A stretch of 64,000 nt of DNA, taken from positions 55,310 through 119,309 of the forward strand of contig JBBAAO010000002.1 in the NCBI GenBank assembly GCA_041658205.1. Reading direction: 5' to 3'. The notes beneath the pieces were generated by a model. That model was not told the DNA's origin. It saw nothing but the letters and a program-made list of their open reading frames with translations, and searched no databases. The translations under genes and the position numbers were made by a program. This stretch comes from Bacteroidota bacterium (GTDB taxonomy: Bacteria > Bacteroidota > Ignavibacteria > UBA10030 > UBA8401). This document shows, piece by piece, positions 1-64,000 of the stretch. Each line of letters opens with the position of its first letter. Positions within the stretch are counted from its first letter, which is position 1.

Positions 1-119
1 AAGAGAAGAGAAATGCTGTTACCCCAAATACATTCCAACAACCGGAAAGGTGAAAAAATGAAACGGATTTCTCAATAGTTATTAACTCATGCCGTCGACG
101 GAAAGAGCAAAAGGAATTT

Positions 120-686
120 TTATTCCTCATTCTTCACCGCAAATATTTTTTCCAACGCATCGACTATTTTTTTCTCGTCTCCCTGTTTATAGCCGATGGA
201 TTTGTAAACGATTATTCCATTTTTATCGAACAACAGACTGGTGGGATAACTTTGCACATTGAATTGTTGTGATATTTCTCCTTTTGGATCAGTGGAAACG
301 AGGAACGAATAATCGTTTGAAGAGATGTAGGTAGAGACCTTTGCAACACTTTTTTGATTGTCCTGATTAATGGCGAGGATGGAGAATCCTTTTTCCTTGT
401 ACCGATCATAGATCGTCTGGAATTGTTTCATTTCCACTTTGCACGGTTCACACCACAGCGCCCAAAAGTTAACCAACACCGGACCATTTGCAATCAACAA
501 TTCTAACGATACTTCGTCCCCTTGAATAGATTGTACCACAAGATTCTGGTGTTCCTGGGCGAGAGTAAATGACAATAAAAATAATGTCATTTCAAATGTA
601 GCGTAGAACCTAAGAAATGGTTTATTTGTCGACTTACCGCACATACGTTCTCCTTGTGTAAGATAAAAATGCGAAAGGAAAATCAC
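120..686 (-). CDS. TlpA/ResA-like thiol-disulfide oxidoreductase (thioredoxin fold); true start probably internal
   Basis: CxxC motif 'WALWCEPCK' in a thioredoxin-like context; hydrophobic N-terminal segment. Confidence 0.7.
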   Translation of the reverse strand: MIFLSHFYLTQGERMCGKSTNKPFLRFYATFEMTLFLLSFTLAQEHQNLVVQSIQGDEVSLELLIANGPVLVNFWALWCEPCKVEMKQFQTIYDRYKEKGFSILAINQDNQKSVAKVSTYISSNDYSFLVSTDPKGEISQQFNVQSYPTSLLFDKNGIIVYKSIGYKQGDEKKIVDALEKIFAVKNEE

Positions 687-711
687 AAAAGTATCACAAG
701 AAAATTCAAAA

Positions 712-1323
712 TTACGGTATTAGATTATGCATCCAGCCCCTTATATCGCTTAAACAAACATCGTTGATTTGATGTGCCATTGCATATTCGTTATACGTAA
801 CGTGTGCGCCGGATTTGGAAAGAAGTTCCTTGGTTTTTCGTGCGGCAGAAATGGGAATAATTGGATCATTAATCCCATGAGAAATAAAAATAGGAAAACT
901 GAGTAATTCGTTAAGTTTATATTCTTTTTCCAACTGCAATGGAGCAAATCCGCTCAGTGCTAAAACTCCGTTGCAGAGTTTCGGTTGAGTTAACGCAAGA
1001 ACATACGACATAATTGCCCCCATACTGAAACCGAGAAGAAAGAGTTTGTCCGTCGTAAGTGAATTGATGAATGAAAGGATTTTACTTTTACTCTGTAGGA
1101 AACTTTTCTCATCGACGGTACCATCTTCAAACAAGTCGAACCAAGTATAACCTCCCCATTCGTACTCGTTTGGTGCACGAAGAGAATAAATATCAAGCCG
1201 AGAATCGAGATGACTTTTTAAGCCGAACAGATCGTGTTCATCTGAACCGCGTCCATGAAGCATGATGAGTGTTGATTTGGACCCAGAAGGTTGCGATGCG
1301 GCGTGATAGACAGAATGGAGCAT
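712..1323 (-). CDS. alpha/beta hydrolase, phospholipase/carboxylesterase family
   Basis: 'MLHGRGSDEHDL' N-terminal motif and nucleophile elbow 'GFSMGA' (GxSxG). Confidence 0.65.
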   Translation of the reverse strand: MLHSVYHAASQPSGSKSTLIMLHGRGSDEHDLFGLKSHLDSRLDIYSLRAPNEYEWGGYTWFDLFEDGTVDEKSFLQSKSKILSFINSLTTDKLFLLGFSMGAIMSYVLALTQPKLCNGVLALSGFAPLQLEKEYKLNELLSFPIFISHGINDPIIPISAARKTKELLSKSGAHVTYNEYAMAHQINDVCLSDIRGWMHNLIP

Positions 1324-1361
1324 AGAAAATAAATAATGTTATTAATGGTAATGTTGTATCC

Positions 1362-2282
1362 TCAAAAGATCGATGAGCCCAATTTTGTTGTCAGCAGCTC
1401 CAGTGCTTTCATTCCCATCACCGAATTTCCTTTCTCGTTTAATCTCGGACTCCATGTAGCGACAGCATATCGATGCGGATGGAGTGCGACGATTCCTCCG
1501 CCAACACCGCTTTTTCCGGGCAGACCGACAGTAAACGAGAATTCTCCCGCTTCATCGTAAAAACCGCAAGTTTGCATAATGGCGTTCAAACGTTTCGTCT
1601 GGCTTTTCGTGAGCAACGCTTCGCTTGTTGACGATAATTTTCCGTGATTGGCAAAGAGAAGAAATGCCGTGGCGAGATCTTTGCACGACATTTCAATGGA
1701 GCATATATGAAAATAGAGATCTAACACATCGTCAACATCGTGATGGATGTTGTTAAAGGATTTTAAGAAATTTCCAAGAGCAATATTACGAAAGCCATAC
1801 ATTTTTTCGGATGCGGCAACCTTTTCGTTAAATCCGATCTTTGTATTGTTTGCCAGCGTTCGGACGAACGAGAGAATTTCCTTTTTGGGGTTGTGTAATT
1901 GATCGATCAGCACATCACATACAACCATTGCCCCGGCGTTGATTAAAGGATTTCTCGGAATTCCCTTTTCATATTCCAATTGAACCAGAGAATTGAATGA
2001 ACTGCCGGACGGCTCTACTCCGACCCGCTTAAATATTTTTTCACCGATCAGTGTAACGACCTGTGCAAGCGCAAAGACTTTTGAGATGCTTTGAATAGAA
2101 AAATTTTCGTTATGATTACCGACCGAAAAATCATGCCCTTCGAGCGTTCGCAAATGTATACCGAATTTGGTTGAATCTACCGAGGCGAGTTCTGGAATAT
2201 AATTTGCGACATTCCCTTCTTGCTGCAGAGGGAGTACTTCAGCGTGAATGGAATCAAGAACAGACTGATAGTGCAGAGACAT
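1362..2282 (-). CDS. glsA: glutaminase
   Basis: 306 aa; serine-dependent glutaminase signature 'GLPGKSGVGGGIVA'. Confidence 0.8.
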   Translation of the reverse strand: MSLHYQSVLDSIHAEVLPLQQEGNVANYIPELASVDSTKFGIHLRTLEGHDFSVGNHNENFSIQSISKVFALAQVVTLIGEKIFKRVGVEPSGSSFNSLVQLEYEKGIPRNPLINAGAMVVCDVLIDQLHNPKKEILSFVRTLANNTKIGFNEKVAASEKMYGFRNIALGNFLKSFNNIHHDVDDVLDLYFHICSIEMSCKDLATAFLLFANHGKLSSTSEALLTKSQTKRLNAIMQTCGFYDEAGEFSFTVGLPGKSGVGGGIVALHPHRYAVATWSPRLNEKGNSVMGMKALELLTTKLGSSIF

Positions 2283-2291
2283 AACGATAGA

Positions 2292-2888
2292 TTATTTGAG
2301 AATGTTTTGAACACCAACGCGGATCATCATTACCGCAATTGCTACCATGAAAAGGGCGGCTACCTTTGCAAACGCTTTTGTTCCACCCTCGCCCATTAAT
2401 TTGATAACGAGATCGGAATGACGAAAGGTGATCCACACAATGATCAAATTCAACAGAAGTGAAACCATTGAAATCCAATATCCATACGCATCAACAATAA
2501 TGATGATAGCGGTCAGTGCGCCCGGTCCCATGACCAACGGAATTCCAATGGGAACAACACCTACCGATTTGGCTGTTTCCTTTCGTTCATCACTAGAGAA
2601 AAGCAGATCGGTCACGGCAAGCACAAGCAAAACAATTCCACCACCAATTCGAAAATCATTTTCGGTAATTCCCAGAAATTTGAAAATCACTTTTCCCAGT
2701 ACAAGAAACACCAGAGCCACCGCTCCTGCCGTCAGTGATGCTTCGATGATCAGTTGGCGACGAGACTTTAATGTCATCCCCTGTGTTAGTGAAACAAAAA
2801 TAGGAACAAGTCCCGGCACATCAATCGCCACAAACAGCGGGATGAATGCCATGATTAAATCATTTAAAATGTTCCAGACTTCTTTCAT
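2292..2888 (-). CDS. marC: MarC family (UPF0056) integral membrane protein
   Basis: 198 aa polytopic membrane protein; N-terminus 'FIPLFVAIDVPGLVPIF' typical of MarC. Confidence 0.7.
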   Translation of the reverse strand: MKEVWNILNDLIMAFIPLFVAIDVPGLVPIFVSLTQGMTLKSRRQLIIEASLTAGAVALVFLVLGKVIFKFLGITENDFRIGGGIVLLVLAVTDLLFSSDERKETAKSVGVVPIGIPLVMGPGALTAIIIIVDAYGYWISMVSLLLNLIIVWITFRHSDLVIKLMGEGGTKAFAKVAALFMVAIAVMMIRVGVQNILK

Positions 2889-2971
2889 TAACTCTATTGT
2901 TTTAAAAAAATAAGATTGGATGTATCGAAATAATGCTGAACAAAAAAATCAAAATATTGTCATTACATCAA

Positions 2972-3229
2972 TTATGATTTTAATTCTTTTAAAGCCGCCT
3001 CAATAATTGCCACCGTCTCTTTTTCCGAAATTAAAATTCTCGCACCGGATTGACGCACAGCGTCCGCGACAGTTCCCTTCTTTTCTTTCAGCATATTCCA
3101 TACGTGGTAACCCAAACGGTATTGATCATTTGGTTCTTTTGTCGGTATCGTTTTAACACTGTTATAGGCGATTTTTTCTAATGAAGCATCGTCGAATGGT
3201 CGAACGGATGAAGGAGCAATAGTTGTCAT
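2972..3229 (-). CDS. hypothetical small protein (85 aa)
   Basis: Clean ORF co-directional with and 50 nt downstream of the kinase-like gene; no recognisable motif. Confidence 0.35.
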   Translation of the reverse strand: MTTIAPSSVRPFDDASLEKIAYNSVKTIPTKEPNDQYRLGYHVWNMLKEKKGTVADAVRQSGARILISEKETVAIIEAALKELKS

Positions 3230-3281
3230 GGAGAGTTCCCTGATGTTATTTGGTATTTTTCTGCGTTAATATAATCAACGC

Positions 3282-4517
3282 TTACTTGAGAAGCATGTTC
3301 TCTTTCAGACCCAATATCTTCTTCATATTATCTGCGAGCTGTTCCAAAATGGTTTTATAATGATCCATCGTTCTAAATCGCTCTGCGTAATCTCGCATGG
3401 CCGTAATCATTCCAACATCTTTTCCAGCCCGCTCGCTTAAATAATACTTGTTGTTCATAATCTCGATGTACAACTCTGCAGCCGTTTTTCCCTTAAACAC
3501 ATCTAAAATATTTTCAGATCGGAATAACTCGCAGATAGGAACAAAGATCGTTTTATACCAATCCCGCGTAGCTGCGGCAAGTGTTACATCGTTGCGTAAC
3601 CGTTCGCTCATATACCATTTATGTTCTTCAATATGTTTTAAGAATTGATCGACATACGCAGGATTGAAAATGCTCCCGAGAAATTTATCAATATTGAACG
3701 ACGTCTGTTGTTGAAATATTTTTTTCTTTACTTCAACATTATATAACAATGTATATCGCTCTTGGATGTATTTTTTATCTTCTTCCATTCCAAGATTGTC
3801 GCGAACCACACCGCTGCTCCGCAAATCTTCGTTGATCCAATCCATCGATTCAAAGAAAAAATTCAAATCTGCTTCTCGCATAGATTGTGAAATCTGCGGA
3901 TGGATCTCAATCGTCTCCGCATCCGATAGATATGCAATAAGGACCGTTTGTATACCGACGAACGGTGTTTCTCTCTTTGAAAATTTAATAAGGACGTTGG
4001 CAAGAGATGCGTCGCCCCAATAGACCCCGTTGCTGTGCAGTTGAATGAATAACCGTACAATCGCATCCCAAATTTTCTGCCGATTTTCTTTTCGGAAATT
4101 TCTTGAGTAAAGAAGAGAATCAGGAAGAACTTTATCGACTAAAACGGTAACGGTATGGGAAATGAAATTATCTTCGTATTGAATTCCGACCGGTGTTTCA
4201 ATGGCAATTGATTCCTCTTCCCGCACCACAAATCCCGCCGGGACAAGAGTGTGAATACCGCGCAGCAATAGTTGTTCGTAATGATCGATCTCTTTTTTGG
4301 AGATCTTTTCACTGATTTCTTTAATGCCAAAAGAAAATCTTCCAGTTTTGACAAAGACGACCACGTGACGCGAAATTCCCCGTTTTATATTTAAGATATT
4401 CACGCCGCATTTGTGCCAATCACCAATCGGAACGTTCCATGGTAATTTTAGTAGTTCTTCTTCAAAGATCGGGTCGACGTGAAAACGGATATGGGGGGAG
4501 AGTGTCATGACACTCAA
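3282..4517 (-). CDS. hypothetical protein: kinase-like N-terminal region plus C-terminal domain with internal tandem motif (DUF4032-like)
   Basis: 'VYWGDASLANVLI' resembles the catalytic-loop region of Kdo/RIO-like kinases. The C-terminus has a duplicated ~30-aa motif 'KWYMSERLRNDV...ATRDWY' / 'KYYLSERAGKDV...AMRDYA'. Confidence 0.45.
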   Translation of the reverse strand: MSVMTLSPHIRFHVDPIFEEELLKLPWNVPIGDWHKCGVNILNIKRGISRHVVVFVKTGRFSFGIKEISEKISKKEIDHYEQLLLRGIHTLVPAGFVVREEESIAIETPVGIQYEDNFISHTVTVLVDKVLPDSLLYSRNFRKENRQKIWDAIVRLFIQLHSNGVYWGDASLANVLIKFSKRETPFVGIQTVLIAYLSDAETIEIHPQISQSMREADLNFFFESMDWINEDLRSSGVVRDNLGMEEDKKYIQERYTLLYNVEVKKKIFQQQTSFNIDKFLGSIFNPAYVDQFLKHIEEHKWYMSERLRNDVTLAAATRDWYKTIFVPICELFRSENILDVFKGKTAAELYIEIMNNKYYLSERAGKDVGMITAMRDYAERFRTMDHYKTILEQLADNMKKILGLKENMLLK

Positions 4518-4607
4518 AGATAAGAATATTTCTCTAGGATATGTTGGAACAGTCTTACACCAAGAACAAACGTGATGAAAAAATAAAGATACTCTCGGAA
4601 AGAGCGT

Positions 4608-5231
4608 TTATTTCTTTCCGTATTTCACTTGTAGGTATTTTATAATTCCGGGCAGGAGTGATAATAAAATCACGACGGCGATAACGTAATGAATATTTTT
4701 ATCGATGTTCGGAATGGTTGAACCGAGAAAATATCCGATGAACAACATTCCCGGAATCCATAACACTGCTCCGATAACATTGTAGGTTGCAAACTTCATA
4801 TACTTCATTTGGGCGATACCAGCAACAACGGGCGCAAACGTTCGTGCAAACGGCATAAATTGTGCGGCAACAATGGTGAATGGTCCGTACTTGTCATAAA
4901 AGGTTTTTGTATTGATCAGATGCTGTTTTTTAAAGAAGCGAGAATCTTCCCGAGAATATAATGCCTGACCACTCTTTCTTCCGATCGCATAGCCAGTTGC
5001 ATTTCCAATAATAGCGGCGGCAAGCAACAATGGTGTTAATAAAGCGATATCAAAATATCCCGCAGCAGCAAACAATCCGGCAGTCACTAAAAGCGAATCT
5101 CCCGGCAGAAAAAATCCGACCAGAAGACCGGTCTCAGAAAAAATAATCATTGCCAGTCCGGGATATCCCGCCCAGCTGACAAGTTCTTTGATGTTGAGAA
5201 GCTTATGAAAAAATTCAGAAATAAAATCCAT
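4608..5231 (-). CDS. dedA: DedA/SNARE-associated family membrane protein
   Basis: 207 aa; DedA core 'GDSLLVTAGLFAAAGYFDIALL...GNATGYAIGRKSG'. Confidence 0.75.
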   Translation of the reverse strand: MDFISEFFHKLLNIKELVSWAGYPGLAMIIFSETGLLVGFFLPGDSLLVTAGLFAAAGYFDIALLTPLLLAAAIIGNATGYAIGRKSGQALYSREDSRFFKKQHLINTKTFYDKYGPFTIVAAQFMPFARTFAPVVAGIAQMKYMKFATYNVIGAVLWIPGMLFIGYFLGSTIPNIDKNIHYVIAVVILLSLLPGIIKYLQVKYGKK

Positions 5232-5278
5232 ACAATAACACCATAGAAAAAATTTGCGAACAATATTATGAAACTCTT

Positions 5279-6130
5279 TTACAGCGGCTGTAAAATTCCG
5301 GTGTTTAACAGATACAACAAACCGAGACCAACAACAATTCGATAAATAATAAAGAGATATGTTGTATGTGATTTTAAATAATTTAACAAAAATGCGATAG
5401 AGGCATAACCGACAATTCCCGAAACAACGGTAGCGACAACCAAGCTTACAATTCCATCACTTGAAGAAAGCAAAACTTCTCGTTCTTTTATTAATTCTAA
5501 AATTCCGGCCGCTAACACCGAAGGAAGAGAAAGTAAAAATGAAAATCGAGCCGCTGTTTCGCGAGTCATTCCTGTAAACAATCCTCCGGTAATGGTTGTT
5601 CCGGAGCGGGATGAGCCCGGAATAAGGGCGACGGACTGCCAAAATCCAACAACAACGACCTCTTTCCAGGAAAGATCCTCAAGTGTTTTCAACTTTTCGC
5701 CGCGGGCTAGCTTCTTTTTGGTTATCCATTCGGCAATCATCAACACAATCGCCAGCAGAATCAACGAGGCGCTGATAACATAAAGGGATCGGAACGATGT
5801 CTCAATTTGGTGTTTTAAGAGTAAACCAAAAAAAACGATTGGCACCGTTCCTGTTGCAATCATCCAACCGAGCTGTGCGTCGCGATTATATAGTAGTCTA
5901 CCAGACATCAGACCTTTAATGACTGCCGAAGTAATGGTAATAATATCTTTTCGAAAGTAGAATAGAACCGCTACGAGCGTTCCAAACTGAATGACTGCGG
6001 TAAACGCAGCGCCGGGGTCTTCCCATCCAATCAACGCCGGAATAATACGCAAATGTCCCGTGCTGCTGATGGGGAGAAATTCTGTCAATCCTTGAATTAC
6101 GCCGAGTATAACAGCTTGAATAATGTCCAT
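5279..6130 (-). CDS. uppP: undecaprenyl-diphosphate phosphatase
   Basis: 283 aa; UppP/BacA N-terminal signature 'GLTEFLPISSTGHL'. Confidence 0.9.
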   Translation of the reverse strand: MDIIQAVILGVIQGLTEFLPISSTGHLRIIPALIGWEDPGAAFTAVIQFGTLVAVLFYFRKDIITITSAVIKGLMSGRLLYNRDAQLGWMIATGTVPIVFFGLLLKHQIETSFRSLYVISASLILLAIVLMIAEWITKKKLARGEKLKTLEDLSWKEVVVVGFWQSVALIPGSSRSGTTITGGLFTGMTRETAARFSFLLSLPSVLAAGILELIKEREVLLSSSDGIVSLVVATVVSGIVGYASIAFLLNYLKSHTTYLFIIYRIVVGLGLLYLLNTGILQPL

Positions 6131-6331
6131 TGTATGTGTGAGATTAAAAAAAAAGAGGAGTGTTCATCTCCTCTTACTGTACATATTAAGGTACGAAAAA
6201 AATACATTCCTTTCAAACGGAGCATTTTTATAAAAACAGTTGAATTCTTTCAATTTATATTGTACTCTAGCCGAGCATAACAGACGATAGTCCGAAGCTC
6301 TATATTTCTTTCACATATCAAATCAAAAAAA

Positions 6332-7750
6332 ATGACTACACCATCCTCCACCAAATCCCAATTTGGAACACTGATCACAGTCTTCTTTTTTTGGGGATTT
6401 CTTGCCGCATCGAACGGTGTCTTTATTCCGTTTTGCAAGGAACACTTTAGTCTCACACAGTTTCAATCGCAGCTGATCGATCTTGCATTCTATTTAGCAT
6501 ACTTTGTCGGTTCGCTTGCTCTCTATTTAGTAGAACGGTTAATGAAAATCGATTTCCTTAATAAGATTGGTTATAAGATGGGAATCGCATACGGCCTTTT
6601 TGTTTCTGCGGCTGGCGCTATAGCAATGATTGGCGCTGTGAACAGTGGAAACTACTGGCTGATTCTTGGTTCACTCTTTCTGATTGCAATAGGATTCTCC
6701 CTTCAGCAAACCTGTGCACAACCATTTGCTATTGCACTTGGTAATCCGGAAACCGGCGCACACCGTCTAAACCTTGCGGGTGGAATGAATTCTTTCGGCA
6801 CAACAATTGGTCCGCTGATCGTTAGTTACTTTCTCTTTGGCGGATTGACTAAAAATGTCCAGGTGGAGATCGGTTCTGTCAATCAAATGTATATGTTTCT
6901 TGCAGGATTATTCATTGCCGTTGCACTCTTCTTCATCTTTTCCAATCTTCCCAAAATTACGCAGGACGAACACATTGAAGCTGGTCGCGGCGCATTGAAA
7001 TATCCGCAGCTTGTGTATGGTATGGCGGCAATTTTTGTTTATGTCGGCGTAGAAGTGACAATCCAAAGCAATATGGGTGCGTTGTTGAAATTGCCCGAAT
7101 TCGGTGGATACGACGAATCCGAAATCGCGCATTTTATTTCTCTTTTTTGGGGAAGCTTAATGATCGGACGATGGACCGGAGCAATTACAGTATTCAATCT
7201 TCCTAAAATGTGGAAAAATATTCTGACCGTGGTCGTTCCCTACGTTGCCTTTGGAGTGGTGCTTGGTGCGAACTCGTTAGGAGGGACCGATGTAAGCGAT
7301 CTTTATCCTTACGCATTTGTGATTGCTATTCAGATTGTTGGATTTTTTATCGGGCAGGAAAAACCGGCAAAGACTCTTTTGGTTTTTGCGCTCCTGGGAA
7401 TGGCGGCAATGTCTGTTGGAATGTTAACGACCGGTAAAATTGCCATCTTTGCATTTATCAGCGGCGGATTATTCTGTTCAGTGATGTGGCCTTGTATTTT
7501 TGCACTTTCTGTTGCAGGACTTGGAAAATATACCAGCCAAGGTTCCACATTCCTTATTATGATGATTCTTGGCGGCGCGCTCATTCCTCCGTTCCAAGGT
7601 TATATGAGCGATGTCTTGAACGATATTCACATGTCATATATCGTAACGATTTTCTTGTTTGGATACCTGGCCTTCTTTGCGATGAAGGCAAAATCAGTAT
7701 TAAAAGCACAAGGTATCGATTACGAAACAAGCACAGCAGCGGCACATTAA
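6332..7750 (+). CDS. MFS sugar transporter (FucP / glucose-galactose GluP type)
   Basis: 472 aa, 12-TM profile; N-terminus '[22 protein letters not shown]' typical of FucP/GluP permeases. Confidence 0.7.
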
Positions 7751-7767
7751 GAACGATTATCATTAGT

Positions 7768-7808
7768 AAACAGAAACGTCCCGTTATGGGACGTTTCTGT
7801 TTTTAAAG
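7768..7808 (+). terminator. rho-independent terminator between convergent MFS transporter and spoVG
   Basis: Perfect 12-bp stem cagaaacgtccc / gggacgtttctg with loop gttat, followed by ttttt. Confidence 0.55.
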
Positions 7809-7844
7809 AGTTAGTTTATCGCTTATGGAAATTGTAGGGATAGA

Positions 7845-8099
7845 TTATGAGGACAATTTTGAATATTCTTCCAAAGCTTTTTCTGTCAACTTATCCTTCA
7901 CCTCTTTTGACATCAGCACTTTGTCCCAATACTTTCCTTTATCCTTTTTGTCTTGATCTGAAGGGACTCCTATAAATAGACCATTTTTGCCATCGGCGAT
8001 TTTGAATCCTTTGATCGTGATTCCTTCCGATGTTTCGAGATCGAAAAACGCTTTCAAATTATTCGATCCGTCAAACTGTTTCATGTTTACGACATTCAT
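7845..8099 (-). CDS. spoVG: SpoVG family protein
   Basis: 84 aa; 'IADGKNGLFIGVPS...KEVKDKLTEKALEEY' matches the SpoVG core (xDGxNGLFVAMPS). Confidence 0.75.
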   Translation of the reverse strand: MNVVNMKQFDGSNNLKAFFDLETSEGITIKGFKIADGKNGLFIGVPSDQDKKDKGKYWDKVLMSKEVKDKLTEKALEEYSKLSS

Positions 8100-8287
8100 A
8101 CTGCCTCCTATAAATAATTGTGGGAAAAGTGTTGCGTTGATTTATGTTGAGGCAAAATTAAAAAGGGAGAATATCGCAGTCAAGAATTATGCATTGACAA
8201 CAAAGGTAACCACTAAGAAGTAGGCGTGGAGAATGTTTTATAAGGGGAAAAGCGTTGGCAATAGAGACGTGTTTGACAAAGCTACCA

Positions 8288-9244
8288 TCAAACGATGCGA
8301 TATTCTTTTCCTTCAATCGCCGCTCTTACAAAACCATTGGCTCGTTGCAGTCGTTTTGTTGCTTCATTGTAATCGACATTTGCTTTAATCATCACGAGGG
8401 CAGATTTTACGTGTCCTTTTGCTTCGTTCAAATATTGTTCTGCGGCCACATAATCGACACCAGTAATTGTCATCACAATTCGCTTTGAGCGTTCAACAAG
8501 TTTTTTGTTCGTCATCTGAAGATCAATCATCATGTTCTCGTAGATCTTTCCTAGACGGATCATAGCTGTTGTGGTTATCATATTAAGGATCAGTTTTTGT
8601 GCAGTTCCACTTTTCATTCTTGTGGAGCCCATCACCACTTCTGGACCGACCTCGGCACACATAGCAACATCAAGTACTTCCGCCAAATGTTTGTATTCGG
8701 GAAGATCCAGATTTCCTCTTGGATTGGTGGTGACATATAAGGTTTTTGCGCCGAGTTCTTTTGCCCGCCGTACTGCACCAATTACATACGGCGTTCTCAT
8801 GCTTGCGGCAATTCCGCACACTATATCGTTGGGTCCGACAGATTTTTGATCGATATCGTGTGCGCCCCCTTCGGGTTTGTCTTCTGCTCCTTCCACGGCG
8901 CGAAACATCGCCCCTTCACCTCCCGCAATCATTCCTTGCACCATGTCGAACGGGACACCGAATGTCGGTGGACATTCGCTAGCGTCTACAACGCCAACTC
9001 GGCCGCTCGTTCCTGCGCCAACATAAATCAATCTGCCCCCATTAAGGAAACCTTTTACAACTAGTTCGACCGCTTGGGCGATGTAAGGAATTTGGGTTTC
9101 GACGGCAAGTGCCACCTGTTTATCTTCGTTGTTGATAATAGTGAGAATTTCTGTAATTGAACGAGCATCAATATCCATTGAATTGGCATTGCGCTGCTCG
9201 GTGGAAAGTTTTTGCAGTTGCTGAAAAAGTTCTTGGGTAGACAA
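8288..9244 (-). CDS. murQ: N-acetylmuramic acid 6-phosphate etherase
   Basis: SIS domain; 'LIYVGAGTSGRVGVVDASECPPTFGV' is the MurQ signature. Confidence 0.85.
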   Translation of the reverse strand: MSTQELFQQLQKLSTEQRNANSMDIDARSITEILTIINNEDKQVALAVETQIPYIAQAVELVVKGFLNGGRLIYVGAGTSGRVGVVDASECPPTFGVPFDMVQGMIAGGEGAMFRAVEGAEDKPEGGAHDIDQKSVGPNDIVCGIAASMRTPYVIGAVRRAKELGAKTLYVTTNPRGNLDLPEYKHLAEVLDVAMCAEVGPEVVMGSTRMKSGTAQKLILNMITTTAMIRLGKIYENMMIDLQMTNKKLVERSKRIVMTITGVDYVAAEQYLNEAKGHVKSALVMIKANVDYNEATKRLQRANGFVRAAIEGKEYRIV

Positions 9245-9254
9245 ATGAGCTCCG

Positions 9255-9962
9255 TTATTTCATTGTTGCGATAATGAGTTTCTTATCCAGATTATCAAAC
9301 TCTTCGCTTCCCGGAAAGAGTAAAGGAACACTCTGAAGAAAAATGTTTGGAGAAGACTTTTTCACTAGGAGCTCTTCTTCTTCAATCTCTGCACCTTTAA
9401 ATGTAATCAAAGATGGGGCGGAAATCGAAATCTTTTCAGCTCCTATATTACTGCCGCTTTGCTTTTTAAGAAAGGGTATACCCCATTCAATAAGATTTGA
9501 AAGGCTACTTACTGAGCGTACTACGACAGCATCAAAAGAACGGAAAAAATCTGGTTTGTTTTGTACTTCTTCTGCACGTCCCCAAATGGTTTTTACATTT
9601 TTTAATTCTAATGAATCAGCCATCGATTGAACGGCAACCAATTTTTTTTGTGTTGAATCAAGCAATACAAACGAGCAATCGGGTAGCATAATTGCCAGTG
9701 GTATTCCGGGAAATCCCCCACCAGTTCCAAGATCCAGGATCTTCGATCCGGAAAAAAACTGTATTTTAAAAAGCATTGAAAGAGAAAGAGAAATATGTCC
9801 CCTCCAAATATTCTCCTCGTTTTTTCTGGAAACAAGATTGATTTTTTTATTCCAATCCAAAAGCAGATTTTTGAACAATGATAGCCGGCGGATTTGTATG
9901 TCCGTTATAAATAGATCGTTTTTCTTAAAAAGTGTATATAGCCAGAGTTCTTCGTTGTTCAT
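9255..9962 (-). CDS. rsmG: 16S rRNA (guanine527-N7)-methyltransferase
   Basis: SAM-binding 'LDLGTGGGFPGIPLAI'; sits immediately downstream of mnmG. Confidence 0.85.
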   Translation of the reverse strand: MNNEELWLYTLFKKNDLFITDIQIRRLSLFKNLLLDWNKKINLVSRKNEENIWRGHISLSLSMLFKIQFFSGSKILDLGTGGGFPGIPLAIMLPDCSFVLLDSTQKKLVAVQSMADSLELKNVKTIWGRAEEVQNKPDFFRSFDAVVVRSVSSLSNLIEWGIPFLKKQSGSNIGAEKISISAPSLITFKGAEIEEEELLVKKSSPNIFLQSVPLLFPGSEEFDNLDKKLIIATMK

Positions 9963-10010
9963 TGTTTCACGTGAAACTTGTACAGAACGGGATGTCTTTC
10001 CGTTGTACCG

Positions 10011-11900
10011 TTATTTTGATTCGAGTTGTTTTAAAAATATACTCAAGACAGAGACGTCGGAGTTTGTAACACCGGCGATGCGTGAAGCTTGCCCAATGGA
10101 ATGCGGACGAATGCGATTTAGCTTCTCTTTTCCCTCAGTGCTCAGTGAAGATATTTTTGTGTAATTAAAATTTTCCGGAATGAGGTACTCTTCAAATTTT
10201 GCAAAACGATGAATCTGTTCATTCTGTCTCTGAATGTATCCCGCATACTTTACGTCAATCTCTACCTGCTCTCGTACATCGTGTTTTTGCAGAAATGATT
10301 TTATTATTTGGTCGGAAATAATTTCTGTAAGATCCAACGCATTAATATTTGTTCGACGAAGCATTTTTGAAAGATTGTCATTTTCCAGAATTGGAGATTC
10401 ATTTTTCTTTTCAAGCAATGGATTTATTTTTACCGGAGAAATCGTAGTTGACTCTAGATAACGAATTGTTTCTTCAACCATTTTTTCTTTTGCATCCAGT
10501 CGCTCAATCATTTCTTTTGAGATTAATCCTAATTCATATCCATCGCGCATCAATCTCCTATCGGCGTTATCTTGTCGTAACAACAATCGATATTCTGCAC
10601 GCGAAGTAAACATTCGATACGGCTCATCAGTAGATTTGTTGATGAGATCATCAACCATCACACCAATGTATCCTTCGCTCCGTTGTATTACGAATGGATT
10701 TCTTTTTTGAATCTTCAATGCGGCATTGATACCGGCAATCAATCCTTGTCCGGCCGCTTCTTCATAACCAGACGTTCCATTAATTTGCCCTGCCAGAAAA
10801 AGTCCGGAAACGAGTTTTGTTTCCAATGTATGTCTCAATTGATGCGGAGGAAAATAATCATACTCCACAGCGTAACCAGGACGAATCATTTGTGCATTTT
10901 CCAAACCGGCGATGGATCTGATTCCTTCAAATTGAATCTCTTCCGGAAGACTTGTAGAGAATCCATTCACGTACACCACGTTCGTATCGTATCCTTCAGG
11001 TTCAAGAAAAATTTGATGCCGGTCTCGTTCAGCAAAGCGAAATACTTTATCTTCGATGGATGGACAATATCGAGGTCCGATCCCCTTAATACGGCCGGTA
11101 AACATTGGAGAACGATCAAAACCTTTTTCCAAAATCTTGTGAGTCGTGGTGTTTGTGTATGTAAGGTACATCGGTATCAAACGATTTGTAATCTTTTCAT
11201 TTTGATACGAGAAAGGAATTGGCGGATCATCACTGTTTTGTATTTCAGTTTTAGAAAGATCAATACTGTTCAGATCTATTCTTGGAGGCGTTCCAGTCTT
11301 TAATCTTCCAGAAGTAAATCCCAACGACTGCAAACTTTCGGTAACACCACGAGCAGGAGCTTCTCCAAATCTCCCTCCGCTACGATTCTTCTCCCCTGTG
11401 TGCATCAATCCATTGAGGAATGTCCCCGCACAGAGCACCAACGAACCGCAAGAAATACCGTGTCCGAGAAAAGTTCTTATTCCTTTAAGAACTCCTTCGT
11501 CAACATGGATATCTAAAACTGAATCTTCTAAGACCTCAAGATTGAATTGAGAAAGAATTCTTTTTTGAGCATCGGTAGCGTACCACTCCCTGTCATTCTG
11601 ACTACGTGGGGACCAAACGGCGGGACCTTTTGAAGTATTGAGCATCTTAAATTGGATTCCCGTAGCATCTGCTATCTTTCCCATTTCACCACCGAGCGCA
11701 TCTATCTCTCTTACGAGATGTCCCTTCGCTGTCCCCCCTATTGCAGGGTTGCACGACATTCTCCCTATAGCATTAGCTTTAAGAGAGATGAGTAGCGTGG
11801 AACAACCCATCCTTGCGGAAGCCAATGAGGCCTCAATGCCGGCATGTCCACCACCAATCACCACAATATCATAATATGTCTTTGGTCTATCAATCAACAT
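10011..11900 (-). CDS. mnmG: tRNA uridine-5-carboxymethylaminomethyl synthesis enzyme MnmG (GidA)
   Basis: 629 aa; FAD motif '[16 protein letters not shown]'; full-length MnmG architecture. Confidence 0.95.
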
Positions 11901-11927
11901 AATGTTTCACGTGGAACAATTAATCCG

Positions 11928-13319
11928 CTACTTCCCGATACAAAAATTAGAAAAAATGTTGTTTAAAATGTCATCAGGGGTGGTCAATCCAATAATCTCT
12001 CCAAGATAATTAAGCGCACCCCTCAAATCAACCGCAGCAAAATCACCGCCAAGTCCTTCATTGACAGTTTGTTTCGCTGCGGCAATAGAAACCAGAGCTT
12101 TCTCTAAAGCATCTTTATGTCTGACGTTTGTAATTGTTACAGAAGAAGCTGTTGAATCATGACGAGGAATTGCAACATCTATCAATTTTTGTTTTAAGGA
12201 TTGTATTCCTTGATGAGTTTTGCAGGAGATCCAAACGGGTGAAATTTTGCTTAAAACATTTATAGCGTCACATTTAATGTCAGATTTGTTCAACACCAAA
12301 AGAACTGATTTAGCATCATGGTATTGGTTGAATATTTTATCGTACAACGTAATATCTTCTGTTGAAACTAGTATCGAGCTGTCAATAAGAATTACGATAA
12401 CATCTGAAGAATCTATCGCCTTTGATGTCCTTTTTATTCCCTCGATTTCAATTGAGTCATTAGATTCTCTTAATCCAGCCGTATCATTAAAGATGAATTC
12501 TATTCCATCAAGATGGATACTCTCTTCAATGGTGTCCCTAGTTGTTCCAGGAATATCACTTACTATAGCTCTCTCCTCTTGTAGCAAGACATTTAGGAGA
12601 CTTGATTTTCCCGCATTAGGTTTTCCAACTAACGCTACTTTAATACCCTCCCTGATGACTTTTCCTTCCTGATAGCTGGAAGACAACTCTTTTATGGATA
12701 ATTCAACGTGGTCAAGGTTTTTGATAATCTTATTTTTTTCTATTAAAGTAATTCCTTCTTGGGAAAAATCTAGTTCCAGTTCCAACAAAGAACAAATATT
12801 AAGAATCTCTTCCCTAAGGGATTGCACCTTCTTTGATAGCTTCCCGCTTAACTGGTCCACCGATGCTTTGTGTGATTTTTCAGACTTTGAGTGAATGATG
12901 TCTGCAACGGCTTCCGCTTGAGTTAGATCCATTTTTCCATGAAGAAATGCTCTCAATGTAAATTCACCAGGACCGGCAGGACGAGCACCATATGAATATA
13001 GTAGAATTAAAATTTTCTGAGAGACGAAATACCCACCATGAGAACTAATTTCTACAACATTCTCTCCGGTAAAAGAATTTGGCGAGCGGAACACCGAAAC
13101 TAGGACGGTGTCAATTGTTTCACGTGAAACTGGGTGAACAATTGTTCCATAATGAATTGAGTGAGAAGTTGAATCTTGAACAGTAGTTGTTCCCCGGAAA
13201 ACGGTATCAACAATAGGAAAAGCGGCGTTCCCGCTAATACGTATAACGGATATACCACCAATTCCAATCGGTGTTGCAATAGCGGCAATAGTCTCGTTCG
13301 TGATTGATAAAGAGTGCAT
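11928..13319 (-). CDS. mnmE: tRNA modification GTPase MnmE (TrmE)
   Basis: 463 aa; G-domain 'GKPNAGKSSLLN' and C-terminal 'CIGK' motif. Confidence 0.95.
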   Translation of the reverse strand: MHSLSITNETIAAIATPIGIGGISVIRISGNAAFPIVDTVFRGTTTVQDSTSHSIHYGTIVHPVSRETIDTVLVSVFRSPNSFTGENVVEISSHGGYFVSQKILILLYSYGARPAGPGEFTLRAFLHGKMDLTQAEAVADIIHSKSEKSHKASVDQLSGKLSKKVQSLREEILNICSLLELELDFSQEGITLIEKNKIIKNLDHVELSIKELSSSYQEGKVIREGIKVALVGKPNAGKSSLLNVLLQEERAIVSDIPGTTRDTIEESIHLDGIEFIFNDTAGLRESNDSIEIEGIKRTSKAIDSSDVIVILIDSSILVSTEDITLYDKIFNQYHDAKSVLLVLNKSDIKCDAINVLSKISPVWISCKTHQGIQSLKQKLIDVAIPRHDSTASSVTITNVRHKDALEKALVSIAAAKQTVNEGLGGDFAAVDLRGALNYLGEIIGLTTPDDILNNIFSNFCIGK

Positions 13320-13429
13320 AAAAAGAAAAATTTTTCAAAGATACGAAATTTTTTCTTGACAACGGAATGAAATGTTATATCTTATATATGTGTAACTCAG
13401 TTGCACTACTAACGATTAACGACAAAAGA

Positions 13430-13579
13430 ATGCCCGCATACAACAAACATACAGAGAACATATCGAAACGCTCACGCGTTCGCGTTGTTGCTGTGCCTGT
13501 GGCTCTCCTTCCGCTGAGCGGCATTATTATTCTTTTGGGAATTACATTTGCGATTCTACGCCTAATTATTATTAGCTAA
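13430..13579 (+). CDS. candidate ilv-leu leader peptide (49 aa from internal ATG; Ile/Leu/Val-rich tail)
   Basis: C-terminal 34 residues 'RVRVVAVPVALLPLSGIIILLGITFAILRLIIIS' contain 19 Ile/Leu/Val. It lies directly upstream of ilvB. The longer in-frame start at 13367 lies 6 nt downstream of a TTGACA -35-like hexamer and would be upstream of the inferred transcript start. Confidence 0.4.
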   Translation: MPAYNKHTENISKRSRVRVVAVPVALLPLSGIIILLGITFAILRLIIIS

Positions 13580-13586
13580 GAATACG

Positions 13587-13692
13587 CAGAGGTTACTCCC
13601 AAAAACAAATCACACATCCACCAACTAGAAACACGTGAGAAATAAAATCAGGGCGTAACCTCTGAACCGAGGTTGTGTATCGCTTTTTTTAT
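13587..13692 (+). promoter_or_regulatory. candidate transcription attenuator with mutually exclusive antiterminator and terminator
   Basis: cagaggttac (13587-13596) is perfectly complementary to gtaacctctg (13655-13664). The same downstream segment also forms aacctc/tgaacc/gaggtt (13657-13674) plus gcg...cgc, followed by a T-run (13684-13690) just before ilvB. Confidence 0.4.
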
Positions 13693-13706
13693 TTTTCAGG
13701 TGTCCT

Positions 13707-15473
13707 ATGACTCAACATACTTCTCCTTCTTCCCCGCAACGGCAAATGACCGGCGCAGAAATTTTTGTTCGATCGTTGATCGAAGAAAAAGTGGATATCG
13801 TATTCGGTTATCCGGGAGGAGCCGTTATAGGTATCTATGACGCTCTGCACGATATCTCAGATATTAAACATATCCTTACCCGTCACGAGCAAGGTGCTGT
13901 CCACGCTGCTGAAGGATACGCAAAAGCGAGCGGCAAACCGGGCGTTGCATTGGTAACTTCGGGACCCGGCGCCACCAATACCGTTACTGGAATTGCGGAT
14001 GCTTATATGGATTCCATTCCGATCGTTGTCTTCACAGGACAAGTTGCTCTGAAGTTGATCGGTAACGATGCATTTCAAGAGGCAGATATTGTCGGCATCA
14101 CTCGCCCAATCACCAAACACAATTATCTCGTCCGCGATGTGAATGAACTTGCTGCAACAATTAAAGAAGCATTCTATGTTGCCACCACCGGTCGTCCGGG
14201 TCCGGTTCTTGTCGATCTTCCGAAAGATGTGATGGCGACAAAAACCGTATTCAGTTATCCCAAGACAGTAAAGATGCGTTCCTATGTCCCGCATGTTGAA
14301 GGACATCAAAAACAATTGGACAAAGCAATAGCATTAATTGCGAAGGCAAAACGTCCTGTGTTATATGTAGGAGGCGGAACAATTCTTTCCAACGCCGCGG
14401 AAGAACTGACAAAGTTTGCACACAAAACAAAAATTCCGGTGACGACAACACTTCATGGTCTCGGTGCTTTTCCAGAAACGGATGAGCTCTCGCTCGGCAT
14501 GTTGGGAATGCACGGCACATGGTATTCCAACACGGCGGTGAATTATTGCGATTTGCTAATCGCAGTCGGCGCAAGGTTTGATGATCGCGTGACAGGAAAG
14601 ACCGATGCGTTCGCCCCCGAAGCGAAGAAGATTCATATCGATGTCGATCCATCAAATATCAGTAAAAATGTAAAGGTGGATGTACCGATTGTCGGTGACG
14701 TGAAAAGAGTGTTGCAACAATTGCTGCCGTCTGTTAGTCCATTGGATACAAAAGATTGGATTCAAACAATTAAAAATTGGAAAGAGGAACATCCGCTTCG
14801 ATATAAAAGCGGAAAATATATTCGGATGCAGCATGTCATCCGGAAAATTTCAGAGGCAACAAAAGGGAAGGCGATAATGGTGAGTGATGTTGGTCAGCAT
14901 CAAATGTGGATGGCCCAATTTTATCAATATATTTATCCGCGTACGCATTTAACATCCGGTGGACTCGGCACTATGGGATTTTCACTTCCGGCATCGATGG
15001 GTGCGGCGTTTGCTCGGAAAGATTTTCCAATCATCTCTATGAGCGGGGACGGGGGAATACAGATGAATATTCAAGAACTCGCAACCATCCGTGAGCATAA
15101 CGTCCCTGTGAAAATATTGATCATGAACAACGGGTATCTCGGCATGGTAAGGCAATGGCAAGAGTTGTTCTGGCGAAAACGATATTCTCACGTAGAAATG
15201 TTCGGTCCTGATTACGTAAAATTGGCCGAAGCATATGGTATTCCCGGATTTCGAGTAACCTTGACAGATGAGGTAGATAATGTTGTCAATAAAATGCTTG
15301 AAATCGATGGCCCCGTACTCGTAGAATTCAAAGTGGTAAAAGAAGAAAATGTTTATCCGATGATTCCGGCAGGGCAGACATATCATGAAATTATTGATGT
15401 ACCGGATAATACAGCAACAATTGAAGATGAACAAGAACGTGATCTTGAAATGATCACTATTACCAAAGGATAA
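13707..15473 (+). CDS. ilvB: acetolactate synthase large (catalytic) subunit
   Basis: 588 aa; TPP-enzyme motifs 'GYPGGAVIGIYDAL' and 'TSGPGATN'. Confidence 0.95.
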   Translation: MTQHTSPSSPQRQMTGAEIFVRSLIEEKVDIVFGYPGGAVIGIYDALHDISDIKHILTRHEQGAVHAAEGYAKASGKPGVALVTSGPGATNTVTGIADAYMDSIPIVVFTGQVALKLIGNDAFQEADIVGITRPITKHNYLVRDVNELAATIKEAFYVATTGRPGPVLVDLPKDVMATKTVFSYPKTVKMRSYVPHVEGHQKQLDKAIALIAKAKRPVLYVGGGTILSNAAEELTKFAHKTKIPVTTTLHGLGAFPETDELSLGMLGMHGTWYSNTAVNYCDLLIAVGARFDDRVTGKTDAFAPEAKKIHIDVDPSNISKNVKVDVPIVGDVKRVLQQLLPSVSPLDTKDWIQTIKNWKEEHPLRYKSGKYIRMQHVIRKISEATKGKAIMVSDVGQHQMWMAQFYQYIYPRTHLTSGGLGTMGFSLPASMGAAFARKDFPIISMSGDGGIQMNIQELATIREHNVPVKILIMNNGYLGMVRQWQELFWRKRYSHVEMFGPDYVKLAEAYGIPGFRVTLTDEVDNVVNKMLEIDGPVLVEFKVVKEENVYPMIPAGQTYHEIIDVPDNTATIEDEQERDLEMITITKG

Positions 15474-15476
15474 TGT

Positions 15477-16004
15477 ATGAGTAATACTGTTGAAGTACCA
15501 TTAGTTCAAACGTCACACAAACACACAATTTCCGTGCTGCTGGAAAATAAATTCGGCGCTCTGAATCGAGTTGCCGGAATGTTTTCTGCAAAAGGATACA
15601 ATCTTGAAAGTATTACTGTTGGTCCGACAGAAGACAGTTCTATTTCACGGATGACAATTGTTACACGCGGTGACGACGCCATTATTGAACAAATCATCAA
15701 ACAGCTCAATAAATTAATTGATACACTGAAGGTGGTTGATCTTACATACGACAGCTTTATGGAACGGGAACTCGCGTTGATTAAGATCGGAACAACGACA
15801 GATAGTCGTCCGGAGATTATGCAGATTGTCGAAATTTTCCAAGGGAAAATAATTGATATTAGTCATAAAACATTAACCGTTGAAGCAACAGGGAGCGGTC
15901 AAAAAGTAGATGCGATCATTAAAATGTTAAAACCATTCCATATCAAAGAGATAGCCCGTACCGGGAGAGTTGCTTTAAAAAGAGAATTTGTCGGAGAAGT
16001 ATAA
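15477..16004 (+). CDS. ilvN: acetolactate synthase small (regulatory) subunit
   Basis: 175 aa; ACT domain '[34 protein letters not shown]'; starts 3 nt after ilvB. Confidence 0.9.
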
Positions 16005-16006
16005 CT

Positions 16007-19000
16007 ATGAAAGAACCGTATCAACATCAGGATAATTTTCCGTTATACGATCCGCGCAACGAACACGATGCATGCGGTATCGGATTTATTGTGAACATCA
16101 AAGGAGAACGGTCCCACGATGTCATCAGTAAAGGAGTTGAGATTCTTATCAATTTAACGCATCGCGGTGCATGCGGCTGCGATCCTGAAACGGGGGATGG
16201 AGCAGGCATTACGATACAAATCCCTCATAAATTTTTTGTGAAAGAATGTAAGACCTTAGGAATTACTCTTCCGGAGGAAGGGGAGTATGGAGTTGGAATG
16301 GTATTCCTGCCGGTGAATCAATCTTCACGTTTGGTGTGCGAAGGGATCATGGAGCGTATTGTGCGGGAAGAAGGATTGAGTGTTCTCGGATGGCGTGATG
16401 CTCCGGTTGGCGCAGATGCAATAGGTCGTATCGCCCGCACTTCGCAGCCTTATATTGAGCAAATCTTCGTTCGCCGTGCGGAGGGAATGACAAGGGAAGA
16501 ATTCGATCGTAAATTATATGTTGTCCGTAAACGGGCGGAGGCAGAATTATATACTTCCGACATTAAAGAAAAAGATTTCTTTTACATTCCGTCGTTATCA
16601 TCCCGTGTGATTATCTATAAAGGACTATTGCTGGCGCCGCAAATCAAACAGTTCTATAGCGAGTTGTTGGATCCAGACACTGAAAGCGCACTCTGTCTTG
16701 TGCATCAACGGTTTTCCACGAACACTATGCCGAACTGGCAACTGGCACATCCGTTCCGTTTCGTGAGTCATAACGGAGAGATCAACACCATGCGTGGTAA
16801 TGTTATTTGGATGCATGCACGGCAATCGGTGTTGAAATCCGATTTGTTCGGAGATGATCTTAAAAAATTATTTCCCATTATCCAACCAGACGGAAGTGAT
16901 TCTGCAGCGTTAGATAATGCTGTTGAATTATTATATCACTCCGGCCGAAGTCTGCCGCATGTGATGGCAATGCTGATTCCCGAAGCGTGGAGCATGGATG
17001 TCACCATGTCTCCGGAGAAAAAAGCATTCTATGAATATCACGCATCGCTGATGGAACCATGGGACGGCCCGGCAGCTGTTGCTTTTACGGATGGAAAAGT
17101 AATTGGTGCAACGCTGGATCGTAACGGATTGCGACCTGCTCGATACATTGAAACACACGACGGATTATTGATTATGGCGTCCGAAGTCGGTGTTCTTCAG
17201 ATTGAACCGGAGCGGGTGAAGATGAAAGGAAGACTGGAGCCGGGAAAAATGCTGCTGGTGGATCTTGAACAGAAACGTGTGATTCTGGATGAAGAAATTA
17301 AATCGCAATTAAGCTCTCGCAAGCCGTACGGCAACTGGATTAAAGAAAATCAGATCACCATTGAACAGCTTGCCGAACCTCCGCGCGCACATATGTTGAG
17401 CGAAAAAGATATTATTCAGCGTCAGAGAATGTTCGGCTACAGCGATGAAGATGTACGGATGATTGTCACTCCGATGGCGGTGAACGGGGAAGAAGCGATC
17501 GGTTCTATGGGAACCGATACACCGCTTGCGTGTTTATCCGACAAACCGCAATCGTTATTCAACTACTTCAAACAATTGTTTGCTCAGGTGACAAATCCGC
17601 CGATCGATCCGATCCGCGAAGAATTCGTCATGTCATTAACAAGTTACATTGGAACGGAAAGAAATATTCTTGAAGAGACACCGCAGCATTGTCATACATT
17701 AAAACTGCAGCATCCGATTTTAACTAATGTAGAATTGGAAAAACTCCGCCGCGTTTCGCAGGGAGATTTTCTGACGACAACATTGCCCATGTTGTTCCGT
17801 GTGAATGGTGGAGAACAGGAATTGGAGCGGGCGCTTGAAGGATTGTGCCGCCGCGCCTCATTGGCGATTGAATCCGGTTATTCTATTATCATTCTTTCCG
17901 ATCGTGGATCCGACGAAGAGTATGCACCCATTCCGAGCTTGCTTGCAATGACAGCGGTTCACAATCACTTGGTGCGAGAAAAAACGCGAACACAGGTTGC
18001 ACTCGTTGTGGAGTCAGGCGAACCACGCGAAGTGATGCACTATTGTTTGTTGATAGGGTATGGTGCAAGCGCCGTCAATCCTTATCTCGCAATCGAAACA
18101 ATTGAAGACCTTGCCAATAAAGGACGTTTATCAAAAGACGTGACAGCAGAATATGCTGTGAAAAACTACAAAAAGGCTGTCGGAAAAGGATTATTGAAAG
18201 TCTTTTCGAAGATGGGAATTTCGACACTGCAAAGTTATCGTGGTGCACAAATTTTTGAAGTGATTGGATTAAATAAAAATTTGATAGAAAAATATTTCAA
18301 CGGAACATCTTCCCGTATTGAAGGGATTGGATTGGATGTAATTGTGGAAGAGGCAAGACGTAAACATGAGTTTGCGTTGCAATCAATCTCGCATGCGAAC
18401 ACAGAACTTGATCTTGGAGGAAATTATCACTTCAGAATCAATGGTGAACGTCATTTAATCAATCCAACAACTGTAACGAAACTGCAACAGTCAGTCCGAA
18501 AGAGAGATTTCAAAACATTCAAAGAGTTCACCGGCATTTTGAATGATCAGAATAAAGAATTTTTCACTTTGCGCGGATTGATGGAATTCAGAGAAGGAAC
18601 GCGAAGTGTCCATATTGAAGATGTTGAGCCGGCAAAACAGATTGTGAAACGTTTTGTGACAGGAGCGATGTCGTACGGATCCATTAGTAAAGAAGCGCAC
18701 GAGACGATAGCGATTGCAATGAATCGCATCGGTGGAAAATCCAATACGGGAGAGGGGGGAGAAGATGAATCGCGTTTCAGTTCCGATGCGAATGGAGATC
18801 TTCGACGCAGCGCCATTAAACAAGTTGCATCCGGAAGATTTGGCGTGACAGCGAATTATCTTGTCAATGCCGATGAGATTCAAATTAAAATTGCCCAGGG
18901 AGCGAAACCGGGCGAAGGGGGACAACTTCCCGGATTCAAAGTGGATGAAGTGATTGCAAAAACTCGCCATTCAATTGCTGGCGTCGGTCTGATATCTCCA

Positions 19001-20545
19001 CCACCGCATCACGACATCTATTCTATCGAAGATCTTGCGCAATTGATTTATGATCTGAAGAATGTGAATCCGATAGCCAGAATTTCTGTGAAGCTTGTGT
19101 CTGAAGTTGGTGTCGGAACTGTTGCTGCCGGTGTGGCAAAAGCACATGCGGATATGATCCTGATCAGCGGCGATAGCGGCGGAACAGGTGCTTCTCCGTT
19201 AACTTCTATTAAACACGCCGGTGTGCCTTGGGAACTTGGGCTTGCGGAAACACAACAAGTGTTGGTGATGAACGATCTTCGCAGCCGCGTTCGAGTGCAA
19301 ACGGATGGAAAATTGCAAACAGGCCGCGATGTTGTTATTGCTGCATTGCTTGGTGCTGAAGAATTTGGGTTTTCAACTGCGCCGTTAATTTCTATGGGAT
19401 GTATTATGATGCGCAAGTGTCATTTGAATACATGTCCCGTCGGAATTGCAACGCAGGATCCTGAATTACGAAAGAAGTTTACCGGTACACCGGAACATGT
19501 GATCAACTTCTTTTTCTTTATCGCAGATGAAGTCCGTGAAATTATGGCGAAGCTCGGCTTCCGCACGATTGATGAAATGATCGGCCGCGTGGATATGCTG
19601 CAGCAGAGAAAAGATATTGATCATTGGAAAGCGAAAGGAATTAACCTTTCATCAATCCTACATCAACCAACAGTGCCGCTGAGAATTGGACGTCGATGTT
19701 CAATTTCTCAAGATCACGGTTTGAATGAAGCGCTGGATTATCAACTTCTTGAACAGACGAAATTGGCGCTCGAAGAGAAGAAGCCGGTAGAAATTTCTCT
19801 TCCCATCAGAAATGTTCATCGCACAGTCGGTGCGTTGCTGAGTGGGCGGATTGCAAAATATTACGGAGCAGAGGGATTGCCGGAGAGCACGATCAAAATC
19901 AATTTTACAGGATCAGCGGGGCAAAGTTTCGGAGCGTTCCTTTCTAAAGGAGTGACGTTAACGTTGGAAGGTGATGCAAACGATTATGTCGGAAAAGGTC
20001 TTTCCGGCGGAAAGATTATTATCTATCCGCCAAAAAATTCCACGTTTGTTCCCGAGGACAATTCGATTGTTGGTAACGTGGTAATGTATGGCGCAACGAG
20101 CGGCGAAGCGTATTTTGCCGGAAAAGGGGGCGAGCGGTTTGCCGTAAGAAATTCCGGTGCAACCGTCGTTGTGGAATCTGTCGGAGCAAACGGATGCGAA
20201 TACATGACAAACGGAATTGTTGTTGTGCTGGGTAAAACGGGCAAAAATTTTGCAGCAGGAATGTCCGGAGGATACGCATTCATCTTGGACGAAGACGGAG
20301 AATTCAGCTCAAAAATGTGCAACAAATCAATGGTCGATCTGGATGTAATGAATGAGGAGGACGATAAACTTGTTCAGAGCCTGATTAAAAAACATGTTGA
20401 CTTCACAGGAAGCCGACGCGGTAAAAAAATTCTTGATGAGTGGAAAACCTGCCGAACAAAATTTGTAAAAGTGTTTCCGCACGATTACAAACGTGTTTTG
20501 AATAGTGCAAAACAAAAAGTTAAACAGGAGGTAGTACATGGGTAA
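16007..20545 (+). CDS. gltB: glutamate synthase large subunit
   Basis: 1512 aa; N-terminal Ntn amidotransferase '[10 protein letters not shown]'; FMN/TIM and C-terminal domains present. Confidence 0.95.
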
Positions 20546-21959
20546 ACCGACCGGTTTTATGGAATATCAACGGGAGGTTCCGCAACGTCGTCCCGTCAAC
20601 GAACGATTGGAAGATTGGCGCGATGTCTATACGGCGTTTGGAGAAGAGAAGGTAAGGACGCAAGGCGCGCGTTGTATGGATTGTGGTGTTCCATTCTGTC
20701 AATCAGGCTGTCCTGTGAATAACGTTATTCCGCATTGGAACGACTTGATCTATAAAGATCGATGGGAAGAGGCTATACGGGTTCTTCATTCAACAAATAA
20801 CTTTCCGGAATTCACCGGCAATGTTTGTCCTGCTCCGTGCGAAGCGTCGTGTGTGCTGGGGATTAACGAACCGCCGGTGACGATTAAAGTGATAGAACGA
20901 ACGGTCATCGAATATGCTTTTAGCCATGGCTGGATCAAACCTGAACCTCCTAAAAAAAGAACAGGAAAAACAGTTGCCGTTATTGGTTCCGGTCCTTCGG
21001 GATTAGCAGCCGCGCAGCAATTGAATCGCGCCGGTCATCGTGTAACGGTGTATGAAAAGAACGATCGCGTTGGCGGATTGCTCCGATATGGAATTCCCGA
21101 TTTTAAATTTGAAAAACATTTGCTCGATCGACGTATTGAACAGTTGCAGGCAGAAGGGATTGTTTTTACAACAAAGACAAATGTCGGAGTAAATATTTCT
21201 GCCGAAGAATTACGGCGTTCATACGATGCGATATTATTATGCGGTGGAGCAGAATCTCCGCGCGATCTTAAAGTGCCGGGACGTGAACTGAAAGGAATTC
21301 ATTTTGCAATGGAATTTCTTCCCCAGCAAAATCGCCGCAACGCTGGCGACAAAACAGATCCGCTCAAAGATATTCTTGCAACCGGAAAACGGGTGGTGAT
21401 TATTGGCGGGGGTGATACCGGCGCGGATTGTCTTGGAACAAGTTTGCGTCAAAAAGCAAAATCAGTCAATCAATTTGAGATTATGCCAAAACCACCTCTG
21501 GAACGCGCAGCTTCAACACCGTGGCCTCTTTGGCCTCTGCAATTAAGAACAGAAAGTTCGCATGAAGAAGGGGGAATTCGTGACTGGGCTCTTGCAACAA
21601 CAAAATTTGAAGGAGACGCAAACGGCAATGTGACAAAATTGCACGCTATCCGCGTGGGGCCGCCGCCAAATTTTGCTCCCATCACCGGGACGGAGTTTAC
21701 GTTCGATGCTGATCTCGTGCTGCTGGCGATGGGGTTTAACGGCCCCACAAAGAATGGATTGTTAGATGAACTGGGAGTTGCTCTTGATGCAAGAAGCAAT
21801 GTTTCGACCGACAAGGAATATATGAGTTCTGTTCCAGGAATTTTTTCTGCGGGAGATATGCGACGCGGTCAATCGCTCGTTGTTTGGGCAATCAGTGAAG
21901 GACGAAAAGCAGCGCGCAGCGTCGATAAATATTTGATGGGGGTATCAACATTACCATAA
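20538..21959 (+). CDS. gltD: glutamate synthase small subunit (NADPH)
   Basis: Fe-S '[14 protein letters not shown]'; FAD/NAD '[16 protein letters not shown]'; overlaps the gltB stop by 8 nt. Confidence 0.9.
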
Positions 21960-21984
21960 TTCTATTGGGGGAGGAGAAAAAACG

Positions 21985-22431
21985 ATGAAACTAAAGTTCA
22001 TTGTGTTCATACTGTTCTTCGCTCTTCAGAGTTCATTTGCACAAAAAAAACAGATGGACAAAGCGAATACAATATTTGTGCAATTGAATGGTATCAAACA
22101 ACAGACAGGACAAGTAATGTTGAGCCTGTTCAACAAAGATGAAGGATTCCCGACGCATCCCGAAAAAGCATTTCGGTGGAGCAAAGCGAAAGTAACATCT
22201 TCATCCTTGATCATTAGTTTTGACGGACTTCCGCCGGGTGCATATGCAATTGCCGTAGTGCACGATGAAAATTCAAATGATGTGATGGATAGAAATTGGC
22301 TTGGGTTTCCGGAAGAACCGTACGGAATATCAAACAATGCAACAGGCACATTTAGTCCTCCAAAATTTGAAGAGGCAAAGTTTACCGTTACCGGAAAACG
22401 CGATACGATAAAGATTGAAATGCAGCCGTAA
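21985..22431 (+). CDS. secreted DUF2141-family protein
   Basis: Signal peptide 'FILFFALQSSFAQ'; core 'GQVMLSLFNKDEGFP...AIAVVHDENSNDVMDRNWLGFPEEPYG' matches DUF2141. Confidence 0.6.
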   Translation: MKLKFIVFILFFALQSSFAQKKQMDKANTIFVQLNGIKQQTGQVMLSLFNKDEGFPTHPEKAFRWSKAKVTSSSLIISFDGLPPGAYAIAVVHDENSNDVMDRNWLGFPEEPYGISNNATGTFSPPKFEEAKFTVTGKRDTIKIEMQP

Positions 22432-22499
22432 CATTTGAATGGAAATGTGTACACAATATTTGAGAGATAACTATTCATTATTAAGAAGGAAGTACAACA

Positions 22500-23555
22500 A
22501 TGGCAAAAATCAATTTCGGCGGAACAGTAGAAGAAGTCGTTACCCGCGAAGAATATTCACTTGAGAAAGCAAAAGAATTTTTAAAGAACGAAGTTGTTGC
22601 AATTATCGGTTACGGTCCGCAAGGATACGGTCAATCGCTGAACATGCGCGACAATGGAATTAACGTTATTGTTGGCCAACGTAAAGGGGGCCAAGGATGG
22701 AGTGACGCTATCCGTGACGGCTGGATAGAAGGAAAGAATCTTTTTTCGAACATCGAAGAGGCGATCCAAAAAGGGACCATTGTTCAATATCTGCTTTCCG
22801 ATTCCGGACAAAAGCAGATGTGGGATGTGGTGAAGAAAAATTTGAAAAAAGGACAAGCGTTGTATTTTTCTCATGGATTCTCTGTGGTGTTCAAAGATCA
22901 AACCAATATTATTCCGCCAGCCGATGTGGACGTCGTTCTCGTGGCTCCCAAAGGGAGCGGGCGCACAGTACGCAGTAACTTTCTTGCAGGAAGTGGTATT
23001 AATGCAAGTTTTGCAGTGTTTCAGGATGCAACAGGAAAAGCACGCGAACGGGCAATTGCCTGTGGTATTGCAATTGGGTCAGGATATCTTTTCGCAACAA
23101 CCTTCGAAAAAGAAGTGCTTTCGGACCTTACCGGTGAGCGTGGTGTGTTAATGGGAGCGATTGCAGGTTTAATGAAAGCACAATACGATGTGCTCCGTCA
23201 GATGGGACATTCGCCGAGTGAAGCGTTTAACGAAACAGTGGAAGAAGCAACACAGAGTCTCTATCCGCTCGTTGGAAAATATGGGATGGACTGGATGTTT
23301 GCGGCCTGTTCAGTAACAGCACAGCGCGGCGCGTTGGATTGGGCAAAAAAATTCGAAACTGCGAATCGTCCATTATTTGAGTTGCTCTATCGCGATGTGC
23401 AATATGGTGTGGAGACAAAACGTGTGCTCGATTCTACCAGCGCACCGGATTACCGAGCAACACTGCAGAAAGAACTTGATGAATGGAAAAATTCCGAGAT
23501 GTGGAAAACAGGCGAAGCAGTAAGAAGTCTTCGACCGGAAAACTGGAAAAAATAA
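22500..23555 (+). CDS. ilvC: ketol-acid reductoisomerase (class I)
   Basis: 351 aa; Rossmann 'IIGYGPQGYGQSLNMRDNG'. Confidence 0.95.
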   Translation: MAKINFGGTVEEVVTREEYSLEKAKEFLKNEVVAIIGYGPQGYGQSLNMRDNGINVIVGQRKGGQGWSDAIRDGWIEGKNLFSNIEEAIQKGTIVQYLLSDSGQKQMWDVVKKNLKKGQALYFSHGFSVVFKDQTNIIPPADVDVVLVAPKGSGRTVRSNFLAGSGINASFAVFQDATGKARERAIACGIAIGSGYLFATTFEKEVLSDLTGERGVLMGAIAGLMKAQYDVLRQMGHSPSEAFNETVEEATQSLYPLVGKYGMDWMFAACSVTAQRGALDWAKKFETANRPLFELLYRDVQYGVETKRVLDSTSAPDYRATLQKELDEWKNSEMWKTGEAVRSLRPENWKK

Positions 23556-23599
23556 GTCCGCACATGTGAACGATCTTGCGACCGTTCCGACAAAACTCA

Positions 23600-25168
23600 A
23601 TGAAAACAAAAATATTCACATACGATACGACGCTTCGTGATGGAACTCAAGGCGAGGAAGTTTCCTTTTCCGCCGAAGATAAAATCAAGATTGCCAAACG
23701 GCTGGATGCATTTGGCATTGATTACATCGAAGGGGGATGGCCGGGTTCCAATCCAAAAGATATGGAGTTCTTTGAGAGAGCTCGAACGATTCAATTTGTG
23801 CACGCAAAGATTGCGGCATTTGGCAGCACGCGCCGGGCAAAAAATCGCGTTGAAGATGATGCAAATATCAAAGCGCTGCTGGATGCACAAACTCCTGTCG
23901 TAACGATTTTTGGAAAAACGTGGCTGTTGCATGTGAAAGAAGCATTGCAGATCACTGAGGAAGAAAATCTCGAAATCATTTCCGATTCCGTCGCGTATCT
24001 GAAAAAGAATAGTAAAGAAGTAGTGTATGATGCGGAACATTTCTTTGACGGATATAAAACTGACAAAGCATATGCCATCAAAACACTGCAAGCAGCGCAG
24101 TCTTCCGGCGCGAACGTGATTGTTCTGTGCGACACAAACGGCGGAACGATGCCATGGGAAATTTCTTCAATCGTTGATGAGATCAAACCATTCATCACGG
24201 TGCAGCTCGGCATTCATACGCATAACGATTGCGAACTTGGTGTGGCAAATTCGCTTGCCGCTATCAAATCCGGTGCGATACATGTGCAGGGAACAATCAA
24301 CGGATACGGTGAACGTTGTGGCAATGCTAATCTCTGTTCCATCCTCCCAAATCTTGAAATCAAGTTAGGCAACGAAACCGTTGGGAGCGAACAATTAAAA
24401 AAGTTGACAGACCTTTCCCGATACGTAAGCGAATTAGCAAATTTGAAACACAGAAAAAATCAGGCTTATGTCGGTGAAAGCGCCTTTGCACACAAAGGGG
24501 GCGTTCACGTCAGTGCGGTGATGAAAACACCGAAGACATATGAGCACGTTCAGCCGGAAGTTGTTGGTAATGTGCGCAGAGTACTTGTTTCTGATCTTTC
24601 AGGAAGAAGCAATGTGTTGTATAAAGCGGAAGAGCTTGGATTGAAGATCGACGACAAATCTCCCGCCGCTCAGAAAGTTGTGGAAGAATTGAAGGAGATG
24701 GAGCATTACGGTTACTATTTTGAAGATGCGGAAGCATCGTTTGAATTGCTGGTAAAGAAACATACCGGTGAGATCAAAAAATTATTTGAACTTGAGCGAT
24801 TTAAAATCAGCATTCACAAAGATTCCGACAGCAGTGATGCGCGAAGCGAAGCGATGATTAAAATTCGTGTGGGCGACGAGACGGAAATGACCGCTGCGGA
24901 AGGAAATGGTCCGGTGAACGCAATGGACAAAGCCTTGCGCAAAGCGCTTGAACGATTTTATCCTCAATTAAAAGAAATTCAGTTGACGGATTATAAGGTG
25001 CGAGTGCTCGATTCTCAGAATGCTACCGCAGCAAAAGTTCGTGTATTAATCGAAACAAAAAACGGAACATCATCCTGGAACACCGTTGGTGTTTCATCGG
25101 ATGTTGTTGACGCCAGTTGGAAGGCGTTGGTCGATTCCATCACCTATCACTTATTAAAGAGGAAGTAA
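23600..25168 (+). CDS. cimA: citramalate synthase-type LeuA-family enzyme (CimA/LeuA2 subfamily)
   Basis: '[16 protein letters not shown]' with '...[16 protein letters not shown]' and a C-terminal LeuA-dimerisation-like domain. ORF-track start 23576; the Met at 23600 is preferred. Confidence 0.7.
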
Positions 25169-25178
25169 GGAAAAACAA

Positions 25179-26192
25179 ATGATTGTTGTCTTAAAACCCG
25201 GAACAAAAAAAGAAGAATACGAACACGTTATTGAACGCGTAAAAGAATATGGTTTTAAACCGCATCCAATCGTCGGCGAAGAGCGGACGGTGATTGCCTG
25301 TGTCGGCGATGAGCGTGGCAAAGCACAACTGCAGCAATTGGAATCGTTGGAATATGTTGAAAATGTCGTACCTATCTTAAAACCATTTAAACTTGCCAGC
25401 AACGAAACGAAAGCGCGATCCGTTGTTAAAGTGGGAAATGTAGAATTTGGAAGCGCACAATTTGTTGTGATTGCCGGTCCGTGTTCCGTTGAATCGAAAG
25501 AACAGATCGAATTAAGCGCGGAACAAGTAAAAAAAGCGGGAGCACAAATGCTCCGTGGGGGCGCGTTTAAGCCTCGCACATCTCCATATTCGTTCCAGGG
25601 ACTTGAAGAAGAAGGATTAAAACTTCTCGCTGCAGCTCGTGAAAAGACCGGACTACCATTCGCAACCGAAGTGATTTCCCCAAGTGATGTTGAGCTTGTT
25701 GCAAAATATTCCGACATGCTTCAGATCGGTGCGCGAAATATGCAAAATTTTGCTCTGCTGAAAGAAGTTGGTAAAACAAAACGTCCGATATTGCTCAAAC
25801 GAGGAATGTCCAGCACGTATAAAGAATTATTGATGTCAGCGGAATATATCATGTCCCAAGGAAATTACAATGTTGTTTTATGTGAGCGCGGAATCCGCAC
25901 CTTTGAAGATTATACGCGTAACACGTTCGATCTTACCGCTGTTCCGGCATTAAAAGAAATGTCACATTTGCCGGTGATTGTTGATCCGAGTCATGGTACC
26001 GGAATCCGCAGTTTAATTCCGCCAATGGCAAAAGCGGCTGTCCCTGTCGGAGCAGATGGTATCATTATTGAAGTGCATCCAAATCCGGAAAAAGCATTTT
26101 CGGACGGCGCACAATCTTTGATGCCGGATCAATTTTCAAAACTGATGGATGATATACGACGATATTTACCGTTAGAGAACAGACATTTATAA
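25179..26192 (+). CDS. 3-deoxy-7-phosphoheptulonate (DAHP) synthase, class I-beta with N-terminal regulatory domain
   Basis: 337 aa; ~75-aa N-terminal extension, then 'IAGPCSVES' and 'GGAFKPRTSPYSFQG' (KPRTS distinguishes DAHPS from KDO8PS). Confidence 0.8.
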   Translation: MIVVLKPGTKKEEYEHVIERVKEYGFKPHPIVGEERTVIACVGDERGKAQLQQLESLEYVENVVPILKPFKLASNETKARSVVKVGNVEFGSAQFVVIAGPCSVESKEQIELSAEQVKKAGAQMLRGGAFKPRTSPYSFQGLEEEGLKLLAAAREKTGLPFATEVISPSDVELVAKYSDMLQIGARNMQNFALLKEVGKTKRPILLKRGMSSTYKELLMSAEYIMSQGNYNVVLCERGIRTFEDYTRNTFDLTAVPALKEMSHLPVIVDPSHGTGIRSLIPPMAKAAVPVGADGIIIEVHPNPEKAFSDGAQSLMPDQFSKLMDDIRRYLPLENRHL

Positions 26193-26247
26193 CGACGCGG
26201 CAGGTCGGCATTAATGCCATCCTGCCAATACATATGCTGAGGAATAT

Positions 26248-27795
26248 ATGAGTGATCGAGTATACATTTTTGATACAACACTGCGCGACGGAGAGCAATC
26301 TCCCGGTGCGAGTATGAATTTTGTCGAAAAAATCAGAATGGCAAAGCAGTTGGAACAGCTACAGGTGGATGTGATTGAAGCGGGATTCCCGATTGCGAGC
26401 GAAGGGGATTTTGAATCGGTAAAAGAAATTGCCAAACAAATTCGCACCGTAACGATTGCAGGATTGTGTCGTGCAAATAATAATGATATCGATCGGGCGT
26501 GGGAAGCACTACGGCATGCAGAAAAACCGCGTATTCATACATTCATCGCTACGTCGGACATTCATCTAAAATATAAGTTGAAAAAGACACGAGATGAAGT
26601 TCTGGAAAATGCGATCAAGGCGGTGCGCAGGGCAAAATCGTACTGCGACGATGTAGAATTTTCCTGTGAAGATGCTTCGCGAACCGATATTGATTTTCTC
26701 TGCAAAGTGGTCGAAGCGACAATTGCTGAAGGTGCTACTGTTGTAAACATTCCAGATACTGTTGGATATTCAGTTCCAACAGAATATGGTACAATTATCC
26801 GTACGTTGATGGAACGGGTTCCGAATATTAATAAGGCGATTGTGAGTGTTCATTGCCACGACGATCTTGGATTAGCCGTTGCGAATTCATTGGCTGGTGT
26901 TATGAACGGCGCACGACAAATTGAATGCACGATTAATGGTATCGGGGAGCGTGCAGGAAATGCATCCTTGGAAGAGATTGCAATGGCTATCCGTACGCGC
27001 AGCGAAGCATTAAAAGTATCAACAAACATCAGCACCGAAGAGATTTATCGATCAAGCAAAATGCTAGTATCGCTGACAGGAATGCATATCCAGCGCAATA
27101 AAGCAATCGTTGGCGAAAATGCATTTGCGCACGAAGCAGGGATCCATCAGGATGGAATGCTCAAAAATCCGTTGACGTATGAGATTATGACTCCCGAAAG
27201 TGTCGGTATAAAACACAGCACGCTGGTGCTCGGAAAACATTCCGGACGCCATGCGTTGAAACAACGATACGAAGAACTTGGATACAAACTGTCTGCCGAA
27301 GAATTGGAAAAAGCGTATTCCTTGTTCAGCAAACTTGCTGATGAAAAGAAACAAGTGTTTGATGACGATCTTGTTGCGCTTCTTCAGGATGAACTTTCTT
27401 CAGTAGAAGAAACATATACGATTGAAACGCTACAAGTGACAAGTGGATTAAACATTGTTCCGACCGCAACCGTTGGTTTGAAAAAAGGAAGTCAATTCCT
27501 GCAAGATTCTTCCACAGGTGACGGACCGGTTGATGCAGCATACCGCGCCATTGAACGAATCACCAACATTAATGCAGATCTTTTGGACTATTCCATTAAG
27601 TCTGTTTCGTGGGGACAGGATGCGATAGGAGAAGTCTTTGTGAAGATAGCGATCGACGGATATGTGTTTAACGGCCGCTCGGCAAGTACCGATGTAATCA
27701 CCGGAAGCGTCAAAGCATATGTGAATGCAATTAATCATGCAATTGCGGCGCGATATCGAAAACAACAATCAACAAGCGAAAACGTTGGAGTATAA
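26248..27795 (+). CDS. leuA: 2-isopropylmalate synthase
   Basis: 515 aa; '[13 protein letters not shown]' and regulatory C-terminal domain. Confidence 0.9.
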
Positions 27796-27831
27796 TAATT
27801 TTTACTCCATTGTATTAAAAAGGATTCCTGT

Positions 27832-29130
27832 ATGGCAATGACGATCACCGAAAAAATTTTAGCAAAACATTCCGGAAGAAACTCCGTGCAGCCCGGCGAC
27901 AATGTGTGGATTGATGTCGACGTGTTGATGACGCACGATGTGTGTGGACCGGGAACCTTCGGAATTTTTAAACGAGAATTCGGACAGAATGCAAAAGTAT
28001 GGGATAAAGATAAACTCGTTGTCATACCGGATCATTACATCTTTACAAAAGATATGCATGCAAACCGCAACATCCAGATCCTGCGCGATTTTGCAAAAGA
28101 ACAAGACCTTCCGCATTATTTTGATGTTGGCACATCCCGCTATAAAGGTGTTTGCCATGTTGCCATGCCTGAAGAAGGATTTACCCGTCCCGGCGAAGTA
28201 TTGTTTGGCACGGATTCGCACACATGTACTGCCGGAGCGTTTGGTGAGTTTGCGACTGGAATTGGAAATACCGATGCAGCGTTTGTTCTCGGAACAGGAA
28301 AGCTGTGGGTAAAAGTTCCCGAAACAATGAAGTTTATCTTCGAAGGGGAAATGCCAAGATATTTAATGGCGAAAGATCTCATTCTTGCCGTCATTGGAAA
28401 AATCGGTGTGGATGGTGCAACATACCGCGCAATGGATTTCAGCGGCTCCACCGTTGATGCTATGACGATGGAAGACCGTATGACGTTGTGTAATATGGTG
28501 ATTGAAGCGGGTGGAAAGAACGGCATCTGTACGCCGGATAAAACAACTATGGATTACGTCAGCGCCCGCACAAATAAAAAGTTTGAATGTTTTTTGAATG
28601 ATACGGATGCAAAGTATCACTCTGTTCACCGATTTAATGTGAACGAAATCGAACCGACTATTGCTAAACCGCACTCTCCGGACAATAAAGCGTTCGTGAG
28701 CGAAGTCGCCGGAACAAAACTGGATCGCGCATACATCGGCAGTTGTACCGGCGGGAAGATTTCGGATTTCATTGCTGCTGCTGAGATTTTGTACGGCGAA
28801 AAAGTAAAGATCGATACATTTATCGTTCCGGCGACAACGGACGTTGCCAACCAGATTAAAACAATCAGAGTAAAAGGGAAAACGGTGATGGAGATTTTTG
28901 AAGATGCGGGATGTCGCATTGGTGACTCATCATGCGCCGCATGTTTGGGAGGACCATCCGATACATTCGGACGGTTGAACGGAGCGGAAGTTTGCATTTC
29001 GTCCACAAACAGAAATTTTCCCGGGCGAATGGGTTCCAAGAAATCGCAAGTATATCTTGCATCGCCGTACACCGTCGCGGCATCGGCAGTCAAAGGGGTT
29101 ATCACGAATCCCCGCGAATTTTTTAATTAG
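27832..29130 (+). CDS. leuC: 3-isopropylmalate dehydratase large subunit
   Basis: 432 aa aconitase-family protein; 'DSHTCTAGAFGEFATGIGNTD'. Confidence 0.9.
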   Translation: MAMTITEKILAKHSGRNSVQPGDNVWIDVDVLMTHDVCGPGTFGIFKREFGQNAKVWDKDKLVVIPDHYIFTKDMHANRNIQILRDFAKEQDLPHYFDVGTSRYKGVCHVAMPEEGFTRPGEVLFGTDSHTCTAGAFGEFATGIGNTDAAFVLGTGKLWVKVPETMKFIFEGEMPRYLMAKDLILAVIGKIGVDGATYRAMDFSGSTVDAMTMEDRMTLCNMVIEAGGKNGICTPDKTTMDYVSARTNKKFECFLNDTDAKYHSVHRFNVNEIEPTIAKPHSPDNKAFVSEVAGTKLDRAYIGSCTGGKISDFIAAAEILYGEKVKIDTFIVPATTDVANQIKTIRVKGKTVMEIFEDAGCRIGDSSCAACLGGPSDTFGRLNGAEVCISSTNRNFPGRMGSKKSQVYLASPYTVAASAVKGVITNPREFFN

Positions 29131-29133
29131 GGA

Positions 29134-29168
29134 AAGACCTTCCATGTTTTAAAAACATGGAAGGTCTT
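29134..29168. repeat. near-perfect 17-bp-arm palindrome in the leuC-leuD spacer
   Basis: aagaccttccatgtttt (29134-29150), a, aaaacatggaaggtctt (29152-29168); no T-run follows. Confidence 0.6.
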
Positions 29169-29194
29169 CAGAAACATTTAATATTAAGGCAGCT

Positions 29195-29758
29195 ATGAAA
29201 GCAATCATTAAAGGAAAAGCATTCGTTCTTGGAAATGACATCGACACCGATCAGATTATTCCGGCGGCTCACCTTGTCTATAAATTAGATGATATTGATG
29301 AAAAGAAAAATTACGGCAGATATGCATTCTCCGGAGTTCCAATTGAACAATCGGGCCTGCCGCAAGGAAACATTCCTTTCATTAAAGAAGGGGAATGGCA
29401 GAGTGATTATCGTATTGTTATCGGCGGAAAGAACTTTGGATGTGGATCGTCACGTGAACATGCACCATTCGCACTGCAAGTTGCAGGGATTGAAGCGGTG
29501 ATTGCTGAAGGATATGCCCGTATTTTTTATCGCAACGCCATTGATGGCGCATTTATTGCTCCGTTTGAATCGACGCAGCATTTGGCAAAAGAGATTAAAA
29601 CGGGAGATGAACTTGAATTGGACACAACAAAATGTTCATTAAAGAATCTCACACAAAACAAAGAATATCAACTCAGCCCGCTTGGAGATATTGAACATAT
29701 TCTTCGTGGTGGGGGAATATTTGAGTATGCGAGAAAATCCGGAATGCTGCAGAAATAA
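29195..29758 (+). CDS. leuD: 3-isopropylmalate dehydratase small subunit
   Basis: 187 aa; 'GKAFVLGNDIDTDQIIPA' LeuD signature. Confidence 0.9.
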   Translation: MKAIIKGKAFVLGNDIDTDQIIPAAHLVYKLDDIDEKKNYGRYAFSGVPIEQSGLPQGNIPFIKEGEWQSDYRIVIGGKNFGCGSSREHAPFALQVAGIEAVIAEGYARIFYRNAIDGAFIAPFESTQHLAKEIKTGDELELDTTKCSLKNLTQNKEYQLSPLGDIEHILRGGGIFEYARKSGMLQK

Positions 29759-29783
29759 ACGACGAAAGAGAATTGAGATTATC

Positions 29784-30608
29784 ATGTTAAATAAAACAAT
29801 AGCTATTATCGGTGCTGGAAATATGGGAACCGCGTTGATTCGTGGAATCCTGAACGCGAAACTGACAAGTGCGAAAAAGATTTACGCCAGCGGCACGAGA
29901 ATAGAAAAGCTGGAAAAACTTTCTGCAGAGTACGGCATTAATGTAACAACAAACAATAAAGATGCCGCCAAACATGCAGACATTGTTGTCCTTTGTATCA
30001 AAGCATCGGTGATTCGTTCTGTGCTGGAAGAGATGCACAAAGTGCTGCATAAAGGACAACTTGTTATCTCCATTGCGGCCGGTGTTACAACGGAATCCAT
30101 GGAAAAAATTATCGGAAAAAACATGCCGGTTATTCGCTGCATGCCGAACATTGCATCAACAGTAGGACTCGGATCTACGGCAATATCATTTGGTCGATAT
30201 GTTCATTCAGCGCAGCACGATGTAGCCATTAAAATTTTTGAAGCTGTCGGCGATGTCGTCGTTGTTGGTGAACAGCATCTTGATGCAGTAACAGGATTAA
30301 GCGGCAGCGGTCCTGCGTACATTTACATGGTAATCGAAGCGCTTATTGACGGTGGTGTAAAGATGGGATTACCACGCGATATTTCGACAAAACTTGCCAT
30401 TCAAACCGTTCTTGGTTCTGCAAAACTGGTGAAGGAATCAAATGTCCATCCTGCAATTTTGCGCGATCAGGTAACCACTCCAGGCGGTACAACAATCAAC
30501 GCAATTCACGAACTGGAATCGCACGGTTTGAGGTCGATGTTAATTGATGCCGTGGCAACAGCGACGAGGCGTTCAAAAGAACTCTCGGAATTAATCAACA
30601 AGCATTAA
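29784..30608 (+). CDS. proC: pyrroline-5-carboxylate reductase
   Basis: 'IAIIGAGNMGTAL' Rossmann plus ProC C-terminal dimerisation domain. The start at 29784 (MLNKT...) is preferred over the ORF-track start 29682, which overlaps leuD. Confidence 0.85.
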   Translation: MLNKTIAIIGAGNMGTALIRGILNAKLTSAKKIYASGTRIEKLEKLSAEYGINVTTNNKDAAKHADIVVLCIKASVIRSVLEEMHKVLHKGQLVISIAAGVTTESMEKIIGKNMPVIRCMPNIASTVGLGSTAISFGRYVHSAQHDVAIKIFEAVGDVVVVGEQHLDAVTGLSGSGPAYIYMVIEALIDGGVKMGLPRDISTKLAIQTVLGSAKLVKESNVHPAILRDQVTTPGGTTINAIHELESHGLRSMLIDAVATATRRSKELSELINKH

Positions 30609-30650
30609 ACTCTCCAGAAGTAATGCTCTCAACGAAGTTTTAACTCTCTT

Positions 30651-31718
30651 ATGAAGAAAACGATTACAGTAATTTCCGGTGACGGGATCGGTCAAGAAGT
30701 TGTTGCAGGTGCTCTGCAAGTGTTAGATGTTGTCGCAACAAAATTTCATCACACGTTTGAATTACAAAATGCGTTAGCCGGCGGCGCAGCGTTGGATGCT
30801 ACAGGAATTCCTCTTCCCGAAGAGACGCTGAAACTTTCCAAAGCAAGCGATGCCGTTCTGCTCGGTGCAGTCGGCGGTCCAAAATGGGATTCCAATCCTC
30901 AGCACTTAAAACCGGAACGAGCATTGCTGGGACTTCGCAAAGAACTTGGTTTGTATGCAAATATTCGCCCCGCAAAAATTTATTCTGCCCTTGTCGATGC
31001 ATCGTCATTGAAGAAAGAGATTGTAAACGGTGTTGATATTATTGTTGTTCGTGAATTGACCGGCGGATTATATTTCGGTAAGCCAAGCGGATTTGAAACA
31101 AGAAACGGCGAAGAGGTCGGATTTAATACAATGATCTACTCGGAGTCGGAAGTGCAACGAATTGCCGTGTCGGCTTTTGAGATTGCACGAAAACGGAAAA
31201 AGAAATTATGTTCCGTAGACAAAGCTAATGTATTGGAAACGTCGCAATTATGGCGAAGAGTTATTTTGAACGTTGCAAAACAATATCCCGACGTTGAACT
31301 CTCTCATATGTATGTGGACAATTGTTCAATGCAGTTAATCCGTAACCCCAAACAGTTTGATGTTATTGTTACGGAGAATCTCTTCGGCGATATTCTCAGC
31401 GATGAAGCGGCTATGTTAACCGGTTCTATCGGAATGCTTGCTTCAGCCAGTCTTGGCGGAACTGTTGCAATGTACGAACCGGTGCATGGCAGCGCGCCGG
31501 ATATTGCGGGACAAAATAAAGCGAATCCAATTGCGACTATCGCTTCCGTAGCGATGATGTTGAAATATTCTTTTAATCTTAACACAGAATCCGATGCAAT
31601 TGAAAATGCTATAGAGAATGTGTTGAGTAAAGGATTCCGCACGGGAGATATTTATACTGAAGGAACAACATTGCTTGGAACAAAAGAAATGGCTTCAAAA
31701 ATTATTGAATGTATGTAA
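30651..31718 (+). CDS. leuB: 3-isopropylmalate dehydrogenase
   Basis: 355 aa; '[14 protein letters not shown]' and isocitrate/isopropylmalate dehydrogenase family core. Confidence 0.95.
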
Positions 31719-31823
31719 TTTCACCCTTTCACTCGACCAATCTTGAAGACAAACAGAATTTTTTTTTACCTGAAAGAATACAAGACTTGGCCGAGATAAC
31801 ACGAAAAATCTTTACTTAATCAT

Positions 31824-33215
31824 ATGCTTACAATGAAATTTGGCGGAACATCGGTCGGCGATGTTCCCAGACTGCAGGAAGTTGTTTCAATCGTCAAACA
31901 ATTTTTGAAAGACCAGCCGGTGGTTGTTGCTTCGGCGATGGGAGGACTGACCAATGTACTGCTCGATACAGCACAAAAAGCGGTCGAACGGAAGTCCGGT
32001 GAAGTGAACAATGCCATTGCAGCAATTCGAGAAAGGCACTTACAAATTGCAAACGCCATGATTCATGATTATCCCCGGCGTGCTGCGCTGATCAAAAATC
32101 AACAGGATTCGATCAATGAACTAGCTAATTTCTATCATGGCGTGAGTCTTTTGCGTGAACTTTCGCCCCGTTCACTTGATGCGATTGCATCATTCGGAGA
32201 AATCCTATCATGTATGCAGATTGCTGCTATTTTTGAGGAAAACGGCATCAAATCCCAATTTATTGATGCGCGAACAATTATTCAAACCGACGATAATTTT
32301 GGAGAAGCTTCTGTCGATTTCTCCGTTTCGAATAAAAAAATCAACGAAACAATTTCACCACTTGTATCCAAAGGGATTGTTCCTGTTGTGACCGGATTTA
32401 TTTCGTCTACAGAGGATGGAATAACAACAACAATTGGTCGAAGTGGTTCGGATTATACCGGCTCAATTGTTGGTTCTGCCATTAACAGTAAAGAAATCTG
32501 GATCTGGACGGATGTTGACGGTGTTATGACTGCCGATCCTCGATTTGTCAAAGGGGCACAAGTGCTCTCGGAAATTTCCTACCGCGAAGCAGCGGAGATG
32601 AGTTATTTTGGTGCAAAGGTTATTCATCCAAAGACAATGGTTCCGGCAATCGAGAAAAAGATTCCGATTCGGATTAAGAATACATTTAATCCGGAACACC
32701 AAGGAACGCTTATTTCAGCAAAACCGAATCACGGAGGAACATCAGCAAAAACGGTGACATCCATCGACAATCTTGCCATTATTGCAATTGAAGGAAATGG
32801 AATGATCGGCGTGCCGGGTGTTTCTGCAAGAATTTTTTCAGCATTAGCACGCGCTCAAGTAAACGTCATGATGATATCGCAGGCGTCATCGGAACATAAT
32901 GTCTGTATTCTTGTTCCCAAAAAAGATAGTGCGAACGGTGTAAAAGTGCTGCGGGATGAATTCAGTATTGATATTGCAAAGAAAATTATTGATGCTGTTA
33001 CTGTAAAAGAGACCGTTTCCATTGTTGCGGTGGTTGGAGAAGGAATGATTGGCACGAAAGGAATTGCCGGGAGAACATTTGATGCAGTTGCAAAAGCAGA
33101 TGTGAATATCATTGCGATTGCACAAGGCTCGTCCGAATTGAATATCTCGTTCGTTGTTGATCAAAAAGATGCCAAAAAATCGGTGCAGGCTGTGCACGAT
33201 TCGTTTTATCAATAG
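31824..33215 (+). CDS. aspartate kinase (monofunctional, tandem ACT domains)
   Basis: 'MKFGGTSVGD' kinase N-terminus; two C-terminal ACT regions; alternative start at 31833. Confidence 0.9.
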   Translation: MLTMKFGGTSVGDVPRLQEVVSIVKQFLKDQPVVVASAMGGLTNVLLDTAQKAVERKSGEVNNAIAAIRERHLQIANAMIHDYPRRAALIKNQQDSINELANFYHGVSLLRELSPRSLDAIASFGEILSCMQIAAIFEENGIKSQFIDARTIIQTDDNFGEASVDFSVSNKKINETISPLVSKGIVPVVTGFISSTEDGITTTIGRSGSDYTGSIVGSAINSKEIWIWTDVDGVMTADPRFVKGAQVLSEISYREAAEMSYFGAKVIHPKTMVPAIEKKIPIRIKNTFNPEHQGTLISAKPNHGGTSAKTVTSIDNLAIIAIEGNGMIGVPGVSARIFSALARAQVNVMMISQASSEHNVCILVPKKDSANGVKVLRDEFSIDIAKKIIDAVTVKETVSIVAVVGEGMIGTKGIAGRTFDAVAKADVNIIAIAQGSSELNISFVVDQKDAKKSVQAVHDSFYQ

Positions 33216-33311
33216 ATTGTTGCTTGCCGCTATTCCGGATAGATGGTAGTGTTGTAACATCAGTAAAAAAGAATCAGAATGTATTTTCAGACCGACAATC
33301 AAAAATAATAC

Positions 33312-33548
33312 ATGCAAAAATATCAAAGCATCAGCTGTTCGTATTATGATCAACTGGAAGCATATGCGACAAAACGCACACACTGTTCCATCATCTATAG
33401 TGATGATTCAGAAAAAATTATCGATGGTGTTATTGTGGATGTCTATGCAAAAGAAGGTGCGGAATATTTAAAACTTGACAACGGAACCGTGATTCGATTG
33501 GATTATCTTCTATCGATCAACGGTATTCCTGTCAGCAATATTTGCTAA
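33312..33548 (+). CDS. rof: Rof/YaeO-like Rho-binding antiterminator family protein
   Basis: 78 aa; 'YQSISCSYYDQLEAYA...EGAEYLKLDNGTVIRLDYLLSI' aligns along its length to E. coli Rof ('YQPINCDDYDNLELAC...KNVEYLVV...ELRLDKITSF'). Confidence 0.7.
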   Translation: MQKYQSISCSYYDQLEAYATKRTHCSIIYSDDSEKIIDGVIVDVYAKEGAEYLKLDNGTVIRLDYLLSINGIPVSNIC

Positions 33549-33549
33549 T

Positions 33550-34821
33550 ATGAAATCGATCTTAAAAAGTATAACAACCGGAACCGAATATCCACTTAAC
33601 GAAGTCCGATTCACATCGGACAACGGTGAATTGCTGGATGTGATTCATGATTTTGATGCAATTCGGAAACAATATTCAATTTCCCGCGAATATTTTTCTA
33701 CTAAACGATCCACGATCAACGGTCAGCCGAGCGGCGGCGTTTGGCATTTTAAAGAATTAGTCTTACCGACAATCGCGGAATCGGAGATTGTTTCCAAACA
33801 GGAAGGAAATACACGGCTATACCGCAGCAAAAAAATCTCCTCATGGCTTGGATTGAATTCAGAAAAATTCTTTTTAAAGCATGAAGGAGAAAACCCCACC
33901 GGTTCGTTTAAAGATCGTGGAATGACTGTTGCTATAACACAAGCAAAAGCGCTGCATCAAAAAGCGGTGACGTGTGCATCCACAGGAAATACGTCAGCAT
34001 CACTGGCTGCTTATGCTTCAGAAGCGGAATTGACGGGAATTGTGCTCATTCCCAAGGGGAATGTGGCTGTTGGAAAAATTTCGCAGGCGCTTGCATACGG
34101 AACAAAAACACTTGTTGTCGATGGAGACTTTGATGATTGCATGCGGATGATCCGCGAGGCGCAGGAAAAACTTTCCGCGTATCCACTCAATTCCATCAAT
34201 CCATTCAGACTTGAAGGGCAAAAGACAATCATGTGGGAAATTTTGCTTCAACTGAACTGGCAAATTCCCGATTGGATTGTTTTTCCCGGAGGGAATCTTG
34301 GGAATACCAGCGCATTCGGAAAAGCGCTGCATGAAGCAAAAGAACTTGGTCTGATCGATAGGCTTCCCAGGTTCGCGGTGATTCAAGCAGAAGGGGCAAG
34401 TCCGTTTTACAAAGCGTATAAAAATAATTTTTCCGGATTGAAAACGGAAAAGGCAGATACTATTGCTACTGCAATTAAAATCGGTGATCCAGTAAACTAC
34501 TCCAAAGCCGTGCGTGCATTACGGTGGACAAACGGAATTGTGGAAAGCGTCACAGATGAAGAAATTCTGGAAGCAAAAGCGAATGTTGATGCTGCGGGTA
34601 TCGGCGCAGAACCGGCTTCGTGTGCAACGGTGGCAGGAATAAAAAAATTGATTGCCAGCGGCGAGATAAAAACAAGCGAAACCGTCGTCGGAATACTGAC
34701 GGGAAACATATTGAAAGATCCGCAGGTGATTGTTGATTACCATTTTAACCGAAAAACGGCTCTCGCAAATCCGCCAAACGAAATAAAAGCAGACATTAGT
34801 GATTTAAGAAAATATCTTTAA
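33550..34821 (+). CDS. thrC: threonine synthase
   Basis: 423 aa PLP enzyme; lysine motif 'GSFKDRGMT'; starts 2 nt after the rof-like stop. Confidence 0.9.
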   Translation: MKSILKSITTGTEYPLNEVRFTSDNGELLDVIHDFDAIRKQYSISREYFSTKRSTINGQPSGGVWHFKELVLPTIAESEIVSKQEGNTRLYRSKKISSWLGLNSEKFFLKHEGENPTGSFKDRGMTVAITQAKALHQKAVTCASTGNTSASLAAYASEAELTGIVLIPKGNVAVGKISQALAYGTKTLVVDGDFDDCMRMIREAQEKLSAYPLNSINPFRLEGQKTIMWEILLQLNWQIPDWIVFPGGNLGNTSAFGKALHEAKELGLIDRLPRFAVIQAEGASPFYKAYKNNFSGLKTEKADTIATAIKIGDPVNYSKAVRALRWTNGIVESVTDEEILEAKANVDAAGIGAEPASCATVAGIKKLIASGEIKTSETVVGILTGNILKDPQVIVDYHFNRKTALANPPNEIKADISDLRKYL

Positions 34822-34835
34822 TACACCGCAAAGAC
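34822..34835. repeat. left 14-bp terminal inverted repeat of the GxxExxY cassette
   Basis: tacaccgcaaagac is the exact reverse complement of 35256-35269. Confidence 0.7.
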
Positions 34836-34853
34836 ACAGAGACGCAAAGAGAA

Positions 34854-35240
34854 ATGACTGTCGAAAATCTCAATCGCATTTCGAAGACAATTCTTGATGC
34901 GTGTATTACTGTTCATCGGGAAATGGGGCCTGGTTTATTAGAATCAATTTATGAGCTATGTCTGTTGGATGAGCTTCAACAAAGAGGATTAGTAGTTGCA
35001 AGCCAAGTTTCAATTCCTTTGAGGTTTAAGGGAAAAGAGCTATCCAAAGATTTTCGTATCGATATTCTTGTTGAAAACGAAATAGTTTTAGAAATTAAAG
35101 CGGTTGACATTTTGCTGCCAGTACATGAAGCACAAATAATCTCATACTTAAAGTTAACAGATAAGAGATTAGGCTTTTTGATCAATTTTAATGTTCCGTT
35201 ATTAAAAAATGGTTTTAAACGATTCGTTCACAATTTTTAA
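34854..35240 (+). CDS. GxxExxY family protein (PD-(D/E)XK-like fold)
   Basis: 128 aa; 'GPGLLESIYE' GxxExxY motif plus conserved 'RIDILVENEIVLEIK'; visibly AT-richer than neighbours. Confidence 0.8.
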   Translation: MTVENLNRISKTILDACITVHREMGPGLLESIYELCLLDELQQRGLVVASQVSIPLRFKGKELSKDFRIDILVENEIVLEIKAVDILLPVHEAQIISYLKLTDKRLGFLINFNVPLLKNGFKRFVHNF

Positions 35241-35255
35241 TTTTAGCGCCTTGGC

Positions 35256-35269
35256 GTCTTTGCGGTGTA
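35256..35269. repeat. right 14-bp terminal inverted repeat of the GxxExxY cassette
   Basis: gtctttgcggtgta; ends 3 nt before the thrB ATG. Confidence 0.7.
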
Positions 35270-35272
35270 AAA

Positions 35273-36163
35273 ATGCAAATAAAAATTCCCTGTTCCACCT
35301 CTAATCTCGGTCCCGGATTTGATACGCTTGGTTTGGCGTTGAATCGGTTTCTCTATCTTTCCGCAGAACAATCAAACGGATTGACAATCATTGTTGAAGG
35401 AAACGGCAAGGAACATATTGCTACCGACGCGACGAATCTTGTTTATGCAGCAATGACTTCAACAGTCCAAAAAGTTGGAAGAACAATACCAGCGATACAC
35501 CTTCATATTAAAAATGAAATTCCGTCATACGGCGGACTTGGAGGGAGTGGTGCAGCGATTGCCGGCGGTGTTTTTCTTGCGAATGAATTGTTGAAAATGA
35601 AATTATCAAAAGATGATATGTTGAATATCGCTGTGGAAATTGAAGGACATCCTGATAATGTTTCCGCTGCGATATTTGGCGGATTAACAGTAAACAGTTT
35701 CGATGCGGAAAGAAAAGTTCATTGCCGGAGTATTAATATAAAAAAACCACTTTCCGTTATTACCTGCTCTCCTCATTTTCAGGTACAGACGAAAGAAGCA
35801 CGGAAGATTCTTCCACAGCAAGTTCCCCTTAAAGATGCTGTCACCAATATCGAAAATGCAGCATCCCTTGTTGCTGCAATGATGAGTGGAGATTTTGAAG
35901 CATTACGCTATGTGACTACTGATCGTCTCCATGAACAATACCGTGCCACACTTATTCCCGGATATGCCGATGTTCAGAAAGCAGCACTCGATGCCGGTGC
36001 ATTATCCTTCAACATTAGCGGCGCAGGACCAACAGTCTTTGCGTTTGCCGTTGCACACGAACAACAGATTGCCGCCGCCATGAAACAGGCGTTCGAACGG
36101 AACGGACAACAGGCAACATCAGAAGTGATATCCGTAGAAAATTCCGGTGCGACTCTTCTCTAA
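35273..36163 (+). CDS. thrB: homoserine kinase
   Basis: GHMP kinase motif 'SNLGPGFDTLGLAL'. Confidence 0.9.
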   Translation: MQIKIPCSTSNLGPGFDTLGLALNRFLYLSAEQSNGLTIIVEGNGKEHIATDATNLVYAAMTSTVQKVGRTIPAIHLHIKNEIPSYGGLGGSGAAIAGGVFLANELLKMKLSKDDMLNIAVEIEGHPDNVSAAIFGGLTVNSFDAERKVHCRSINIKKPLSVITCSPHFQVQTKEARKILPQQVPLKDAVTNIENAASLVAAMMSGDFEALRYVTTDRLHEQYRATLIPGYADVQKAALDAGALSFNISGAGPTVFAFAVAHEQQIAAAMKQAFERNGQQATSEVISVENSGATLL

Positions 36164-36560
36164 ACTGCTTATCTTTTGTATCACAGCTGTCCAAAATAAA
36201 TCGTAACTGAATACAAAATTGGCTGTAGTAACTCAAATTGGGTAAATATATTTTGATAACAAGTAGTAAACCCTCTTTGCTGTATTGTAGAGATCGTATA
36301 AAAGTGTGTGGGTGCGAAATTTAGGAGGACTGAGTGAATGGGAAAGCGATGAATGACGGGACTTTTGATGGCGCGATTCGCGCCATCAACGGGCAAGAGC
36401 GAACGGGATTCATCGCGCGCGTTAAATTTCGCAAGGAGTTCTTTTGCTTCTTTTCTTGCTCCGTCAAGAAAAGAAGAGAGTGAGGAATTTTGTTGTTTTT
36501 ATCAATGTATTTTGGACAAGTGTGATTTTGTATCATCCTTATTAACATTCTGGGAAACCC

Positions 36561-37211
36561 ATGAGCGAATTTCCACAAAGCGATCGTAATAAAGTACGCC
36601 GGCTTCCTCAGCGGGGCCATTATGACAAAGACACAGTCTATGCCATTGTCGACGAAGCGCTGATTTGTCACGCAGGCTTTGTTGTTGACGGACAACCGTT
36701 TGTTATTCCGACGATTCATGTTCGGATTGGTGATACAATCTACCTGCATGGCGCTGTTGCGAACAGGATGTTATCACATCTTAAAGCAGGAAATGATGTG
36801 TGCCTGACAATGACACTGATTGACGGAATTGTGTTTGCGCGATCGGTCTTTCATCATAGTATGAATTATCGTTCGGCAGTGTTGTTTGGGAAGGGAAGAG
36901 TGATTGAGGGATATGATGAAAAGTGGAAAGTCTTTGAAGCATTAACAGAGCATATTGCTAAGGGACGGTGGAATGACGCGCGAAAACCAACAGAACAAGA
37001 GACAAACATCACCACCATTATTGCGATCGATATTGAATCTGCCTCTGCAAAAATACGGATCGGTCCCGCTAAAGATGATGAGGAAGATTATGCTTTACCG
37101 ATGTGGGCCGGGGTAATGCCGGTGAGTATGAAATTTGGTGAACCAAAAAGAGATGAACGACTGCCGGAAACAGTTTCTCTACCGGCATATCTAAAGGAAT
37201 ACCGGCGTTAG
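36561..37211 (+). CDS. pyridoxamine 5'-phosphate oxidase-like FMN-binding split-barrel protein
   Basis: 216 aa; 'LICHAGFVVDGQPFVIPTIHVRIGDTIYLHGAV' typical of the PNPOx/NimA-like family. Confidence 0.65.
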   Translation: MSEFPQSDRNKVRRLPQRGHYDKDTVYAIVDEALICHAGFVVDGQPFVIPTIHVRIGDTIYLHGAVANRMLSHLKAGNDVCLTMTLIDGIVFARSVFHHSMNYRSAVLFGKGRVIEGYDEKWKVFEALTEHIAKGRWNDARKPTEQETNITTIIAIDIESASAKIRIGPAKDDEEDYALPMWAGVMPVSMKFGEPKRDERLPETVSLPAYLKEYRR

Positions 37212-37217
37212 CAGCAA

Positions 37218-38672
37218 TTATTGTTTGATCAGTTCGAATGTTTGCGGTGTTCTTTTGATCCAATCCATAAATGATCGGTCTTTTTCCGGCATATCTTCGG
37301 GGACGATATATCCCTTCAGTTGAGTTGATCCCGCAAGATTTCCATTTTTATTGATCTTTGCCGTTGAAACAATGACGCCGGAACCCATATTTTTATATCC
37401 GAAGATTAACTCTCCATTCTTCGATACAGAAAACACCTCTTGTTCTATTCTCTTTCCCCGCGCCCAAGGCGGATCGACGCGAAACAGTGTTGGCACACTA
37501 TTGTTTATTGAAATCTCTATTGTTATTGGCTCTTCTTTCGTTTGGAATTGAATTTCTCCTGAAGATGGCTGAACTCTACTCTGACTCCCTTTCCAGATAC
37601 CAATATATTGAAGCACTTCATCGGCAGAGGGTTTCCGCAATCCCAAATAATAATCGGCAAGAGAACTATCATGCAATGCGATCGTTGCAGCATTGTTTTT
37701 CAGAATGTCGATCTCATGCATGGTACCGTAGATCGTTTCTGCATATTGTGTCAATTCAAGTACTTCTTTTTTGCGATGCTCCATGAGATTTCTGGACGCA
37801 CTTCCCAACAATATACGAAGTGGGATCTGGTAATGATATCCATAGCTTAACGATATTGTTTCGTAATGTTTTTTCAGTTGCAACAATGAGAGATCCTTTT
37901 TTACGGGAGCAAAATCTTGAAAAAGGAATTTTAATCCATCGTACATCCCTTTGCCGGGAATGGATTCATGTGTTTCACCAGACAATATCACTTGCAGTGC
38001 GTTATTTCCTTTTGGCATGAACCGACTCCAATCAGTTCCCCAGCCGAACGCATTCTCAATAGAAACGTACTTTGTTTTGCTGTTCTCTTTGAGTAAGCGT
38101 GCAATATTATTTTTGAGCGCATCTGTTTTTGGGTCGATGTTGATTGGAACATCAAAGGAAAGAATCCACGGAAAGATCAGCGGCTTCCGTGCAAGAAGAT
38201 ACGAAACAAACAGACCTCCCTGAGAATGTCCGATGATGATCGTATGACCATTCAACGGAAAATGTTTCGTTAAAAAAGGTAGCAATTCGTCGGAGACAAA
38301 TTGTGAAAAATTCTTTTCACCAAGTCCATCCAAGGCACTTGGCATAGGCATATCACGATTCCTGTCGGTGTTGGGAATCCCGACGATCACCGCTTCCGGC
38401 ATTTGGGGAATTTCAGAGGAATAACACATAAAGCGAGATGTGCTCACCAACAATTCAAACAGCGTTTCAGCATCGAAAACAATAATCAGCGGATATCGGG
38501 TGTTTTGGTTCACCGTTTGCGCCGCGGGTGAGTAAAGATAGATATTCCGTTTTTCTTGTAACACGTTTGAATAGAGTAATCGTGTCGTACCAATCGTTAC
38601 CTGATTGCTTGATTGAGCAAAACATGCCGTTGTTAATAATCCGGTAATAAAAAGAAGTTGGAGTTTGTTCAT
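37218..38672 (-). CDS. secreted alpha/beta-hydrolase esterase with extra C-terminal domain
   Basis: Signal peptide 'LLFITGLLTTACFAQ'; nucleophile elbow 'IIGHSQGGLF'. Confidence 0.65.
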   Translation of the reverse strand: MNKLQLLFITGLLTTACFAQSSNQVTIGTTRLLYSNVLQEKRNIYLYSPAAQTVNQNTRYPLIIVFDAETLFELLVSTSRFMCYSSEIPQMPEAVIVGIPNTDRNRDMPMPSALDGLGEKNFSQFVSDELLPFLTKHFPLNGHTIIIGHSQGGLFVSYLLARKPLIFPWILSFDVPINIDPKTDALKNNIARLLKENSKTKYVSIENAFGWGTDWSRFMPKGNNALQVILSGETHESIPGKGMYDGLKFLFQDFAPVKKDLSLLQLKKHYETISLSYGYHYQIPLRILLGSASRNLMEHRKKEVLELTQYAETIYGTMHEIDILKNNAATIALHDSSLADYYLGLRKPSADEVLQYIGIWKGSQSRVQPSSGEIQFQTKEEPITIEISINNSVPTLFRVDPPWARGKRIEQEVFSVSKNGELIFGYKNMGSGVIVSTAKINKNGNLAGSTQLKGYIVPEDMPEKDRSFMDWIKRTPQTFELIKQ

Positions 38673-38810
38673 TCTTCAATTAGTTGTAGACTGTCCATGA
38701 TCGGCTTCTGGATGATTTTTAACAACGCTCTCGCAGTTCTTGTTTGAAATTGTCAAAAACTTGGTTTTAAATAACCAATTTACGGTTCTGTTAATTGTCT
38801 CAGGGAAAAT

Positions 38811-39497
38811 TTATCTCAATACAAGTACCATCCAGTCGGCTACCGACTGTAAAAGTGTAGGATCTTTTGTAAACATGGGTGCGCCGTGTCCGGCATTGTT
38901 TAGCACCTTCATTGTACTGACCGAATTTGTTGATGTGGCCACCATCTCCCTGATTGACTTCACAGCAGGATCTTCCTCAGAACTGGCGGCACCGAATATT
39001 GCCAACTGAGGATTGTTACGTAAATAAGTAAGTCCTGCTTTTGAAGTCCCACCCGAAAGCAACATTAAACCCTTTATTTTACCGCTGCGTTTGGCTAATC
39101 CTATTGCATTATTTACGCCACAACTGGCACCACCAACGCCAAGATTGAGCGTATCAATCCTTGGCTGCGTCATCAACATTGCAAGTGCCGAATCAATGTC
39201 TTTGGAGAGATTTTCGTATCCTCCAACGGAAGGTGTCTCACCGTATCCCCTATAGTCGAAAGTAAGCACGTGAATACCGAATTGAGCTAAAGTTGTAGCA
39301 AGTTGCTTCCAACTCTTGCGGTCCATATTGCATTGGTGCAGCAATAGCATTCCTGGTCCCTGCTTATCCGAAGTATAATATGTTGCTTTTAATTTAACAC
39401 CATCATGCGCAAGAATATCTATATTAATTTCTTGTACTGATGATGGCTCTTTGGCCAATGCACAAACTGATAGTATAAGAAACATTATTGTTTTCAT
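38811..39497 (-). CDS. secreted alpha/beta hydrolase (dienelactone-hydrolase-like)
   Basis: Signal peptide; 'LLLHQCNMDRKSWKQL...VLTFDYRGYGETP' fold signature. Confidence 0.6.
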   Translation of the reverse strand: MKTIMFLILSVCALAKEPSSVQEINIDILAHDGVKLKATYYTSDKQGPGMLLLHQCNMDRKSWKQLATTLAQFGIHVLTFDYRGYGETPSVGGYENLSKDIDSALAMLMTQPRIDTLNLGVGGASCGVNNAIGLAKRSGKIKGLMLLSGGTSKAGLTYLRNNPQLAIFGAASSEEDPAVKSIREMVATSTNSVSTMKVLNNAGHGAPMFTKDPTLLQSVADWMVLVLR

Positions 39498-39627
39498 GAC
39501 GCCCTTTTAATTTTTCATTTATGAAATTGATTTTACTCAACTCAATCTTTTGAGTTTCCTTAAAGTAAAAACCGTTTTTAACGTAGCTCATATTTCAAAT
39601 AATACAAAAGATAAAAAAGTTCTTACG

Positions 39628-40251
39628 TTAACACTGATCTCTTAGTTTCTCTTCCTCTTTTTGAAATTTTATCAGAGGAATTGGATTAGGAGGTTGTTGT
39701 TTCTGTCGTGCCGTTTTTGGCAGTGCTGTTTCCGCGGAAAGGATATTTGGTTCTCCTCCAAAGAAATAACTTAAAGCTTTTCGCCGTCTAATATAGTTGA
39801 TCCCTCCATATGTCGAATCGATTTTTAATGTGGGGTAAAGAATTTCCTCCTTCCATCCCGCAAATCCTCCAAGCAGCGTGTATACGCTATCATAGTATTT
39901 CATTTTTAGAAGCATCCATGCCTGAGATGCATGGATTCCCCCTTCAGAATACAGCACAACAACTTCATTTCGTTTGATCCCTCCGTTCAGCAGTTCCTGC
40001 AGAGTCATATTCTCCGCATCAGCAATTGTGTTGAGGGCATGCAGTGAAGAATCACGCAAGTCGATTAATCGGATCTTTTTTCCTGCATAGAGCTGTTCGG
40101 CGAGTTCAAGAGGGGTGATATGATCCTGTTCGCTTTCAATGAGCGCAGCAATTTCCGGAACGTTCACTTCTGATTGTTGAGGCGTACCAATGGATGCAGC
40201 AAGAAGTGAAAGAACGAGGACAATACCGACAAGTAATTTATTGAGAGTCAT
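39628..40251 (-). CDS. periplasmic rhodanese-homology domain protein lacking the catalytic cysteine
   Basis: Signal peptide. Rhodanese fold 'IRLIDLRDSSL...VVVLYSEGGIHASQAWMLLK' has Ser where the active-site Cys is expected. Confidence 0.6.
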   Translation of the reverse strand: MTLNKLLVGIVLVLSLLAASIGTPQQSEVNVPEIAALIESEQDHITPLELAEQLYAGKKIRLIDLRDSSLHALNTIADAENMTLQELLNGGIKRNEVVVLYSEGGIHASQAWMLLKMKYYDSVYTLLGGFAGWKEEILYPTLKIDSTYGGINYIRRRKALSYFFGGEPNILSAETALPKTARQKQQPPNPIPLIKFQKEEEKLRDQC

Positions 40252-40256
40252 GAATT

Positions 40257-40844
40257 TTATTCCGTACGAAGTCGTTTTTCAAGATTCTCGGCGCCCCAAA
40301 ATCCGGCAAGCGCTACCAGGACGATAAGGAGCACCGTTGTTCCATGAGAGAGATGCAATACTTGTGACAGAGTAATTTCACCCATTGAGGTCGATGAACA
40401 CCAATCACCGATGAGGGGAAATAATTCGCCAAACAATAAAATTCCAGCAAACATTCCGAGCAAATGGATCCATCCATCCATCTTTCCGGTAACAGAGGCA
40501 ACACAGCATGTTCCGGGACAATAGCCCCCCATCACGAATCCAACTCCAAATACCAATCCGCCAACCAGTTGAGGGATAAGAAATGTTGGAAGAACACCAA
40601 CAAGTGAGAGATCGATCAACCCAAACCAAGAAAACCAAAACAAACCGAGCATTGCAGTAATAATTGCAGTGAACATCACTTTAAAAACCGTGAGATCGCG
40701 AAAATAGAATTGCTGGGCGAGTTTTACGCTGCTTCCGAACCCTGCCTGTTCAAGAAAGAATCCAAAACCAATACCGATAACGACAGCAAATAACAATGCT
40801 GTTTCATTTCCAAATAATCCAAATTGATAGAATGGTGCGTTCAT
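40257..40844 (-). CDS. YeeE/YedE family sulfur-compound transporter, C-terminal-half homologue
   Basis: 'GGYCPGTC' motif of PF04143; ATG 1 nt after the upstream stop. ORF-track start 40904 rejected because it overlaps. Confidence 0.75.
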   Translation of the reverse strand: MNAPFYQFGLFGNETALLFAVVIGIGFGFFLEQAGFGSSVKLAQQFYFRDLTVFKVMFTAIITAMLGLFWFSWFGLIDLSLVGVLPTFLIPQLVGGLVFGVGFVMGGYCPGTCCVASVTGKMDGWIHLLGMFAGILLFGELFPLIGDWCSSTSMGEITLSQVLHLSHGTTVLLIVLVALAGFWGAENLEKRLRTE

Positions 40845-40845
40845 A

Positions 40846-41364
40846 CTAAGTCCACTGCTTTTTAAAAAAATATGCAACGCAATATGCACTGGCAAACACA
40901 GCAATCATAAAGACCCAACTTCCCACACTTAAAAGTGCTCCTCCTGTTAACGCCTGACCGCTTGTGCACCCACGGGCAATCTTGGATCCGAATCCCATCA
41001 GAATGCCACCGGAAAATGCGTACACCATTCTTGTCGTAATGGTAACTCGTGCACTTTTATCAACAGTACGACGCACCCGCCCCGAAATGAGTCCCGAAAT
41101 TAATCCGCCAATCAGCACGCCGAGGATCTCGAAGACGAGCCAATCATTTAACGGATTTCCAGATGGTGTTGAGAGATACTCTTTATAGAAAGTGTTGGAT
41201 TGAGCATGCGACGGTGCGACGCTGTTCACACCAAAAGTGAGAAATGAACTTAATGCACCTGAAGCGCCGAGGCCTCTTCCCATAATTACAAAGGCAGCAA
41301 GCAGGACGAGTCCGATTCCGATGCCTGCGAGGTAAGGATTCATGTATGGTTTGGGTGCACTCAT
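40846..41364 (-). CDS. YeeE/YedE family sulfur-compound transporter, N-terminal-half homologue
   Basis: 'ARGCTSGQALTGGA' motif of PF04143; start chosen at MSAPKPY. Confidence 0.75.
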   Translation of the reverse strand: MSAPKPYMNPYLAGIGIGLVLLAAFVIMGRGLGASGALSSFLTFGVNSVAPSHAQSNTFYKEYLSTPSGNPLNDWLVFEILGVLIGGLISGLISGRVRRTVDKSARVTITTRMVYAFSGGILMGFGSKIARGCTSGQALTGGALLSVGSWVFMIAVFASAYCVAYFFKKQWT

Positions 41365-41457
41365 GGTATATAAGTATGTGAGTAGTTGAGTAACCGAACG
41401 TACGAGGGAATAATATCTCAATTACTCAACTACTTTCGGTATTTTTTCCAAGGAGAT

Positions 41458-42348
41458 CTACTTCTTCACTGACTCCGGTTTTTCGATAGGATAACTATCA
41501 TCCCGCACATTCCAATCCTCAAAACACCCATCGTACACTTTTGCATTGTAGCCGAGATATTTTGCAGCATAATAAACAAGTGTTGCCTGCTGTCCCACAT
41601 GACAATAGGTGACGACCGTGCTTCCTTTCGCGACGCCGGCGCTATCGAAAAGTCTTTGTAACTCAGCGACAGATTTTATTTTATTTGTGCTATCGAGAAC
41701 CGTGTTAAAGACAAGACTCTTCGCACCTTTGATATGTCCTTGGCGAGCAACACCACCTCCGTTACCATCATAAAAATTCTTTGTACGGGCATCAACGATT
41801 GTTACCTTTGGATTGGAGAGATTCTGTTTCACCCAATCGGCATCCGTAATCACCAATGGATCGATCTTCAAAGAAAGTGTTGTTTTTATGAAGTGCGGAA
41901 TTTCTTTAGAGATTGGTCTTCCTTCACTTTTCCACATCTCTAAGCCTCCATCCAACAACGCTGTCTGTTCGGCAAATCCGAAATATGACAAAGCAAGAAT
42001 AATTCTTGTTGTTGTGGTAACATTTTGTCCGGCAAAGACAACCACAATTTTTGAGTCAGATGCAATGCCAAGCTCTTCTAAGGCTTTTTTCCCTTCTTCC
42101 AGCGTTGGCATTTCTGTGTTCAGATCTGGATTCGAAACGGCCAGTGAATTGAACCACACAAATCGAGCCGTGGGGAGGTGTGCATATTTATATTCATTTC
42201 GGCTGAAGCCGACCTGTAAAACGACCAAGTCTTTATCATTGAGATGATCCGAAAGCCATTGAGTTGATACAAATGGGGGAATAGACCGTTCGGCAGATGC
42301 CGATGAAAATACCACGACAACAATCATGAAGCTAAAAAGTGTTCGCAT
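41458..42348 (-). CDS. periplasmic tandem-rhodanese thiosulfate sulfurtransferase-like protein
   Basis: Signal peptide; two rhodanese domains with catalytic 'CHVGQQAT' in the second. Confidence 0.75.
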   Translation of the reverse strand: MRTLFSFMIVVVVFSSASAERSIPPFVSTQWLSDHLNDKDLVVLQVGFSRNEYKYAHLPTARFVWFNSLAVSNPDLNTEMPTLEEGKKALEELGIASDSKIVVVFAGQNVTTTTRIILALSYFGFAEQTALLDGGLEMWKSEGRPISKEIPHFIKTTLSLKIDPLVITDADWVKQNLSNPKVTIVDARTKNFYDGNGGGVARQGHIKGAKSLVFNTVLDSTNKIKSVAELQRLFDSAGVAKGSTVVTYCHVGQQATLVYYAAKYLGYNAKVYDGCFEDWNVRDDSYPIEKPESVKK

Positions 42349-42484
42349 TATACGCTCTCCAGAACAATGTTCATTACGAATGTAGCGTGAACCTACAAAA
42401 TTTACAAGAGACGTTCAAATGAGATGGGACGAAATGAGGGGAATTTGGGGCGAATATTCTCAAAAGTATTTTGATACGAAGAGA

Positions 42485-42736
42485 TCAGCGAAACAACAGC
42501 AGCGCGGCAAATGAAACGAACAGTCCTGCCGCAAGCAACGAAATGGCGATCGTGCCCATAATATTTTTTTGATCCGGAATTTTTCCTTTGTTCCAAAAGA
42601 AGAGACCTATCAGACCGATAGGATACGCAATGAACAAATTCATGAGGTATGGCCACATCCAGCTGGTGAGGAAAAAAATACTTGCACAACCGATTGCAAT
42701 CAGATTGTAGCGGAAGATTTTTTTATGGTTGGTCAT
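42485..42736 (-). CDS. hypothetical small membrane protein (2 TM)
   Basis: ORF with two hydrophobic helices; no other support. Confidence 0.3.
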   Translation of the reverse strand: MTNHKKIFRYNLIAIGCASIFFLTSWMWPYLMNLFIAYPIGLIGLFFWNKGKIPDQKNIMGTIAISLLAAGLFVSFAALLLFR

Positions 42737-42806
42737 ATTTCAAATAGATGCAGAACACCTTAGAGGTGTCTTACATCTTAACATTCTGGAACTAAAAGCA
42801 ACGCGG

Positions 42807-44927
42807 TTACTTTACTAGAATTAATTTTTTTGTGTCGCTAAAAGAGCCAGATTGCAGCCGATAAAAATACATTCCACTCGATAGATTCTTTGGAATAAAT
42901 TTGATCGTATATGTACCCGCACGTCGTTCTTCGGCAACAAGTTGTTCTATTTCTCTTCCCATAAGATCGTAAATTGTTAGGGTGACAAACGAATTATGTG
43001 GAACGGTAAAATGAATTGATGTTGTCGGATTAAAAGGATTTGGATAATTTTGGGAGAGTGAAAATGTTGTTGCCGATACTCCAAGATCGGACGGATTCAC
43101 ATTCATAACTTTTGGTTGAGTGCTAAATACGCCATACCAATTTCCCGCATAAAGAAAACCATCACTGGAAAGGGAAAAACAATCCGGGGAGTATATATTT
43201 GTCGATTCCCAGGTATTACCATTATCGGTGGAAACATATGCAGAATCCCATGCGGTATATATAGTCCCTGTGTTTGTTACAATCAGGGCATCAATTGGAT
43301 GAAGATGCCCATTAGTACCAAGAATGCGAGTCCAGGTGACACCATCATCCGTAGATCGTAGCAGCGCATCTATGCTGGACGCAAATATTGTTTTATTCGG
43401 GGAAACAGCTAATGCTTCAACATAACCCCCTTCAAGCAGGGCAGCCATATTTATTGTAGACCACGTATCACCATTATTTGTTGATTTATATACTCCGCCC
43501 GGTCCGCTTGCAAAAATTTTTCCGTCTTTTCCGGGAACAATATCAAAAATTGCTTTTGATAACGTTGTTATAATTTTCCACGTGTTCCCGCCATCCAAAC
43601 TCCGGTAGAGAACCCCATGTTTAAATCCCGCAAAAAGTATCGAATCGTTCAATTTGGCTGTTGCTGTAACAGCATACGCCTGCAACCCGCACCCTGCTAA
43701 TTTCCATTGAATCGTATCCAGCTTTGTGCGATACAAACCGGTTTCTGTGCCGGCAAATAAATATTGATCCGATACGGTTAATAATGAATGCAGGTTGATT
43801 GGGCTTGGCAAGCCAACATCAATTGCCTGCCAATGATCTCCTTTATCCTTTGACATTGATAAACCATAATCAATCGCTCCTGCATATATTGTTCCGTTTG
43901 AACCGACAGTGATATTGCTGATATATTTATTTGCTAAACCAGATGTGAACCATGTTTCTCCGTCATCGGTAGAACTGTAGACCGTACCTCGTGCAGTCGC
44001 TCCGTACAAAATACCGCCGGAATCAAGTGCTATTTTCCTGATGTTGTTTCCTAAATTTTTTCCGGCAACAAAGTTCCACGTTGTGCCGCTGTCAGCGGAG
44101 AATATAATTTTCCCTCCATAACCGGCAAAATATTTTCCACCGAAAGAACTAATAATAAAACCTTCAAAATGTCCCATTGTGCCATGCTTCTTCCAGGTAT
44201 TTCCCTGATCAGTCGAGACAAAAAAACCTCCCATATTAAACGAAACATAGAGAGTGCCATTTTTATCTGTCGTCATTGTTTCAACAATAAAATTTGTTTG
44301 TTCAAGACCGGCATTTTTTGAAATCCAGGATTTTCCGCTATCAACCGATGTAAAAACACCAAGCCGTCCTCCGGCAAACAAAGTGCCGGTTGTATCTGCA
44401 ACAATGTGAGTAAAAGAATATGCTGTATCGCTTGCATTGAGAAGATTCCAGGATATTCCATCGTTTGAAGAAGCATAAAGACCATAGTTGTACATAACAA
44501 CGAATAAGATTCTATTTGCTTCAGCAAGACGAGAAACACGTTGTGGATCCAACGGGAGGGAATTTGCAATATTAATCCATTCTGTTTTACCCGAATCCAA
44601 GCGAAAAAAAGATTCGTTTGTTACCACAACTAATTGCTTTTTCGACGTACGGAGCAACTGCAAAACAAATCTTCCGGGAGTTTGTTTATGTTCCCAATTT
44701 TTTCCGGCGTCGGATGAATAAGACAACTTTCCATCTCCCAATCCATTAAATGAATTTGTCCAAACGTAAATTTGACCAGAGTCTCCCGCCGTCATTGAGC
44801 GAATATCTCCCCCATATGGTCCATTAAGTTGTTTCCAAAAATTTAACTGTGCGAATGCCGGATTGACATGAACAGCGGTCAGGAAGGCTAAAAATGCATA
44901 TAATTTCATATGACCTACAGAATTCAT
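42807..44927 (-). CDS. secreted BNR/Ycf48-like repeat protein with T9SS C-terminal sorting domain
   Basis: Signal peptide; many 'GxTW'/'DGGxTW' BNR-like repeats; C-terminal 'FSLSQNYPNPFNPTTSIHFTVP...LILVK'. Confidence 0.7.
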   Translation of the reverse strand: MNSVGHMKLYAFLAFLTAVHVNPAFAQLNFWKQLNGPYGGDIRSMTAGDSGQIYVWTNSFNGLGDGKLSYSSDAGKNWEHKQTPGRFVLQLLRTSKKQLVVVTNESFFRLDSGKTEWINIANSLPLDPQRVSRLAEANRILFVVMYNYGLYASSNDGISWNLLNASDTAYSFTHIVADTTGTLFAGGRLGVFTSVDSGKSWISKNAGLEQTNFIVETMTTDKNGTLYVSFNMGGFFVSTDQGNTWKKHGTMGHFEGFIISSFGGKYFAGYGGKIIFSADSGTTWNFVAGKNLGNNIRKIALDSGGILYGATARGTVYSSTDDGETWFTSGLANKYISNITVGSNGTIYAGAIDYGLSMSKDKGDHWQAIDVGLPSPINLHSLLTVSDQYLFAGTETGLYRTKLDTIQWKLAGCGLQAYAVTATAKLNDSILFAGFKHGVLYRSLDGGNTWKIITTLSKAIFDIVPGKDGKIFASGPGGVYKSTNNGDTWSTINMAALLEGGYVEALAVSPNKTIFASSIDALLRSTDDGVTWTRILGTNGHLHPIDALIVTNTGTIYTAWDSAYVSTDNGNTWESTNIYSPDCFSLSSDGFLYAGNWYGVFSTQPKVMNVNPSDLGVSATTFSLSQNYPNPFNPTTSIHFTVPHNSFVTLTIYDLMGREIEQLVAEERRAGTYTIKFIPKNLSSGMYFYRLQSGSFSDTKKLILVK

Positions 44928-44999
44928 AATTACTTCTGAAGTTGTCGTGGGTTTCGAAGAACGTTATAAAAACTCTCTTCTAAAGATGCGGGTCTATTC

Positions 45000-46013
45000 T
45001 TACTCTACGAGCTTTTTTACAATTTCCACCGCCGTGATTCCATCAGCTTCAGCATTGAAATTGGGAATAATACGATGACGCAGCACAGGAATGGCAACAG
45101 AGCGGACATCATCCATATCTGGTGTGTATTTGCCGTTTAAAATGGCTCGAGTCTTTGCACCAAGAATCAAATATTGCGACGCACGAGGTCCTGCGCCCCA
45201 GGTGAGCCAGTCTTTAATGAACTTCGGTGCATGCGCATCTTTCGGACGGGTTTTTGCCACCAGATTCACCGCAAAATCAATCACATTATCCGCCACCGGA
45301 ACACGGCGCACAAGATCTTGATACCCAATAATGTCATCGGCATTTAAGAGATGTTTCAGTTTCGGTGCATATTGGCTTGTAGTAGATTTGACGATCTGTT
45401 TTTCTTCTTCAAACGAAGGATATTCAAGCCATAAGTTGAACATGAAACGATCCAGCTGTGCTTCCGGCAGAGGATAGGTTCCTTCCTGCTCAATTGGATT
45501 TTGCGTTGCCAAAACAAAAAATGGTTCATCAAGCGTATATGTTTTTCCCGCTGCGGTCACTTTGTGTTCCTGCATCGATTCTAAAAGAGCCGCCTGTGTT
45601 TTGGGTGGAGTTCTGTTGATTTCGTCCGCAAGAACAATATTAGCGAAAACCGGTCCTTCAACAAATTTGAATACTTTTCCGCCGCTCTTTTTATCCTCTT
45701 CAATAATTTCTGTACCGGTGATATCACTCGGCATCAAGTCCGGCGTAAATTGTATGCGATTGAATTTCAGATCGAGCACATCGGCAAGCGTTTTAATCAA
45801 CAGAGTTTTTGCAAGTCCGGGAACACCTACCAGCAGGCAATGCCCGCGCGAAAGGAGAGAGGTGAACAATTGTTCGATCACAACATCCTGACCGACAATC
45901 ACTTTGGCGATCTCAGTTCTCATCGCTTGAAATGATACATTCAGTTCGCGAACAGCTTCAACATCGCTACGTTTCGGTTTTAATGATTCAATTTTTTCAA
46001 TTCGTTTTGCCAC
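45000..46013 (-). CDS. MoxR-family AAA+ ATPase
   Basis: Walker A 'LLVGVPGLAKT', Walker B 'VLADEINR'; 337 aa typical of MoxR. Confidence 0.9.
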   Translation of the reverse strand: MAKRIEKIESLKPKRSDVEAVRELNVSFQAMRTEIAKVIVGQDVVIEQLFTSLLSRGHCLLVGVPGLAKTLLIKTLADVLDLKFNRIQFTPDLMPSDITGTEIIEEDKKSGGKVFKFVEGPVFANIVLADEINRTPPKTQAALLESMQEHKVTAAGKTYTLDEPFFVLATQNPIEQEGTYPLPEAQLDRFMFNLWLEYPSFEEEKQIVKSTTSQYAPKLKHLLNADDIIGYQDLVRRVPVADNVIDFAVNLVAKTRPKDAHAPKFIKDWLTWGAGPRASQYLILGAKTRAILNGKYTPDMDDVRSVAIPVLRHRIIPNFNAEADGITAVEIVKKLVE

Positions 46014-46135
46014 AGATTATCCTTAATGTTTTTTTGAACCACATAGGCACATAGATCACAGAGGTTTACTATTTATCACAATCTAACAAAAAAAATCTAC
46101 AAGAAGCACTGGATAGTTCACATCGCAGAGATTCG

Positions 46136-47515
46136 TTATCTTCGTGCAAGCCAATCCCGAGGATTCTGTTTATCTTTTTCTTTCCATACTTCAAAATGGA
46201 GGAGATTTCCGGAGACAGTTTCGCCGCTTTTTGCAATGATGGCCCCTTCCTTAATTTGTTGACCAGCTACCACAGAAATTTCTGATAAATGCGCATAGAC
46301 TGTTCGATATCCATGGCTGTGGTTAATAATGATCAAATTTCCGTACGAAGGCAGCCAATGAATAAGCGCAATTTCACCGTCGGCAACACTTCGGATGGGA
46401 GCATTTTCCTTTGTTGAAATATCAATCCCGGTGTTAGTAGTAATGGTTTTCATAACGGGGTGCACCTGATTGCCGAACTCCGCCACAATCCTGCCTCCAA
46501 CAACGGGCCAAATCAATTTTCCCTTTCGTTCAAGAAGGGGACGCAGCACCAATTCTACTTTTGCTGTTTCAATCTCATATTCTTTTTCGCGAAGTTCAGC
46601 ACGGCGGTTCGCCTCGGCAATTTCTCGTTCCTTTGCTTTTGCTTTTGCAAGGTCATTTTTTTTCTTTAACTCTGCCAACTCTTTTTCCCGCTCGATTTTT
46701 GCAACTCGTTCACGCTCGCGCTGCGCCGCGCGTTCCTTTGCAATACGTTCTTTCCGTTCGCGTTCTTCTCGCTCCGCCTTTTCTTTTCGGATACGTTCCT
46801 GTTCAATCAATACCGTAATAAGGTTTTCGAGCTCCTTTGCGGCGGAGATTTTTCGTGTCAGCTCTTTCTTTAATAGCGACTTATCTTCACGAATATCTTT
46901 CAACACACTCTTTCGACGTTCCTTTGTTTTGTTGAGCGTAAACTCTTCTTTGATTTTTTCGGAGATTAATTGCTGTTCTGTAGAAAGTTTTTCCTGCAGC
47001 GTGCTGTGCTCAATTTCGATCTGGTCTTTTTTGGAAAGAATCTTTTCAAGATCCTTTTTCCGCTGATCCGAAAAGCGCTTCATGTATTCGATGCGGATGT
47101 AGAGTTGATTGATAGAATTTGAGGAAAGGATTGTTTCCAAGTCGTACACTTTTCCATATTTGTATACGGAAGAAACATAATTCGCATAGTGATTCTTTAG
47201 AAAGGCCAATTGCTTTTCGAGTTGTCCGACATTTTCTCTCGTGCTTTCGATGGATGTGCGGATTAATTTCTCCTCATCCCTCAATTCTTCAAGCAGTATC
47301 CGAACAAGATTTGCCTTCTTTTCAATGATATCCAGACGGCTGAGCGTTGCCTTTTCCTTTTTTTCGCTTTCGTCAATCTGTTGTTCGTATCGCTGGATCT
47401 CGGCGCGAAGCCGTTTTAATTGCAGATCTTTCCTTCGAATATCCGTCTGCTGGTTTGCAAAACCATCGGGGAGAAAGAGGAGGAAGCAAAGACTATATAG
47501 AAAAAGCCATTTCAT
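46136..47515 (-). CDS. EnvC-like murein hydrolase activator (coiled-coil plus M23 peptidase domain)
   Basis: Long E/K/R-rich coiled coil; C-terminal M23 'IIINHSHGYRTVYAHLSEI'. Confidence 0.8.
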   Translation of the reverse strand: MKWLFLYSLCFLLFLPDGFANQQTDIRRKDLQLKRLRAEIQRYEQQIDESEKKEKATLSRLDIIEKKANLVRILLEELRDEEKLIRTSIESTRENVGQLEKQLAFLKNHYANYVSSVYKYGKVYDLETILSSNSINQLYIRIEYMKRFSDQRKKDLEKILSKKDQIEIEHSTLQEKLSTEQQLISEKIKEEFTLNKTKERRKSVLKDIREDKSLLKKELTRKISAAKELENLITVLIEQERIRKEKAEREERERKERIAKERAAQRERERVAKIEREKELAELKKKNDLAKAKAKEREIAEANRRAELREKEYEIETAKVELVLRPLLERKGKLIWPVVGGRIVAEFGNQVHPVMKTITTNTGIDISTKENAPIRSVADGEIALIHWLPSYGNLIIINHSHGYRTVYAHLSEISVVAGQQIKEGAIIAKSGETVSGNLLHFEVWKEKDKQNPRDWLARR

Positions 47516-48282
47516 TCTATGGTAATAATCTCGGCGTCATCCGGGAAGGAAATAGTCAATGGGGATTGAACGGAATCATAAGAAACAGATCCGTATTCCA
47601 ACACAAGAGTCGATTCTTTAGAAGGAATGTTCACTTCAACTTGTTCTGGAACGACGGAACTGTCCCCGTTTCTTTTGTACCAATATTTCACGCTCCAAAG
47701 AACAATGCCGTTTTTATCTTTTCGAATGCATCGTGTAATGTGGTATACATTTTCGTCAAACAAAAATTTATCAAACGAACTGTCTTCATTCACGATAGTG
47801 AAGGAGTATACCCGTCCCGCTTTCACTTCCAAGCTATCCAACGGAGAAGTAAATCGCAAAGGATGAATTCCTTGCAGTGAACTGATCAGAAGCTCAAATG
47901 GAACATCTTTAACAAACGGAAGCATGCGCATTTGTTTTTCCGGCGAACCGCGGTAGACGGTATTGTTCAATGCATTGTACGCGGTAAATTCGTGTCGGTT
48001 GAAGAGTGCCGTACCAACGGTAATGCCAAACGGACCGTAAACGGAGAGTTTTACAGAATCTTTTCCACGCGTGACAAGATCAAATCCTGCGGATTGATTC
48101 ATGGTGGGAGTGTTCACCGTGATGGAACCTTCAGCAGAAAAATCCTTCAACGAGCGGACAGTTTGCATTAGACGGAATTGGAGTTCATCTGTTGTCATTG
48201 CTTCGTTGACCACCGGTTTTGGTGCCGTGGCGCAGCCGAGGAGGAACGCCGAGCAGAAACAAAATAATTTCAGAATTCTCAC
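47512..48282 (-). CDS. DUF4292-family (LolA-like) lipoprotein
   Basis: Lipobox 'FLLGCATAP'. A GTG start at 48282 overlaps the TPR stop (GTGA), and its own stop overlaps the EnvC-like ATG (ATGA). ORF-track start 48351 rejected. Confidence 0.55.
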   Translation of the reverse strand: MRILKLFCFCSAFLLGCATAPKPVVNEAMTTDELQFRLMQTVRSLKDFSAEGSITVNTPTMNQSAGFDLVTRGKDSVKLSVYGPFGITVGTALFNRHEFTAYNALNNTVYRGSPEKQMRMLPFVKDVPFELLISSLQGIHPLRFTSPLDSLEVKAGRVYSFTIVNEDSSFDKFLFDENVYHITRCIRKDKNGIVLWSVKYWYKRNGDSSVVPEQVEVNIPSKESTLVLEYGSVSYDSVQSPLTISFPDDAEIITIE

Positions 48283-49997
48283 AGCGCTCCCCGGGAAATT
48301 TTTTCTTTTAATGCTACATTGTTTTGATCCTTTTCCAACGCCTTCGACCAATATTTTTTTGCCTCATCCATTCTGTTCAATTTTGCATACACATCACCAA
48401 GATGTTCCAGCACAACAGCGCTAGCTTCACCCAATTCCACGGCTTTAAGAATATGGGGGAGCGCTTCGGAATATTTTCCCTTTTGAAAGAGAATCCATCC
48501 GTACGTATCAAGATAAGAAGCGTTAAGGGAATCGGCGGCGAGAGAGGCTTTCGACATGCTCTCTGCCCGCTCCAATTGCATTCCGCGTTCGGATAAACTA
48601 TACGCATAATTATTCAGGACCAAAGGAGATTTGGGATCAATCCTCAACGCGCGTTCGTAAGCGGAATCCGATTCCGTATGCATTTTCAGTGCGTCGTAGG
48701 TGAGACCAAGTGAAGAGAGAGCGTTCAAATCTATTGGATTTAATTCCACCGCTCGCTCGAGCGCGACACGCGAATCTTCATTCATTCCTGCACGGTTATA
48801 TGCAATGCCAAGGAGTAAATAGATACGAAAGTCATCCGGCGTGTACTGCTTCGCCTTATTCATAATGCTGATGGTCTCTTTGAAATTCTGCCGGTCGAAA
48901 TACATCCAACCGAGCTGCCACCATGCATCGCCATTCCAATTTGCCGATTGTGTTGCACGGGTAAAATATTGTTCTGCAATGGAATCATTTTTGATGCCAC
49001 GATGCAATACGCCAAGGTAAACAAACGGACGCGAATCGGTCGGAAAATTCTTTTCATACTGATTGAAGACTTCGATTGCTTCCGGAATAACGAGCGTGTC
49101 TTTCAATGTCTGAGCGTAGAAAGCCATCCCAATGCGAATGTGTGTGTCAGGATCAAGAGAATCGGATTGAAGGACGGTGTTTAATTCTTTCTTCGCAGAG
49201 TTCCAATCGTTCTGCTGCAAATACACATCGGCGAGTGTTGTGCGAAGCATAATATTGTCCGGATTCTTTTCCAGCACATCGTTCAGCACTCCGAGCGCCT
49301 TGTCATATTTCTTTACCCGAATGTACGTTTCGGCGAGATTCTGTTTTATTGCCAGATTATTCGGATCGATCTTTTGCATTTCTTCCAGCGCCTCAACCGA
49401 TTTGTCATACCGTTGAAGTACAGAATTTAATTGTGCAACCCGCAATAAAACATCCCAGGACGGTCCTTGTCGTGCAATAAGAGTATAATATAATTCCAAC
49501 GCCTCCAGCGGTTTTACGCGCTCCAGTAGCTGCGCGAGTGTAAAGGTTGCCGTAACGTTCACAGGATCGATAGTTAAAATCGTTCGGTATTCACCCGCTG
49601 CTTTTTCAAATTGTCCGGCGTTAATATGGATTTGTGCAAGCAGTTCGTGATATTCTATTTTTGACGGATCGTGCTGGATGGCAATGATTGCATTTTCAGC
49701 AGCGGGAGCGTACCGGCGTAATTGTGCGTAACTTTTTGCCAATGCAAAAAAAATTGCCGGATCGTGATCGTACCGTAACGCATCCTGGTAATCCAGAATC
49801 GCTTCGGCAAACTGACCTTTACTTTCTTTCAGAGAACCGTCAATAAACAACTGCATTGCCACCGCACGGTCTTTTTCGTTTTCTGCGGATGATTTGGATT
49901 GAGCATTCGGTACTTCAGCAGTTTCTTTGCCGGAAGAGCATCCTGCGATTATAAGAATAATTCCTGCACCACAAAACCATAAACAACGCTTCATCAT
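48279..49997 (-). CDS. tetratricopeptide-repeat lipoprotein
   Basis: Lipobox 'IILIIAGCSS'; more than 10 TPR units (repeating A/Y/L 34-aa pattern). Confidence 0.8.
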   Translation of the reverse strand: MMKRCLWFCGAGIILIIAGCSSGKETAEVPNAQSKSSAENEKDRAVAMQLFIDGSLKESKGQFAEAILDYQDALRYDHDPAIFFALAKSYAQLRRYAPAAENAIIAIQHDPSKIEYHELLAQIHINAGQFEKAAGEYRTILTIDPVNVTATFTLAQLLERVKPLEALELYYTLIARQGPSWDVLLRVAQLNSVLQRYDKSVEALEEMQKIDPNNLAIKQNLAETYIRVKKYDKALGVLNDVLEKNPDNIMLRTTLADVYLQQNDWNSAKKELNTVLQSDSLDPDTHIRIGMAFYAQTLKDTLVIPEAIEVFNQYEKNFPTDSRPFVYLGVLHRGIKNDSIAEQYFTRATQSANWNGDAWWQLGWMYFDRQNFKETISIMNKAKQYTPDDFRIYLLLGIAYNRAGMNEDSRVALERAVELNPIDLNALSSLGLTYDALKMHTESDSAYERALRIDPKSPLVLNNYAYSLSERGMQLERAESMSKASLAADSLNASYLDTYGWILFQKGKYSEALPHILKAVELGEASAVVLEHLGDVYAKLNRMDEAKKYWSKALEKDQNNVALKEKISRGAL

Positions 49998-50171
49998 ACA
50001 GCGATACTTCCTTTCAATAATTAATGAAAGATAAAAAAAGTTGGAGGGAGTTACAATGTTACAATAATAGACGAAATAAAGAGGACTTGTTCCCCATATT
50101 TTTGCATAAAAATATCCCAGAAGTATTAAAGAGGTGAGGGATTTATTGGTCTTAATTCTTACAATTCTACG

Positions 50172-51137
50172 CTATTCAAAACGATACGCCATAGCTCTGA
50201 GGAGTGTGATACGCTTTTGTATGGGGGGATGCGTGCCAAATAGTTCGGCAAAAAAACCTTCTTTATTGTTGATCTTGCTGCCAAGCGGGTCTGCAACACA
50301 CAGGTGTGCAGTCCCTTTTTTAATTGATAGAGTGGGTTCAACTGCGGCAGATATTTTTTGAAGCGCTGCAGCAAGTGCGCGAGGATTTCTTGTCAATTCG
50401 GCTCCGGAAGCGTCGGCAAAATATTCGCGCTGCCGAGAGACTGCCATTGCTAGGATGCGGGCCACAATAGGAGCGAGAATAATGGTAACCAGCCAGAGAA
50501 CAAGAATAATAAATCCACCTCCATCGTCTTTCGATGACGAACTTTTGCGAACCTTTCCATAGCGGCCAGATCGAAGAGAAATTTCAGAGATTAACATTAC
50601 AGCTCCGATTAGGGAGGCAACGACGGTCATCATTCGAATATCGTAATTACGAATGTGACTTATTTCATGCGCAATAACACCCTGTAATTCTTCACGATTC
50701 AGTGTTTCAACCAAACCTTTTGTAACAGCAATGCTTGCATGATCCGGATCTTTGCCGGTGGCAAACGCATTAGGATCGGAATCCGGAATAATAAACACTG
50801 CAGGTTTTGGAAGACCTGATGCAATAGACATTTCTTCCACAACATTACGAAGCACTTGATATTGAGGATCGGTATCCGGCACAGGAAATGCACCGGCAGA
50901 CGACAGCACCATTGATGCTCCTTGTTCCAAACTCCAATATCCATTCCATCCCCCAAACAATAATGCTGCAACGGTGATGACGGGAAAGGGAAAACCATCA
51001 TTCCCAAATCCTAGGAAGTACATATCCGCGCCCCACCCGATAAAGCCGAGGAACAGCGCAAACAGGAACATAATGAAAACAGTATTACGCTTGTTGGCGT
51101 TCTGTTGTTCATAAATGTTTCGGGGTAGTTCAGGCAT
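50172..51137 (-). CDS. HtpX-like M48 zinc metalloprotease
   Basis: 'HEISHIRNYD' HExxH; TM segments flank the peptidase domain. Confidence 0.85.
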   Translation of the reverse strand: MPELPRNIYEQQNANKRNTVFIMFLFALFLGFIGWGADMYFLGFGNDGFPFPVITVAALLFGGWNGYWSLEQGASMVLSSAGAFPVPDTDPQYQVLRNVVEEMSIASGLPKPAVFIIPDSDPNAFATGKDPDHASIAVTKGLVETLNREELQGVIAHEISHIRNYDIRMMTVVASLIGAVMLISEISLRSGRYGKVRKSSSSKDDGGGFIILVLWLVTIILAPIVARILAMAVSRQREYFADASGAELTRNPRALAAALQKISAAVEPTLSIKKGTAHLCVADPLGSKINNKEGFFAELFGTHPPIQKRITLLRAMAYRFE

Positions 51138-51149
51138 GTCGTTGAGTCT

Positions 51150-51716
51150 TTATTTCTTTAGCGAGAGGTTTACTGCCGGTACGTCGCGTTCGGCAGCATC
51201 GTGTATTTCGTAGAGCTCCGATGGCTGGAACTGGAACATTCCTGCAATAATATTTCCTGGAAATGTTTGTTGTGCCGTATTGAATTTTGTTGCGATGTCA
51301 TTAAAGAATTGTCGTGCAAAGCCGATTTTATTTTCTGTGCTCGTCAATTCTTCCTGAAGCTGTTTCACGTTTTCATTTGCTTTTAAATTCGGGTAATTTT
51401 CCGTGAGCGCAAAAAATTTAGAAAGCACAGTAGAGAGTTCTCCTTCTTTTGCCGCCGCGTTAGCTATTCCGGTTGCTGACGCTGCAGCATTCCGCGCCTT
51501 AATTACTTTATCGAGCGTCTCCTGTTCAAATTCCATATATCCCTTCACAGTATTTACCAAATTCGGAATCAGATCGTGTCGGCGTTTAAGCTGAACATCA
51601 ATTTGTTTCCATCCATTTGTTGTTTGATTTCGCAAAGTGATAAGGCCATTATATTGTGCAATTACCCAGATGATGAAAACTACAACAACGATGATCATGC
51701 CAATAAAAAATGTCAT
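51150..51716 (-). CDS. lemA: LemA family protein
   Basis: N-terminal TM then 'NGLITLRNQTTNGWKQIDVQLKRRHDLIPNLV', the LemA signature. Confidence 0.85.
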   Translation of the reverse strand: MTFFIGMIIVVVVFIIWVIAQYNGLITLRNQTTNGWKQIDVQLKRRHDLIPNLVNTVKGYMEFEQETLDKVIKARNAAASATGIANAAAKEGELSTVLSKFFALTENYPNLKANENVKQLQEELTSTENKIGFARQFFNDIATKFNTAQQTFPGNIIAGMFQFQPSELYEIHDAAERDVPAVNLSLKK

Positions 51717-51827
51717 TACGTGCTCCTCATGAAGATGACAAAATGTTTTGATTATGCTGCGAAAATATAGCCACGCATTTCGAAAGAAGCAAAGAATAGA
51801 AATGTGTTGATAACACTATATTCTCAA

Positions 51828-51864
51828 CAAAAAAAAATCGCTCCAATGTATGGCAAAGGAGCGA
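51828..51864 (-). terminator. rho-independent terminator downstream of the BI-1 gene
   Basis: Minus-strand stem tcgctcc/ggagcga with 12-nt loop, followed by a 9-10 T run. Confidence 0.55.
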
Positions 51865-51894
51865 AGAATTTACTGTATAGCAGATGAAACAGTA

Positions 51895-52638
51895 TTATTT
51901 TCTGCTGTTTAATTTTGCAAGTAATCGCAGGATTTCAATGTAAAGCCAGATGAGAGTAACCATCAATCCAAATGCAGCGAACCATTCCATAAATTTGGGT
52001 GCACCATGTTCCACCCCTTTTTCAATGAAATCAAAATCTAAAACGAGATTCAATGCTGCGATCACCACCGTGACCAAACTGAATCCAACACCGACCCATC
52101 CGTTCTCGTGAATATACGGGATTGATGTACCAAATAAACTCATAATCCATCCCACAAAGTAAATCAATGCAATTCCGCCAGTTGCGGCAAAAACACCGAG
52201 TTTGAAATTTTCAGTCGCTTTAATGACGCCGGATGTATATGCAATCAACAGGCACCCGGCGGTTCCAAACGTCAATGCAACTGCCTGAATGACGATTCCT
52301 GAATAGATCGATTCTAAGAATGCAGAAAGTCCTCCAAGAGCGAAGCCTTGCAATACTGAATACAACGGTGCGGTAACCGGCGACCATGTTTTTTTATAGA
52401 TCGTCACAACCGAGGTAATCAATCCCCCAAAAAATCCGATCATCATCCACATCATCATGGATTCGGTATTGCCATCCGCAAACAAGCTCCAAGTATATGC
52501 CGCACCGGCAACAACCAGCAGAAGCATCATGCCTGTTTTGTTTACCGTTCCCTGTAACGTCATAGCATCGGTATATTCTCCCGTACCAATGTGTTGAAAT
52601 GTTTTATCGTTCAATGCCGGGTTAGCTGTGCGCATCAT
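51895..52638 (-). CDS. Bax inhibitor-1/YccA family membrane protein
   Basis: 247 aa, 7 TM, BI-1 family composition. Confidence 0.75.
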   Translation of the reverse strand: MMRTANPALNDKTFQHIGTGEYTDAMTLQGTVNKTGMMLLLVVAGAAYTWSLFADGNTESMMMWMMIGFFGGLITSVVTIYKKTWSPVTAPLYSVLQGFALGGLSAFLESIYSGIVIQAVALTFGTAGCLLIAYTSGVIKATENFKLGVFAATGGIALIYFVGWIMSLFGTSIPYIHENGWVGVGFSLVTVVIAALNLVLDFDFIEKGVEHGAPKFMEWFAAFGLMVTLIWLYIEILRLLAKLNSRK

Positions 52639-52657
52639 AATAATTGGTCCTCTTCTG

Positions 52658-54004
52658 TTAACGTAATAAGATCATTTTTTTTGTTTGTGTGAAATTTTTT
52701 ACTTCCAATCGGTAAAAATATGTTCCGGACGCTGCCTCTTCGTCGCTTTCGATTCTTCCATCCCACGAGACTTTAACCATCCCTTTTTTCGCTTGATCGC
52801 TGAAGAGTGTTTTAATCCACGCACCGGTAATATCATAGACGGAAATCGTGGCGAACCCATCTTCCGGAATAGAAAATTCGATGGTGGTCTGCGGATTGAA
52901 CGGATTCGGATAATTCTGCTGCAACGAAGTTGATGACGGAACGCTTTCTGCTGTTTGCCTTACGCCGATTGTTGCATCGGATGAATATTTCCAAACACCA
53001 GAACCGGAAACATACATCAATGAATCGTTCATCTTTCGAAATCGATTCAAACTGTTTCCAATGGTGATGGATGTCCAGGTTGTTCCACCGTCTGTCGTTT
53101 GTTTCGGAGCGAGGGAAGTTCCGCCGGCCCAGCCAAGTGTATCATTCAAAAAACCAATTCCCTGCACAAAATACCCGGAAGCGGAAAATTGCTTGGGCAC
53201 CCATGTCAGCCCGCCGTCCGTTGTTTTCAAAATGAAGACTGGAGCAACATTGCTGTTCCGTTGAAGACTGACGTAACCAATCTTTCGGGAAGGGAAGTTG
53301 ATCTTCCATGCCCATTCATTCGTTCTCGTAGCAACATAAACTGTGTCCCATGTTTCACCTGCATCGGCGGTAGAGAGGATGATAGCGCGCGATTTTTCAT
53401 GTGTGGTATCGGTGAGCCCAATGGTGATTCCGGAATCTTTTGTAAAAAATCGGACATCAATTAAACCTGCCGCATATGCTTTCATATCCTTGGCAATCCA
53501 CGTTGCTCCGCGATCGGTCGTCTTATAAAACCAAGCCGGACCGCGGACTCTGCCGACGCCGTATATGATGGAATCATCGACGACATGCATTCCGCAAAAA
53601 CCACGTTCAAAAGTTTTGCTTGTCAGTTGATGTTCCGGATTCCAGTTCAATCCGCCGTTCGTGGTTTTGTACAGAATCACCGTATCCTTTGCGTTTGGAT
53701 TATTCACATCTCCCCAGCCAAGCGCGCCGGCATAGCCATTCAGCGAATCAAAAAAGCCAATGGAACGGAAATGAGTAAATGTTCCCTTATTCAACTGTCG
53801 GGTCCATGTGATGCCACCATCTGTCGTTCGGTGGATCTGGCCTATTCCATTTGCCACAAAACCAATCTGCGGATTTACGAAGAAAATATCGTTAATTCGG
53901 GATGAATTTGCCGTATAATCGAAATTCGTCTTCTTCCACGAACGCGACTGCTGAGCGGACACCGTGATGAAGAGAAAGAACAAAAGCACAAAAATATTTT
54001 TCAT
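52658..54004 (-). CDS. secreted BNR/Ycf48-like repeat protein with T9SS C-terminal sorting domain
   Basis: Signal peptide; 'TTDGGxTW' repeats; C-terminal 'SLQQNYPNPFNPQTTIEFSIP...MILLR'. Confidence 0.7.
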   Translation of the reverse strand: MKNIFVLLFFLFITVSAQQSRSWKKTNFDYTANSSRINDIFFVNPQIGFVANGIGQIHRTTDGGITWTRQLNKGTFTHFRSIGFFDSLNGYAGALGWGDVNNPNAKDTVILYKTTNGGLNWNPEHQLTSKTFERGFCGMHVVDDSIIYGVGRVRGPAWFYKTTDRGATWIAKDMKAYAAGLIDVRFFTKDSGITIGLTDTTHEKSRAIILSTADAGETWDTVYVATRTNEWAWKINFPSRKIGYVSLQRNSNVAPVFILKTTDGGLTWVPKQFSASGYFVQGIGFLNDTLGWAGGTSLAPKQTTDGGTTWTSITIGNSLNRFRKMNDSLMYVSGSGVWKYSSDATIGVRQTAESVPSSTSLQQNYPNPFNPQTTIEFSIPEDGFATISVYDITGAWIKTLFSDQAKKGMVKVSWDGRIESDEEAASGTYFYRLEVKNFTQTKKMILLR

Positions 54005-54162
54005 GGCATTTCAATTGTGACAACACGAAGAGGTGTATCAATACATCATCAGGTTACCGAAAAATATTTTCTTATTCAACCTCTTGCCCTAAATATAAAA
54101 ATATGGTATACTCGCATCAGCAACTAACCCACTTATTTTCCAAACTACTTACAGGAGTTACA

Positions 54163-54669
54163 ATGAATAAATTATTCAAAAAAATTGTTGTTGCAATGCT
54201 CATCGCGACAATGGCCGTTATGTCCGTTGGATGCTATGGATCATTTGCACTGACAAAAAAAGTGTATAACTGGAACGGATCATTGGGTAACAAGTGGGTA
54301 GTAGAATTAGTGTTCTTGGCATGCTACGTTGTTCCGGTGTATGGAATTGCCGGATTCATCGATACAGTTATCTTAAACTCTCTTGAATTCTGGACCGGCA
54401 CCAATCCCATGACTTCGAACGTTACATCGGAAGACGGAACAACCGTTGCTTTTAACAAAGAAAAGAATGAAATGACCGTCTCCTACGGCGGAAAATCATT
54501 CACCATTACCCGCGAAGAAGGGAAATCCACGGTGAAAGATTCCGAAGGAAACGTTCTTGCATACGCAGTGAGCGATGCAAACGGTAACATGAATATTGTT
54601 GATGTAAACGGAAACGTGTTGAGCAGCTACAGTAACGCGGAAGTTTCATCGATGATCGCAAGCAAATAA
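54163..54669 (+). CDS. DUF3332-family lipoprotein
   Basis: 'SVGCYGSFALTKKVYNWNGSLGNKWV' matches the DUF3332 N-terminal signature; start chosen at MNKLF. Confidence 0.6.
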   Translation: MNKLFKKIVVAMLIATMAVMSVGCYGSFALTKKVYNWNGSLGNKWVVELVFLACYVVPVYGIAGFIDTVILNSLEFWTGTNPMTSNVTSEDGTTVAFNKEKNEMTVSYGGKSFTITREEGKSTVKDSEGNVLAYAVSDANGNMNIVDVNGNVLSSYSNAEVSSMIASK

Positions 54670-54702
54670 ATTTTGCTGCAATTTTTCAAAGGAGAACTGA
54701 TT

Positions 54703-55077
54703 TCAGTTCTCCTTTGTCATTTTAAAGCCAGCATACAGAAGAACACCCCAACCCGCAAGAAATGCAATACCACCGAACGGTGTGATCATTCCGAACGATC
54801 GGATTCCTGTCAACGAAAGAAGATAGAGACTGCCGCTGAACAATAAGATGCCGAGTCCAAACAATCGTCCCGCAAGTATTGCGACAGGAACTTTTTCGAC
54901 AAGTACAGCAACAATCAGTATCGCAAACGCGTGATACATATGGTAACGAACAGCCGTTTCAAAAACGGTGAGCATGTCGGGCGGGAGAATGTTTTTTAAT
55001 CCGTGTGCGCCAAACGCACCAAGCGCAACACCAAAAAAGGCGAAGAGAGATCCGAGTAATAAGAATGTTCTTTTCAT
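54703..55077 (-). CDS. DUF423 (YgdD-like) membrane protein
   Basis: 124 aa; 'GVALGAFGAHGLK' hallmark. Confidence 0.8.
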   Translation of the reverse strand: MKRTFLLLGSLFAFFGVALGAFGAHGLKNILPPDMLTVFETAVRYHMYHAFAILIVAVLVEKVPVAILAGRLFGLGILLFSGSLYLLSLTGIRSFGMITPFGGIAFLAGWGVLLYAGFKMTKEN

Positions 55078-55268
55078 AAATATGATAATTGTATTTTGTT
55101 TTTAGTATAGATCCTTCAACTCATCCTGAATTTTTTTTGGGACTTTCTCAGGATGTTTTTTTCCCTTTGTATAAAGCAGATCGTTTTTAAAGCTGGTGAT
55201 GAATTGTACACCAACATCCACAATCTGTTATCTAACAATCTGATCTCTCTTTGCGCTCATGCGAAGCG

Positions 55269-57515
55269 TTACAACATCCCACTCTGCTTTCTGAGCAGCC
55301 ATTCAACGCCGAATAAGAGAACGATAATTGTTAGGAATGTCGGCAGATTCCATAATTCAAATTCTTGCGTTCGTGTTTGTTCCTGCATCTGCATCTCTTT
55401 TCGGGAAAGGATCTTTTCCACTAACGAAGTAAATCCGTCAACATCGGAATACATCCCTCCGGATGCGGAAGCAAGCTGTTTCATCAACGACTTATTCATT
55501 TTCGTTTCTGCAAATTCAATCGATTGCTCGCCGACAGAAATTCTTCCGTTTGTCGATCCAAGCGTATCACCATTGGCAAGAGCAACTGCGGAATAGCTGA
55601 ATTCTCCTTCTGAAAGAGTTTCAATAATTCCTTCGTATAGTCCGGTACCGATTGACGATAGCGTGGTTTCATATCGTTCATTGTTCTTATGCGAACGGAT
55701 GGAAATAAACACTTCCGCATTGTCCACCGGTTGATAACTTTGATTATACACCTGCGCAGCAAAGTCTATCTGTTCGCCTTGTGTATAAAATTCCTTTGAT
55801 GGTTCAACACGGAAGAAGGAATCCTGCTCTCGAGTGGCAAGCCATCGGATGAGCGATATGAACCATTGATCGAAAAAATTCTTTGTTTCACCAGACGAAC
55901 CGGCGAGCACTTTCCAGCGATGCAATCCGTAACCGGCAAATGCTGCGGATTTAATGTTGCCGATTGTGCGGATAAGAAAAAGGGGATTTGTCAAGGGAAC
56001 ATTTTGAATCCTAACAGAAAGAAGCTGCTGCGCTTCCGGTTTTGCCAAGAACGTCGGCAAGGAATAGAAGATCGGCGGAAGTTTTTCTATCATCGATCCG
56101 TTATTCTGCAATAATTGATGGAACATGTATTTCTCAGAAACAGTCGGTAGAATCATCTGTTCATCGATCCGATCCGAAGCAACAGTGAACGGGAAAAATT
56201 TCTCCAACAACCGTACCTTCTGAAGATCGAGCGTTCTTCCTGCAATAAAAAGGACCGGAAGGGAGCGCGAGGAGAGTATTTGTTGAAACTGTTGGATAAA
56301 CGACGACGAAGTAGAGGAAACCGGGAACCCGATCGTGACGACTGCATCTGCTTTTGTCAGTGAAGATTGGATCTCCAAATTCTCTTTTTGGGATTTGAAT
56401 TCACCGTTTGGAAGTTGATAAAAAAGATTTGCGTTGATGTTCTTTTCACTATTCAGCGCCTGCATTACCGCGGCAACGTCAGGACTTACCATGCCGGCGA
56501 TAATGACAACATTCATTTTATTTTTAAGAATTTTCACTAACGCAGATCGGCTGTTGTTCTTCGTAGTCAATTCTCCTTCTACACCGGACACCGCAACGGA
56601 TAATTTTTTTACACCGTCAGTTGCTGAGATGTAAGAAAATTGGAGAGGAATTTCTGTAATTCCATTGGATGCCGGAATAGCGGCTGTCTGCTCTGCAATT
56701 TTTTTTCCGTCTTCCAATAACGATACGGAGATTGTTCGCGCAGAAATACCCGATGCTTTTATTGTTGCATCAACAGGAATTGCTGCATCCACATAACCGA
56801 TGGAGTTCGCAAGGAGTTTTGAAACGGAAATATCTTTTTGTTCATTTGTGTCTCCCACACCAACGGTAAAGAGTGGTATCCTGCTTTTCTCCGCATCATA
56901 GAGTGGATTTGATCCTGCATTATAATTTCCATCTGATACTAAAATAATTCCGCGCAGATCGTCGATTGTTTTTAATGAGGTTTGTATTGCAGAGGAGATG
57001 TTTGTTGTTCCTCCGTTTATGTTGAGCGATTCCGGGATTAACGTTGTTGTGGAGTATGAAAACGAAAACATTTTCAGATCAACCGAACCGGAAAGTTTTT
57101 CGACGGCATCGCTTTGAAGCAATGATGTCACTGTTTTTTCTCGATTTCCCGCTCCGTCCGTTTGGGACATGCTCAATGAGTTATCAACAAGCAATGCAAT
57201 AGAGGGTCGTTTATTTTCCGTAAAGATCAGTTGAAATAGCGGCTCGCAAATTGCCAGAAGAATAAATGTTAGCGCTGTTCCTCGAAGAAACACTAGAATC
57301 ATGCGCTTCGCAGTGGAAACCTGGGGAACGGTATAGCGGTACAGGTAATGCGATACCGTAAACGATACAACAATAAAAACGAAAACAAGATAGAGCGGTA
57401 ATTGAAAAGAAAGATTCATACTGCAACAAATGTACAATAAAAATCCCCAAGACCAAGGGATTGAGGATGAAAAATCAGCCGGTCTTTCGTTGGAACGGCT
57501 TGTCAGACGGTCCAA
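55269..57515 (-). CDS. large membrane-anchored von Willebrand factor A domain protein (BatA-like N-terminal double TM)
   Basis: Two N-terminal TM helices, MIDAS 'LLVDNSLSMS', C-terminal TM; likely starts at an internal Met (MNLSF...). Confidence 0.55.
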   Translation of the reverse strand: MDRLTSRSNERPADFSSSIPWSWGFLLYICCSMNLSFQLPLYLVFVFIVVSFTVSHYLYRYTVPQVSTAKRMILVFLRGTALTFILLAICEPLFQLIFTENKRPSIALLVDNSLSMSQTDGAGNREKTVTSLLQSDAVEKLSGSVDLKMFSFSYSTTTLIPESLNINGGTTNISSAIQTSLKTIDDLRGIILVSDGNYNAGSNPLYDAEKSRIPLFTVGVGDTNEQKDISVSKLLANSIGYVDAAIPVDATIKASGISARTISVSLLEDGKKIAEQTAAIPASNGITEIPLQFSYISATDGVKKLSVAVSGVEGELTTKNNSRSALVKILKNKMNVVIIAGMVSPDVAAVMQALNSEKNINANLFYQLPNGEFKSQKENLEIQSSLTKADAVVTIGFPVSSTSSSFIQQFQQILSSRSLPVLFIAGRTLDLQKVRLLEKFFPFTVASDRIDEQMILPTVSEKYMFHQLLQNNGSMIEKLPPIFYSLPTFLAKPEAQQLLSVRIQNVPLTNPLFLIRTIGNIKSAAFAGYGLHRWKVLAGSSGETKNFFDQWFISLIRWLATREQDSFFRVEPSKEFYTQGEQIDFAAQVYNQSYQPVDNAEVFISIRSHKNNERYETTLSSIGTGLYEGIIETLSEGEFSYSAVALANGDTLGSTNGRISVGEQSIEFAETKMNKSLMKQLASASGGMYSDVDGFTSLVEKILSRKEMQMQEQTRTQEFELWNLPTFLTIIVLLFGVEWLLRKQSGML

Positions 57516-57525
57516 CGAAAGGGAA

Positions 57526-59550
57526 TTACTTTATCAGCATCATTCGTTTTGTTTCGACAAAATTTTCTGATCGTAATCGATAGAAATAAACTCCGCTGGC
57601 AAACGCGCTGCCGTTAAACGGCACAGCATATTTTCCATAGGATTTTACTTCGTTCACTAATGTTGCCACTTCTCTTCCAAGCAGATCGTATACAACAAGT
57701 GAAACATAACCCGATTTTGGAAGATCGTAACCGATCGTTGTTGCCGGGTTAAAAGGATTGGGATAATTTTGCTGTAACGAAAATGTCACGGGAACGGGAT
57801 CGACAGGTGTAACTCCCGTTGTTCCTGTCTTTGCATCGTACAAATCCGTCGGTGCAGTGTATGGACTGGTGCGGGAAACATTTGTTGCATCAACTGCACG
57901 AACATAGAAACGAGGAGTTGTCAGCAATTTTGGAACTACCGCAGAATATTTTCCTGAATTTGTTGCGGTGTCAACAATTTCGCCCAGTGTCATTGGTATT
58001 GTTGTAAAGGTCAGTCCATTATCTACTGTGTAAAGTATACGGATAGAATCTTTTTTTACCACCGATTTTGAAACAACAAACACTCCAATGGAATAATTAC
58101 TATCCTGCGTCAAAGAAATTTCCGGATCAGTGCTGATAACCATTCCATTGTTCAGGACAGCTTTATAGGCGTTAATAATTCCCCAGCCGATGGAGTTATT
58201 TGGTTTGTCTGCATTGCTTGCTGTTGTTCGTAATGCATCGCGAACTTGTATCGGCGTCAGTTCCGGATGCGCGGAAAGAATCATTGCAGAAACTCCGGCC
58301 ACGAGAGGTGTTGCCAGGGACGTTCCTTGTGAGGAACCGGTATAACCCGTTTTGCTCGCTGTCGCAGCGTATGTCCCGATTCCATGCGCCATCACATCCG
58401 GTTTCATCCTGCCGTCAGATGTTGGTCCGTTTGAACTGAATCCGGCAAGAATACCAGAACCACTCACTGCACCGACGGAAATAATACTATCCGCATCTGC
58501 CGGTGTTGTCAGAGATGGGGGATTGAGATTTGCTCCTTCGTTTCCCATTGCATTCACAACTACAACACCTTTGCGTGCAGCAATCGTTGCCGCTTTCGAA
58601 GTGGTCGCTGTTTTTCCATTCATATCGGTATATACGTAACTTTTTTGGCCAGCGTCAAATTCTTTATATCCAAGAGAACTGCTGACGACATCAACACCCC
58701 GTGCTTCCATCCATTCAATTGCTGCAACCCAATTATCTTCTTCAACATTTGTTTCGGATGGAACATATTCTGTCTTTCCAAGAATAAAGTTTGCGTTAAA
58801 CGCAGGACTCACTAATTGTCCATCTTTATATGCTCCGACTAACGACATTGTAGAAGTCCCGTGTGAATCTTGTGATAATCCATCAGTCCCTTCGTTCGCC
58901 GTATTGGTATCTTTTTGAATAAAGTCGTACTCCGCAATTACTTTCATGTTCTGCATCGCTTCGTGGATCTTCCAACGAAATCCGGTATCCAACATTCCCA
59001 CCAGCACCCCGCGTCCTGAAATACCAATATTGTGCACTGCAATTGCATTAATAGCTGTCATATGAGATTGTGAAAGACCGTACACAAATTTGCCGGCTGC
59101 TTGTTTAGATAATTGTGGTATAAAGGATTCGCTCTTAGGTAATTCTTTTCGCTTAAACGTTGATACTCGTTCTACCGATTGAACAAAGGAGAGAGACTGA
59201 ACTTGTTCGTATTGAGCTTGCGAGAGATATGCCGTTGCCGCGTTGAACCATCGGGATGTATTTTCGACTGTGATCCCCTTTGCTTTTAGTTCCAAAAGAT
59301 ATGAATCCGATACTGGAAGGTCTTCGGAAGAAATATTCTGCTGCAACACTTTTGATCTCCGCAACTGAGCACGTTCTGAAATTCCAGTGAGACGCGCTAT
59401 ATCGGATGGAGATGAAGCTTTTGAAAGTGCGAGAGGTTCTTTTGCTTTGAAATAGATCCAATATTTATGCGGCTGTTCCTGCGATAATGCGAATGTCACG
59501 AAAAAAACTAAGAATCCAATAAACAATGATTTCATATATTTTCTTTCCAT
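57526..59550 (-). CDS. subtilisin-like S8 serine peptidase with T9SS C-terminal sorting domain
   Basis: Catalytic His 'HGTSTMS' and Ser 'GTSLATPLVAGV'; C-terminal 'FSLQQNYPNPFNPATTIGYDLP...MMLIK'. Confidence 0.85.
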   Translation of the reverse strand: MERKYMKSLFIGFLVFFVTFALSQEQPHKYWIYFKAKEPLALSKASSPSDIARLTGISERAQLRRSKVLQQNISSEDLPVSDSYLLELKAKGITVENTSRWFNAATAYLSQAQYEQVQSLSFVQSVERVSTFKRKELPKSESFIPQLSKQAAGKFVYGLSQSHMTAINAIAVHNIGISGRGVLVGMLDTGFRWKIHEAMQNMKVIAEYDFIQKDTNTANEGTDGLSQDSHGTSTMSLVGAYKDGQLVSPAFNANFILGKTEYVPSETNVEEDNWVAAIEWMEARGVDVVSSSLGYKEFDAGQKSYVYTDMNGKTATTSKAATIAARKGVVVVNAMGNEGANLNPPSLTTPADADSIISVGAVSGSGILAGFSSNGPTSDGRMKPDVMAHGIGTYAATASKTGYTGSSQGTSLATPLVAGVSAMILSAHPELTPIQVRDALRTTASNADKPNNSIGWGIINAYKAVLNNGMVISTDPEISLTQDSNYSIGVFVVSKSVVKKDSIRILYTVDNGLTFTTIPMTLGEIVDTATNSGKYSAVVPKLLTTPRFYVRAVDATNVSRTSPYTAPTDLYDAKTGTTGVTPVDPVPVTFSLQQNYPNPFNPATTIGYDLPKSGYVSLVVYDLLGREVATLVNEVKSYGKYAVPFNGSAFASGVYFYRLRSENFVETKRMMLIK

Positions 59551-59649
59551 TTATATAGAGAATATACAGTAATGGTGGATTGTTATCAATGAACAGTTGT
59601 TAACAAACACATTCGAGAAACGAAGTTTTTCTGTGATTTTTCGTGTTTT

Positions 59650-61389
59650 TTGACAATCGAACTGCTGAAAAAAGCCTTATCCGAATTTTTTCGATTTCAA
59701 CGGAACGGAATGACGGTTGTATCATGCAATGATGCAATTTTGTATATTAATAGAGTAACTCACCGTCAGATTCATTATTGGAAATCTATCTTGCTAAAGA
59801 ACTTTGTCTCAAAATTGAAGACGTTTTTCGGAGCAAAACCGAAAACTGTCTTACCCCCTAAATCGATCCCTCAAAAAGAAACTCCAAAACAGCACCAACA
59901 TCAGCACAAAAAATTTCCGAATGAAAAACCGAGCGGCACGCATCATCCTCGCGATCAGCGAAAAAGAGAAACGCGGGAAGAATACCGTTTGCGTCATGAA
60001 AAACAGGATCGTGAACAACAGAATACGCAAGTTCTTACGGTGGCAAAAGAAAAACCAAAAGTATTCATTCCATCGGAACCGTGGGATCCTTCTGCATTTA
60101 AAGTTCCGGTGGTTGACGGCAAAACTCGATTTCAGGATTTCGATCTTCCGCAGGAAATTTTGCATGCTATTGCCGATTTGAATTTTCAATATTGCACGCA
60201 AGTACAGGAGCAGGTCCTTCCGATCTCGATGCGCGGAGACGATGTTACTGCGCAAGCGCAGACCGGAACAGGAAAGACTGCCGCATTTTTGATCACCATT
60301 TTTTCTCACATCATCCGCAATCCCATTAAAGATCAAAAGAGAGGAACACCCCGCGCATTGATTCTGGCGCCGACACGCGAATTAGTAATGCAGATCGAAA
60401 AAGATGCCCAACTGCTTGGCAAGTTTGCGCCGTGTGCAGTTCTTTCACTCGTTGGGGGAATTGATTACAACAAACAGATGCAGAATTTGAAAAACGAAAC
60501 AGTAGACATCGTGGTTGCAACGCCGGGGCGTCTCATCGATTTTAAAAAACAGAAATATGTCGATTTGGGAAAGACGGAAATTCTCATTATCGATGAAGCG
60601 GACAGAATGTTGGATATGGGATTCATACCTGCCGTGCGAAGTATTGTTTTGAGCACACCGCAAAAATCCGAACGTCAAACAATGTTCTTTACTGCAACAA
60701 TGAATTCCGAAGTAAAGCGGCTTGCAGAATCATGGACCCGTCAGGCGATTGAAGTAACAGTCACTCCGGATACGATGGCTGTCTCTGCTATTGAACAGAT
60801 CACCTACATCACCACGAAAGACGAAAAATTTCCTCTGCTGTATAATCTAATGCAGCAGAAACAATTGGAACGGGTGTTAATCTTTGTAAACAGACGCGAC
60901 GTGGGACGGGATTTAAAAGAAAAATTAGAGACGTACGGTATTCCCTGCACGCTTCTTTCAGGCGATGTCGATCAACGGCAGCGGATTAAACGTCTTGAAA
61001 ATTTCCGCGAAGGAAAAGTACGTGTGTTGGTAGCAACCGATGTTGCTTCACGCGGGCTGCATGTGGATGCGATTTCACATGTGATCAATTATAATCTTCC
61101 ACAGGATGCCGAAGAGTTTGTTCATCGTATCGGTCGTACGGGACGCGCAGGAGCTACCGGTATTGCGATCAGTTTTGCGGATGAGGAGGATTCATACGAA
61201 ATTCCAAAACTGGAAGAATATATGAAGCGGAAAATCGAATGCATCTATCCTGATGAAACATTATTGACTCCTGTAACGGAAATATTTCCTCGCAAAGAAA
61301 TGAAGCGAGAGCGACCCGCACCGCGTCGCGATGGGAATAGAGGGAAGCGAACCGGAAGTTCCCGAAGGCCGCCGAGAAAAACCTCGTAA
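59650..61389 (+). CDS. DEAD-box ATP-dependent RNA helicase with ~160-aa basic N-terminal extension
   Basis: Q-motif region, 'AQTGTGKT', 'PTRELVMQ', 'DEAD', 'HRIGRTGRAG'. Confidence 0.9.
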   Translation: MTIELLKKALSEFFRFQRNGMTVVSCNDAILYINRVTHRQIHYWKSILLKNFVSKLKTFFGAKPKTVLPPKSIPQKETPKQHQHQHKKFPNEKPSGTHHPRDQRKRETREEYRLRHEKQDREQQNTQVLTVAKEKPKVFIPSEPWDPSAFKVPVVDGKTRFQDFDLPQEILHAIADLNFQYCTQVQEQVLPISMRGDDVTAQAQTGTGKTAAFLITIFSHIIRNPIKDQKRGTPRALILAPTRELVMQIEKDAQLLGKFAPCAVLSLVGGIDYNKQMQNLKNETVDIVVATPGRLIDFKKQKYVDLGKTEILIIDEADRMLDMGFIPAVRSIVLSTPQKSERQTMFFTATMNSEVKRLAESWTRQAIEVTVTPDTMAVSAIEQITYITTKDEKFPLLYNLMQQKQLERVLIFVNRRDVGRDLKEKLETYGIPCTLLSGDVDQRQRIKRLENFREGKVRVLVATDVASRGLHVDAISHVINYNLPQDAEEFVHRIGRTGRAGATGIAISFADEEDSYEIPKLEEYMKRKIECIYPDETLLTPVTEIFPRKEMKRERPAPRRDGNRGKRTGSSRRPPRKTS

Positions 61390-61420
61390 AAATAAATATT
61401 GGCAATAAAACATGTTAACG

Positions 61421-61440
61421 CGGGCGCTAGTCCGCGTTTT
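61421..61440 (+). terminator. intrinsic terminator after the helicase gene
   Basis: acgcgg / gcgctagt / ccgcgt hairpin followed by tttt. Confidence 0.5.
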
Positions 61441-61520
61441 GCATTTTACAATGATTGAGCTTACCTCAAGAATCAATTCTTTTTCCCGGCATAAATCCAC
61501 TTCACTGAGTAGATTCCTTT

Positions 61521-61833
61521 GTCGGCACGGACGGCAGTCCGTGCCAAAGCCCTTTTTGAAAGTTTGTCGGTGCGGACGCCAGTCCGCACCAAAGCATTTT
61601 TTTTGCAAATAATAACTTATGAGAACGATCTTCCGTTAAAAAACTCGGCGAATAAGTGCGACCGTTCCGAAAAGATCTATTATTTTTGTTTCTTTGAAGT
61701 AAACTGTCGGCACGGATGCCAGTCCGCGCCCAAGACTTTTTTTGAAAGTTTGTCGGTGCGGACACAAGTCCTCACCAAAGCATTTTTTTTTGAAGTAAGC
61801 TGTGGCATGGACGCTAGTCCGTGCAAAAGATTT
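61521..61833 (+). repeat. REP-like array: five direct copies of a GC-rich palindromic unit each followed by a T-run, in two alternating sequence variants
   Basis: Units at ~61521, 61565, 61705, 61750 and 61800 share the consensus tgtcgg[ct][ag]cgga[ct]gc[ct]agtccg[ct][ag]ccaaagc + T-run. Stems are ggcacggac/gtccgtgcc and ggtgcggac/gtccgcacc. Confidence 0.7.
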
Positions 61834-61842
61834 TAGAATTGA

Positions 61843-62391
61843 TTGAATTTTATGGAACGGTCTGGCGGCAATAAAATGAAGTATAAATCGAAAAAACAAT
61901 ATCGGCTCCCGTATTATAATTACGCAAGTTCAGGATATTATTTTGTAACGTTAGTTGCCAAAAATCGCCATAAATATTTTAGTACAATAAATGATGGCAA
62001 TGTAGTTCTTACTGATATTGGGGAAATAATTAAACAATCATGGCTATACATTCCAATTAGTTCACCATTTGTAATGTTAGATGAATATGTCATAATGCCT
62101 AATCACGTACATGGCATTTTATTGATTGATAATCCGAATGAGGGTTTGGAATTGAAGGAGAAAAAATTTGAGATAAGAAAAAAATCCCTTTCGATTGTTA
62201 TGAGAACATTTAAAGCTTCAGTAACCGCTCGAGCGAGAAAAGAACATCCTGACATCAAACTATGGCAATCAAGATTTTATGACAGTATAATTCGGAATGA
62301 GACGCACCTTCAAAATGTTAGAAAATATATCGAGAACAATCCGTTACAATGGGAAGAAAATAGTAAGAATCCGATGAGTATTATGATGTGA
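61843..62391 (+). CDS. REP-associated tyrosine transposase (RAYT; IS200/IS605 Y1 HuH family)
   Basis: 'YRLPYYNYASSGYYFVTLVAKNR' N-terminal motif; HuH 'IMPNHVHGILLI'; catalytic-Tyr region 'VRKYIENNPL'. AT-rich relative to neighbours; preceded by the REP array. Confidence 0.75.
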   Translation: MNFMERSGGNKMKYKSKKQYRLPYYNYASSGYYFVTLVAKNRHKYFSTINDGNVVLTDIGEIIKQSWLYIPISSPFVMLDEYVIMPNHVHGILLIDNPNEGLELKEKKFEIRKKSLSIVMRTFKASVTARARKEHPDIKLWQSRFYDSIIRNETHLQNVRKYIENNPLQWEENSKNPMSIMM

Positions 62392-62423
62392 ATATTATTT
62401 CCGGAACAGTCTTCTACCAAAAA

Positions 62424-62447
62424 GTGTGGCGGAAGTCCGTGCTTAAG
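62424..62447 (+). repeat. degenerate REP-like copy downstream of the RAYT gene
   Basis: tgtggcggaagtccgtgcttaag resembles unit 5 (tgtggcatggacgctagtccgtgcaaaag) with an internal deletion. Confidence 0.4.
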
Positions 62448-62464
62448 TTTTATTTAAATTCATT

Positions 62465-63997
62465 TTAAAACTCCAGCTTTACTCCAATCGTTGGAAGCAT
62501 CCCCAGTCCATTAGTCAGCACTTTGCCGCTTGTTTCACGAAACTCCTCGCTGTTAGGATTCTGCTGATTATACAAATTTAAGATATCCAGAAACGCGACA
62601 ATCGCCAAGCCGCCAACAACAGGAACCGATCCAAACTGTTTTCGATAATCGATTCGAATATTCAATGTATGAAAATCGCTATACCGCAAATTGTTATTAC
62701 CGGTAATCTCTTTTGAATAACGGAAATAGATAGAATCTTGAAAAATATTCGAATGCACAACGTACGAATCCTTCGGTCGTCCTGATGCAAACTTCCATTT
62801 CATTGAAAAAGACCATTCCTTATTCAATTCGTAACCAAGCAGGATATTGGCAATGTACGGCTGACCAAAATCGGCATTGTATTCGCCGGAACCATAATTG
62901 TCGTTTCGACGGCTTTGTGCGTAAGAAAAATTCATTTGCCCGTACCATTGATCTGAGAAGCGCTTAATCAGTCCGATGTCAATCCCTTGAGCATACCCAG
63001 TCCCTCCGTTCGTGCGGAAACGTCTTGTCCGATCTGTATGGACTAGCAGCTCGCGCAGATTCTTTCGATATGCTTCTACTGTCATCTTCATTTCTTCGTT
63101 GAGATAATATGTCCACCCCACGATGTAGTGAACAGCCCGTTCATTATGAAGCGATGTATTGGATTTATCGAACATCAGCAGACTGTATTGGGGCATCTGA
63201 TAATAAATTCCGGTAGCAAGGTGTATTTTCATCTGTTCGCTAAGCTGATAACTTGCACTGAATCTCGGCGATATGGTCTGCTGGTTGTACAGTTCGCCGT
63301 ACTCGTACCGAAGGCCCGACATTACCATCAGTCGATCCCAGAATGTATGCCGATAATCCACGAAGAGCGCAGCATTCAATTTTTTTCCTGATTGCGATGT
63401 GTTGATAGAGTGCGGATCGATGATCGTAAAATATTTCAACGGATCGGGACGATAATCGTCGCCGTCAAATATGTAGGATGTATCCACCCCTTGTTGTTCA
63501 TATCGATAACGAAAATCATCCATGAATATTTCCCCGCCCGTTTGAACAGCAATATATGATGTTAATGCAACCGTGTACAACGATTTGAGACCGTACTGAT
63601 CCTGATTGCTGTTACTATTGATATAATCTTGTCGTATTGGAACAGTTTCTTTTGCCGGAACAACACCGTTGATGACATTGATATAAACACGACCGTAATG
63701 GTATTCGGTATCTGTTCGCTTCAGATAAACTGTGTTTTCCAAAAAACTTTCTGTGTTAACAAGATATCGCCAGTTTGCGCCGAGTAGGTATTTTGTTTCG
63801 TCTAACGAACCGACGAAGGTTTCAAAGTCGTTATTCTTCGCATCGAAGACATTGTCTATTGTGCGCCCGAAATGTTCTGGAGAATAGATCGCAATGATGG
63901 AAAGTTTATGCTCGGGAGAAATTTCTGTAGTTGTTTTTGCAATCACATCAGAGAACCGGATTTGTCCGAGATCTTTTAGATCGATCATTTCAAGCAT
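62465..63997 (-). CDS. outer-membrane beta-barrel protein, TonB-dependent-receptor-like (N-terminus cut by the window edge)
   Basis: C-terminal 'TIGVKLEF' (terminal Phe); alternating aromatic/Gly beta-strand pattern; ORF runs off the window end. Confidence 0.55.
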   Translation of the reverse strand: MLEMIDLKDLGQIRFSDVIAKTTTEISPEHKLSIIAIYSPEHFGRTIDNVFDAKNNDFETFVGSLDETKYLLGANWRYLVNTESFLENTVYLKRTDTEYHYGRVYINVINGVVPAKETVPIRQDYINSNSNQDQYGLKSLYTVALTSYIAVQTGGEIFMDDFRYRYEQQGVDTSYIFDGDDYRPDPLKYFTIIDPHSINTSQSGKKLNAALFVDYRHTFWDRLMVMSGLRYEYGELYNQQTISPRFSASYQLSEQMKIHLATGIYYQMPQYSLLMFDKSNTSLHNERAVHYIVGWTYYLNEEMKMTVEAYRKNLRELLVHTDRTRRFRTNGGTGYAQGIDIGLIKRFSDQWYGQMNFSYAQSRRNDNYGSGEYNADFGQPYIANILLGYELNKEWSFSMKWKFASGRPKDSYVVHSNIFQDSIYFRYSKEITGNNNLRYSDFHTLNIRIDYRKQFGSVPVVGGLAIVAFLDILNLYNQQNPNSEEFRETSGKVLTNGLGMLPTIGVKLEF

Positions 63998-64000
63998 CCG

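Follow-up and report, generated by a model that had tools for sequence, protein, structure and literature searches.

A putative isoleucine/leucine leader-peptide attenuator upstream of the ilvB-led amino-acid biosynthesis cluster of an Ignavibacteria genome

In the window, the 64,000 nt stretch of Ignavibacteria DNA analysed here, reading of the sequence places mnmE and ilvB, the gene for acetolactate synthase, 387 bp apart (13320-13706), a gap that an earlier note on this DNA had put at 356 bp. The genes from ilvB onwards are co-directional and separated by small gaps, which makes a single 22-kb transcript starting ahead of ilvB plausible. The cluster has apparent gaps in which a second leader might have been hidden; this was rejected, as they are occupied by ordinary small genes (DUF2141, a 78-aa ORF and PDDEXK_3). 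All promoter, leader and RNA features given below are on the plus strand.

A consensus scan predicts a sigma-70-type promoter, TTGACA-N16-TATCTT, at 13356-13383 (10/12 matches), from which transcription would start near 13390. Both hexamers and the 16-nt spacing are identical in the window and in six relatives with IlvB proteins 75-90% identical. The scan found no other promoter-like site between the 13356 promoter and ilvB. Downstream of the promoter is an ORF rich in branched-chain amino acids (BCAA), which appears in the ORF list as 13367-13579 and ends in RVRVVAVPVALLPLSGIIILLGITFAILRLIIIS before the stop. The ATG at 13367, which would give a product of 70 aa, was rejected as the start: most relatives lack it, and its position is upstream of the conserved -10 box. 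All relatives conserve the ATG at 13430, which gives a leader ORF of 49 codons at 13430-13579 (MPAYNKHTENISKRSRVRVVAVPVALLPLSGIIILLGITFAILRLIIIS and stop). There is no Shine-Dalgarno sequence before this ATG, but an A-rich stretch is found there instead. The ORF ahead of ilvB agrees with the earlier description, in which 19 of the last 34 codons specified BCAA; by script the count is 20 (eight Ile, seven Leu and five Val).

The database contains 16 homologues of the peptide, of which twelve are exactly 49 aa, three are extended N-terminally (63-75 aa) and one is 35 aa; the length of 49 codons is kept in the window, in the relatives L084 and L082 and in most of these homologues. All 11 homologue loci that were fetched sit between mnmE and ilvB. 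Codons 17-28 show coding periodicity, with identities of 0.81/0.85/0.59 at codon positions 1/2/3, and the leader ORF therefore appears to be translated. Indels among relatives in the C-terminal part of the ORF are of 3 or 6 nt and preserve the frame. In codons 29-49 the third-position identity is 0.79, as against 0.47 in ilvB, which indicates an added constraint at the RNA level where hairpins overlap the ORF.

Alternatively, the ORF could encode a functional small membrane protein with its own terminator, linked to ilvB by position and not by regulation. The peptide has a transmembrane-like layout, with a basic N-terminus and a hydrophobic tail of about 30 residues, its C-terminal 25 residues are almost invariant in the 16 homologues, and one homologue is annotated by NCBI as a hypothetical protein. 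Against this, a Pfam search with the peptide matched no family, and the N-terminal 15 codons lack codon periodicity (0.63/0.69/0.63). The C-terminal invariance extends to the third positions, pointing to constraint on the RNA, and the scan places no promoter-like site between that at 13356 and ilvB. A covarying helix downstream of the ORF, described below, would have no role, and across phyla the ORF always precedes the first ilv gene, whether ilvB or ilvD. A membrane protein is thus a very unlikely explanation for this ORF.

The RNA from the leader ORF to ilvB can adopt alternative structures, as the earlier note had proposed. Folding of 13420-13706 gave a structure more stable than shuffled sequences (z = -4.76; 0/200 shuffles as good). 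Minimum free energy folds place region 1 inside the leader ORF (13533-13557), where it forms the 5' arm of a 1:2 hairpin. The 3' arm of this hairpin, region 2 (13579-13604; folds and inverted repeats), contains a sub-segment, 13587-13600, that also serves as the 5' arm of a putative antiterminator. A C/A-rich, G-poor spacer (13601-13631), variable and poorly conserved in alignments, forms the loop of the 2:3 helix. Region 3 (13651-13664; GGGCGUAACCUCUG), identified from folds and covariation, is common to the antiterminator, where it pairs with region 2, and to the terminator, where it pairs with region 4 (13669-13683; GAGGUUGUGUAUCGC), the 3' arm of the predicted terminator hairpin.

The short complementary segments to which the earlier note had drawn attention are at the positions given there. 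The segment cagaggttac (13587-13596), which begins at the 8th nt past the leader stop, is complementary to gtaacctctg (13655-13664), and both belong to a longer complementary pair of 14 nt at 93% (13587-13600 / 13651-13664). In the alternative fold, aacctc/gaggtt (13657-62 / 13669-74) and gcg/cgc (13653-55 / 13681-83) form a composite stem that adjoins a run of seven T residues (U7 in the RNA; 13684-13690), directly past the hairpin. This run ends 16 nt ahead of the ilvB ATG at 13707, a distance previously given as about 15.

The elements, energies, conservation and covariation reported here were computed in silico. The 1:2 hairpin (13533-13604) has a predicted energy of -25.6 kcal/mol (z = -6.1) and the 2:3 helix one of -22.6 kcal/mol (z = -5.9). 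The 3:4 terminator hairpin (13650-13686) is modest, at -12.5 kcal/mol, and marginally better than shuffles (z = -2.1); a 10-pair stem at 13653-13678 was also picked up by the terminator scan. This order of stability, 1:2 > 2:3 > 3:4, matches what an attenuator needs.

A hydrophobic ORF and complementary segments could also arise by chance in an AT-rich intergenic region. A lone 10-nt inverted repeat within 100 nt would, by our own estimate, be expected a few times per 64 kb and is unremarkable in itself; for this reason the significance of the element rests on conservation and covariation in relatives. Nor does the generic terminator scan show enrichment, with three found against 1.6 expected from shuffles. 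Set against these points are fold z-scores of -4.8 to -6.1, conservation and covariation in dozens of relatives, and a scan for Ile/Leu-rich small ORFs in leader position that gave 42 matches on the ilv strand and two on the opposite strand. Chance is an extremely improbable origin for the element, and appears effectively refuted by the comparative sequence data.

Alignment with the ilvB upstream regions of relatives, also suggested in the earlier note, showed that the ORF and the paired segments are kept, with compensatory changes in 2:3. Among 14 close relatives the 2:3 helix is 98.4% paired, and both its arms form nearly invariant islands around the variable spacer; region 2 carries two one-sided changes, in L082 and L165. 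In 27 diverse relatives, aligned with MAFFT and thus blind to structure, the helix is 84% paired, compared with 25-50% when it is slid. Nine of its 13 pairs show double (compensatory) changes in this set, and 0/500 shuffles scored as high. Region 2 pairs with its own region 3 at a mean of -22.8 kcal/mol, and at -14.7 kcal/mol with region 3 of other loci. The outer helix of 1:2 is 99% paired in the 14 close relatives, with one double change from U-A to G-C (L164). On the broad alignment, covariation of 1:2 is not significant, because its register differs between clades. A T-box or metabolite riboswitch was considered and rejected: there is no Rfam match, and conservation is lowest in the spacer between regions 2 and 3, which is therefore not a ligand-binding core.

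An additional helix links this structure to the start of ilvB. Its 5' strand (13632-13648; CACGUGAGAA and an A-tract), found as an inverted repeat (17 nt at 88%) and in the minimum free energy fold, can pair with the U-tract and the ilvB Shine-Dalgarno region. The 3' strand (13694-13706) includes the ilvB Shine-Dalgarno sequence AGGUG (13698-13702), which the basal pairing 13632-41 / 13694-13703 (CACGUGAGAA / UUUUCAGGUG) would bury. All 14 close relatives retain the GGTG core of the Shine-Dalgarno sequence, and 13 of them have AGGTG (GGGTG in L171). Since this extra conserved helix buries the ilvB Shine-Dalgarno sequence, control may be partly translational.

The same leader-peptide sensor could in fact act mainly on initiation of ilvB translation, with AGGUG buried in the OFF fold and released when 2:3 opens the long 3' hairpin. 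Within the variable spacer, the 5' strand of the basal helix stands out as a conserved island, and for most of the core pairs (133-142/202-211, with the exception of 138-206 and 140-204) 12-13 of 14 relatives have the commonest form. Conservation of the U-tract is poor in some relatives, with an interrupted or short run in L162, L163 and L168. Distant relatives show complementarity between region 3 (CCUCUGGC) and the ilvD ribosome-binding region (z of -4.5 in L085, -4.0 in L009 and -3.3 in L025). On the other hand, the hairpin in the window runs straight into U7, and roughly half of the 26 relatives examined have a run of 5-8 T residues after region 3. In addition, the basal helix could persist as a pseudoknot beside 2:3, so that release of the Shine-Dalgarno sequence is not guaranteed. 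Control exerted mainly on translation is unlikely, but the two modes are not mutually exclusive: the controlled step may, on these folds, be transcription termination alone or may also include masking of the ilvB ribosome-binding site.

Modelling of a ribosome footprint along the leader indicates which codons could be regulatory. With the A site at codons 33-49 (13526-13576; I I L L G I T F A I L R L I I I S), the 1:2 hairpin and the terminator are abolished and the antiterminator is formed. Two positions, 13568 and 13571, are exceptions, but in the folds obtained there base pairs form around the masked footprint, which is unrealistic on steric grounds. Stalls farther upstream in the leader produce no such switch, and the fold at codon 32 (13523) is intermediate. 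The structure-sensitive codons include seven of the leader's eight AUU Ile codons, two rare CUA Leu codons, one CUU and one UUG; codon 32 is also AUU. CUA accounts for 4% of the Leu codons in the genes of the window. Codons 32-48 comprise eight Ile and four Leu (12/17) and no Val, and across 35 family members Ile makes up 32%, Leu 31% and Val 6% of the last 17 residues. As only codons 33-49, with Ile and Leu but no Val, sit where a stall alters the fold, the leader looks like a sensor of Ile and Leu. The conserved Val codons (17-24) are found upstream of this sensitive stretch, and the model does not account for them.

When region 1 was masked in 14 close sequences (the window and 13 relatives), the predicted fold changed from terminator to antiterminator in all of them, with an antiterminator probability of at least 0.78 and a terminator probability of 0.00. 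With a ribosome on the leader stop, the footprint reaches about 13589 and takes in about 3 nt of the 14-nt antiterminator arm. This makes the classical step, in which a ribosome on the stop blocks region 2, a weak one, and in the 14 sequences modelled with a ribosome at this position the antiterminator still has a probability of 0.02-0.75. Termination would thus depend on release of the ribosome and refolding of 1:2. If the whole 3' region is included, the equilibrium fold for the window retains the long 3' hairpin despite masking of region 1, and any switch must therefore operate kinetically, during transcription.

The probable function of this region is that of a ribosome-mediated leader-peptide attenuator of the ilvB-led cluster, sensing charged tRNA-Ile and tRNA-Leu. 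Ribosome-mediated attenuation was the reading put forward in the earlier note, and it is supported, in that its sequence-level elements (promoter, Ile/Leu ORF, 1:2, 2:3, and the predicted 3:4 hairpin with U7) are present and, apart from a U-tract that varies among relatives, conserved. From these elements we infer that translation and transcription are coupled, where termination takes place, how the leader answers to amino acids and how far the transcript extends. Transcription would begin at the conserved promoter, near 13390, with a ribosome translating the 49-codon leader behind the advancing RNA polymerase. With plentiful Ile and Leu, the ribosome would reach the stop and leave, and region 1 (13533-57) would pair with region 2 (13579-13604). 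Region 3 would then be free to pair with region 4, and the resulting hairpin followed by U7 (13684-90) could terminate transcription 16 nt before ilvB; the long 3' hairpin would also bury the ilvB Shine-Dalgarno sequence. If Ile or Leu were scarce, the ribosome would stall in codons 33-49 and cover region 1, region 2 (13587-13600) would pair with region 3 (13651-64) once the latter emerged, and no terminator would form. The polymerase could then read into ilvBN-gltBD-ilvC-cimA-aroF-leuACD-proC-leuB and the downstream asp/thr genes.

Related elements were found well beyond the close relatives. Ile/Leu-rich ORFs with the same long-range helix precede ilvD or ilvB operons in Ignavibacteria, Melioribacter and Calditrichia, and similar ORFs are present in Rhodothermales and Balneolales. 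The helix model supports the family in the first three groups; for the last two the support is the similar ORFs. The ORF-scan matches that were examined are mostly 100-136 nt ahead of the first ilv gene. A covariance model (R1), spanning the stop codon to region 3, has a single match in the 64-kb window, exactly at the ilvB leader. Its other matches with E < 0.01 are all upstream of ilv genes, and carry the labels Ignavibacteria, Melioribacter, Calditrichia and Bacteroidetes, with three unclassified and none bearing a non-FCB label. The window element could, tentatively, belong to an old homologous family of Ile/Leu leader ORFs of roughly 35-60 codons with an output platform that differs by lineage. 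Such a family, equally tentative, would be defined by the covarying helix, in which a segment just past the stop pairs with one lying 30-70 nt ahead of the first ilv gene (ilvB or ilvD). The output seems to be a terminator in some lineages and an anti-SD-like CCUCU pairing with the ribosome-binding site in others. If this is true, the family would offer a natural series of one sensor re-wired between transcriptional and translational attenuation.

To our knowledge, almost nothing has been charted of how Ignavibacteriota and neighbouring FCB phyla regulate amino-acid biosynthesis, and the majority of these organisms have not been cultured. The attenuator reading would allow re-annotation of a 49-aa 'hypothetical protein' called by genome pipelines, and the element could mark operon starts in metagenome-assembled genomes. 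On this reading, a cluster that combines BCAA, glutamate, aromatic, proline and threonine genes is expected to respond to the supply of Ile and Leu. The covariance model could join RNA family libraries. Members of the family occur in loci labelled Melioribacter and Caldithrix abyssi; both genera have cultured representatives, and these carriers would make the family directly testable.

The mechanism proposed is classical and overturns no principle. In E. coli, ilvGMEDA (ilvL), ilvBN (ivbL) and leu (leuL) are controlled by leader-peptide attenuators, in which a short ORF with clustered BCAA codons follows the promoter and precedes the first gene, 1:2, 2:3 and 3:4 pairings are alternatives, and a hairpin and U-run precede the gene; leuL contains the rare Leu codon CUA. 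Classical leaders have 14-32 codons. The element described here resembles ilvL, ivbL and leuL in its clustered BCAA codons, its predicted 1:2/2:3/3:4 pairing, its predicted hairpin with a U-run and, for leuL, the rare CUA. It shows no sequence or covariance-model similarity to the E. coli ilv and leu leaders in Rfam, and has 49 codons compared with their 28-32. It also differs in a sensitive window of Ile and Leu without Val, in the extra helix that buries the ilvB Shine-Dalgarno sequence, and in a stop 7 nt before the antiterminator arm, such that a terminating ribosome masks little.

Rfam searches gave no match over the whole window at the gathering score (Leu_leader, Thr_leader, ilvB-OMG, Bacteroid-trp and others), only noise in the 1.5 kb at 12800-14300 at E <= 10, and no leader matches at the gathering score in 17 related loci. 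No description of a BCAA leader in Bacteroidetes, Chlorobi or Ignavibacteria was found in the searchable full-text literature. An abstract by Vitreschak et al. from 2004 reportedly mentions candidate attenuators in 'Bacteroidetes/Chlorobi'. The remark in the earlier note that no such attenuator had been described in the group is thus roughly right for BCAA leaders, but leader-peptide attenuation as such was already described in Bacteroidetes. The Bacteroid-trp motif, RF01692, is a cis-regulator of the leader-peptide type (Weinberg et al. 2010, PMC2864571), and shares with the present element leader-peptide control within the FCB group; it senses Trp, precedes trp genes, and is unrelated in sequence and structure.

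Several ilvB uORF motifs have already been described in other groups. The Corynebacterium ilvB-II uORF motif, or C. glutamicum ilvBNC attenuator, consists of a BCAA-rich uORF upstream of ilvB and a terminator stem (PMC10272879; PMC1262725). The likeness lies in a conserved uORF with BCAA codons before ilvB, the terminator stem, and discovery by comparative genomics. The Corynebacterium uORF belongs to another phylum, is shorter and has no sequence relation to the leader described here, which has in addition a covarying long-range 2:3 helix around a 50-nt spacer. The ilvB-OMG motif of Rfam, re-interpreted as a BCAA/Thr-rich uORF (PMC10272879), is also an ilvB-associated uORF with BCAA codons and is represented in several phyla, but it matches neither the window (E <= 10 regionally, gathering score overall) nor the 17 related loci. 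Outside the Proteobacteria, a BCAA leader with experimental support is the leucine-rich attenuator peptide of S. aureus ilv-leu (PMC5794164). This Firmicutes system works jointly with CodY and is not homologous to the present element; the two are alike in that a BCAA leader peptide gates, or here would gate, a long operon of ilv and leu genes.

On folding and comparative evidence, the element between mnmE (11928-13319, minus strand) and ilvB (13707-15473, plus strand) is real and conserved and is probably an attenuator of the classical type, which upholds the main reading of the earlier note. The gap measures 387 bp, not the 356 bp given there. A promoter (TTGACA-N16-TATCTT), which the window and six relatives share with the same spacing, predicts a transcript start near 13390. 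The ORF claimed before ilvB is present; its candidate start at ATG 13367 is rejected, since it lies upstream of this transcript start, and ATG 13430, the start conserved in all relatives, gives a leader of 49 codons. The last 34 codons are indeed rich in branched-chain residues, with a script count of 20 (8 Ile, 7 Leu and 5 Val) replacing the 19 claimed. An A/T palindrome (AAGAAAAATTTT / AAATTTTTTCTT, 13323-13357) lies between the start of mnmE and the -35 box upstream of the leader, and may be an operator or an element shared by divergent promoters.

A protein search returned 16 leader homologues, of which twelve have exactly 49 aa, one has 35 aa and three are called with longer N-termini (63-75 aa). 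They vary at the N-terminus and share an almost invariant tail (LLPL[SGD]GIIILLGITFAIL[RG]L[TIL]II[GS]). In all 11 homologue loci fetched, the leader is flanked by mnmE and followed by ilvB; the four loci of sufficient length extend this arrangement to mnmG upstream and to ilvN and gltB downstream. The nearest IlvB proteins (75-90% identity) belong to metagenome-assembled genomes labelled Bacteroidota or Ignavibacteriae.

By NCBIfam assignment, the plus-strand order is ilvB, ilvN, gltB, gltD, ilvC, cimA, DAHP synthase, leuA, leuC, leuD, proC, leuB, aspartate kinase, thrC and thrB, and a single transcript of ~22 kb is plausible. The aspartate kinase gene ends with a weak hairpin and T-rich tail (33183-33197). 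Extra leaders inside apparent gaps of the cluster are rejected, as these gaps hold genes: a DUF2141 protein with a signal peptide (21985-22431) and a PDDEXK_3-family protein (34854-35240), both intruders in an otherwise amino-acid-biosynthetic string, and a 78-aa ORF (33312-33548) between the aspartate kinase gene and thrC. For the last, Pfam gives a weak match below threshold (E 0.002, 18.6 bits; cut-off 27.6) to ROF, which modulates Rho-dependent termination.

Pairwise identity at codon positions 1/2/3 among 14 close sequences divides the leader into three. Codons 2-16 have no periodicity (0.63/0.69/0.63), while codons 17-28 have coding periodicity (0.81/0.85/0.59), so the leader appears to be translated. 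Codons 29-49 are conserved at all positions (0.91/0.95/0.79), compared with 0.96/0.99/0.47 in the first 120 conserved ilvB codons, where third positions are near saturation. This indicates an extra nucleotide-level constraint on the C-terminal third of the ORF, which coincides exactly with the hairpin overlap. Codons 17-24 (13478-13501) encode a Val/Ala-rich segment, RVRVVAVPV, conserved at the amino-acid level with coding periodicity; these Val codons lie upstream of the stall-sensitive stretch.

The 13420-13706 segment folds far better than shuffled sequences (z = -4.76). Both decamers described as complementary in the earlier note, at 13587-96 and 13655-64, are confirmed, and the complementarity runs to 14 nt at 93%; likewise, the aacctc/gaggtt plus gcg/cgc stem adjoins the T7 run (13684-90), with the ilvB ATG 16 nt further on. 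Three helices compete: the anti-antiterminator 1:2 (13533-57 with 13579-13604; -25.6 kcal/mol, z -6.1), the antiterminator 2:3 (13587-13600 with 13651-64; -22.6 kcal/mol, z -5.9) and the candidate terminator 3:4 (13651-62 with 13669-86; -12.5 kcal/mol, z -2.1). The modelled stability order, 1:2 > 2:3 > 3:4, is that required of a classical attenuator.

When a ribosome footprint is masked at each codon in turn and the RNA refolded, the terminator is kept with the A site up to codon 31, codon 32 is intermediate, and at codons 33-49 the antiterminator takes its place; exceptions at 13568 and 13571 arise because the model lets the RNA pair around the footprint, a sterically unrealistic arrangement. 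Codons 32-48, the 17 sense codons before the final Ser, include eight AUU Ile and four Leu codons and no Val. Two of the four are CUA, the rarest Leu codon (4%) in the window's genes. The element thus reads, in this model, as an Ile/Leu sensor. The citramalate synthase gene cimA (23576-25168; TIGR00977, 776 bits) neighbours leuA and implies a pyruvate route to isoleucine, which fits such a sensor.

In all 14 close sequences the free RNA forms 1:2 and the terminator, and masking region 1 gives an antiterminator probability of at least 0.78 and a terminator probability of 0.00. A ribosome on the leader stop codon masks only ~3 nt of the antiterminator arm, so termination in plenty must depend on ribosome release and refolding of 1:2. 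With the whole 3' region included and region 1 masked, the equilibrium fold still has the 3' hairpin, and the decision must therefore be co-transcriptional. The leader initiation region (CAAAAGAAUGCC, 13423-13434) is complementary to the Gly-Ile-Ile-Ile-Leu-Leu codons (13520-13537), a pairing that might restrict the leader to a single round of translation. In L164, a related locus in which U13534 is replaced by G, A has also changed to C at two sites, the 1:2 partner and position -4 of the leader start.

Termination is probably the main output of the leader. In the window a proper hairpin is followed directly by U7, and roughly half of 26 relatives examined have a T5-T8 run after region 3; this speaks against the chief rival reading, that output is mainly translational. 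That reading, which is unlikely, draws on some close relatives, whose T-rich tails are all interrupted, on an extra conserved helix, CACGUGAGAA (13632-41) with UUUUCAGGUG (13694-13703), which sequesters the ilvB Shine-Dalgarno when the RNA is in the OFF fold, and on region 3 of distant relatives (CCUCUGGC), which is complementary to the ilvD ribosome-binding region. Taken together, these features make termination with added Shine-Dalgarno masking the most likely output.

Alignment of relatives, as the earlier note had suggested, reveals conservation of the paired segments and the Ile/Leu codon run, with compensatory changes in the antiterminator. In the close clade the antiterminator arms are nearly invariant islands flanking a variable spacer (98.4% paired), too invariant to inform on covariation. 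The terminator-state structure there has double changes in nine pairs, a level matched by 0/500 shuffles; among these, the outer 1:2 helix of L164 has G-C in place of U-A. In a MAFFT alignment of 27 diverse members made without reference to structure, the 2:3 helix is 84% paired (25-50% after sliding) and has compensatory changes in 9/13 pairs; its values were reached by 0/500 shuffles on four of five measures and by 10/500 on the other, further pair types. Support for 1:2 was not found on this broad alignment, its register differing between clades. Pairing of regions 2 and 3 averages -22.8 kcal/mol within a locus and -14.7 across loci.

A scan of 160 ilvB loci for small ORFs with at least 61% I/L/V in the last 18 residues gave 42 on the ilv strand versus two on the opposite strand, from loci labelled Ignavibacteria, Melioribacter, Calditrichia (including Caldithrix abyssi), Rhodothermales and Balneolales. 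The stop codon is mostly 100-136 nt upstream of the first ilv gene in the loci examined, and this gene is ilvD in most of those lineages. The last 17 residues of 35 members comprise 32% Ile, 31% Leu and 6% Val, and 23 of these leaders end in Gly. In each member a long-range helix joins a segment 5-10 nt past the stop to one 30-70 nt before the gene. A covariance model built on this part matches the 64-kb window once, exactly at the leader (63.9 bits). Its other matches with E < 0.01 are all upstream of ilv genes, include loci outside the model-building set and are labelled Ignavibacteria, Melioribacter, Calditrichia or Bacteroidetes, with three unclassified and no non-FCB label.

Some related loci have additional features. 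In four of Ignavibacteriales type (L020 2314-3000, L022 2282-2995, L089 1272-1809 and L090 1910-2480), a leader of the same family is followed by ~400 nt more of non-coding sequence. L022 and L089 have a second small Ile/Leu-rich ORF (e.g. LIIILNIRRIIILGI, then a stop), as does L020 by visual reading (MIIRNLWWLIIISI, then a stop), and a strong hairpin follows the second ORF of L022, before ilvB. These arrangements may be tandem attenuators; an Rfam search of L020, L022 and L090 gave no match for them. An Ignavibacteria MAG has a SAM riboswitch (RF00162, 86 bits; L009 691-806, minus strand) close to its ilv leader locus. Visual reading also found repeats upstream of ilvB or ilvD: a ~100-nt unit three times in tandem (L016 1-330), an 8-nt CACAAAAT array (L026 ~700-760) and a 7-nt GTAAGAA array (L021 ~960-1020).

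The window leader matches no Rfam family and its peptide no Pfam family, and by sequence comparison the element belongs to a wider, apparently uncatalogued FCB-group family. The literature searched holds no description of a branched-chain leader for Ignavibacteria or neighbours; candidates in 'Bacteroidetes/Chlorobi' may be listed elsewhere. In Proteobacteria, control of ilv/leu genes by leader peptides is established or predicted. It is likewise established or predicted in Actinobacteria (PMC1262725, PMC10272879), in Staphylococcus (PMC5794164), and in Leptospira and for the ilvB-OMG motif (PMC10272879). Naville and Gautheret (2010; PMC2965389) described leader peptides as known at the time from Proteobacteria and Actinobacteria alone, and then added Firmicutes; in Bacteroidetes a Trp leader motif is known (RF01692, PMC2864571).

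Follow-up and report, generated by a model that had tools for sequence, protein, structure and literature searches.

A clade-conserved array of branched-chain and other amino-acid biosynthesis genes behind a predicted leader-peptide attenuator in an Ignavibacteria genome

On the plus strand of the window, i.e., the whole 64,000-nucleotide stretch of Ignavibacteria DNA (Bacteroidota) analysed here, eighteen genes follow each other head-to-tail over 22.5 kb (13707-36163), with no gene on the opposite strand, and bring together functions of branched-chain amino acid (BCAA), glutamate, aromatic, proline and threonine synthesis. The explanation that we favour, with moderate confidence, is that of a clade-conserved array grown from an ancient ilvBN-ilvC-cimA-leuA-leuCD-leuB operon, gated by an attenuator and read through into a long RNA in which hairpins devoid of U-tracts would act as modulators. 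No description of this gene arrangement was found in the literature.

Gene content, geometry and conservation of the array

The array opens with the large and small (ACT) subunits of acetolactate synthase (ilvB, 13707-15473, Pfam TPP_enzyme_N/M/C; ilvN, 15477-16004, Pfam ALS_ss_C and ACT), followed by a clade-specific insert, the glutamate synthase large subunit gene gltB (16007-20545), which overlaps the small subunit gene gltD (20538-21959). A variable insert encoding a DUF2141 protein with an N-terminal signal peptide (21985-22431; Pfam) precedes ilvC (ketol-acid reductoisomerase, 22500-23555; Pfam), cimA (citramalate synthase, 23600-25168, or from an alternative TTG start at 23576; TIGR00977) and, 10 nt past cimA, a DAHP synthase gene (DAHPS, 25179-26192) whose product carries an N-terminal FXD regulatory domain. 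Then come leuA (2-isopropylmalate synthase, 26248-27795), leuC and leuD (isopropylmalate isomerase large and small subunits, 27832-29130 and 29195-29758), proC (pyrroline-5-carboxylate reductase, 29784-30608), leuB (3-isopropylmalate dehydrogenase, 30651-31718), ask (monofunctional aspartate kinase with ACT domains, 31824-33215), the gene of a 78-aa Rof-like (Sm-fold) protein (33312-33548), thrC (threonine synthase, 33550-34821), a GxxExxY/PDDEXK_3 gene (34854-35240) and thrB (homoserine kinase, 35273-36163). The order and coordinates are as originally predicted, and the identities are backed by Pfam and NCBIfam. For proC, the start was corrected to the ATG at 29784, leaving a 25-nt gap behind leuD; a TTG start at 29682, which would create a 77-nt overlap with leuD, was rejected.

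Fifteen of the 17 junctions measure at most 68 nt, four being of 3 nt or less or overlapping, and the two widest (105 and 96 nt) sit on either side of ask. Re-measurement returned the distances first quoted for ilvB/ilvN (3 nt), ilvN/gltB (2 nt), gltB/gltD (-8 nt) and rof/thrC (1 nt), whereas ilvN and ilvC are separated by 6,495 nt (16005-22499), i.e., about 6.5 kb and not the 14.5 kb once claimed. As had been noted, ilvD, ilvE and ilvA are absent from the window; none was found among its other ORFs or by synteny with two related loci (L162 and L167). The cimA product scores 776 bits on TIGR00977 (cutoff 450), whereas its leuA paralogue, with 799 bits on an isopropylmalate synthase model and just 208 on TIGR00977, is distinct from it; in an independent assembly (L081) the cimA gene call begins at ATG. 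We propose that ilvA is missing because CimA, LeuCD and LeuB supply 2-oxobutyrate.

At its distal end, the array contains a cassette (34822-35269) bounded by the inverted repeats TACACCGCAAAGAC and GTCTTTGCGGTGTA and carrying the GxxExxY gene; it is absent from the relatives, and its repeat ends were not found among the 170 loci compared. Behind thrB, a 19th co-directional gene of the Pyridox_ox_2 family (36561-37211) lies past a structured, MITE-like spacer with 41-nt inverted repeats at its ends (36180-36526), and L163, L165, L166 and L170 likewise have such a gene, co-directional, behind thrB.

Comparison of gene order with eight related loci (L001, L162, L163, L165/166, L167, L168, L169 and L170) reveals a conserved backbone, ilvBN-ilvC-cimA-DAHPS-leuA-leuC-leuD-proC-leuB-ask-rof-thrC-thrB(-Pyridox_ox_2), with proC placed between leuD and leuB; inserts vary while their orientation stays constant. 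Every backbone junction is at most 56 nt in at least one locus, and the cimA-DAHPS gap is 6-19 nt in seven of eight loci. The variable inserts occupy four junctions (gltBD, DUF2141, panD, a methyltransferase, an aldo-keto reductase (AKR), GNAT and GxxExxY); the panD, methyltransferase and AKR genes of the relatives were not found elsewhere in the window. With DAHPS and proC, the number of genes or blocks acquired in separate events comes to nine or more, all co-oriented, an outcome with a probability of about 0.002 were orientation free. This comparative series illustrates how an operon may grow when genes are inserted, in its own orientation, at a small number of permissive junctions. Between ilvN and ilvC there is no insert in L001, DUF2141 in L169, gltBD with DUF2141 in L167 and gltBD alone in L168, the ilvN-gltB junction of the relatives being of -1 or 2 nt. 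Among the matches listed in a metagenome scan with gltD, only stand-alone gltBD pairs were seen (69-76% identity); that the gltBD insert is unique to the window was nevertheless rejected, ilvN-anchored look-ups showing it in L167 and L168.

From these comparisons, the array appears to be an expanded form of the ilvBN-ilvC-cimA-leuACDB operon, and its layout to be common to a clade rather than a one-off. The cross-pathway architecture was originally called unusual, a description to be used with reserve. The core is the common ilvBNC-cimA-leuACDB operon within a clade-wide layout, and the link between cimA and ask recurs in other phyla: cimA adjoins ask in Geobacter, Nitrospira and Acidobacteria, sometimes together with thrC and thrB (L016, L061, L073 and others), and L031 has cimA-ask-thrC-thrB. 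As the window stems from the assembly of an uncultured organism, a mis-assembled or chimeric contig uniting unrelated operons was also considered and is highly improbable. Indeed, the gltB-to-leuA segment is 100% identical in the independent Logan assembly L081, the order ilvB-ilvN-gltB-gltD(-DUF2141)-ilvC-cimA-DAHPS is found in other species as well, in assemblies from JGI and NCBI (L167 and L168), and the distal half is present in four further assemblies. These independent occurrences show that the arrangement did not arise during assembly.

The leader upstream of ilvB

A BCAA attenuator had been assumed for the array, and the plus-strand sequence directly upstream of ilvB contains the expected elements, conserved together with their compensatory changes. 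A sigma-70-like promoter (TTGACA-N16-TATCTT, 13356-13383), recurring as TTGAC[AT]-N16-TATCTT at the same position in L167, L168, L169 and L001, precedes a leader ORF of 49 codons, MPAYNKHTENISKRSRVRVVAVPVALLPLSGIIILLGITFAILRLIIIS (13430-13579), which includes 9 Ile, 7 Leu and 5 Val (21 of the 49 codons), with Ile or Leu at 15 of the last 24. This ORF is kept in L167, L168 (where it is annotated as a 49-aa gene) and L169, and in a looser form in L001. A Bacteroidota MAG and loci of Deltaproteobacteria also have similar leaders, rich in BCAA codons, ahead of ilvB.

The leader region, in its MFE fold (z -5.1), includes hairpin 1:2 (13533-13604), whose 5' arm lies within the Ile/Leu codons of the ORF. 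A 14-nt inverted repeat, 93% complementary, would form the alternative antiterminator 2:3 (13587-13600 pairing with 13651-13664), and the intrinsic terminator 3:4 (13653-13696; stem 13653-13678, then T7-A-T5) is conserved in 4-5 loci, its T-run ending 10 nt short of the ilvB ATG. Over five related sequences, from one of which the structure was itself derived, 95% of cells are paired in the antiterminator, with 2 compensatory pairs, and 86% in the terminated fold, with 7 double-sided changes, a result matched by none of 500 shuffles. Moreover, the leader is 86% identical to that of the nearest relative (L167), compared with 77-83% for coding DNA and 5-78% for the internal junctions, none of which is conserved to the same degree. 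A search of Rfam with the whole window at the gathering score, and with 13000-37300 at E <=1, returned no T-box, riboswitch or known leader.

By its ORF content, terminator and antiterminator, we interpret this leader as a ribosome-mediated (leader-peptide) attenuator, with a predicted response to tRNA charging. Alternatively, the ORF might encode a small hydrophobic membrane peptide whose transcript ends at the hairpin, with no attenuation and with ilvB under separate control. The peptide is long for a leader, resembles a transmembrane helix and is conserved as a protein in L001 and L002. We nonetheless regard this as very unlikely: with merely 10 nt between the T-run and the ATG, ilvB could be expressed only by read-through, the mutually exclusive antiterminator co-varies, the 3' half of the ORF is conserved at the DNA level even at synonymous positions, and in other phyla, too, ilvB stands behind a BCAA-rich leader ORF with a terminator.

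Internal junctions and the extent of the transcript

Under the attenuation model that we favour, transcription would start at the conserved promoter and the ribosome would translate a leader that is first Val-rich and then Ile/Leu-rich and overlaps hairpin 1:2. A stall on Ile, Leu or Val codons would leave segment 2 free to pair with segment 3, while in its absence terminator 3:4 would form ahead of ilvB. The read-through RNA would include ilvBN, gltBD, DUF2141, ilvC, cimA and DAHPS; its extension over leuA-leuC-leuD-proC-leuB is most probable, that over ask-rof-thrC-GxxExxY-thrB less certain. BCAA charging would thus set a coarse common transcription level, trimmed for each pathway by allosteric domains, i.e., ACT (IlvN and Ask), LeuA_dimer (CimA and LeuA) and FXD (DAHPS).

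The original prediction considered that all eighteen genes might lie on a single transcript under the BCAA attenuator. Its proximal part is upheld by the attenuator itself and by the tight linkage of gltBD, DAHPS and proC with the ilv and leu genes: since they have no intergenic room for promoters of their own, co-transcription of these genes with ilv/leu is well supported by inference. A transcript continuous over the full 22.5 kb, as far as thrB, is plausible.

Two junctions deserve particular attention. A GC-rich hairpin (26199-26226, plus strand; -21 kcal/mol) and a perfect palindrome of 17+17 nt (29134-29168, plus strand; -23 kcal/mol, z -5.2) sit right behind the stop codons of DAHPS and leuC, in the DAHPS-leuA and leuC-leuD junctions, respectively. 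Both are stable enough to halt some polymerases. The earlier statement that there were no convincing internal terminators holds for canonical sites combining a hairpin and a U-tract, but overlooked these two strong structures. The palindrome is not a repeated element within the window. At the site it occupies, relatives have panD and a terminator, in some cases along with a methyltransferase gene; a derivation as a decayed copy of that terminator was rejected, local alignment giving no support beyond a shared GACCTTC.

These hairpins are central to a competing explanation, in which the array consists of several adjacent transcription units, e.g., leader-ilvBN-gltBD-DUF2141, ilvC-cimA-DAHPS, leuA-leuC, leuD-proC-leuB and ask-rof-thrC-thrB, with promoters in the spacers or in upstream coding DNA, the palindromes as terminators and the first block alone under the attenuator. 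We consider it a serious possibility, albeit a less probable one. Long operons often have internal promoters, the 96-105-nt gaps flank ask, and spacers are much longer in L001, the nearest relative from the genome collection. A canonical intrinsic terminator also stands behind panD, between leuC and leuD, in L163, L165, L169 and L170; in L169 and L163, however, it must be read through, because the next gene begins 10-24 nt past its T-run. Unlike the true terminators at convergent gene ends in the window, whose 3' sides are U-rich, neither internal hairpin has a U-tract, and neither is conserved in the nearest relative, the DAHPS-leuA one not being conserved in L170. Furthermore, some relatives have overlaps or gaps of only 0-18 nt along leuB-AKR-ask-rof and 13 nt at leuC-leuD.

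The internal junctions likewise argue against separate units: they are poorly conserved, and no TTGAC-type promoter match was found in any of them across eight loci. Promoters might still lie within coding DNA. Consensus promoter and terminator scans gave no more matches than in shuffled sequence and were not used as evidence either way; at this level, they neither rule out internal promoters nor locate the end of the array itself. In the reading that we prefer, the hairpins at 26199 and 29134 would be partial stops, processing sites or stabilisers rather than full terminators. Should most of the array form one transcript, the expression of glutamate synthase, the first aromatic step, the last proline step and the threonine branch would be set by a single BCAA-sensing leader, leaving pathway-specific control to allosteric domains. 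This little-studied lineage would thereby have a compact design for amino-acid anabolism as a whole.

The Rof-like protein and comparison with known systems

The ORF between ask and thrC had been called rof and, although it scores below the gathering cutoff of Pfam PF07073 (18.6 versus 27.6 bits), several lines of evidence agree with this assignment. It has a full-length profile match to Rof (E 3e-5), and 19 of its 24 homologues match PF07073 at E <0.01 (best 8.7e-6). The AF2 model (pLDDT 79) displays a helix (residues 9-21) followed by five strands, with Rof chains as top PDB matches (TM 0.65-0.71). In Escherichia coli, Rof (YaeO) is an inhibitor of Rho (PDB 1SG5, 8PTM, 8W8D; PMC11018626, PMC11018607), which it contacts through helix residues C10, Y13, D14 and E17, and Rof was reported to be restricted to Pseudomonadota (PMC11018626). 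The corresponding residues of the protein described here, C9, Y12, D13 and E16, are invariant or nearly so. Sequence and modelling identify it as a Rof-like protein outside Pseudomonadota, with Rho inhibition as a putative function, and the gene takes Rof beyond that phylum. No rho gene was found in the window. Since the gene of the most divergent homologue (P0045, 50% identity) has an unrelated neighbourhood, the rof-thrC link is clade-specific; in L001 there is no rof within 440 nt past ask.

A bolder reading can be formulated, which we judge unlikely: the 22.5 kb would form a single attenuator-gated transcript, so that the synthesis of glutamate, aromatic amino acids, proline and threonine would follow Ile/Leu/Val charging as its master signal, and the Rof-like protein would damp Rho when the operon is induced under amino-acid starvation. 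This very long mRNA, translated slowly, and other mRNAs would in this way be shielded from Rho-dependent polarity. If true, the super-operon would protect itself, and a physiological cue for the expression of Rof would be known for the first time. The fixed position of rof between ask and thrC in any case provides a concrete hypothesis for the timing of Rof production, which the 2024 structural papers left open.

Compared with E. coli Rof, the protein encoded here is of the same size and shares the Rho-contact helix residues besides its profile and structural matches; it differs by its sub-cutoff Pfam score, its phylum and its location 1 nt from thrC, while E. coli Rof lies in the yae locus. 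Regarding the array, the cimA-ask neighbourhoods of Geobacter, Nitrospira and Acidobacteria similarly bring citramalate synthase next to aspartate kinase, but in clusters of 2-4 genes, whereas here the two are linked via the whole leu block.

The ilv-leu operons of Bacillus subtilis (ilvBHC-leuABCD) and Lactococcus lactis (leuABCD-ilvDBNCA), the latter using a leader peptide, present the same core genes co-directionally behind a single BCAA-sensing leader, and in B. subtilis processing of the transcript yields shorter, stable RNAs, which sets a precedent for internal hairpins with a modulating rather than a terminating role. The array described here is, however, about twice as long, has cimA instead of ilvA, lacks ilvD and adds gltBD, DAHPS, proC, ask/thrC/thrB and the DUF2141, Rof-like and GxxExxY genes; by Rfam, even at E <=1, it has no T-box. 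Its leader resembles the enterobacterial attenuators of ilvGMEDA, ilvBN, leu and thr, with a short ORF rich in regulatory codons, alternative 1:2, 2:3 and 3:4 hairpins and a terminator just ahead of the first structural gene. At 49 codons it is nevertheless longer, has separate Val and Ile/Leu blocks, is unmatched in Rfam and would gate genes of other amino-acid families. Finally, the aromatic supraoperon of B. subtilis (aroFBH-trpEDCFBA-hisC-tyrA-aroE), regulated by TRAP and with documented internal promoters, is likewise a long co-directional array mixing several amino-acid pathways under nested control, but the pathways are others, and TRAP plays there the part that would fall here to a leader peptide.

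Gene content and recurrence of the array

The eighteen plus-strand genes predicted between 13707 and 36163 were borne out by ORF listing and by Pfam and NCBIfam scans, in the order ilvB, ilvN, gltB, gltD, DUF2141, ilvC, cimA (citramalate synthase), DAHPS (DAHP synthase), leuA, leuC, leuD, proC, leuB, ask, a 78-codon ORF, thrC, a GxxExxY/PDDEXK_3 gene and thrB. Citramalate synthase scores 776 bits against TIGR00977 (cutoff 450), the DAHP synthase carries its regulatory FXD domain at the N-terminus and the ask product is a monofunctional aspartate kinase. The junctions quoted in the original prediction (3, 2, -8 and 1 nt for ilvB/ilvN, ilvN/gltB, gltB/gltD and rof/thrC) are correct, and none of the window's other ORFs resembles ilvD, ilvE or ilvA, held to be absent, but the interval between ilvN and ilvC, put at 14.5 kb, measures 6.5 kb. 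With the start of proC moved to the ATG at 29784, 25 nt 3′ of leuD (an overlapping TTG not being used), 15 of the 17 corrected junctions are of 68 nt or less, the exceptions being both sides of ask (105 and 96 nt). Upstream lie mnmE and mnmG on the opposite strand, while downstream of thrB a Pyridox_ox_2 family gene (36561-37211) is a nineteenth co-directional member. Of note, a glutaminase gene (1362-2282, minus strand) is found 11 kb upstream of this glutamate synthase-bearing array.

The array is genuine and recurs in other assemblies and species. The same DNA, from gltB to leuA, is also present in an independent Logan assembly, and the nearest relative in genome collections, locus L001 from an Ignavibacteriae MAG, shares 70-86% amino-acid identity; T9SS sorting domains encoded by other genes of the window are consistent with the FCB group. 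Look-ups anchored on the small rof-like ORF and ilvN gave eight related loci, with ilvB-ilvN-ilvC-cimA-DAHPS-leuA-leuC-leuD-proC-leuB-ask-rof-thrC-thrB as common backbone, usually with divergent mnmE-mnmG before it and Pyridox_ox_2 after it. Four junctions are variable, all inserts being co-oriented with the backbone. Between ilvN and ilvC there is either nothing (L001), DUF2141 (L169), gltBD with DUF2141 (window, L167) or gltBD only (L168). The leuC-leuD junction is empty in L162 (13 nt), holds a palindrome in the window, panD in L169, L170 and L001, and panD with a methyltransferase, in varying order, in L163 and L165. Between leuB and ask one finds nothing, an aldo-keto reductase (AKR) gene (L162, L163; gaps of -4 to 18 nt) or a GNAT gene (L001), and between thrC and thrB nothing or, in the window only, the GxxExxY gene.

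Several of these inserts have features of their own. The DUF2141 protein (21985-22431) has a clear signal peptide, MKLKFIVFILFFALQSSFAQ, and is exported; its gene is kept within the amino-acid operon in three species, overlapping ilvN by 8 nt in L169. The GxxExxY gene, missing from the same junction in relatives, has inverted repeats on either side with a 14-nt perfect core (TACACCGCAAAGAC / GTCTTTGCGGTGTA), the whole spanning 34822-35269, and in L165 the 112-nt thrC-thrB spacer ends in a similar way but encloses no gene; this region looks like a small mobile cassette, whose repeats could form a long stem in RNA. Between thrB and Pyridox_ox_2, at 36180-36526, 41-nt inverted repeats surround 265 nt rich in GC hairpins, the corresponding spacer being of 79-303 nt in relatives; a 142-aa minus-strand ORF in this element lacks any Pfam match and is likely to be spurious. 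Moreover, palindromic repeats of the GTCATT(C/G)..GAGC...ATGAC type, which resemble REP or MITE elements, occupy different array junctions in different relatives (L168 19398-19533, L163 9884-10000, L165 2999-3186, L169 16431-16623 and L001 14260-14561).

A Rof-like protein between ask and thrC

The 78-aa ORF at 33312-33548 scores under the Pfam cutoff when taken alone. It has 45 homologues of 78-91 aa, and a profile built from 24 of these aligns with the whole of E. coli Rof (E 3e-5), 19 of the 24 also matching Pfam ROF. Its AlphaFold model (pLDDT 79) has a predicted Sm-like fold, with Rof chains from Rho-Rof complexes as best PDB matches (TM 0.65-0.71). Residues C10, Y13, D14 and E17 of Rof have been shown experimentally to contact Rho (PMC11018626), and the family residues aligned with them, C9, Y12, D13 and E16, are invariant or nearly so. 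Alignments and model together support assigning this ORF to a Rof-like family with conserved predicted Rho-contact residues. Rof has been stated to be restricted to Pseudomonadota, on the basis of the Pfam model at E ≤1e-5 (PMC11018626); the present family belongs to the Ignavibacteria/Bacteroidota lineage, outside Pseudomonadota. All clade members examined have the gene between ask and thrC, its distance to thrC being -11 to +1 nt, and a more divergent homologue stands alone in an unrelated gene context.

The ilvB leader and the extent of the transcript

The mnmE-ilvB intergenic region (387 nt) carries a promoter match (TTGACA-N16-TATCTT), a 49-codon leader ORF with 9 Ile, 7 Leu and 5 Val codons (a Val block, then an Ile/Leu block), a hairpin whose 5′ arm lies inside the Ile/Leu codons, and a terminator hairpin followed by T7-A-T5 that ends 10 nt upstream of the ilvB ATG. 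Since 13587-13600 is 93% complementary to the terminator 5′ arm (13651-13664), an antiterminator would be mutually exclusive with the terminator. An Rfam search returned no match for the leader; its elements are all found again in L167, L168 and L169 and, less strictly, in L001, with 86% leader DNA identity between the window and L167 versus 77-83% for coding DNA. When the five sequences are aligned, pairing amounts to 86% in the terminated fold, where 7 pairs are altered on both sides (0/500 shuffles do as well), and to 95% in the antiterminator, with 2 compensatory pairs, counts which are supportive and not conclusive, the sequences being few and related and the structure derived from one of the five.

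On how far the transcript would extend, the evidence from sequence is divided. The gap between ilvN and gltB is of 2 nt (-1 and 2 nt in L167 and L168), gltD overlaps gltB, DAHPS lies 6-19 nt 3′ of cimA in seven of the eight loci and proC is held between leuD and leuB, a packing too tight for separate intergenic promoters ahead of these four genes. For every backbone junction there is at least one locus in which it measures 56 nt or less, with leuB-AKR and ask-rof overlapping in L162. Internal junctions are poorly conserved when the window is compared with its nearest relative, and in none of the eight loci do they hold a TTGAC-type match such as the one upstream of the array; both points also count for continuity, as does the single orientation of nine or more genes or blocks gained separately. 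Against it, consensus promoter and terminator scans did no better than shuffles, and they gave no terminator at the array's own end either.

The main rival, several adjacent transcription units, is less likely, if far from negligible. It draws on two very stable plus-strand junction hairpins, one 3′ of DAHPS (26199-26226) and one, a perfect 17+17-nt palindrome, 3′ of leuC (29134-29168), and on a textbook terminator conserved 3′ of panD in L163, L165, L169 and L170. The earlier claim that convincing internal terminators are lacking holds insofar as neither hairpin has the U-rich 3′ side of the real terminators at convergent gene ends of the window (7768-7802 and 54687-54716), a point for continuity, and needs correcting insofar as strong hairpins do occupy two junctions. 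As to the post-panD terminator, in L169 and L163 the next gene begins 10-24 nt beyond its T-run, so that downstream genes could be expressed only by read-through, which suggests leaky, level-setting stops within a long operon and not true boundaries. The panD insert (L170 5190-5843; also L163, L165 and L169) has a conserved upstream hairpin, TTCCTGT...ACAGGAA, predicted to sequester the RBS, and together with its conserved canonical terminator it could form a regulated mini-cassette within the operon.

We thus lean, with modest confidence, towards a long polycistronic unit whose expression would be gated by the BCAA attenuator, its distal genes being modulated by internal hairpins and each pathway trimmed through the allosteric domains of its enzymes (ACT, LeuA_dimer, FXD). 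Such a unit near-certainly covers ilvBN-gltBD, probably extends through leuB and possibly reaches thrB. Cross-pathway co-transcription with ilv/leu, as originally proposed, is in part supported: it is well founded for gltBD, DAHPS and proC, and possible for the threonine block.

Kinship with known ilv-leu operons

Since more distant loci, from a Bacteroidetes MAG, KSB1, Balneolaceae and Calditrichia, retain ilvBN-ilvC-cimA-leuA-leuCD-leuB alone, it is the Ignavibacteria clade that has added DAHPS, proC and the ask-thr block to a common ilv-leu operon. Adjacency of cimA and ask, at times with thrC and thrB, is also found in Geobacter, Nitrospira and Acidobacteria loci. Of most interest are the way in which the operon grew, step by step and in a single orientation, and the Rof-like gene embedded in it. 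BCAA-rich ORFs also precede ilvB in L002 (6251-6409, a Bacteroidetes MAG) and in the Deltaproteobacteria MAGs L060 (6043-6240) and L074 (6378-6570), the latter two followed by terminators; leader-peptide attenuation at ilvB appears, as judged from sequence, to be widespread outside model phyla, and the device in the window is therefore of a known kind. The array is best classed as an enlarged ilv-leu operon under predicted leader-peptide control, a variant of this arrangement and no new category.

Follow-up and report, generated by a model that had tools for sequence, protein, structure and literature searches.

A citramalate synthase and a DAHP synthase within a lineage-specific amino-acid supraoperon behind a candidate attenuator in an uncultured Ignavibacteria-like member of Bacteroidota

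Two LeuA-family genes about 1 kb apart, one of the citramalate-synthase type (cimA) and one a canonical leuA, flank a class I-beta DAHP synthase (DAHPS) gene, a position that the original prediction considered unexpected for the aromatic pathway. This raises the question of whether the three genes form a module of their own and what brings them together. In the window (the whole stretch of 64,000 nucleotides analysed, GCA_041658205.1 JBBAAO010000002.1:55310-119309), whose host is an uncultured Ignavibacteria-like member of Bacteroidota, the cimA-DAHPS-leuA trio is the middle part of a larger amino-acid biosynthesis supraoperon and not a stand-alone module. The gene string leader-ilvB-ilvN-gltB-gltD-DUF2141-ilvC-cimA-DAHPS-leuA-leuC-leuD-proC-leuB-ask-(small ORF)-thrC-GxxExxY-thrB is tightly packed on one strand over 22.7 kb, and holds 18 protein genes plus the leader ORF (Table 1). 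No intergenic gap exceeds 127 nt, the cimA-DAHPS spacer measuring 10 nt, the GC content is uniform over the whole operon, and the terminator scan gave no convincing internal + strand terminator within the string; the promoter scan used a sigma-70-like consensus and is blind to internal promoters of the Bacteroidota type. From this layout we infer co-transcription of the whole string as one operon. The enzymes are ordinary, and their operon arrangement is unusual and probably undescribed; the cimA and DAHPS products are already so named in GenBank (MFA5834223.1 and MFA5834224.1, from a Bacteroidota MAG). A Rof identity for the small ORF between ask and thrC was dropped, its Pfam score being below the gathering threshold.

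Table 1. Position and supporting evidence of the leader elements and genes of the supraoperon in the window.
Feature	Position (nt)	Strand	Evidence or remark
Sigma-70-like promoter match, TTGACA-16-TATCTT, ahead of leader ORF	13356-13383	+	Consensus match; FCB promoters may differ
Candidate leader peptide ORF, 49 codons, MPAYNKHTENISKRSRVRVVAVPVALLPLSGIIILLGITFAILRLIIIS	13430-13579	+	III-LL and III codon runs
Putative hairpin 1:2 (anti-antiterminator)	13533-13604	+	Pairing across 10 sequences
Putative antiterminator 2:3, CAGAGGUUACUCCC (13587-13600) with GGGCGUAACCUCUG (13651-13664)	13587-13664	+	
Predicted intrinsic terminator	13653-13696	+	Stem 13653-13662/13669-13678, loop UGAACC, U-tract 13684-13696
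ilvB, acetolactate synthase large subunit	13707-15473	+	TIGR00118, 830 bits
ilvN, acetolactate synthase small subunit	15477-16004	+	NF008864, 222 bits
gltB, NADPH glutamate synthase	16007-20545	+	NF008730, 1793 bits
gltD, NADPH glutamate synthase	20538-21959	+	TIGR01317, 724 bits
DUF2141 protein, between gltD and ilvC	21985-22431	+	PF09912, 132 bits
ilvC, ketol-acid reductoisomerase	22500-23555	+	TIGR00465, 320 bits
cimA, predicted (R)-citramalate synthase, TIGR00977/Geobacter type	23600-25168	+	TIGR00977, 776 bits
Class I-beta DAHP synthase	25179-26192	+	NF006421, 500 bits; PF18152 + PF00793
leuA, 2-isopropylmalate synthase	26248-27795	+	TIGR00973, 758 bits
leuC, isopropylmalate isomerase, small, archaeal/hacA-type	27832-29130	+	NF001614, 508 bits; TIGR01343, 476 bits
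leuD, isopropylmalate isomerase, small, archaeal/hacA-type	29195-29758	+	TIGR02087, 120 bits
proC, pyrroline-5-carboxylate reductase, between leuD and leuB	29784-30608	+	Profile matches
leuB, 3-isopropylmalate dehydrogenase	30651-31718	+	TIGR00169, 519 bits
ask	31824-33215	+	
Small Rof-like ORF	33312-33548	+	Score under Pfam gathering threshold
thrC	33550-34821	+	
GxxExxY/PDDEXK_3 gene	34854-35240	+	
thrB	35273-36163	+	

The two LeuA-family products are 28% identical, and their genes are separated by 1,079 nt. The CimA-type and LeuA motifs quoted in the original prediction are present in the translated products, and comparison of TIGR00977 with TIGR00973 assigned the first paralogue to the citramalate synthase equivalog and the second to LeuA, as had been anticipated. 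The latter exceeded the TIGR00973 cut-off (598.7 bits), scored 208 bits with TIGR00977, also matched NF002086 (799 bits; cut-off 532), and has a complete LeuA domain set. The cimA product comprises 522 aa, its ATG at 23600 being the start chosen by the gene caller on the identical contig (L001); its domains are PF00682 (HMGL-like TIM barrel), PF22617 (HCS_D2) and PF08502 (the C-terminal, regulatory LeuA_dimer), and both catalytic motifs, TTLRDGTQ (RDGxQ) and HTHND (HxH), are present. LeuA-family specificity is hard to assign from similarity alone, and JGI pipelines label homologues of this product '2-isopropylmalate synthase'; an alternative identity would be that of an additional isopropylmalate synthase, a homocitrate synthase or some other enzyme that condenses 2-oxoacids. 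However, we consider such an identity very improbable, with 776 bits against the 450-bit cut-off of TIGR00977 and only 278 bits with TIGR00973. Family profile scores were far above chance expectation; the second-best model, NF002085, gave 317 bits (cut-off 517), and the LeuA, homocitrate-synthase and NifV models were all far under cut-off. Moreover, a bona fide LeuA is already encoded 1 kb away, the product is about 59% identical to CimA orthologues of Geobacteraceae genomes (among the matches listed), and PGAP labels it citramalate synthase. The locus itself associates cimA with leuCD/leuB and ilv genes and with a separate leuA.

Judging from its sequence, the first paralogue is thus predicted to be a citramalate synthase of the GSU1798 type, the Geobacter sulfurreducens CimA being a member of the same family, TIGR00977 (Risso et al., 2008, as cited in PMC12131731). 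Leptospira interrogans LiCMS (3BLE) and Methanocaldococcus jannaschii CimA share the reaction and the LeuA-family fold, and a regulatory domain at the C-terminus, subject to inhibition by isoleucine, is likewise found in LiCMS; however, both belong to other subfamilies, the product studied here reaching 153 bits with NF042433 (cut-off 950) and 265 with TIGR02090 (cut-off 485). Its PDB match to 3BLE had an E value of 1.5e-25.

The gene content fits the pyruvate (citramalate) route to isoleucine, since cimA, ilvBN with ilvC, and a single leuCD/leuB set downstream of both paralogues lie in one string, in agreement with the original prediction. CimA would condense pyruvate and acetyl-CoA into (R)-citramalate, the one LeuCD/LeuB set would convert citramalate to 2-oxobutyrate as well as LeuA's 2-isopropylmalate to 2-oxoisocaproate, and IlvBN and IlvC, from the same operon, would take 2-oxobutyrate towards isoleucine. 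The two paralogues would thus catalyse the committed step towards isoleucine and towards leucine, respectively, and share one isomerase and dehydrogenase. The proposed absence of ilvA from the window held in an NCBIfam scan of ORFs of at least 120 aa and in tblastn with E. coli IlvA, which gave a ThrC cross-hit only when run over the window together with the 170 loci retrieved (some 2.3 Mb). This absence says little, because the indispensable ilvD and ilvE likewise lie outside the window; ilvA could be present elsewhere in the genome, and threonine independence of isoleucine synthesis is therefore unproven.

Geobacter uses both routes to isoleucine (PMC12131731), and deletion of cimA in G. sulfurreducens led to slower growth, isoleucine flux passing mostly via pyruvate (Risso et al., 2008, as cited in PMC12131731). 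The likeness includes CimA with shared LeuCD/LeuB and a linked aspartate kinase gene, whereas Geobacter also has ilvA, and in Geobacter-like genomes cimA directly follows ask, apart from the ilv/leu genes, instead of lying between ilvC and DAHPS. Within the FCB group, a citramalate route is cited for Chlorobium in PMC7826400, and our search of the literature library for Ignavibacteria and citramalate found no paper linking them. No enzyme in the operon is itself new; the pyruvate route would be extended to an abundant uncultured Ignavibacteria-like clade, helping the metabolic reconstruction of such MAGs.

The order cimA-DAHPS-leuA is kept in every close relative examined (L090, L088, L082/L083, L089, L084/L085 and L002, with cimA-DAHPS in L169), at CimA identities of 71-91%, and at least 20 contigs, some just 3.6-9.9 kb long, are common to the CimA and DAHPS match lists. 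Among the matches listed, 79 of the 80 CimA loci of wider diversity lack this order, and five FCB relatives (L003, L005, L007, L022 and L060) read ilvBNC-cimA-leuACDB, cimA being followed directly by leuA. This distribution therefore points to a lineage-specific insertion with vertical inheritance: DAHPS would have entered between cimA and leuA in the clade ancestor and been inherited vertically since, and proC, gltB(D) and the ask-thr genes would have joined that ancestral operon, ilvBNC-cimA-leuACDB, as well. A recent horizontal acquisition of DAHPS was rejected, given the uniform operon GC and a DAHPS identity that runs parallel to that of its neighbours (91/91, 85/91, 78/78, 75/71 and 71/74). 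The best 120 matches to DAHPS were all at least 77% identical and all inside the clade. Hence, the position first considered unexpected is indeed unusual among CimA loci generally (1/80, among the matches listed), but DAHPS shares the string with other foreign-pathway genes (gltBD, proC, ask and thrCB), and its placement is part of the lineage-specific supraoperon, with no special cimA/leuA-DAHPS module. The DUF2141 gene lies between gltD and ilvC here only, and is missing there in L090, L167 and L084.

The enzyme itself is a class I-beta DAHPS with an N-terminal regulatory domain, as predicted, scoring above cut-off with NF006421 (335) and TIGR01361 (403 bits; cut-off 268), and with PF18152 (DAHP_snth_FXD, ferredoxin-like, ACT-like) on residues 1-68 (E=2.7e-23). 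A KDO8P or NeuB-type synthase was rejected as its identity, these models being far below their cut-offs (128 bits for TIGR01362, KDO8PS; cut-off 314). The protein is collinear over its full length with Thermotoga maritima DAHPS (1RZM, 3PG9), with 51% identity and the same domain architecture; the contexts differ, here a branched-chain amino-acid operon. In the alignment, the metal-ligand Cys, His, Glu and Asp are conserved (4/4), which we take to be C102, H272, E298 and D309 in T. maritima, and His29 and the LKPG loop are common to both. At the Ser31 position, by contrast, the whole clade carries Ile, in the motif HPI(V/Y/F)G where T. maritima reads HISKG; His29 and Ser31 presumably contact the tyrosine hydroxyl there. 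This clade-wide Ile could suggest a ferredoxin-like domain retuned to a branched-chain or other non-aromatic effector, with the gene position functionally meaningful at the protein level. We find that hardly credible: the domain is otherwise highly like that of T. maritima, with His29 and the LKPG loop kept and no other sign of an altered ligand, and loss of a hydroxyl-binding Ser would more simply move the preference from Tyr towards Phe. In T. maritima, Phe and Tyr act through the ferredoxin-like domain to inhibit DAHPS (PMC6362186). The DAHPS studied here is an ordinary Thermotoga-type entry enzyme of the shikimate pathway, its own domain most likely binding Tyr/Phe as effector.

Upstream of ilvB, the operon seems to stand behind a single isoleucine/leucine-sensing leader, a candidate attenuator. 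Ile, Leu and Val account for 21 of the 49 codons of the leader ORF. The 5' arm of hairpin 1:2 lies within Leu-Leu-Gly-Ile codons, overlapping the regulatory codons, and its 3' arm comes right after the leader stop codon. The segment just past this stop is exactly complementary to the 5' arm of the terminator, with which the antiterminator overlaps, the two being mutually exclusive, and the terminator U-tract ends 10 nt ahead of the ilvB ATG. An Rfam scan of the window at the gathering threshold gave no family match, Leu_leader included, and no tRNA was detected in it; the leader can therefore be placed in no known riboswitch, T-box or leader family.

Homologous small ORFs were found in public data (n=16), directly upstream of ilvB wherever the context was fetched, and ILV-rich small ORFs precede ilvB in more distant FCB loci too. 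Synonymous differences amount to 16-26% in the leader ORF vs 48% in ilvB, and the C-terminal half of the peptide is nearly invariant and hydrophobic. Across 10 sequences, the 13 pairs of the antiterminator are 92.7% paired, against 27-45% for slid controls, and in hairpin 1:2 pairing reaches 92% in helix 1 and 79% in helix 2, with 5 pairs doubly changed. Compensatory pairs number one in the antiterminator (A-U to G-C, in L089) and 6 in hairpin 1:2 plus terminator, in a set where 7 of the 10 sequences are close and shuffle controls are marginal. All 7 of the closest relatives retain an intact terminator; in L082, L089 and L002 it is different and weaker, without a clean U-tract in the same register.

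From these elements we infer an attenuator function for the leader region, and transcription of the string would probably be gated by a classical ribosome-mediated attenuator ahead of ilvB. Stalling at the leader Ile-Ile-Ile-Leu-Leu codons would leave region 2 free to pair with region 3 as antiterminator, and this 2:3 pairing would keep the terminator ahead of ilvB from folding. Pathway-specific fine control would be left to the allosteric domains of the enzymes, namely LeuA_dimer (CimA, LeuA), ACT (IlvN, Ask) and ferredoxin-like (DAHPS). The E. coli ilvGMEDA, ilvBN and leu attenuators and the candidate ilvB leaders of Actinobacteria (PMC1262725) resemble this arrangement in the short ORF with Ile/Leu/Val codon runs, the alternative 1:2, 2:3 and 3:4 hairpins, and the U-tract terminator placed immediately ahead of the first structural gene. 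However, the leader described here is unrelated in sequence, long (49 codons) and invariant in its C-terminal half, and the operon behind it also includes GOGAT, DAHPS, proC, ask and thr genes. In S. coelicolor, an ilvB leader of similar appearance failed to act as a classical attenuator (PMC1262725).

The gene order might instead be a neutral accident devoid of regulatory significance, with DAHPS and the other foreign-pathway genes served by internal promoters, to which our promoter scan would be blind if they are of the Bacteroidota type, and with the small ORF encoding a real hydrophobic membrane peptide. Its near-invariant C-terminal half resembles a transmembrane helix, covariation in the leader helices is weak, and operon content is fluid, with DUF2141 here only, the GOGAT type swapped among relatives and DAHPS placed after ilvC in L092. 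Nevertheless, we judge this account unlikely. The spacing between cimA and DAHPS and the lack of visible internal terminators speak against it, as does an arrangement retained down to 71% CimA identity; furthermore, conservation at synonymous sites is about threefold higher in the small ORF than in ilvB, a difference that constraint on the peptide alone leaves unexplained, and a U-tract terminator whose 5' arm is complementary to the post-stop segment lies immediately before ilvB. On balance, a citramalate supraoperon with a vertically inherited DAHPS insertion and attenuator-gated transcription is, in our opinion, the probable explanation as a whole.

If it works, the candidate attenuator would place DAHPS under branched-chain amino-acid control, and transcription of the glutamate synthase, proC and threonine genes would likewise be tied to the supply of branched-chain amino acids; this would be a compact case of cross-pathway control in a phylum whose regulation is poorly known. 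A broader proposal, which we advance tentatively and with rather more doubt than conviction, is that one Ile/Leu/Val-sensing attenuator gates the 22.7-kb supraoperon with entry-point or key enzymes from five amino-acid families (AHAS, CimA, LeuA, DAHPS, aspartate kinase, GOGAT and ProC), the charging of branched-chain amino-acid tRNAs acting in this lineage as a proxy for general amino-acid starvation and DAHPS having been recruited between cimA and leuA to fall under that signal. The aromatic (aro-trp-his-tyr) supraoperon of Bacillus subtilis is another mixed-pathway amino-acid supraoperon, likewise uniting genes of several amino-acid pathways in one transcription unit, whereas here, in another lineage, the pathways are branched-chain, glutamate, the aromatic entry step, proline and threonine.

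The citramalate synthase-type gene, the DAHP synthase gene and the leuA gene of the original prediction were all recovered as plus-strand ORFs at their predicted positions (Table), and in the comparison with NCBIfam models the two paralogues separated as proposed, confirming the observation. The first was assigned to citramalate synthase, with the LeuA, NifV and homocitrate synthase models each far below their own cut-offs, and the second to canonical LeuA, reaching just 208 bits with TIGR00977. Both products share HMGL-like, HCS_D2 and LeuA_dimer domains and are 28% identical to each other. Based on homologue N-termini and on the 522-aa product given by the gene caller on an identical contig (L001; L-numbers denote compared loci of other genomes or contigs), cimA starts at the ATG at 23600, not at an upstream TTG. 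In GenBank, the product is named citramalate synthase (MFA5834223.1) and its neighbor 3-deoxy-7-phosphoheptulonate synthase (MFA5834224.1), both on the same 799,774-bp contig of the Bacteroidota MAG.

Features identified in the window, with coordinates, strand and supporting evidence
Feature	Position	Strand	Evidence or note
Promoter-like site	13356-13383	+	
Leader ORF	13430-13579	+	49 codons, Ile/Leu/Val-rich; ends ...LLPLSGIIILLGITFAILRLIIIS
Hairpin and U-tract	13653-13696	+	10 nt 5' of the ilvB ATG
cimA	23600-25168	+	TIGR00977 citramalate synthase, 776 bits (cut-off 450)
DAHP synthase	25179-26192	+	NF006421, 500 bits (cut-off 335); PF18152 at residues 1-68
leuA	26248-27795	+	TIGR00973, 758 bits (cut-off 598.7)
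Glycosyl-hydrolase-like protein	42807-44927	-	T9SS type A sorting domain
Ycf48-like beta-propeller protein	52658-54004	-	T9SS type A sorting domain
Subtilisin-like protease	57526-59550	-	T9SS type A sorting domain

The N-terminal regulatory domain predicted for the intervening DAHP synthase corresponded to a PF18152 ferredoxin-like domain, and KDO8P synthase models remained well under their cut-off. The protein aligned end to end with the Thermotoga maritima enzyme (1RZM/3PG9) at 51% identity, sharing full-length collinearity, the ferredoxin-like domain, the metal ligands and His29. The gene product is most simply regarded as an ordinary shikimate entry enzyme, presumably under feedback control via this domain; in T. 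maritima the effectors are Phe/Tyr (PMC6362186).

In this context, the family assignments, together with what is established for citramalate-dependent synthesis in Geobacter, Leptospira, methanogens and Chlorobium (PMC12131731; PMC7826400), support, with caveats, the proposed route to isoleucine. CimA would condense pyruvate and acetyl-CoA into (R)-citramalate, LeuCD and LeuB would convert it to 2-oxobutyrate, and isoleucine would be completed by IlvBN and IlvC with IlvD and IlvE encoded outside the window, while LeuA would feed the same LeuCD/LeuB for leucine. As predicted, leuC, leuD and leuB occur once each, downstream of both paralogues. No ilvA was found in the 64-kb window, in agreement with the original prediction; ilvD and ilvE are likewise absent from it, so that the absence of ilvA there says nothing about the genome. 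The window leuC and leuD (27832-29758) are of the small hacA/archaeal type; LeuC has 432 aa, and when compared with the 157-position TIGR02087 profile the 187-aa LeuD has roughly 20-30 inserted residues. A bacterial-type LeuC of 470 aa, about 31% identical to that of the window, is present in L084, L091 and L092, and in L084 (14955-17796) this leuC is flanked by an Asp/Glu-racemase-family gene on its 5' side and by a methyltransferase gene that separates it from leuD.

The three genes belong to a plus-strand run from 13.7 to 36.2 kb, in the order ilvB, ilvN, gltB, gltD, DUF2141, ilvC, cimA, DAHP synthase, leuA, leuC, leuD, proC, leuB, ask, a Rof-like ORF, thrC, a GxxExxY/PDDEXK_3 gene and thrB. 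Because intergenic gaps are all ≤127 nt (10 nt between cimA and the DAHP synthase gene) and a terminator scan found no convincing plus-strand terminator within the string, co-transcription is likely. Placed here, the DAHP synthase gene would have its transcription tied to the ilv leader.

This position was considered unexpected, and indeed only one of the 80 diverse GTDB CimA loci listed, L002, an Ignavibacteriae MAG, has a DAHP synthase gene between cimA and leuA. Within the clade to which the window belongs, the order is constant. CimA homologues at 65-93% identity all derive from Bacteroidota/Ignavibacteria MAGs, and cimA-DAHP synthase-leuA was found in L090 (CimA identity 91%), L088 (85%), L082/L083 (78%), L089 (77%), L084/L085 (75%; Ignavibacteriales GCA_026390575.1) and L002 (71%), and cimA-DAHP synthase in L169 as far as that locus extends. 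Moreover, at least 20 contigs were common to the CimA and DAHP synthase match lists, some so short (3.6-9.9 kb) that adjacency is forced. DAHP synthase identity across relatives follows that of its neighbors and GC content is uniform across the operon, which points to a probable single ancestral insertion followed by vertical descent. The order ilvB-ilvN-ilvC-cimA-leuA-leuC-leuD-leuB, with no gene between cimA and leuA, occurs in other FCB lineages, namely L003, L005 (Balneolaceae), L007 (KSB1), L022 and L060 (Calditrichia), and the arrangement ask-cimA is seen in genomes resembling Geobacter, Nitrospira and Thermodesulfovibrio. In L092 (ilvB 72%) the DAHP synthase gene is within the operon 3' of ilvC, and L086 (CimA 66%) has gltBD-cimA-proC-thrA-thrB-thrC without it; this lineage has thus repeatedly gathered amino-acid genes of multiple pathways, DAHP synthase among them, around cimA.

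Other operon positions also vary. NADPH-type gltB-gltD (16007-21959) fills the ilvN-ilvC slot, as in L090, L084 and L167; in L082 (4270-8820), L088 (12325-16764), L089 (12306-16790) and L169 (12574-17097) the slot holds a lone large-subunit gene, only 50-51% identical, without gltD, and in L002 it is empty; apparently the GOGAT type was exchanged at a single position of the operon. The DUF2141 gene (21985-22431, 148 aa) was seen only in this genome and identical L001, with gltD directly followed by ilvC in the closest relatives, L090 and L167, and looks like a very recent insertion. The ask-thrC gap is occupied by a 78-codon ORF (33312-33548) that stops 1 nt short of thrC and weakly resembles the Rho-binding antiterminator Rof (PF07073, E=0.002, 18.6 bits, under the gathering score). 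GxxExxY/PDDEXK_3 nuclease-superfamily genes, inserted here between thrC and thrB (34854-35240), exactly at the operon break after leuC in L082 (15964-16338), and also found in L025 (6254-6607), may mark rearrangement points. proC (29784-30608) lies between leuD and leuB in the window, L002 and L084, and immediately 3' of cimA in L086 (11659-12528), a recurring cimA-proC linkage with no obvious pathway logic. The aspartate kinase gene ask, also a member of the window operon, is directly 5' of cimA in numerous genomes of Desulfuromonadota, Nitrospirota, Methylomirabilota and related groups (including L010, L011, L017, L027, L036, L041, L048, L056, L058 and L063), a widespread link.

Both the enzymes and the pathway were known and had been annotated before. 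Two points are modestly new: the clade-specific supraoperon, in which DAHP synthase, proC, GOGAT and ask-thr genes are added to an ilv-cimA-leu operon, and a candidate Ile/Leu leader attenuator (13356-13706) ahead of it, in the 387-nt mnmE-ilvB interval outside the coordinates of the original prediction. Directly 3' of the leader stop codon, CAGAGGUUACUCCC (13587-13600) is complementary to GGGCGUAACCUCUG (13651-13664), which includes the terminator 5' arm, and alternatively pairs with CUUUUGGGAAUUAC inside the Leu-Leu-Gly-Ile codons of the leader ORF, the 1:2/2:3/3:4 layout of classical leader-peptide attenuators. Folding of this region is better than in shuffled controls (z = -4.4), and the candidate is kept in at least 10 relatives. 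Furthermore, 16 homologous small ORFs in public data have variable N-terminal and almost invariant C-terminal halves, and lie directly 5' of ilvB of the same operon wherever context was retrieved. Across 10 aligned leaders, the antiterminator was 92.7% paired versus 27-45% when slid, with one compensatory A-U to G-C change in L089, and the 1:2 hairpin and terminator were 80.8% paired with six doubly changed pairs, evidence that is suggestive, not decisive. Codon pairs for the same amino acid differed in 16% of cases in codons 29-49 and 26% in codons 1-28, the corresponding value for ilvB from those genomes being 48%, and this lower synonymous difference indicates an RNA-level constraint on the leader ORF.

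An Rfam scan matched no family to the leader. ILV-rich small ORFs also occur ≤450 nt 5' of ilvB at more distantly related loci from the FCB group and deltaproteobacteria (L003, L005, L096 and L117, all FCB, plus L053 and L069), with peptides such as MSINILSLDIVILGITIISLLSIIIVG and ...LSILISGIILLNLILIIQ, and may be independent ilvB leader peptides. Given these ORFs in other FCB loci and the candidate ilvB leaders described in Actinobacteria (PMC1262725), the candidate attenuator would be a known kind of element.

The remaining window genes comprise mnmE/mnmG/rsmG, T9SS-sorted proteins and housekeeping genes, a content that fits the FCB group; the three large secreted proteins with T9SS sorting domains are consistent with the same origin.

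Follow-up and report, generated by a model that had tools for sequence, protein, structure and literature searches.

The 448-bp segment that separates thrC from thrB at positions 34,822-35,269 is best read, with a probability that we put at roughly 55%, as a member of a widespread type of compact hairpin cassette, in which the start and stop codons of a gene abut inverted arrays of a conserved octamer. Held with the same confidence, the cassette would resemble both the intervening sequences (IVS) of rRNA and the REPIN/RAYT systems, and would carry a promoterless GxxExxY gene that is old and has been kept vertically. It lies in a 64-kb window (the whole stretch of DNA that was analysed) and is made of an arm, a GxxExxY ORF and a second arm, placed between two host genes:

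33,550-34,821, + strand: thrC, threonine synthase, upstream host gene (TIGR00260, 282 bits)
34,822-34,850, + strand: left arm, TAC-ACCGC-AAAGA-CACAGAGA-CGCAAAGA (sequence, repeat search, octamer-array scan)
34,854-35,240, + strand: GxxExxY gene, 128 aa (Pfam and NCBIfam matches, invariant columns)
35,241-35,269, + strand: right arm, TTTTAGCG-CCTTGGCG-TCTTTGCG-GTGTA (sequence, repeat search, array scan)
35,273-36,163, + strand: thrB, homoserine kinase, downstream host gene (TIGR00191, 274 bits)

A Bacteroidota MAG (799,774-nt contig) encodes a protein with 100% identity to the thrB product.

Anatomy of the cassette and its protein

The original prediction had described a cassette bounded by perfect 14-bp inverted repeats, and these were readily found: TACACCGCAAAGAC at 34,822-34,835 and its exact reverse complement GTCTTTGCGGTGTA at 35,256-35,269. 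They are the only perfect copies of the repeat within the 64-kb window, and we calculate that chance would yield ~5e-6 perfect inverted matches of 14 nt between two flanks of ~50 nt. The right repeat does end 3 nt (AAA) before the thrB ATG at 35,273, as claimed. The left one had been placed 1 nt after the thrC stop and needs correcting, since the stop codon TAA occupies 34,819-34,821 and the distance is 0 nt.

The perfect 14 nt are only the outer part of functional arms of 29 nt each; a repeat search extended the inverted repeat to 40-nt arms with 73% complementarity. Each arm consists of ACCGC, at the outer end, and three tandem octamers (CGC-N-R-AG-R). In the left arm the three units that follow ACCGC are of the type C[G/A]C-N-R-AG-R, and the right arm is the reverse complement of three octamers plus ACCGC. 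Packing is tight: the left arm follows the thrC stop codon without a gap, only 3 nt separate it from the cassette ATG, and the right arm comes immediately after the cassette stop codon. The GC content of the cassette (35.5%; ORF, 33.3%) is below that of thrC (43.6%) and thrB (43.8%), confirming that the insert is more AT-rich than its neighbours. Neither a second cassette copy nor a solo arm or hairpin of the octamer motif was found within the 64-kb window.

The only ORF between the arms encodes a protein matching PF13366 PDDEXK_3 (E 1.8e-40, 138.4 bits, cut-off 22) and TIGR04256 GxxExxY (E 1.4e-41, 141.5 bits, cut-off 35), the latter with residues 9-125 aligned on profile positions 2-116 of 116. 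No other Pfam or NCBIfam family was matched. Residues G27-L-L-E30-S-I-Y33, D70, E80 and K82 are invariant in 45 homologues. Judged from these residues, the GxxExxY motif and the PD-(D/E)XK catalytic set (helix E, D, E-x-K) are intact, and the product is a putative nuclease. Its structure model was poor (pLDDT 65), fold searches gave weak restriction-enzyme matches only, and no solved structure related to it by sequence was found. The survey of Steczkiewicz 2012 gives the function of the family as unknown. A defence or phage origin of the gene was considered and rejected, as PADLOC and PHROG gave no match and no relatives of the protein were found in IMG/VR contigs or GenBank phages.

Arms shared across the family and specific to the cargo

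The arm motif was present within 140 nt of 84 of the 85 homologous genes examined (Bacteroidota, Ignavibacteriota), whereas a shuffled control gave 5 arms in 200 kb. Among those loci, 41 have a clean left arm-gene-right arm arrangement and ~28 have complete hairpins abutting the gene. Since 84/85 homologous loci share the motif, the inverted repeats are a property of the GxxExxY family and not of the thr operon. What recurs throughout the family is an array of three octamers, not a private terminal repeat of one copy, and the repeat is thus tied to other GxxExxY genes, a point on which the original prediction could have failed. Even homologues as remote as 41-45% identity, from Bacteroides finegoldii, Bernardetia and Sphingomonas, have kept arm variants. 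Carriers available in culture include Draconibacterium orientale DSM 25947 (L016), Flavobacterium succinicans LMG 10402 (L053), Arcicella aurantiaca DSM 22214 (L039), Bacteroides finegoldii (L130) and Sphingomonas parapaucimobilis (L132). One locus labelled 'Cloacimonadota' (L078) was not counted as a separate phylum; the label is doubtful because its flanks are near-identical to those of the Bacteroidales loci L050 and L052.

Cassettes were found between conserved housekeeping genes, including thrC-thrB, asd-ask, aroC-SDF, fabD-fabG and radA. In 52/68 loci both neighbours read in the direction of the cassette gene, and the arms themselves have a polarity. In relatives, solo hairpins lacking a gene were also detected (84 in 446 kb around homologous genes); these are ~55-70 nt long, with 26-nt inverted arms, and stand between co-transcribed genes.

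The repeat unit differs by cargo family. The octamer CGCNRAGR accompanies GxxExxY genes, and a heptamer, AGGCANN, forms arrays that flank four-helix-bundle genes (PF05635) at five independent sites; 9-mers occur in some lineages. Of 80 GxxExxY loci, 71 have CGCNRAG arrays and none has an AGGCANN array. The two homologue searches, with GxxExxY and four-helix-bundle proteins, each returned at least ~8,000 scored matches. Because the four-helix-bundle cargo is not a nuclease, the idea that the cargo is the mobilising enzyme cannot hold identically for both families. CAC-type arms accompany one protein subclade (L014, L025, L049), and co-evolution of arm variant and protein clade was considered on this basis. 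It was set aside because the association is not independent evidence, the site being orthologous in L025 and L049 at least.

In the literature searched, GxxExxY, PF13366 or TIGR04256 was nowhere linked to flanking repeats, and the arm sequences were absent too. The TAACTGA heptamer repeats, which are direct repeats upstream of start codons (PMC4679880), are a different phenomenon.

Insertion, inheritance and selection at thrC-thrB

Comparing the junction in relatives, with an eye to empty sites, had been suggested as a check, and was done. In L085 the thrC-thrB junction is empty and without any hairpin. L084 retains both arms and, of the ORF, ~17 nt at the start and ~40 nt at the end, an internal-deletion intermediate, and L090 has a solo hairpin at the junction. 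In L088 and L089 the junction holds a PF05635 gene (the 23S-rRNA-IVS-type four-helix-bundle family) with its own heptamer arms. Relatives with an empty junction, a decayed cassette or another occupant show that the cassette was inserted as DNA into the thrC-thrB spacer, as the original prediction had it. Orthologous copies of the gene were found to keep the repeats.

At the thr site, pairwise identity of the cassette protein follows that of thrB (r = 0.95), and dN/dS of the protein between orthologous copies is 0.04-0.27. The 45-nt flanks with the arms are 73-86% identical, with four-fold sites saturated at 29-48%. Purifying selection acts on the protein and also on the arms, which are conserved as sequence, and the cassette is old and vertically inherited in this lineage. 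Identical proteins occupy one genomic context each, across 24 and 15 contigs, and no recent transposition, in the form of identical proteins in different contexts, was found among these contigs. Nothing points to recent mobility, the proteins being single-locus and the thr-site copy co-diverging with thrB. The two deep thr-site clades are 66-70% identical to each other, which is the background level for arbitrary pairs of cassettes, so that a single ancient insertion and repeated insertions are indistinguishable on this measure. The outer ends of the cassettes are conserved (TTAA-CCGC on one side; GCGG-TGAA, GCGG-TAAA or GCGG-TTAA on the other). The palindromic TTAA in the target-site flanks could be either a duplication or an extension of the repeat, the empty L085 junction being too diverged to align.

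Predicted RNA stem and alternative explanations

A long-range RNA stem looping the gene out of the thr mRNA had been proposed, and is predicted both by folding and by duplex energy, with rRNA IVS as a close precedent established by experiment (PMC4990558). The minimum-free-energy fold of 34,812-35,285 pairs one arm (34,822-34,850) with the other (35,241-35,269; z = -2.56), and the left-right arm duplex has a predicted energy of -32.3 kcal/mol. In the predicted fold of the thr transcript, the arms form a stem of ~25 bp that loops out the gene. Pairing is not private to a copy. Mean duplex energies are -33.0 kcal/mol for cognate arms, -30.6 +/- 7.0 for non-cognate arms and -13.8 for shuffled arms, and left and right arms taken from any copies still pair at about -31 to -33 kcal/mol. 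At variable arm positions, cognate partners match at 141/261, versus 131 +/- 6 with partners permuted. Since left and right arms do not covary, it is the motif that is conserved rather than a private pairing. Arm mismatches comprise 66 sense and 89 antisense G.U-compatible transitions and 131 transversions; comparison of G.U-compatible with A.C mismatch counts, solo hairpins included, gave no sense-strand bias.

The stem does not look like an intrinsic terminator or a thr-operon attenuator. The right arm is followed by A's, with no T-run 3' of the stem, no promoter-like or terminator-like site was found on the + strand of the cassette, and the arms occur in many unrelated operons. Explaining the repeats as a terminator of the thr operon, a case against the original prediction, therefore finds no support. 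Rfam searches of the whole window returned no family at gathering score and no rRNA. A sub-threshold CRISPR-DR54 match inside the ORF is due to chance.

These data bear on the possibility of a purely RNA-level element of the IVS type, in which RNase III cuts the stem and the mRNA of the gene is excised, the arms being kept for the sequence or shape of the stem, with no recognition by a protein and with an insertion event unrelated to the arms. The strength of the predicted stem, an anatomy and GC deficit like those of the Coxiella IVS with its RNase III-cut stem, the 23S-IVS-family gene at the same junction in L088 and L089, and the way in which the arms abut the thrC stop codon and the thrB start codon all speak for it. 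The need for a stem alone, however, predicts covariation and a sequence that drifts. What is observed is a motif fixed across phyla, arms that do not covary, no sense-strand G.U excess, and left and right variable positions of solo hairpins that match less often than by chance (217 vs 282 +/- 11). A generic RNase III stem also fails to explain why each cargo family has its own arm motif, and at the ~28 loci with complete hairpins the gene lies between hairpins, not inside one. We regard this explanation as unlikely, though likelier than the other alternatives.

The original prediction had also raised a MITE-like origin, with a non-autonomous element mobilised in trans. On this view the gene between the terminal inverted repeats would be a passenger, and the transposase, encoded elsewhere, would be unrelated to it. 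The copy in the window looks instead like a gene-carrying form; the MITE-like forms are the solo hairpins without a gene in relatives. Inverted terminal arms (14 nt perfect within 29 nt), conserved outer ends and insertions scattered among many different operons fit such an element. No transposase family co-occurs at the loci examined, however, the passenger family is constant for a given arm motif, and long purifying selection on protein and arms is unexpected for a passenger. With no definable target-site duplication in the flanks, and no near-identical copies at different sites in the 64-kb window or among the identical proteins of the 24 and 15 contigs, a MITE appears improbable. We give little credence to a free-standing homing-endonuclease-like gene, which would spread from genome to genome by cutting cassette-free alleles and being copied in via its housekeeping flanks, with the arms secondary. 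The intact PD-(D/E)XK catalytic set, the position between conserved housekeeping genes and the varying presence at one junction are what it would predict; yet it leaves the conserved arms, the solo hairpins and the non-nuclease four-helix-bundle cargo unexplained, and the thr-site cassette co-diverges with its flanks rather than showing transfer. Bacteroidota invertons are built as inverted repeats around a segment of a few hundred bp, and a hairpin inside an amino-acid biosynthesis operon could be regulatory. An invertible segment, or a thr-operon regulatory hairpin or terminator enclosing a gene by chance, is nevertheless very improbable: the same arms recur in dozens of unrelated operons, the junction of L085 lacks a hairpin, the arms are polar and the genes mostly co-oriented with both neighbours, no recombinase was called among the genes adjoining cassettes at the loci listed, and the stem is not terminator-like.

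The hairpin-cassette reading has its own difficulties. A 128-aa nuclease alone cannot carry out transposition, arms of 26-29 nt with ~80% identity are short for homology-directed homing, and no near-identical copies were seen at different sites. Its proposed mechanism works at two levels. In the RNA, the stem may act like the terminal stem of a 23S-rRNA IVS, bringing the end of thrC close to the start of thrB, and by analogy would probably be cut by RNase III; alternatively, ribosomes that terminate at the stop codon of thrC, which is in contact with the arm, may open the stem. Whether cut or opened, the stem would render the insertion harmless inside an essential operon. As to the DNA, the arm motif is conserved across phyla and cargo-specific, so that the encoded protein most likely recognises it as sequence. 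This putative recogniser of the arms might maintain or spread cognate hairpins as RAYT does REPINs, with the gene-less solo hairpins arising as internal-deletion derivatives. Spread would be slow, and nothing indicates current activity of the thr copy.

Relation to known elements and implications

The closest likeness is to 23S rRNA IVS with an S23p/four-helix-bundle ORF, as in Coxiella and Leptospira. The Coxiella IVS is 428 nt long, with an ORF in the loop and a 28-bp terminal stem that is cut by RNase III, and has a GC content of 36% in a genome of 42.5% (PMC4990558). Its counterparts here are a length of 448 nt (IVS, 428-444 nt), a single ORF of ~120-130 aa filling the loop, complementary termini giving a stem of ~25-28 bp and a similar GC deficit (35.5 vs 43.6%). 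Both were acquired as an insertion and then vertically kept, and an IVS-family PF05635 gene occupies thrC-thrB in L088 and L089. In contrast to an IVS, which sits in an rRNA helix, the cassette stands between protein-coding genes of an mRNA operon, and by location it is therefore not an IVS. Its ORF is a PD-(D/E)XK GxxExxY gene and its arms are three tandem octamers conserved family-wide; and whereas RNase III cleavage has been shown for the Coxiella IVS, the stem of the cassette is predicted only.

REP sequences and REPIN-RAYT systems (Nunvar 2010; PMC2817692) likewise comprise a gene flanked by inverted short repeats, with gene-less intergenic hairpins and tandem clusters elsewhere, as in relatives. 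In both, the gene is single-locus, vertical and under purifying selection, and each protein family has a repeat motif of its own. RAYT, however, is an HUH Y1 (IS200/IS605-type) transposase and not a 128-aa PD-(D/E)XK protein, and REPs are GTAG/CGTC-tagged palindromes, not tandem 8-mers. Further differences are that the GxxExxY family is described (TIGR04256) as multi-copy per genome, and that the 64-kb window lacks solo hairpins of the motif.

Correia/NEMIS are Neisseria elements with 26-bp terminal inverted repeats that are cut by RNase III within mRNAs. The solo hairpins resemble them in length, in their 26-nt inverted arms and in lying between co-transcribed genes. Correia elements lack an ORF and have a TA target duplication, whereas here a gene-carrying form exists and no duplication is definable. 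With integron cassettes the element shares a promoterless, tightly packed single ORF, reliance on outside transcription and an imperfect palindromic element per gene. It is not, though, an integron gene cassette, which has a single attC at the 3' end, an intI/attI platform and other cassettes: attC is conserved in structure, whereas two inverted arms conserved in sequence bracket this ORF. No array beside an integrase was seen, the cassettes standing singly inside housekeeping operons, here with thrC and thrB as neighbours.

A broader proposal is possible, and we make it tentatively. GxxExxY and four-helix-bundle ('23S rRNA IVS protein') genes may be the protein parts of one unrecognised class of hairpin cassettes, in which each protein would recognise its own tandem repeat in inverted arrays and maintain or spread the hairpins. 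A hairpin that insulates itself at the RNA level would permit life inside essential operons and rRNA.

PF13366 and PF05635 rank with the most abundant small proteins that lack a known function in Bacteroidota and related phyla, and the literature searched offers no explanation for such genes standing singly between housekeeping genes. The present analysis supplies a defined anatomy (start and stop codons abutting inverted arrays of a conserved 7-9-nt unit, one unit per family), in which the arms provide annotation with a simple marker for cassette boundaries and decayed copies. It links the cassettes to the experimentally studied rRNA IVS and, by analogy, to REPIN-RAYT, and turns a vague 'selfish gene?' label into testable statements on binding or cutting of the arms by the protein, on an RNase III cut and on solo hairpins tracking the clade. 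If true, the broader proposal would explain why two very large protein families without a known function are scattered and multi-copy, as well as where ORF-bearing rRNA intervening sequences come from.

The thrC-thrB cassette and its expression context

The cassette lies between thrC and thrB, with the following features:

34819-34821, + strand: thrC stop codon (sequence)
34822-34835, + strand: left perfect 14-nt inverted repeat, TACACCGCAAAGAC (sequence)
34854-35240, + strand: full-length GxxExxY/PDDEXK_3 ORF, 128 aa (protein family match)
35256-35269: right perfect 14-nt repeat, exact reverse complement of TACACCGCAAAGAC; next come AAA and, at 35273, the ATG of thrB

The sequence bore out the perfect 14-bp inverted repeats of the original prediction, the right one ending 3 nt before the thrB ATG; the left repeat, placed 1 nt past the thrC stop, in fact directly abuts it (0 nt). 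As had also been claimed, a GxxExxY gene, here matched at full length, is the sole ORF between the repeats, thrC and thrB are the flanking genes, and the gene-bearing segment is the more AT-rich (35.5% GC for the cassette vs 43.6-43.8% in thrC/thrB). By our own calculation, two short flanks would share a perfect inverted match of 14 nt by chance ~5e-6 times. A search of the 64-kb window returned no further perfect copies of the TACACCGCAAAGAC pair, no second GxxExxY copy and no solo arm of the CGCNRAG motif. The same cassette is present in a 99.6%-identical strain.

Neither a sigma-70-like site nor a Bacteroidota-type -7 motif (TAnnTTTG) was detected on the + strand of 32301-38108, and the cassette contains no terminator-like site on that strand. 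In homologous loci, both neighbors are co-directional with the cassette gene in 52 of 68 scorable cases, and usually only a few nt separate the upstream stop codon from the left arm. Since the gene has no promoter site of its own and its neighbors are co-oriented, it is most likely read from the host operon transcript. With the thrC stop in contact with the left arm and only 3 nt between the right arm and the thrB start, any stem formed by the arms would have to be cut or melted for thrB translation; termination at the thrC stop would bring ribosomes onto the outer 14 nt, the perfectly paired part. Upstream, between thrC and the gene for aspartate kinase, there is a 78-aa ORF (33312-33548) that ends 1 nt ahead of the thrC start; L102, the near-identical strain, has it called as well. 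Pfam gave no match for it, and its similarity to Rof, a Rho-binding antiterminator, was weak and sub-threshold (E 1.8e-4, 21.7 bits vs a cut-off of 117).

Arm arrays across the gene family

The 14-bp repeats are a genuine perfect inverted pair, but the true unit is a longer octamer-array arm common to the gene family. The cassette consists exactly of left arm, 3 nt, ORF and right arm. Each arm is 29 nt long, the left reading TAC-ACCGC-AAAGA-CACAGAGA-CGCAAAGA and the right, as reverse complement, TAC-ACCGC-AAAGA-CGCCAAGG-CGCTAAAA; each therefore comprises an outer ACCGC and three tandem octamers C[G/A]C-N-R-AG-R.

Homologues were sampled at 80 loci (63-83% protein identity) from several classes of Bacteroidota and from Ignavibacteriota/Chlorobiota MAGs, picked by protein similarity, many being MAG contigs with uncertain labels. 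The arm scoring scan covered these 80 loci, five more thr-site loci and the window. At least one arm was found within 140 nt of the gene in 84/85 loci; the shuffled control gave 5 arms per 200 kb. A clean left arm-gene-right arm layout was seen in 41 loci, and in ~28 the gene was abutted by one or two complete hairpins, each with a loop of 3-30 nt between its left and right arms. The outer ends are polar: the left is mostly TTAA|CCGC, the right GCGG|TGAA or TAAA followed by A's. We also detected 84 gene-less solo hairpins in the 446 kb surrounding homologous genes, some in tandem (up to ten, with a ~75-nt period). In a Marinilabiliaceae chromosome (L045; OY760941.1), runs of 4 to 10 tandem gene-less CGCNRAG hairpins of period ~75 nt lie beside a GxxExxY gene (2524-2871, 3471-4150 and 5870-6218), resembling clustered REPs.

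Among more distant homologues, drawn from annotated records, other units occur: 9-mers CRCRGAGGA in Bacteroides finegoldii (45% identity; radA|gene|FAD protein), CACAGAGA in Bernardetia (42%), and GC-rich octamers CGCGAAGR in the alphaproteobacterium Sphingomonas parapaucimobilis (L132, 1165-1625; 41%; fabD|gene|fabG), whose annotated 142-aa ORF runs through the right arm and stops 2 nt ahead of fabG. A still more distant copy, from Treponema, shows a simple inverted repeat of 11 nt, and flanking repeats are direct, not inverted, in Fusobacteria bacterium ZRK30 (L134; 22 nt) and Prevotella nigrescens (L135; ~65 nt). In Gemmatirosa kalamazoonensis (L137), a distant homologue is followed closely downstream by a solo hairpin built of three 9-mers in tandem, repeating the architecture with a different unit in a further phylum:

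L137, ~770-850: GACGCGGAT-GCCGCGGAT-CACGCGGAT ... complement

A different cargo carries different arms. At thrC|thrB in two relatives (L088, 1931-2500; L089, 1-521), a 123-aa ORF matches PF05635, '23S rRNA-intervening sequence protein' (E 6e-39); it is intact in L089, has an in-frame TGA in L088, and is flanked by inverted heptamer arrays (AGGCANN upstream, its complement on the other side). The L088 copy sits within the remnants of a resident GxxExxY cassette, of which both shortened arms and ~30 nt of the 5' coding region are left. Five further PF05635-family genes, three between histidine kinase and response regulator, one between CheR and CheB, and one after RlmL facing an opposite-strand MFS gene, are all flanked by AGGCANN-type arrays. 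With a strict pattern, CGCNRAG arrays occur in 71/80 GxxExxY loci and AGGCANN arrays in 0/80; AGGCANN arrays occur in 5/8 four-helix-bundle (PF05635) loci, with degenerate versions in two more, and CGCNRAG arrays only in the nested case, L088. The cargo-arm pairing is thus specific.

The window holds other repeats. A solo hairpin at 41366-41435, with 8-nt periodic arms of another sequence family (GTATATAA-GTATGTGA-GTAGTTGA-GTAA) and a 13-nt perfect inverted repeat (AGTAGTTGAGTAA / TTACTCAACTACT; 28-nt loop), fills the spacer of two minus-strand genes (rhodanese-domain protein and sulphur-transport-family protein). It may represent a related element of this type that lacks a gene. A 22-nt self-palindromic sequence occurs twice, 186 nt apart (61569-61590 and 61755-61776; GGTGCGGACGCCAGTCCGCACC / GGTGCGGACACAAGTCCTCACC), and a perfect 17-bp palindrome with a 1-nt center lies at 29134-29168 (AAGACCTTCCATGTTTT A AAAACATGGAAGGTCTT).

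Inheritance at the thrC|thrB junction

Among ~25 thrC-thrB junctions, from a metagenome scan with thrB and from earlier loci, 14 carry the GxxExxY cassette. One has a 65-nt spacer and no hairpin (L085); another is an internal-deletion intermediate retaining both arms and the first ~17 and last ~40 nt of the ORF (L084); a third has a solo hairpin of the cassette's own arm motif (L090); and in a fourth the arms enclose ~200 nt of unrelated sequence (L095). Five have a solo hairpin of a different octamer, a third repeat family of TTACAAGA type:

L081, 421-507
L083, 430-516
L086, 2427-2500
L094 and L098, 2431-2500

We found no cargo gene associated with arms of this family. Half of a TTACAAGA-type hairpin lies directly downstream of the GxxExxY cassette of another locus (L001, 3429-3473). 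A thrB homologue of 364 aa (P0082) combines PF00288, PF13366 and PF08544 in one called protein, and is probably a decayed GxxExxY cassette joined to thrB by the gene caller.

Across eight complete thr-site loci, pairwise cassette protein identity correlates with the corresponding values for thrB (r = 0.95) and thrC (r = 0.93). Orthologous cassette copies differ with dN/dS of 0.04-0.27, and the 45-nt arm-holding flanks are still 73-86% identical at distances that saturate four-fold degenerate sites (29-48% identity), indicating that protein and arms are both under purifying selection. Two deep thr-site clades share 66-70% identity, the background between any two cassettes, so that one ancient event and recurrent insertion at thrC|thrB fit equally. 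Two exactly conserved proteins, found on 24 and 15 contigs, occur in one context each (aroC|gene|SDF transporter and thrC|gene|thrB, respectively) and give no sign of recent transposition.

Candidate explanations

The original prediction had offered a long-range RNA stem as one explanation. The minimum-free-energy fold of 34812-35285 does include an arm stem (14 bp followed by 1+3+3+4 bp, interrupted by single mismatches; z = -2.56), with a predicted duplex energy of -32.3 kcal/mol, but the arms are conserved as a motif, with no left/right covariation. In 29 loci with both arms adjoining the ORF, the core (ACCGC, CGC, AG) is near-invariant and octamer positions 4, 5 and 8 vary; at these, left arms match their own right arms at 141/261 positions, vs 131 +/- 6 with permuted partners. 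Own-arm matches in solo hairpins are fewer than with permuted partners (217 vs 282 +/- 11), CGC[A/G]RAG being favored in left arms and the complement of CGCTRAG in right arms. Mismatches are mainly transversions, the sense strand shows no excess of G.U-compatible transitions (66 vs 89), and predicted duplex energies do not differ between cognate (-33.0 kcal/mol) and non-cognate arms (-30.6 +/- 7.0) but lie well away from those of shuffled arms (-13.8). These results point to conservation of a sequence motif, arranged as inverted arrays, rather than of a private stem; since that motif is shared, a stable stem can nonetheless form. A purely RNA-level stem therefore appears unlikely, given also the fixed arm motif and the specificity of arms for cargo.

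A MITE mobilized in trans by a separately encoded transposase is improbable: multiple near-identical copies, which define MITE-like hairpins, were not found for the cassette in the 64 kb of its genome that the analysis covered. We regard a homing-endonuclease-like gene with secondary arms as likewise improbable, and an inverton or host regulatory hairpin as the most doubtful of all.

Of the relatives, the IVS of Coxiella burnetii is the best studied (PMC4990558). This element of 428 nt, located in helix 45 of 23S rRNA, has an S23p (PF05635) ORF in its loop, a 28-bp terminal stem that RNase III cuts, and 36% GC vs 42.5% for the genome; it was acquired horizontally and then retained vertically. 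Its size, layout and GC deficit are those of the window's cassette. The cassette is akin to IVSs, REPIN/RAYT systems and MITE-like hairpins but belongs to none, since it lacks a defining feature of each: the rRNA location of the first, the HUH transposase of the second and the copy number of the third. Neither Rfam nor the searchable literature describes the arms or their link to GxxExxY genes, and the GxxExxY protein drew no hit in PADLOC or PHROGs; a 2012 survey of the PD-(D/E)XK superfamily listed PDDEXK_3 among families of unknown function and recorded multiple transfers for it.

Judged from sequence, it is well supported that the window's cassette represents a family-wide hairpin cassette, an old, vertically kept DNA insertion with a functional protein and functional arms. 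To the whole reading, description together with mechanism, we assign a probability of about 0.55. In the mechanism we favor, an IVS-like RNA stem would make the insert harmless inside the operon, and the encoded protein would recognize the arms by sequence, thereby tying gene-carrying cassettes to gene-less hairpins, much as RAYTs are linked to REPINs.
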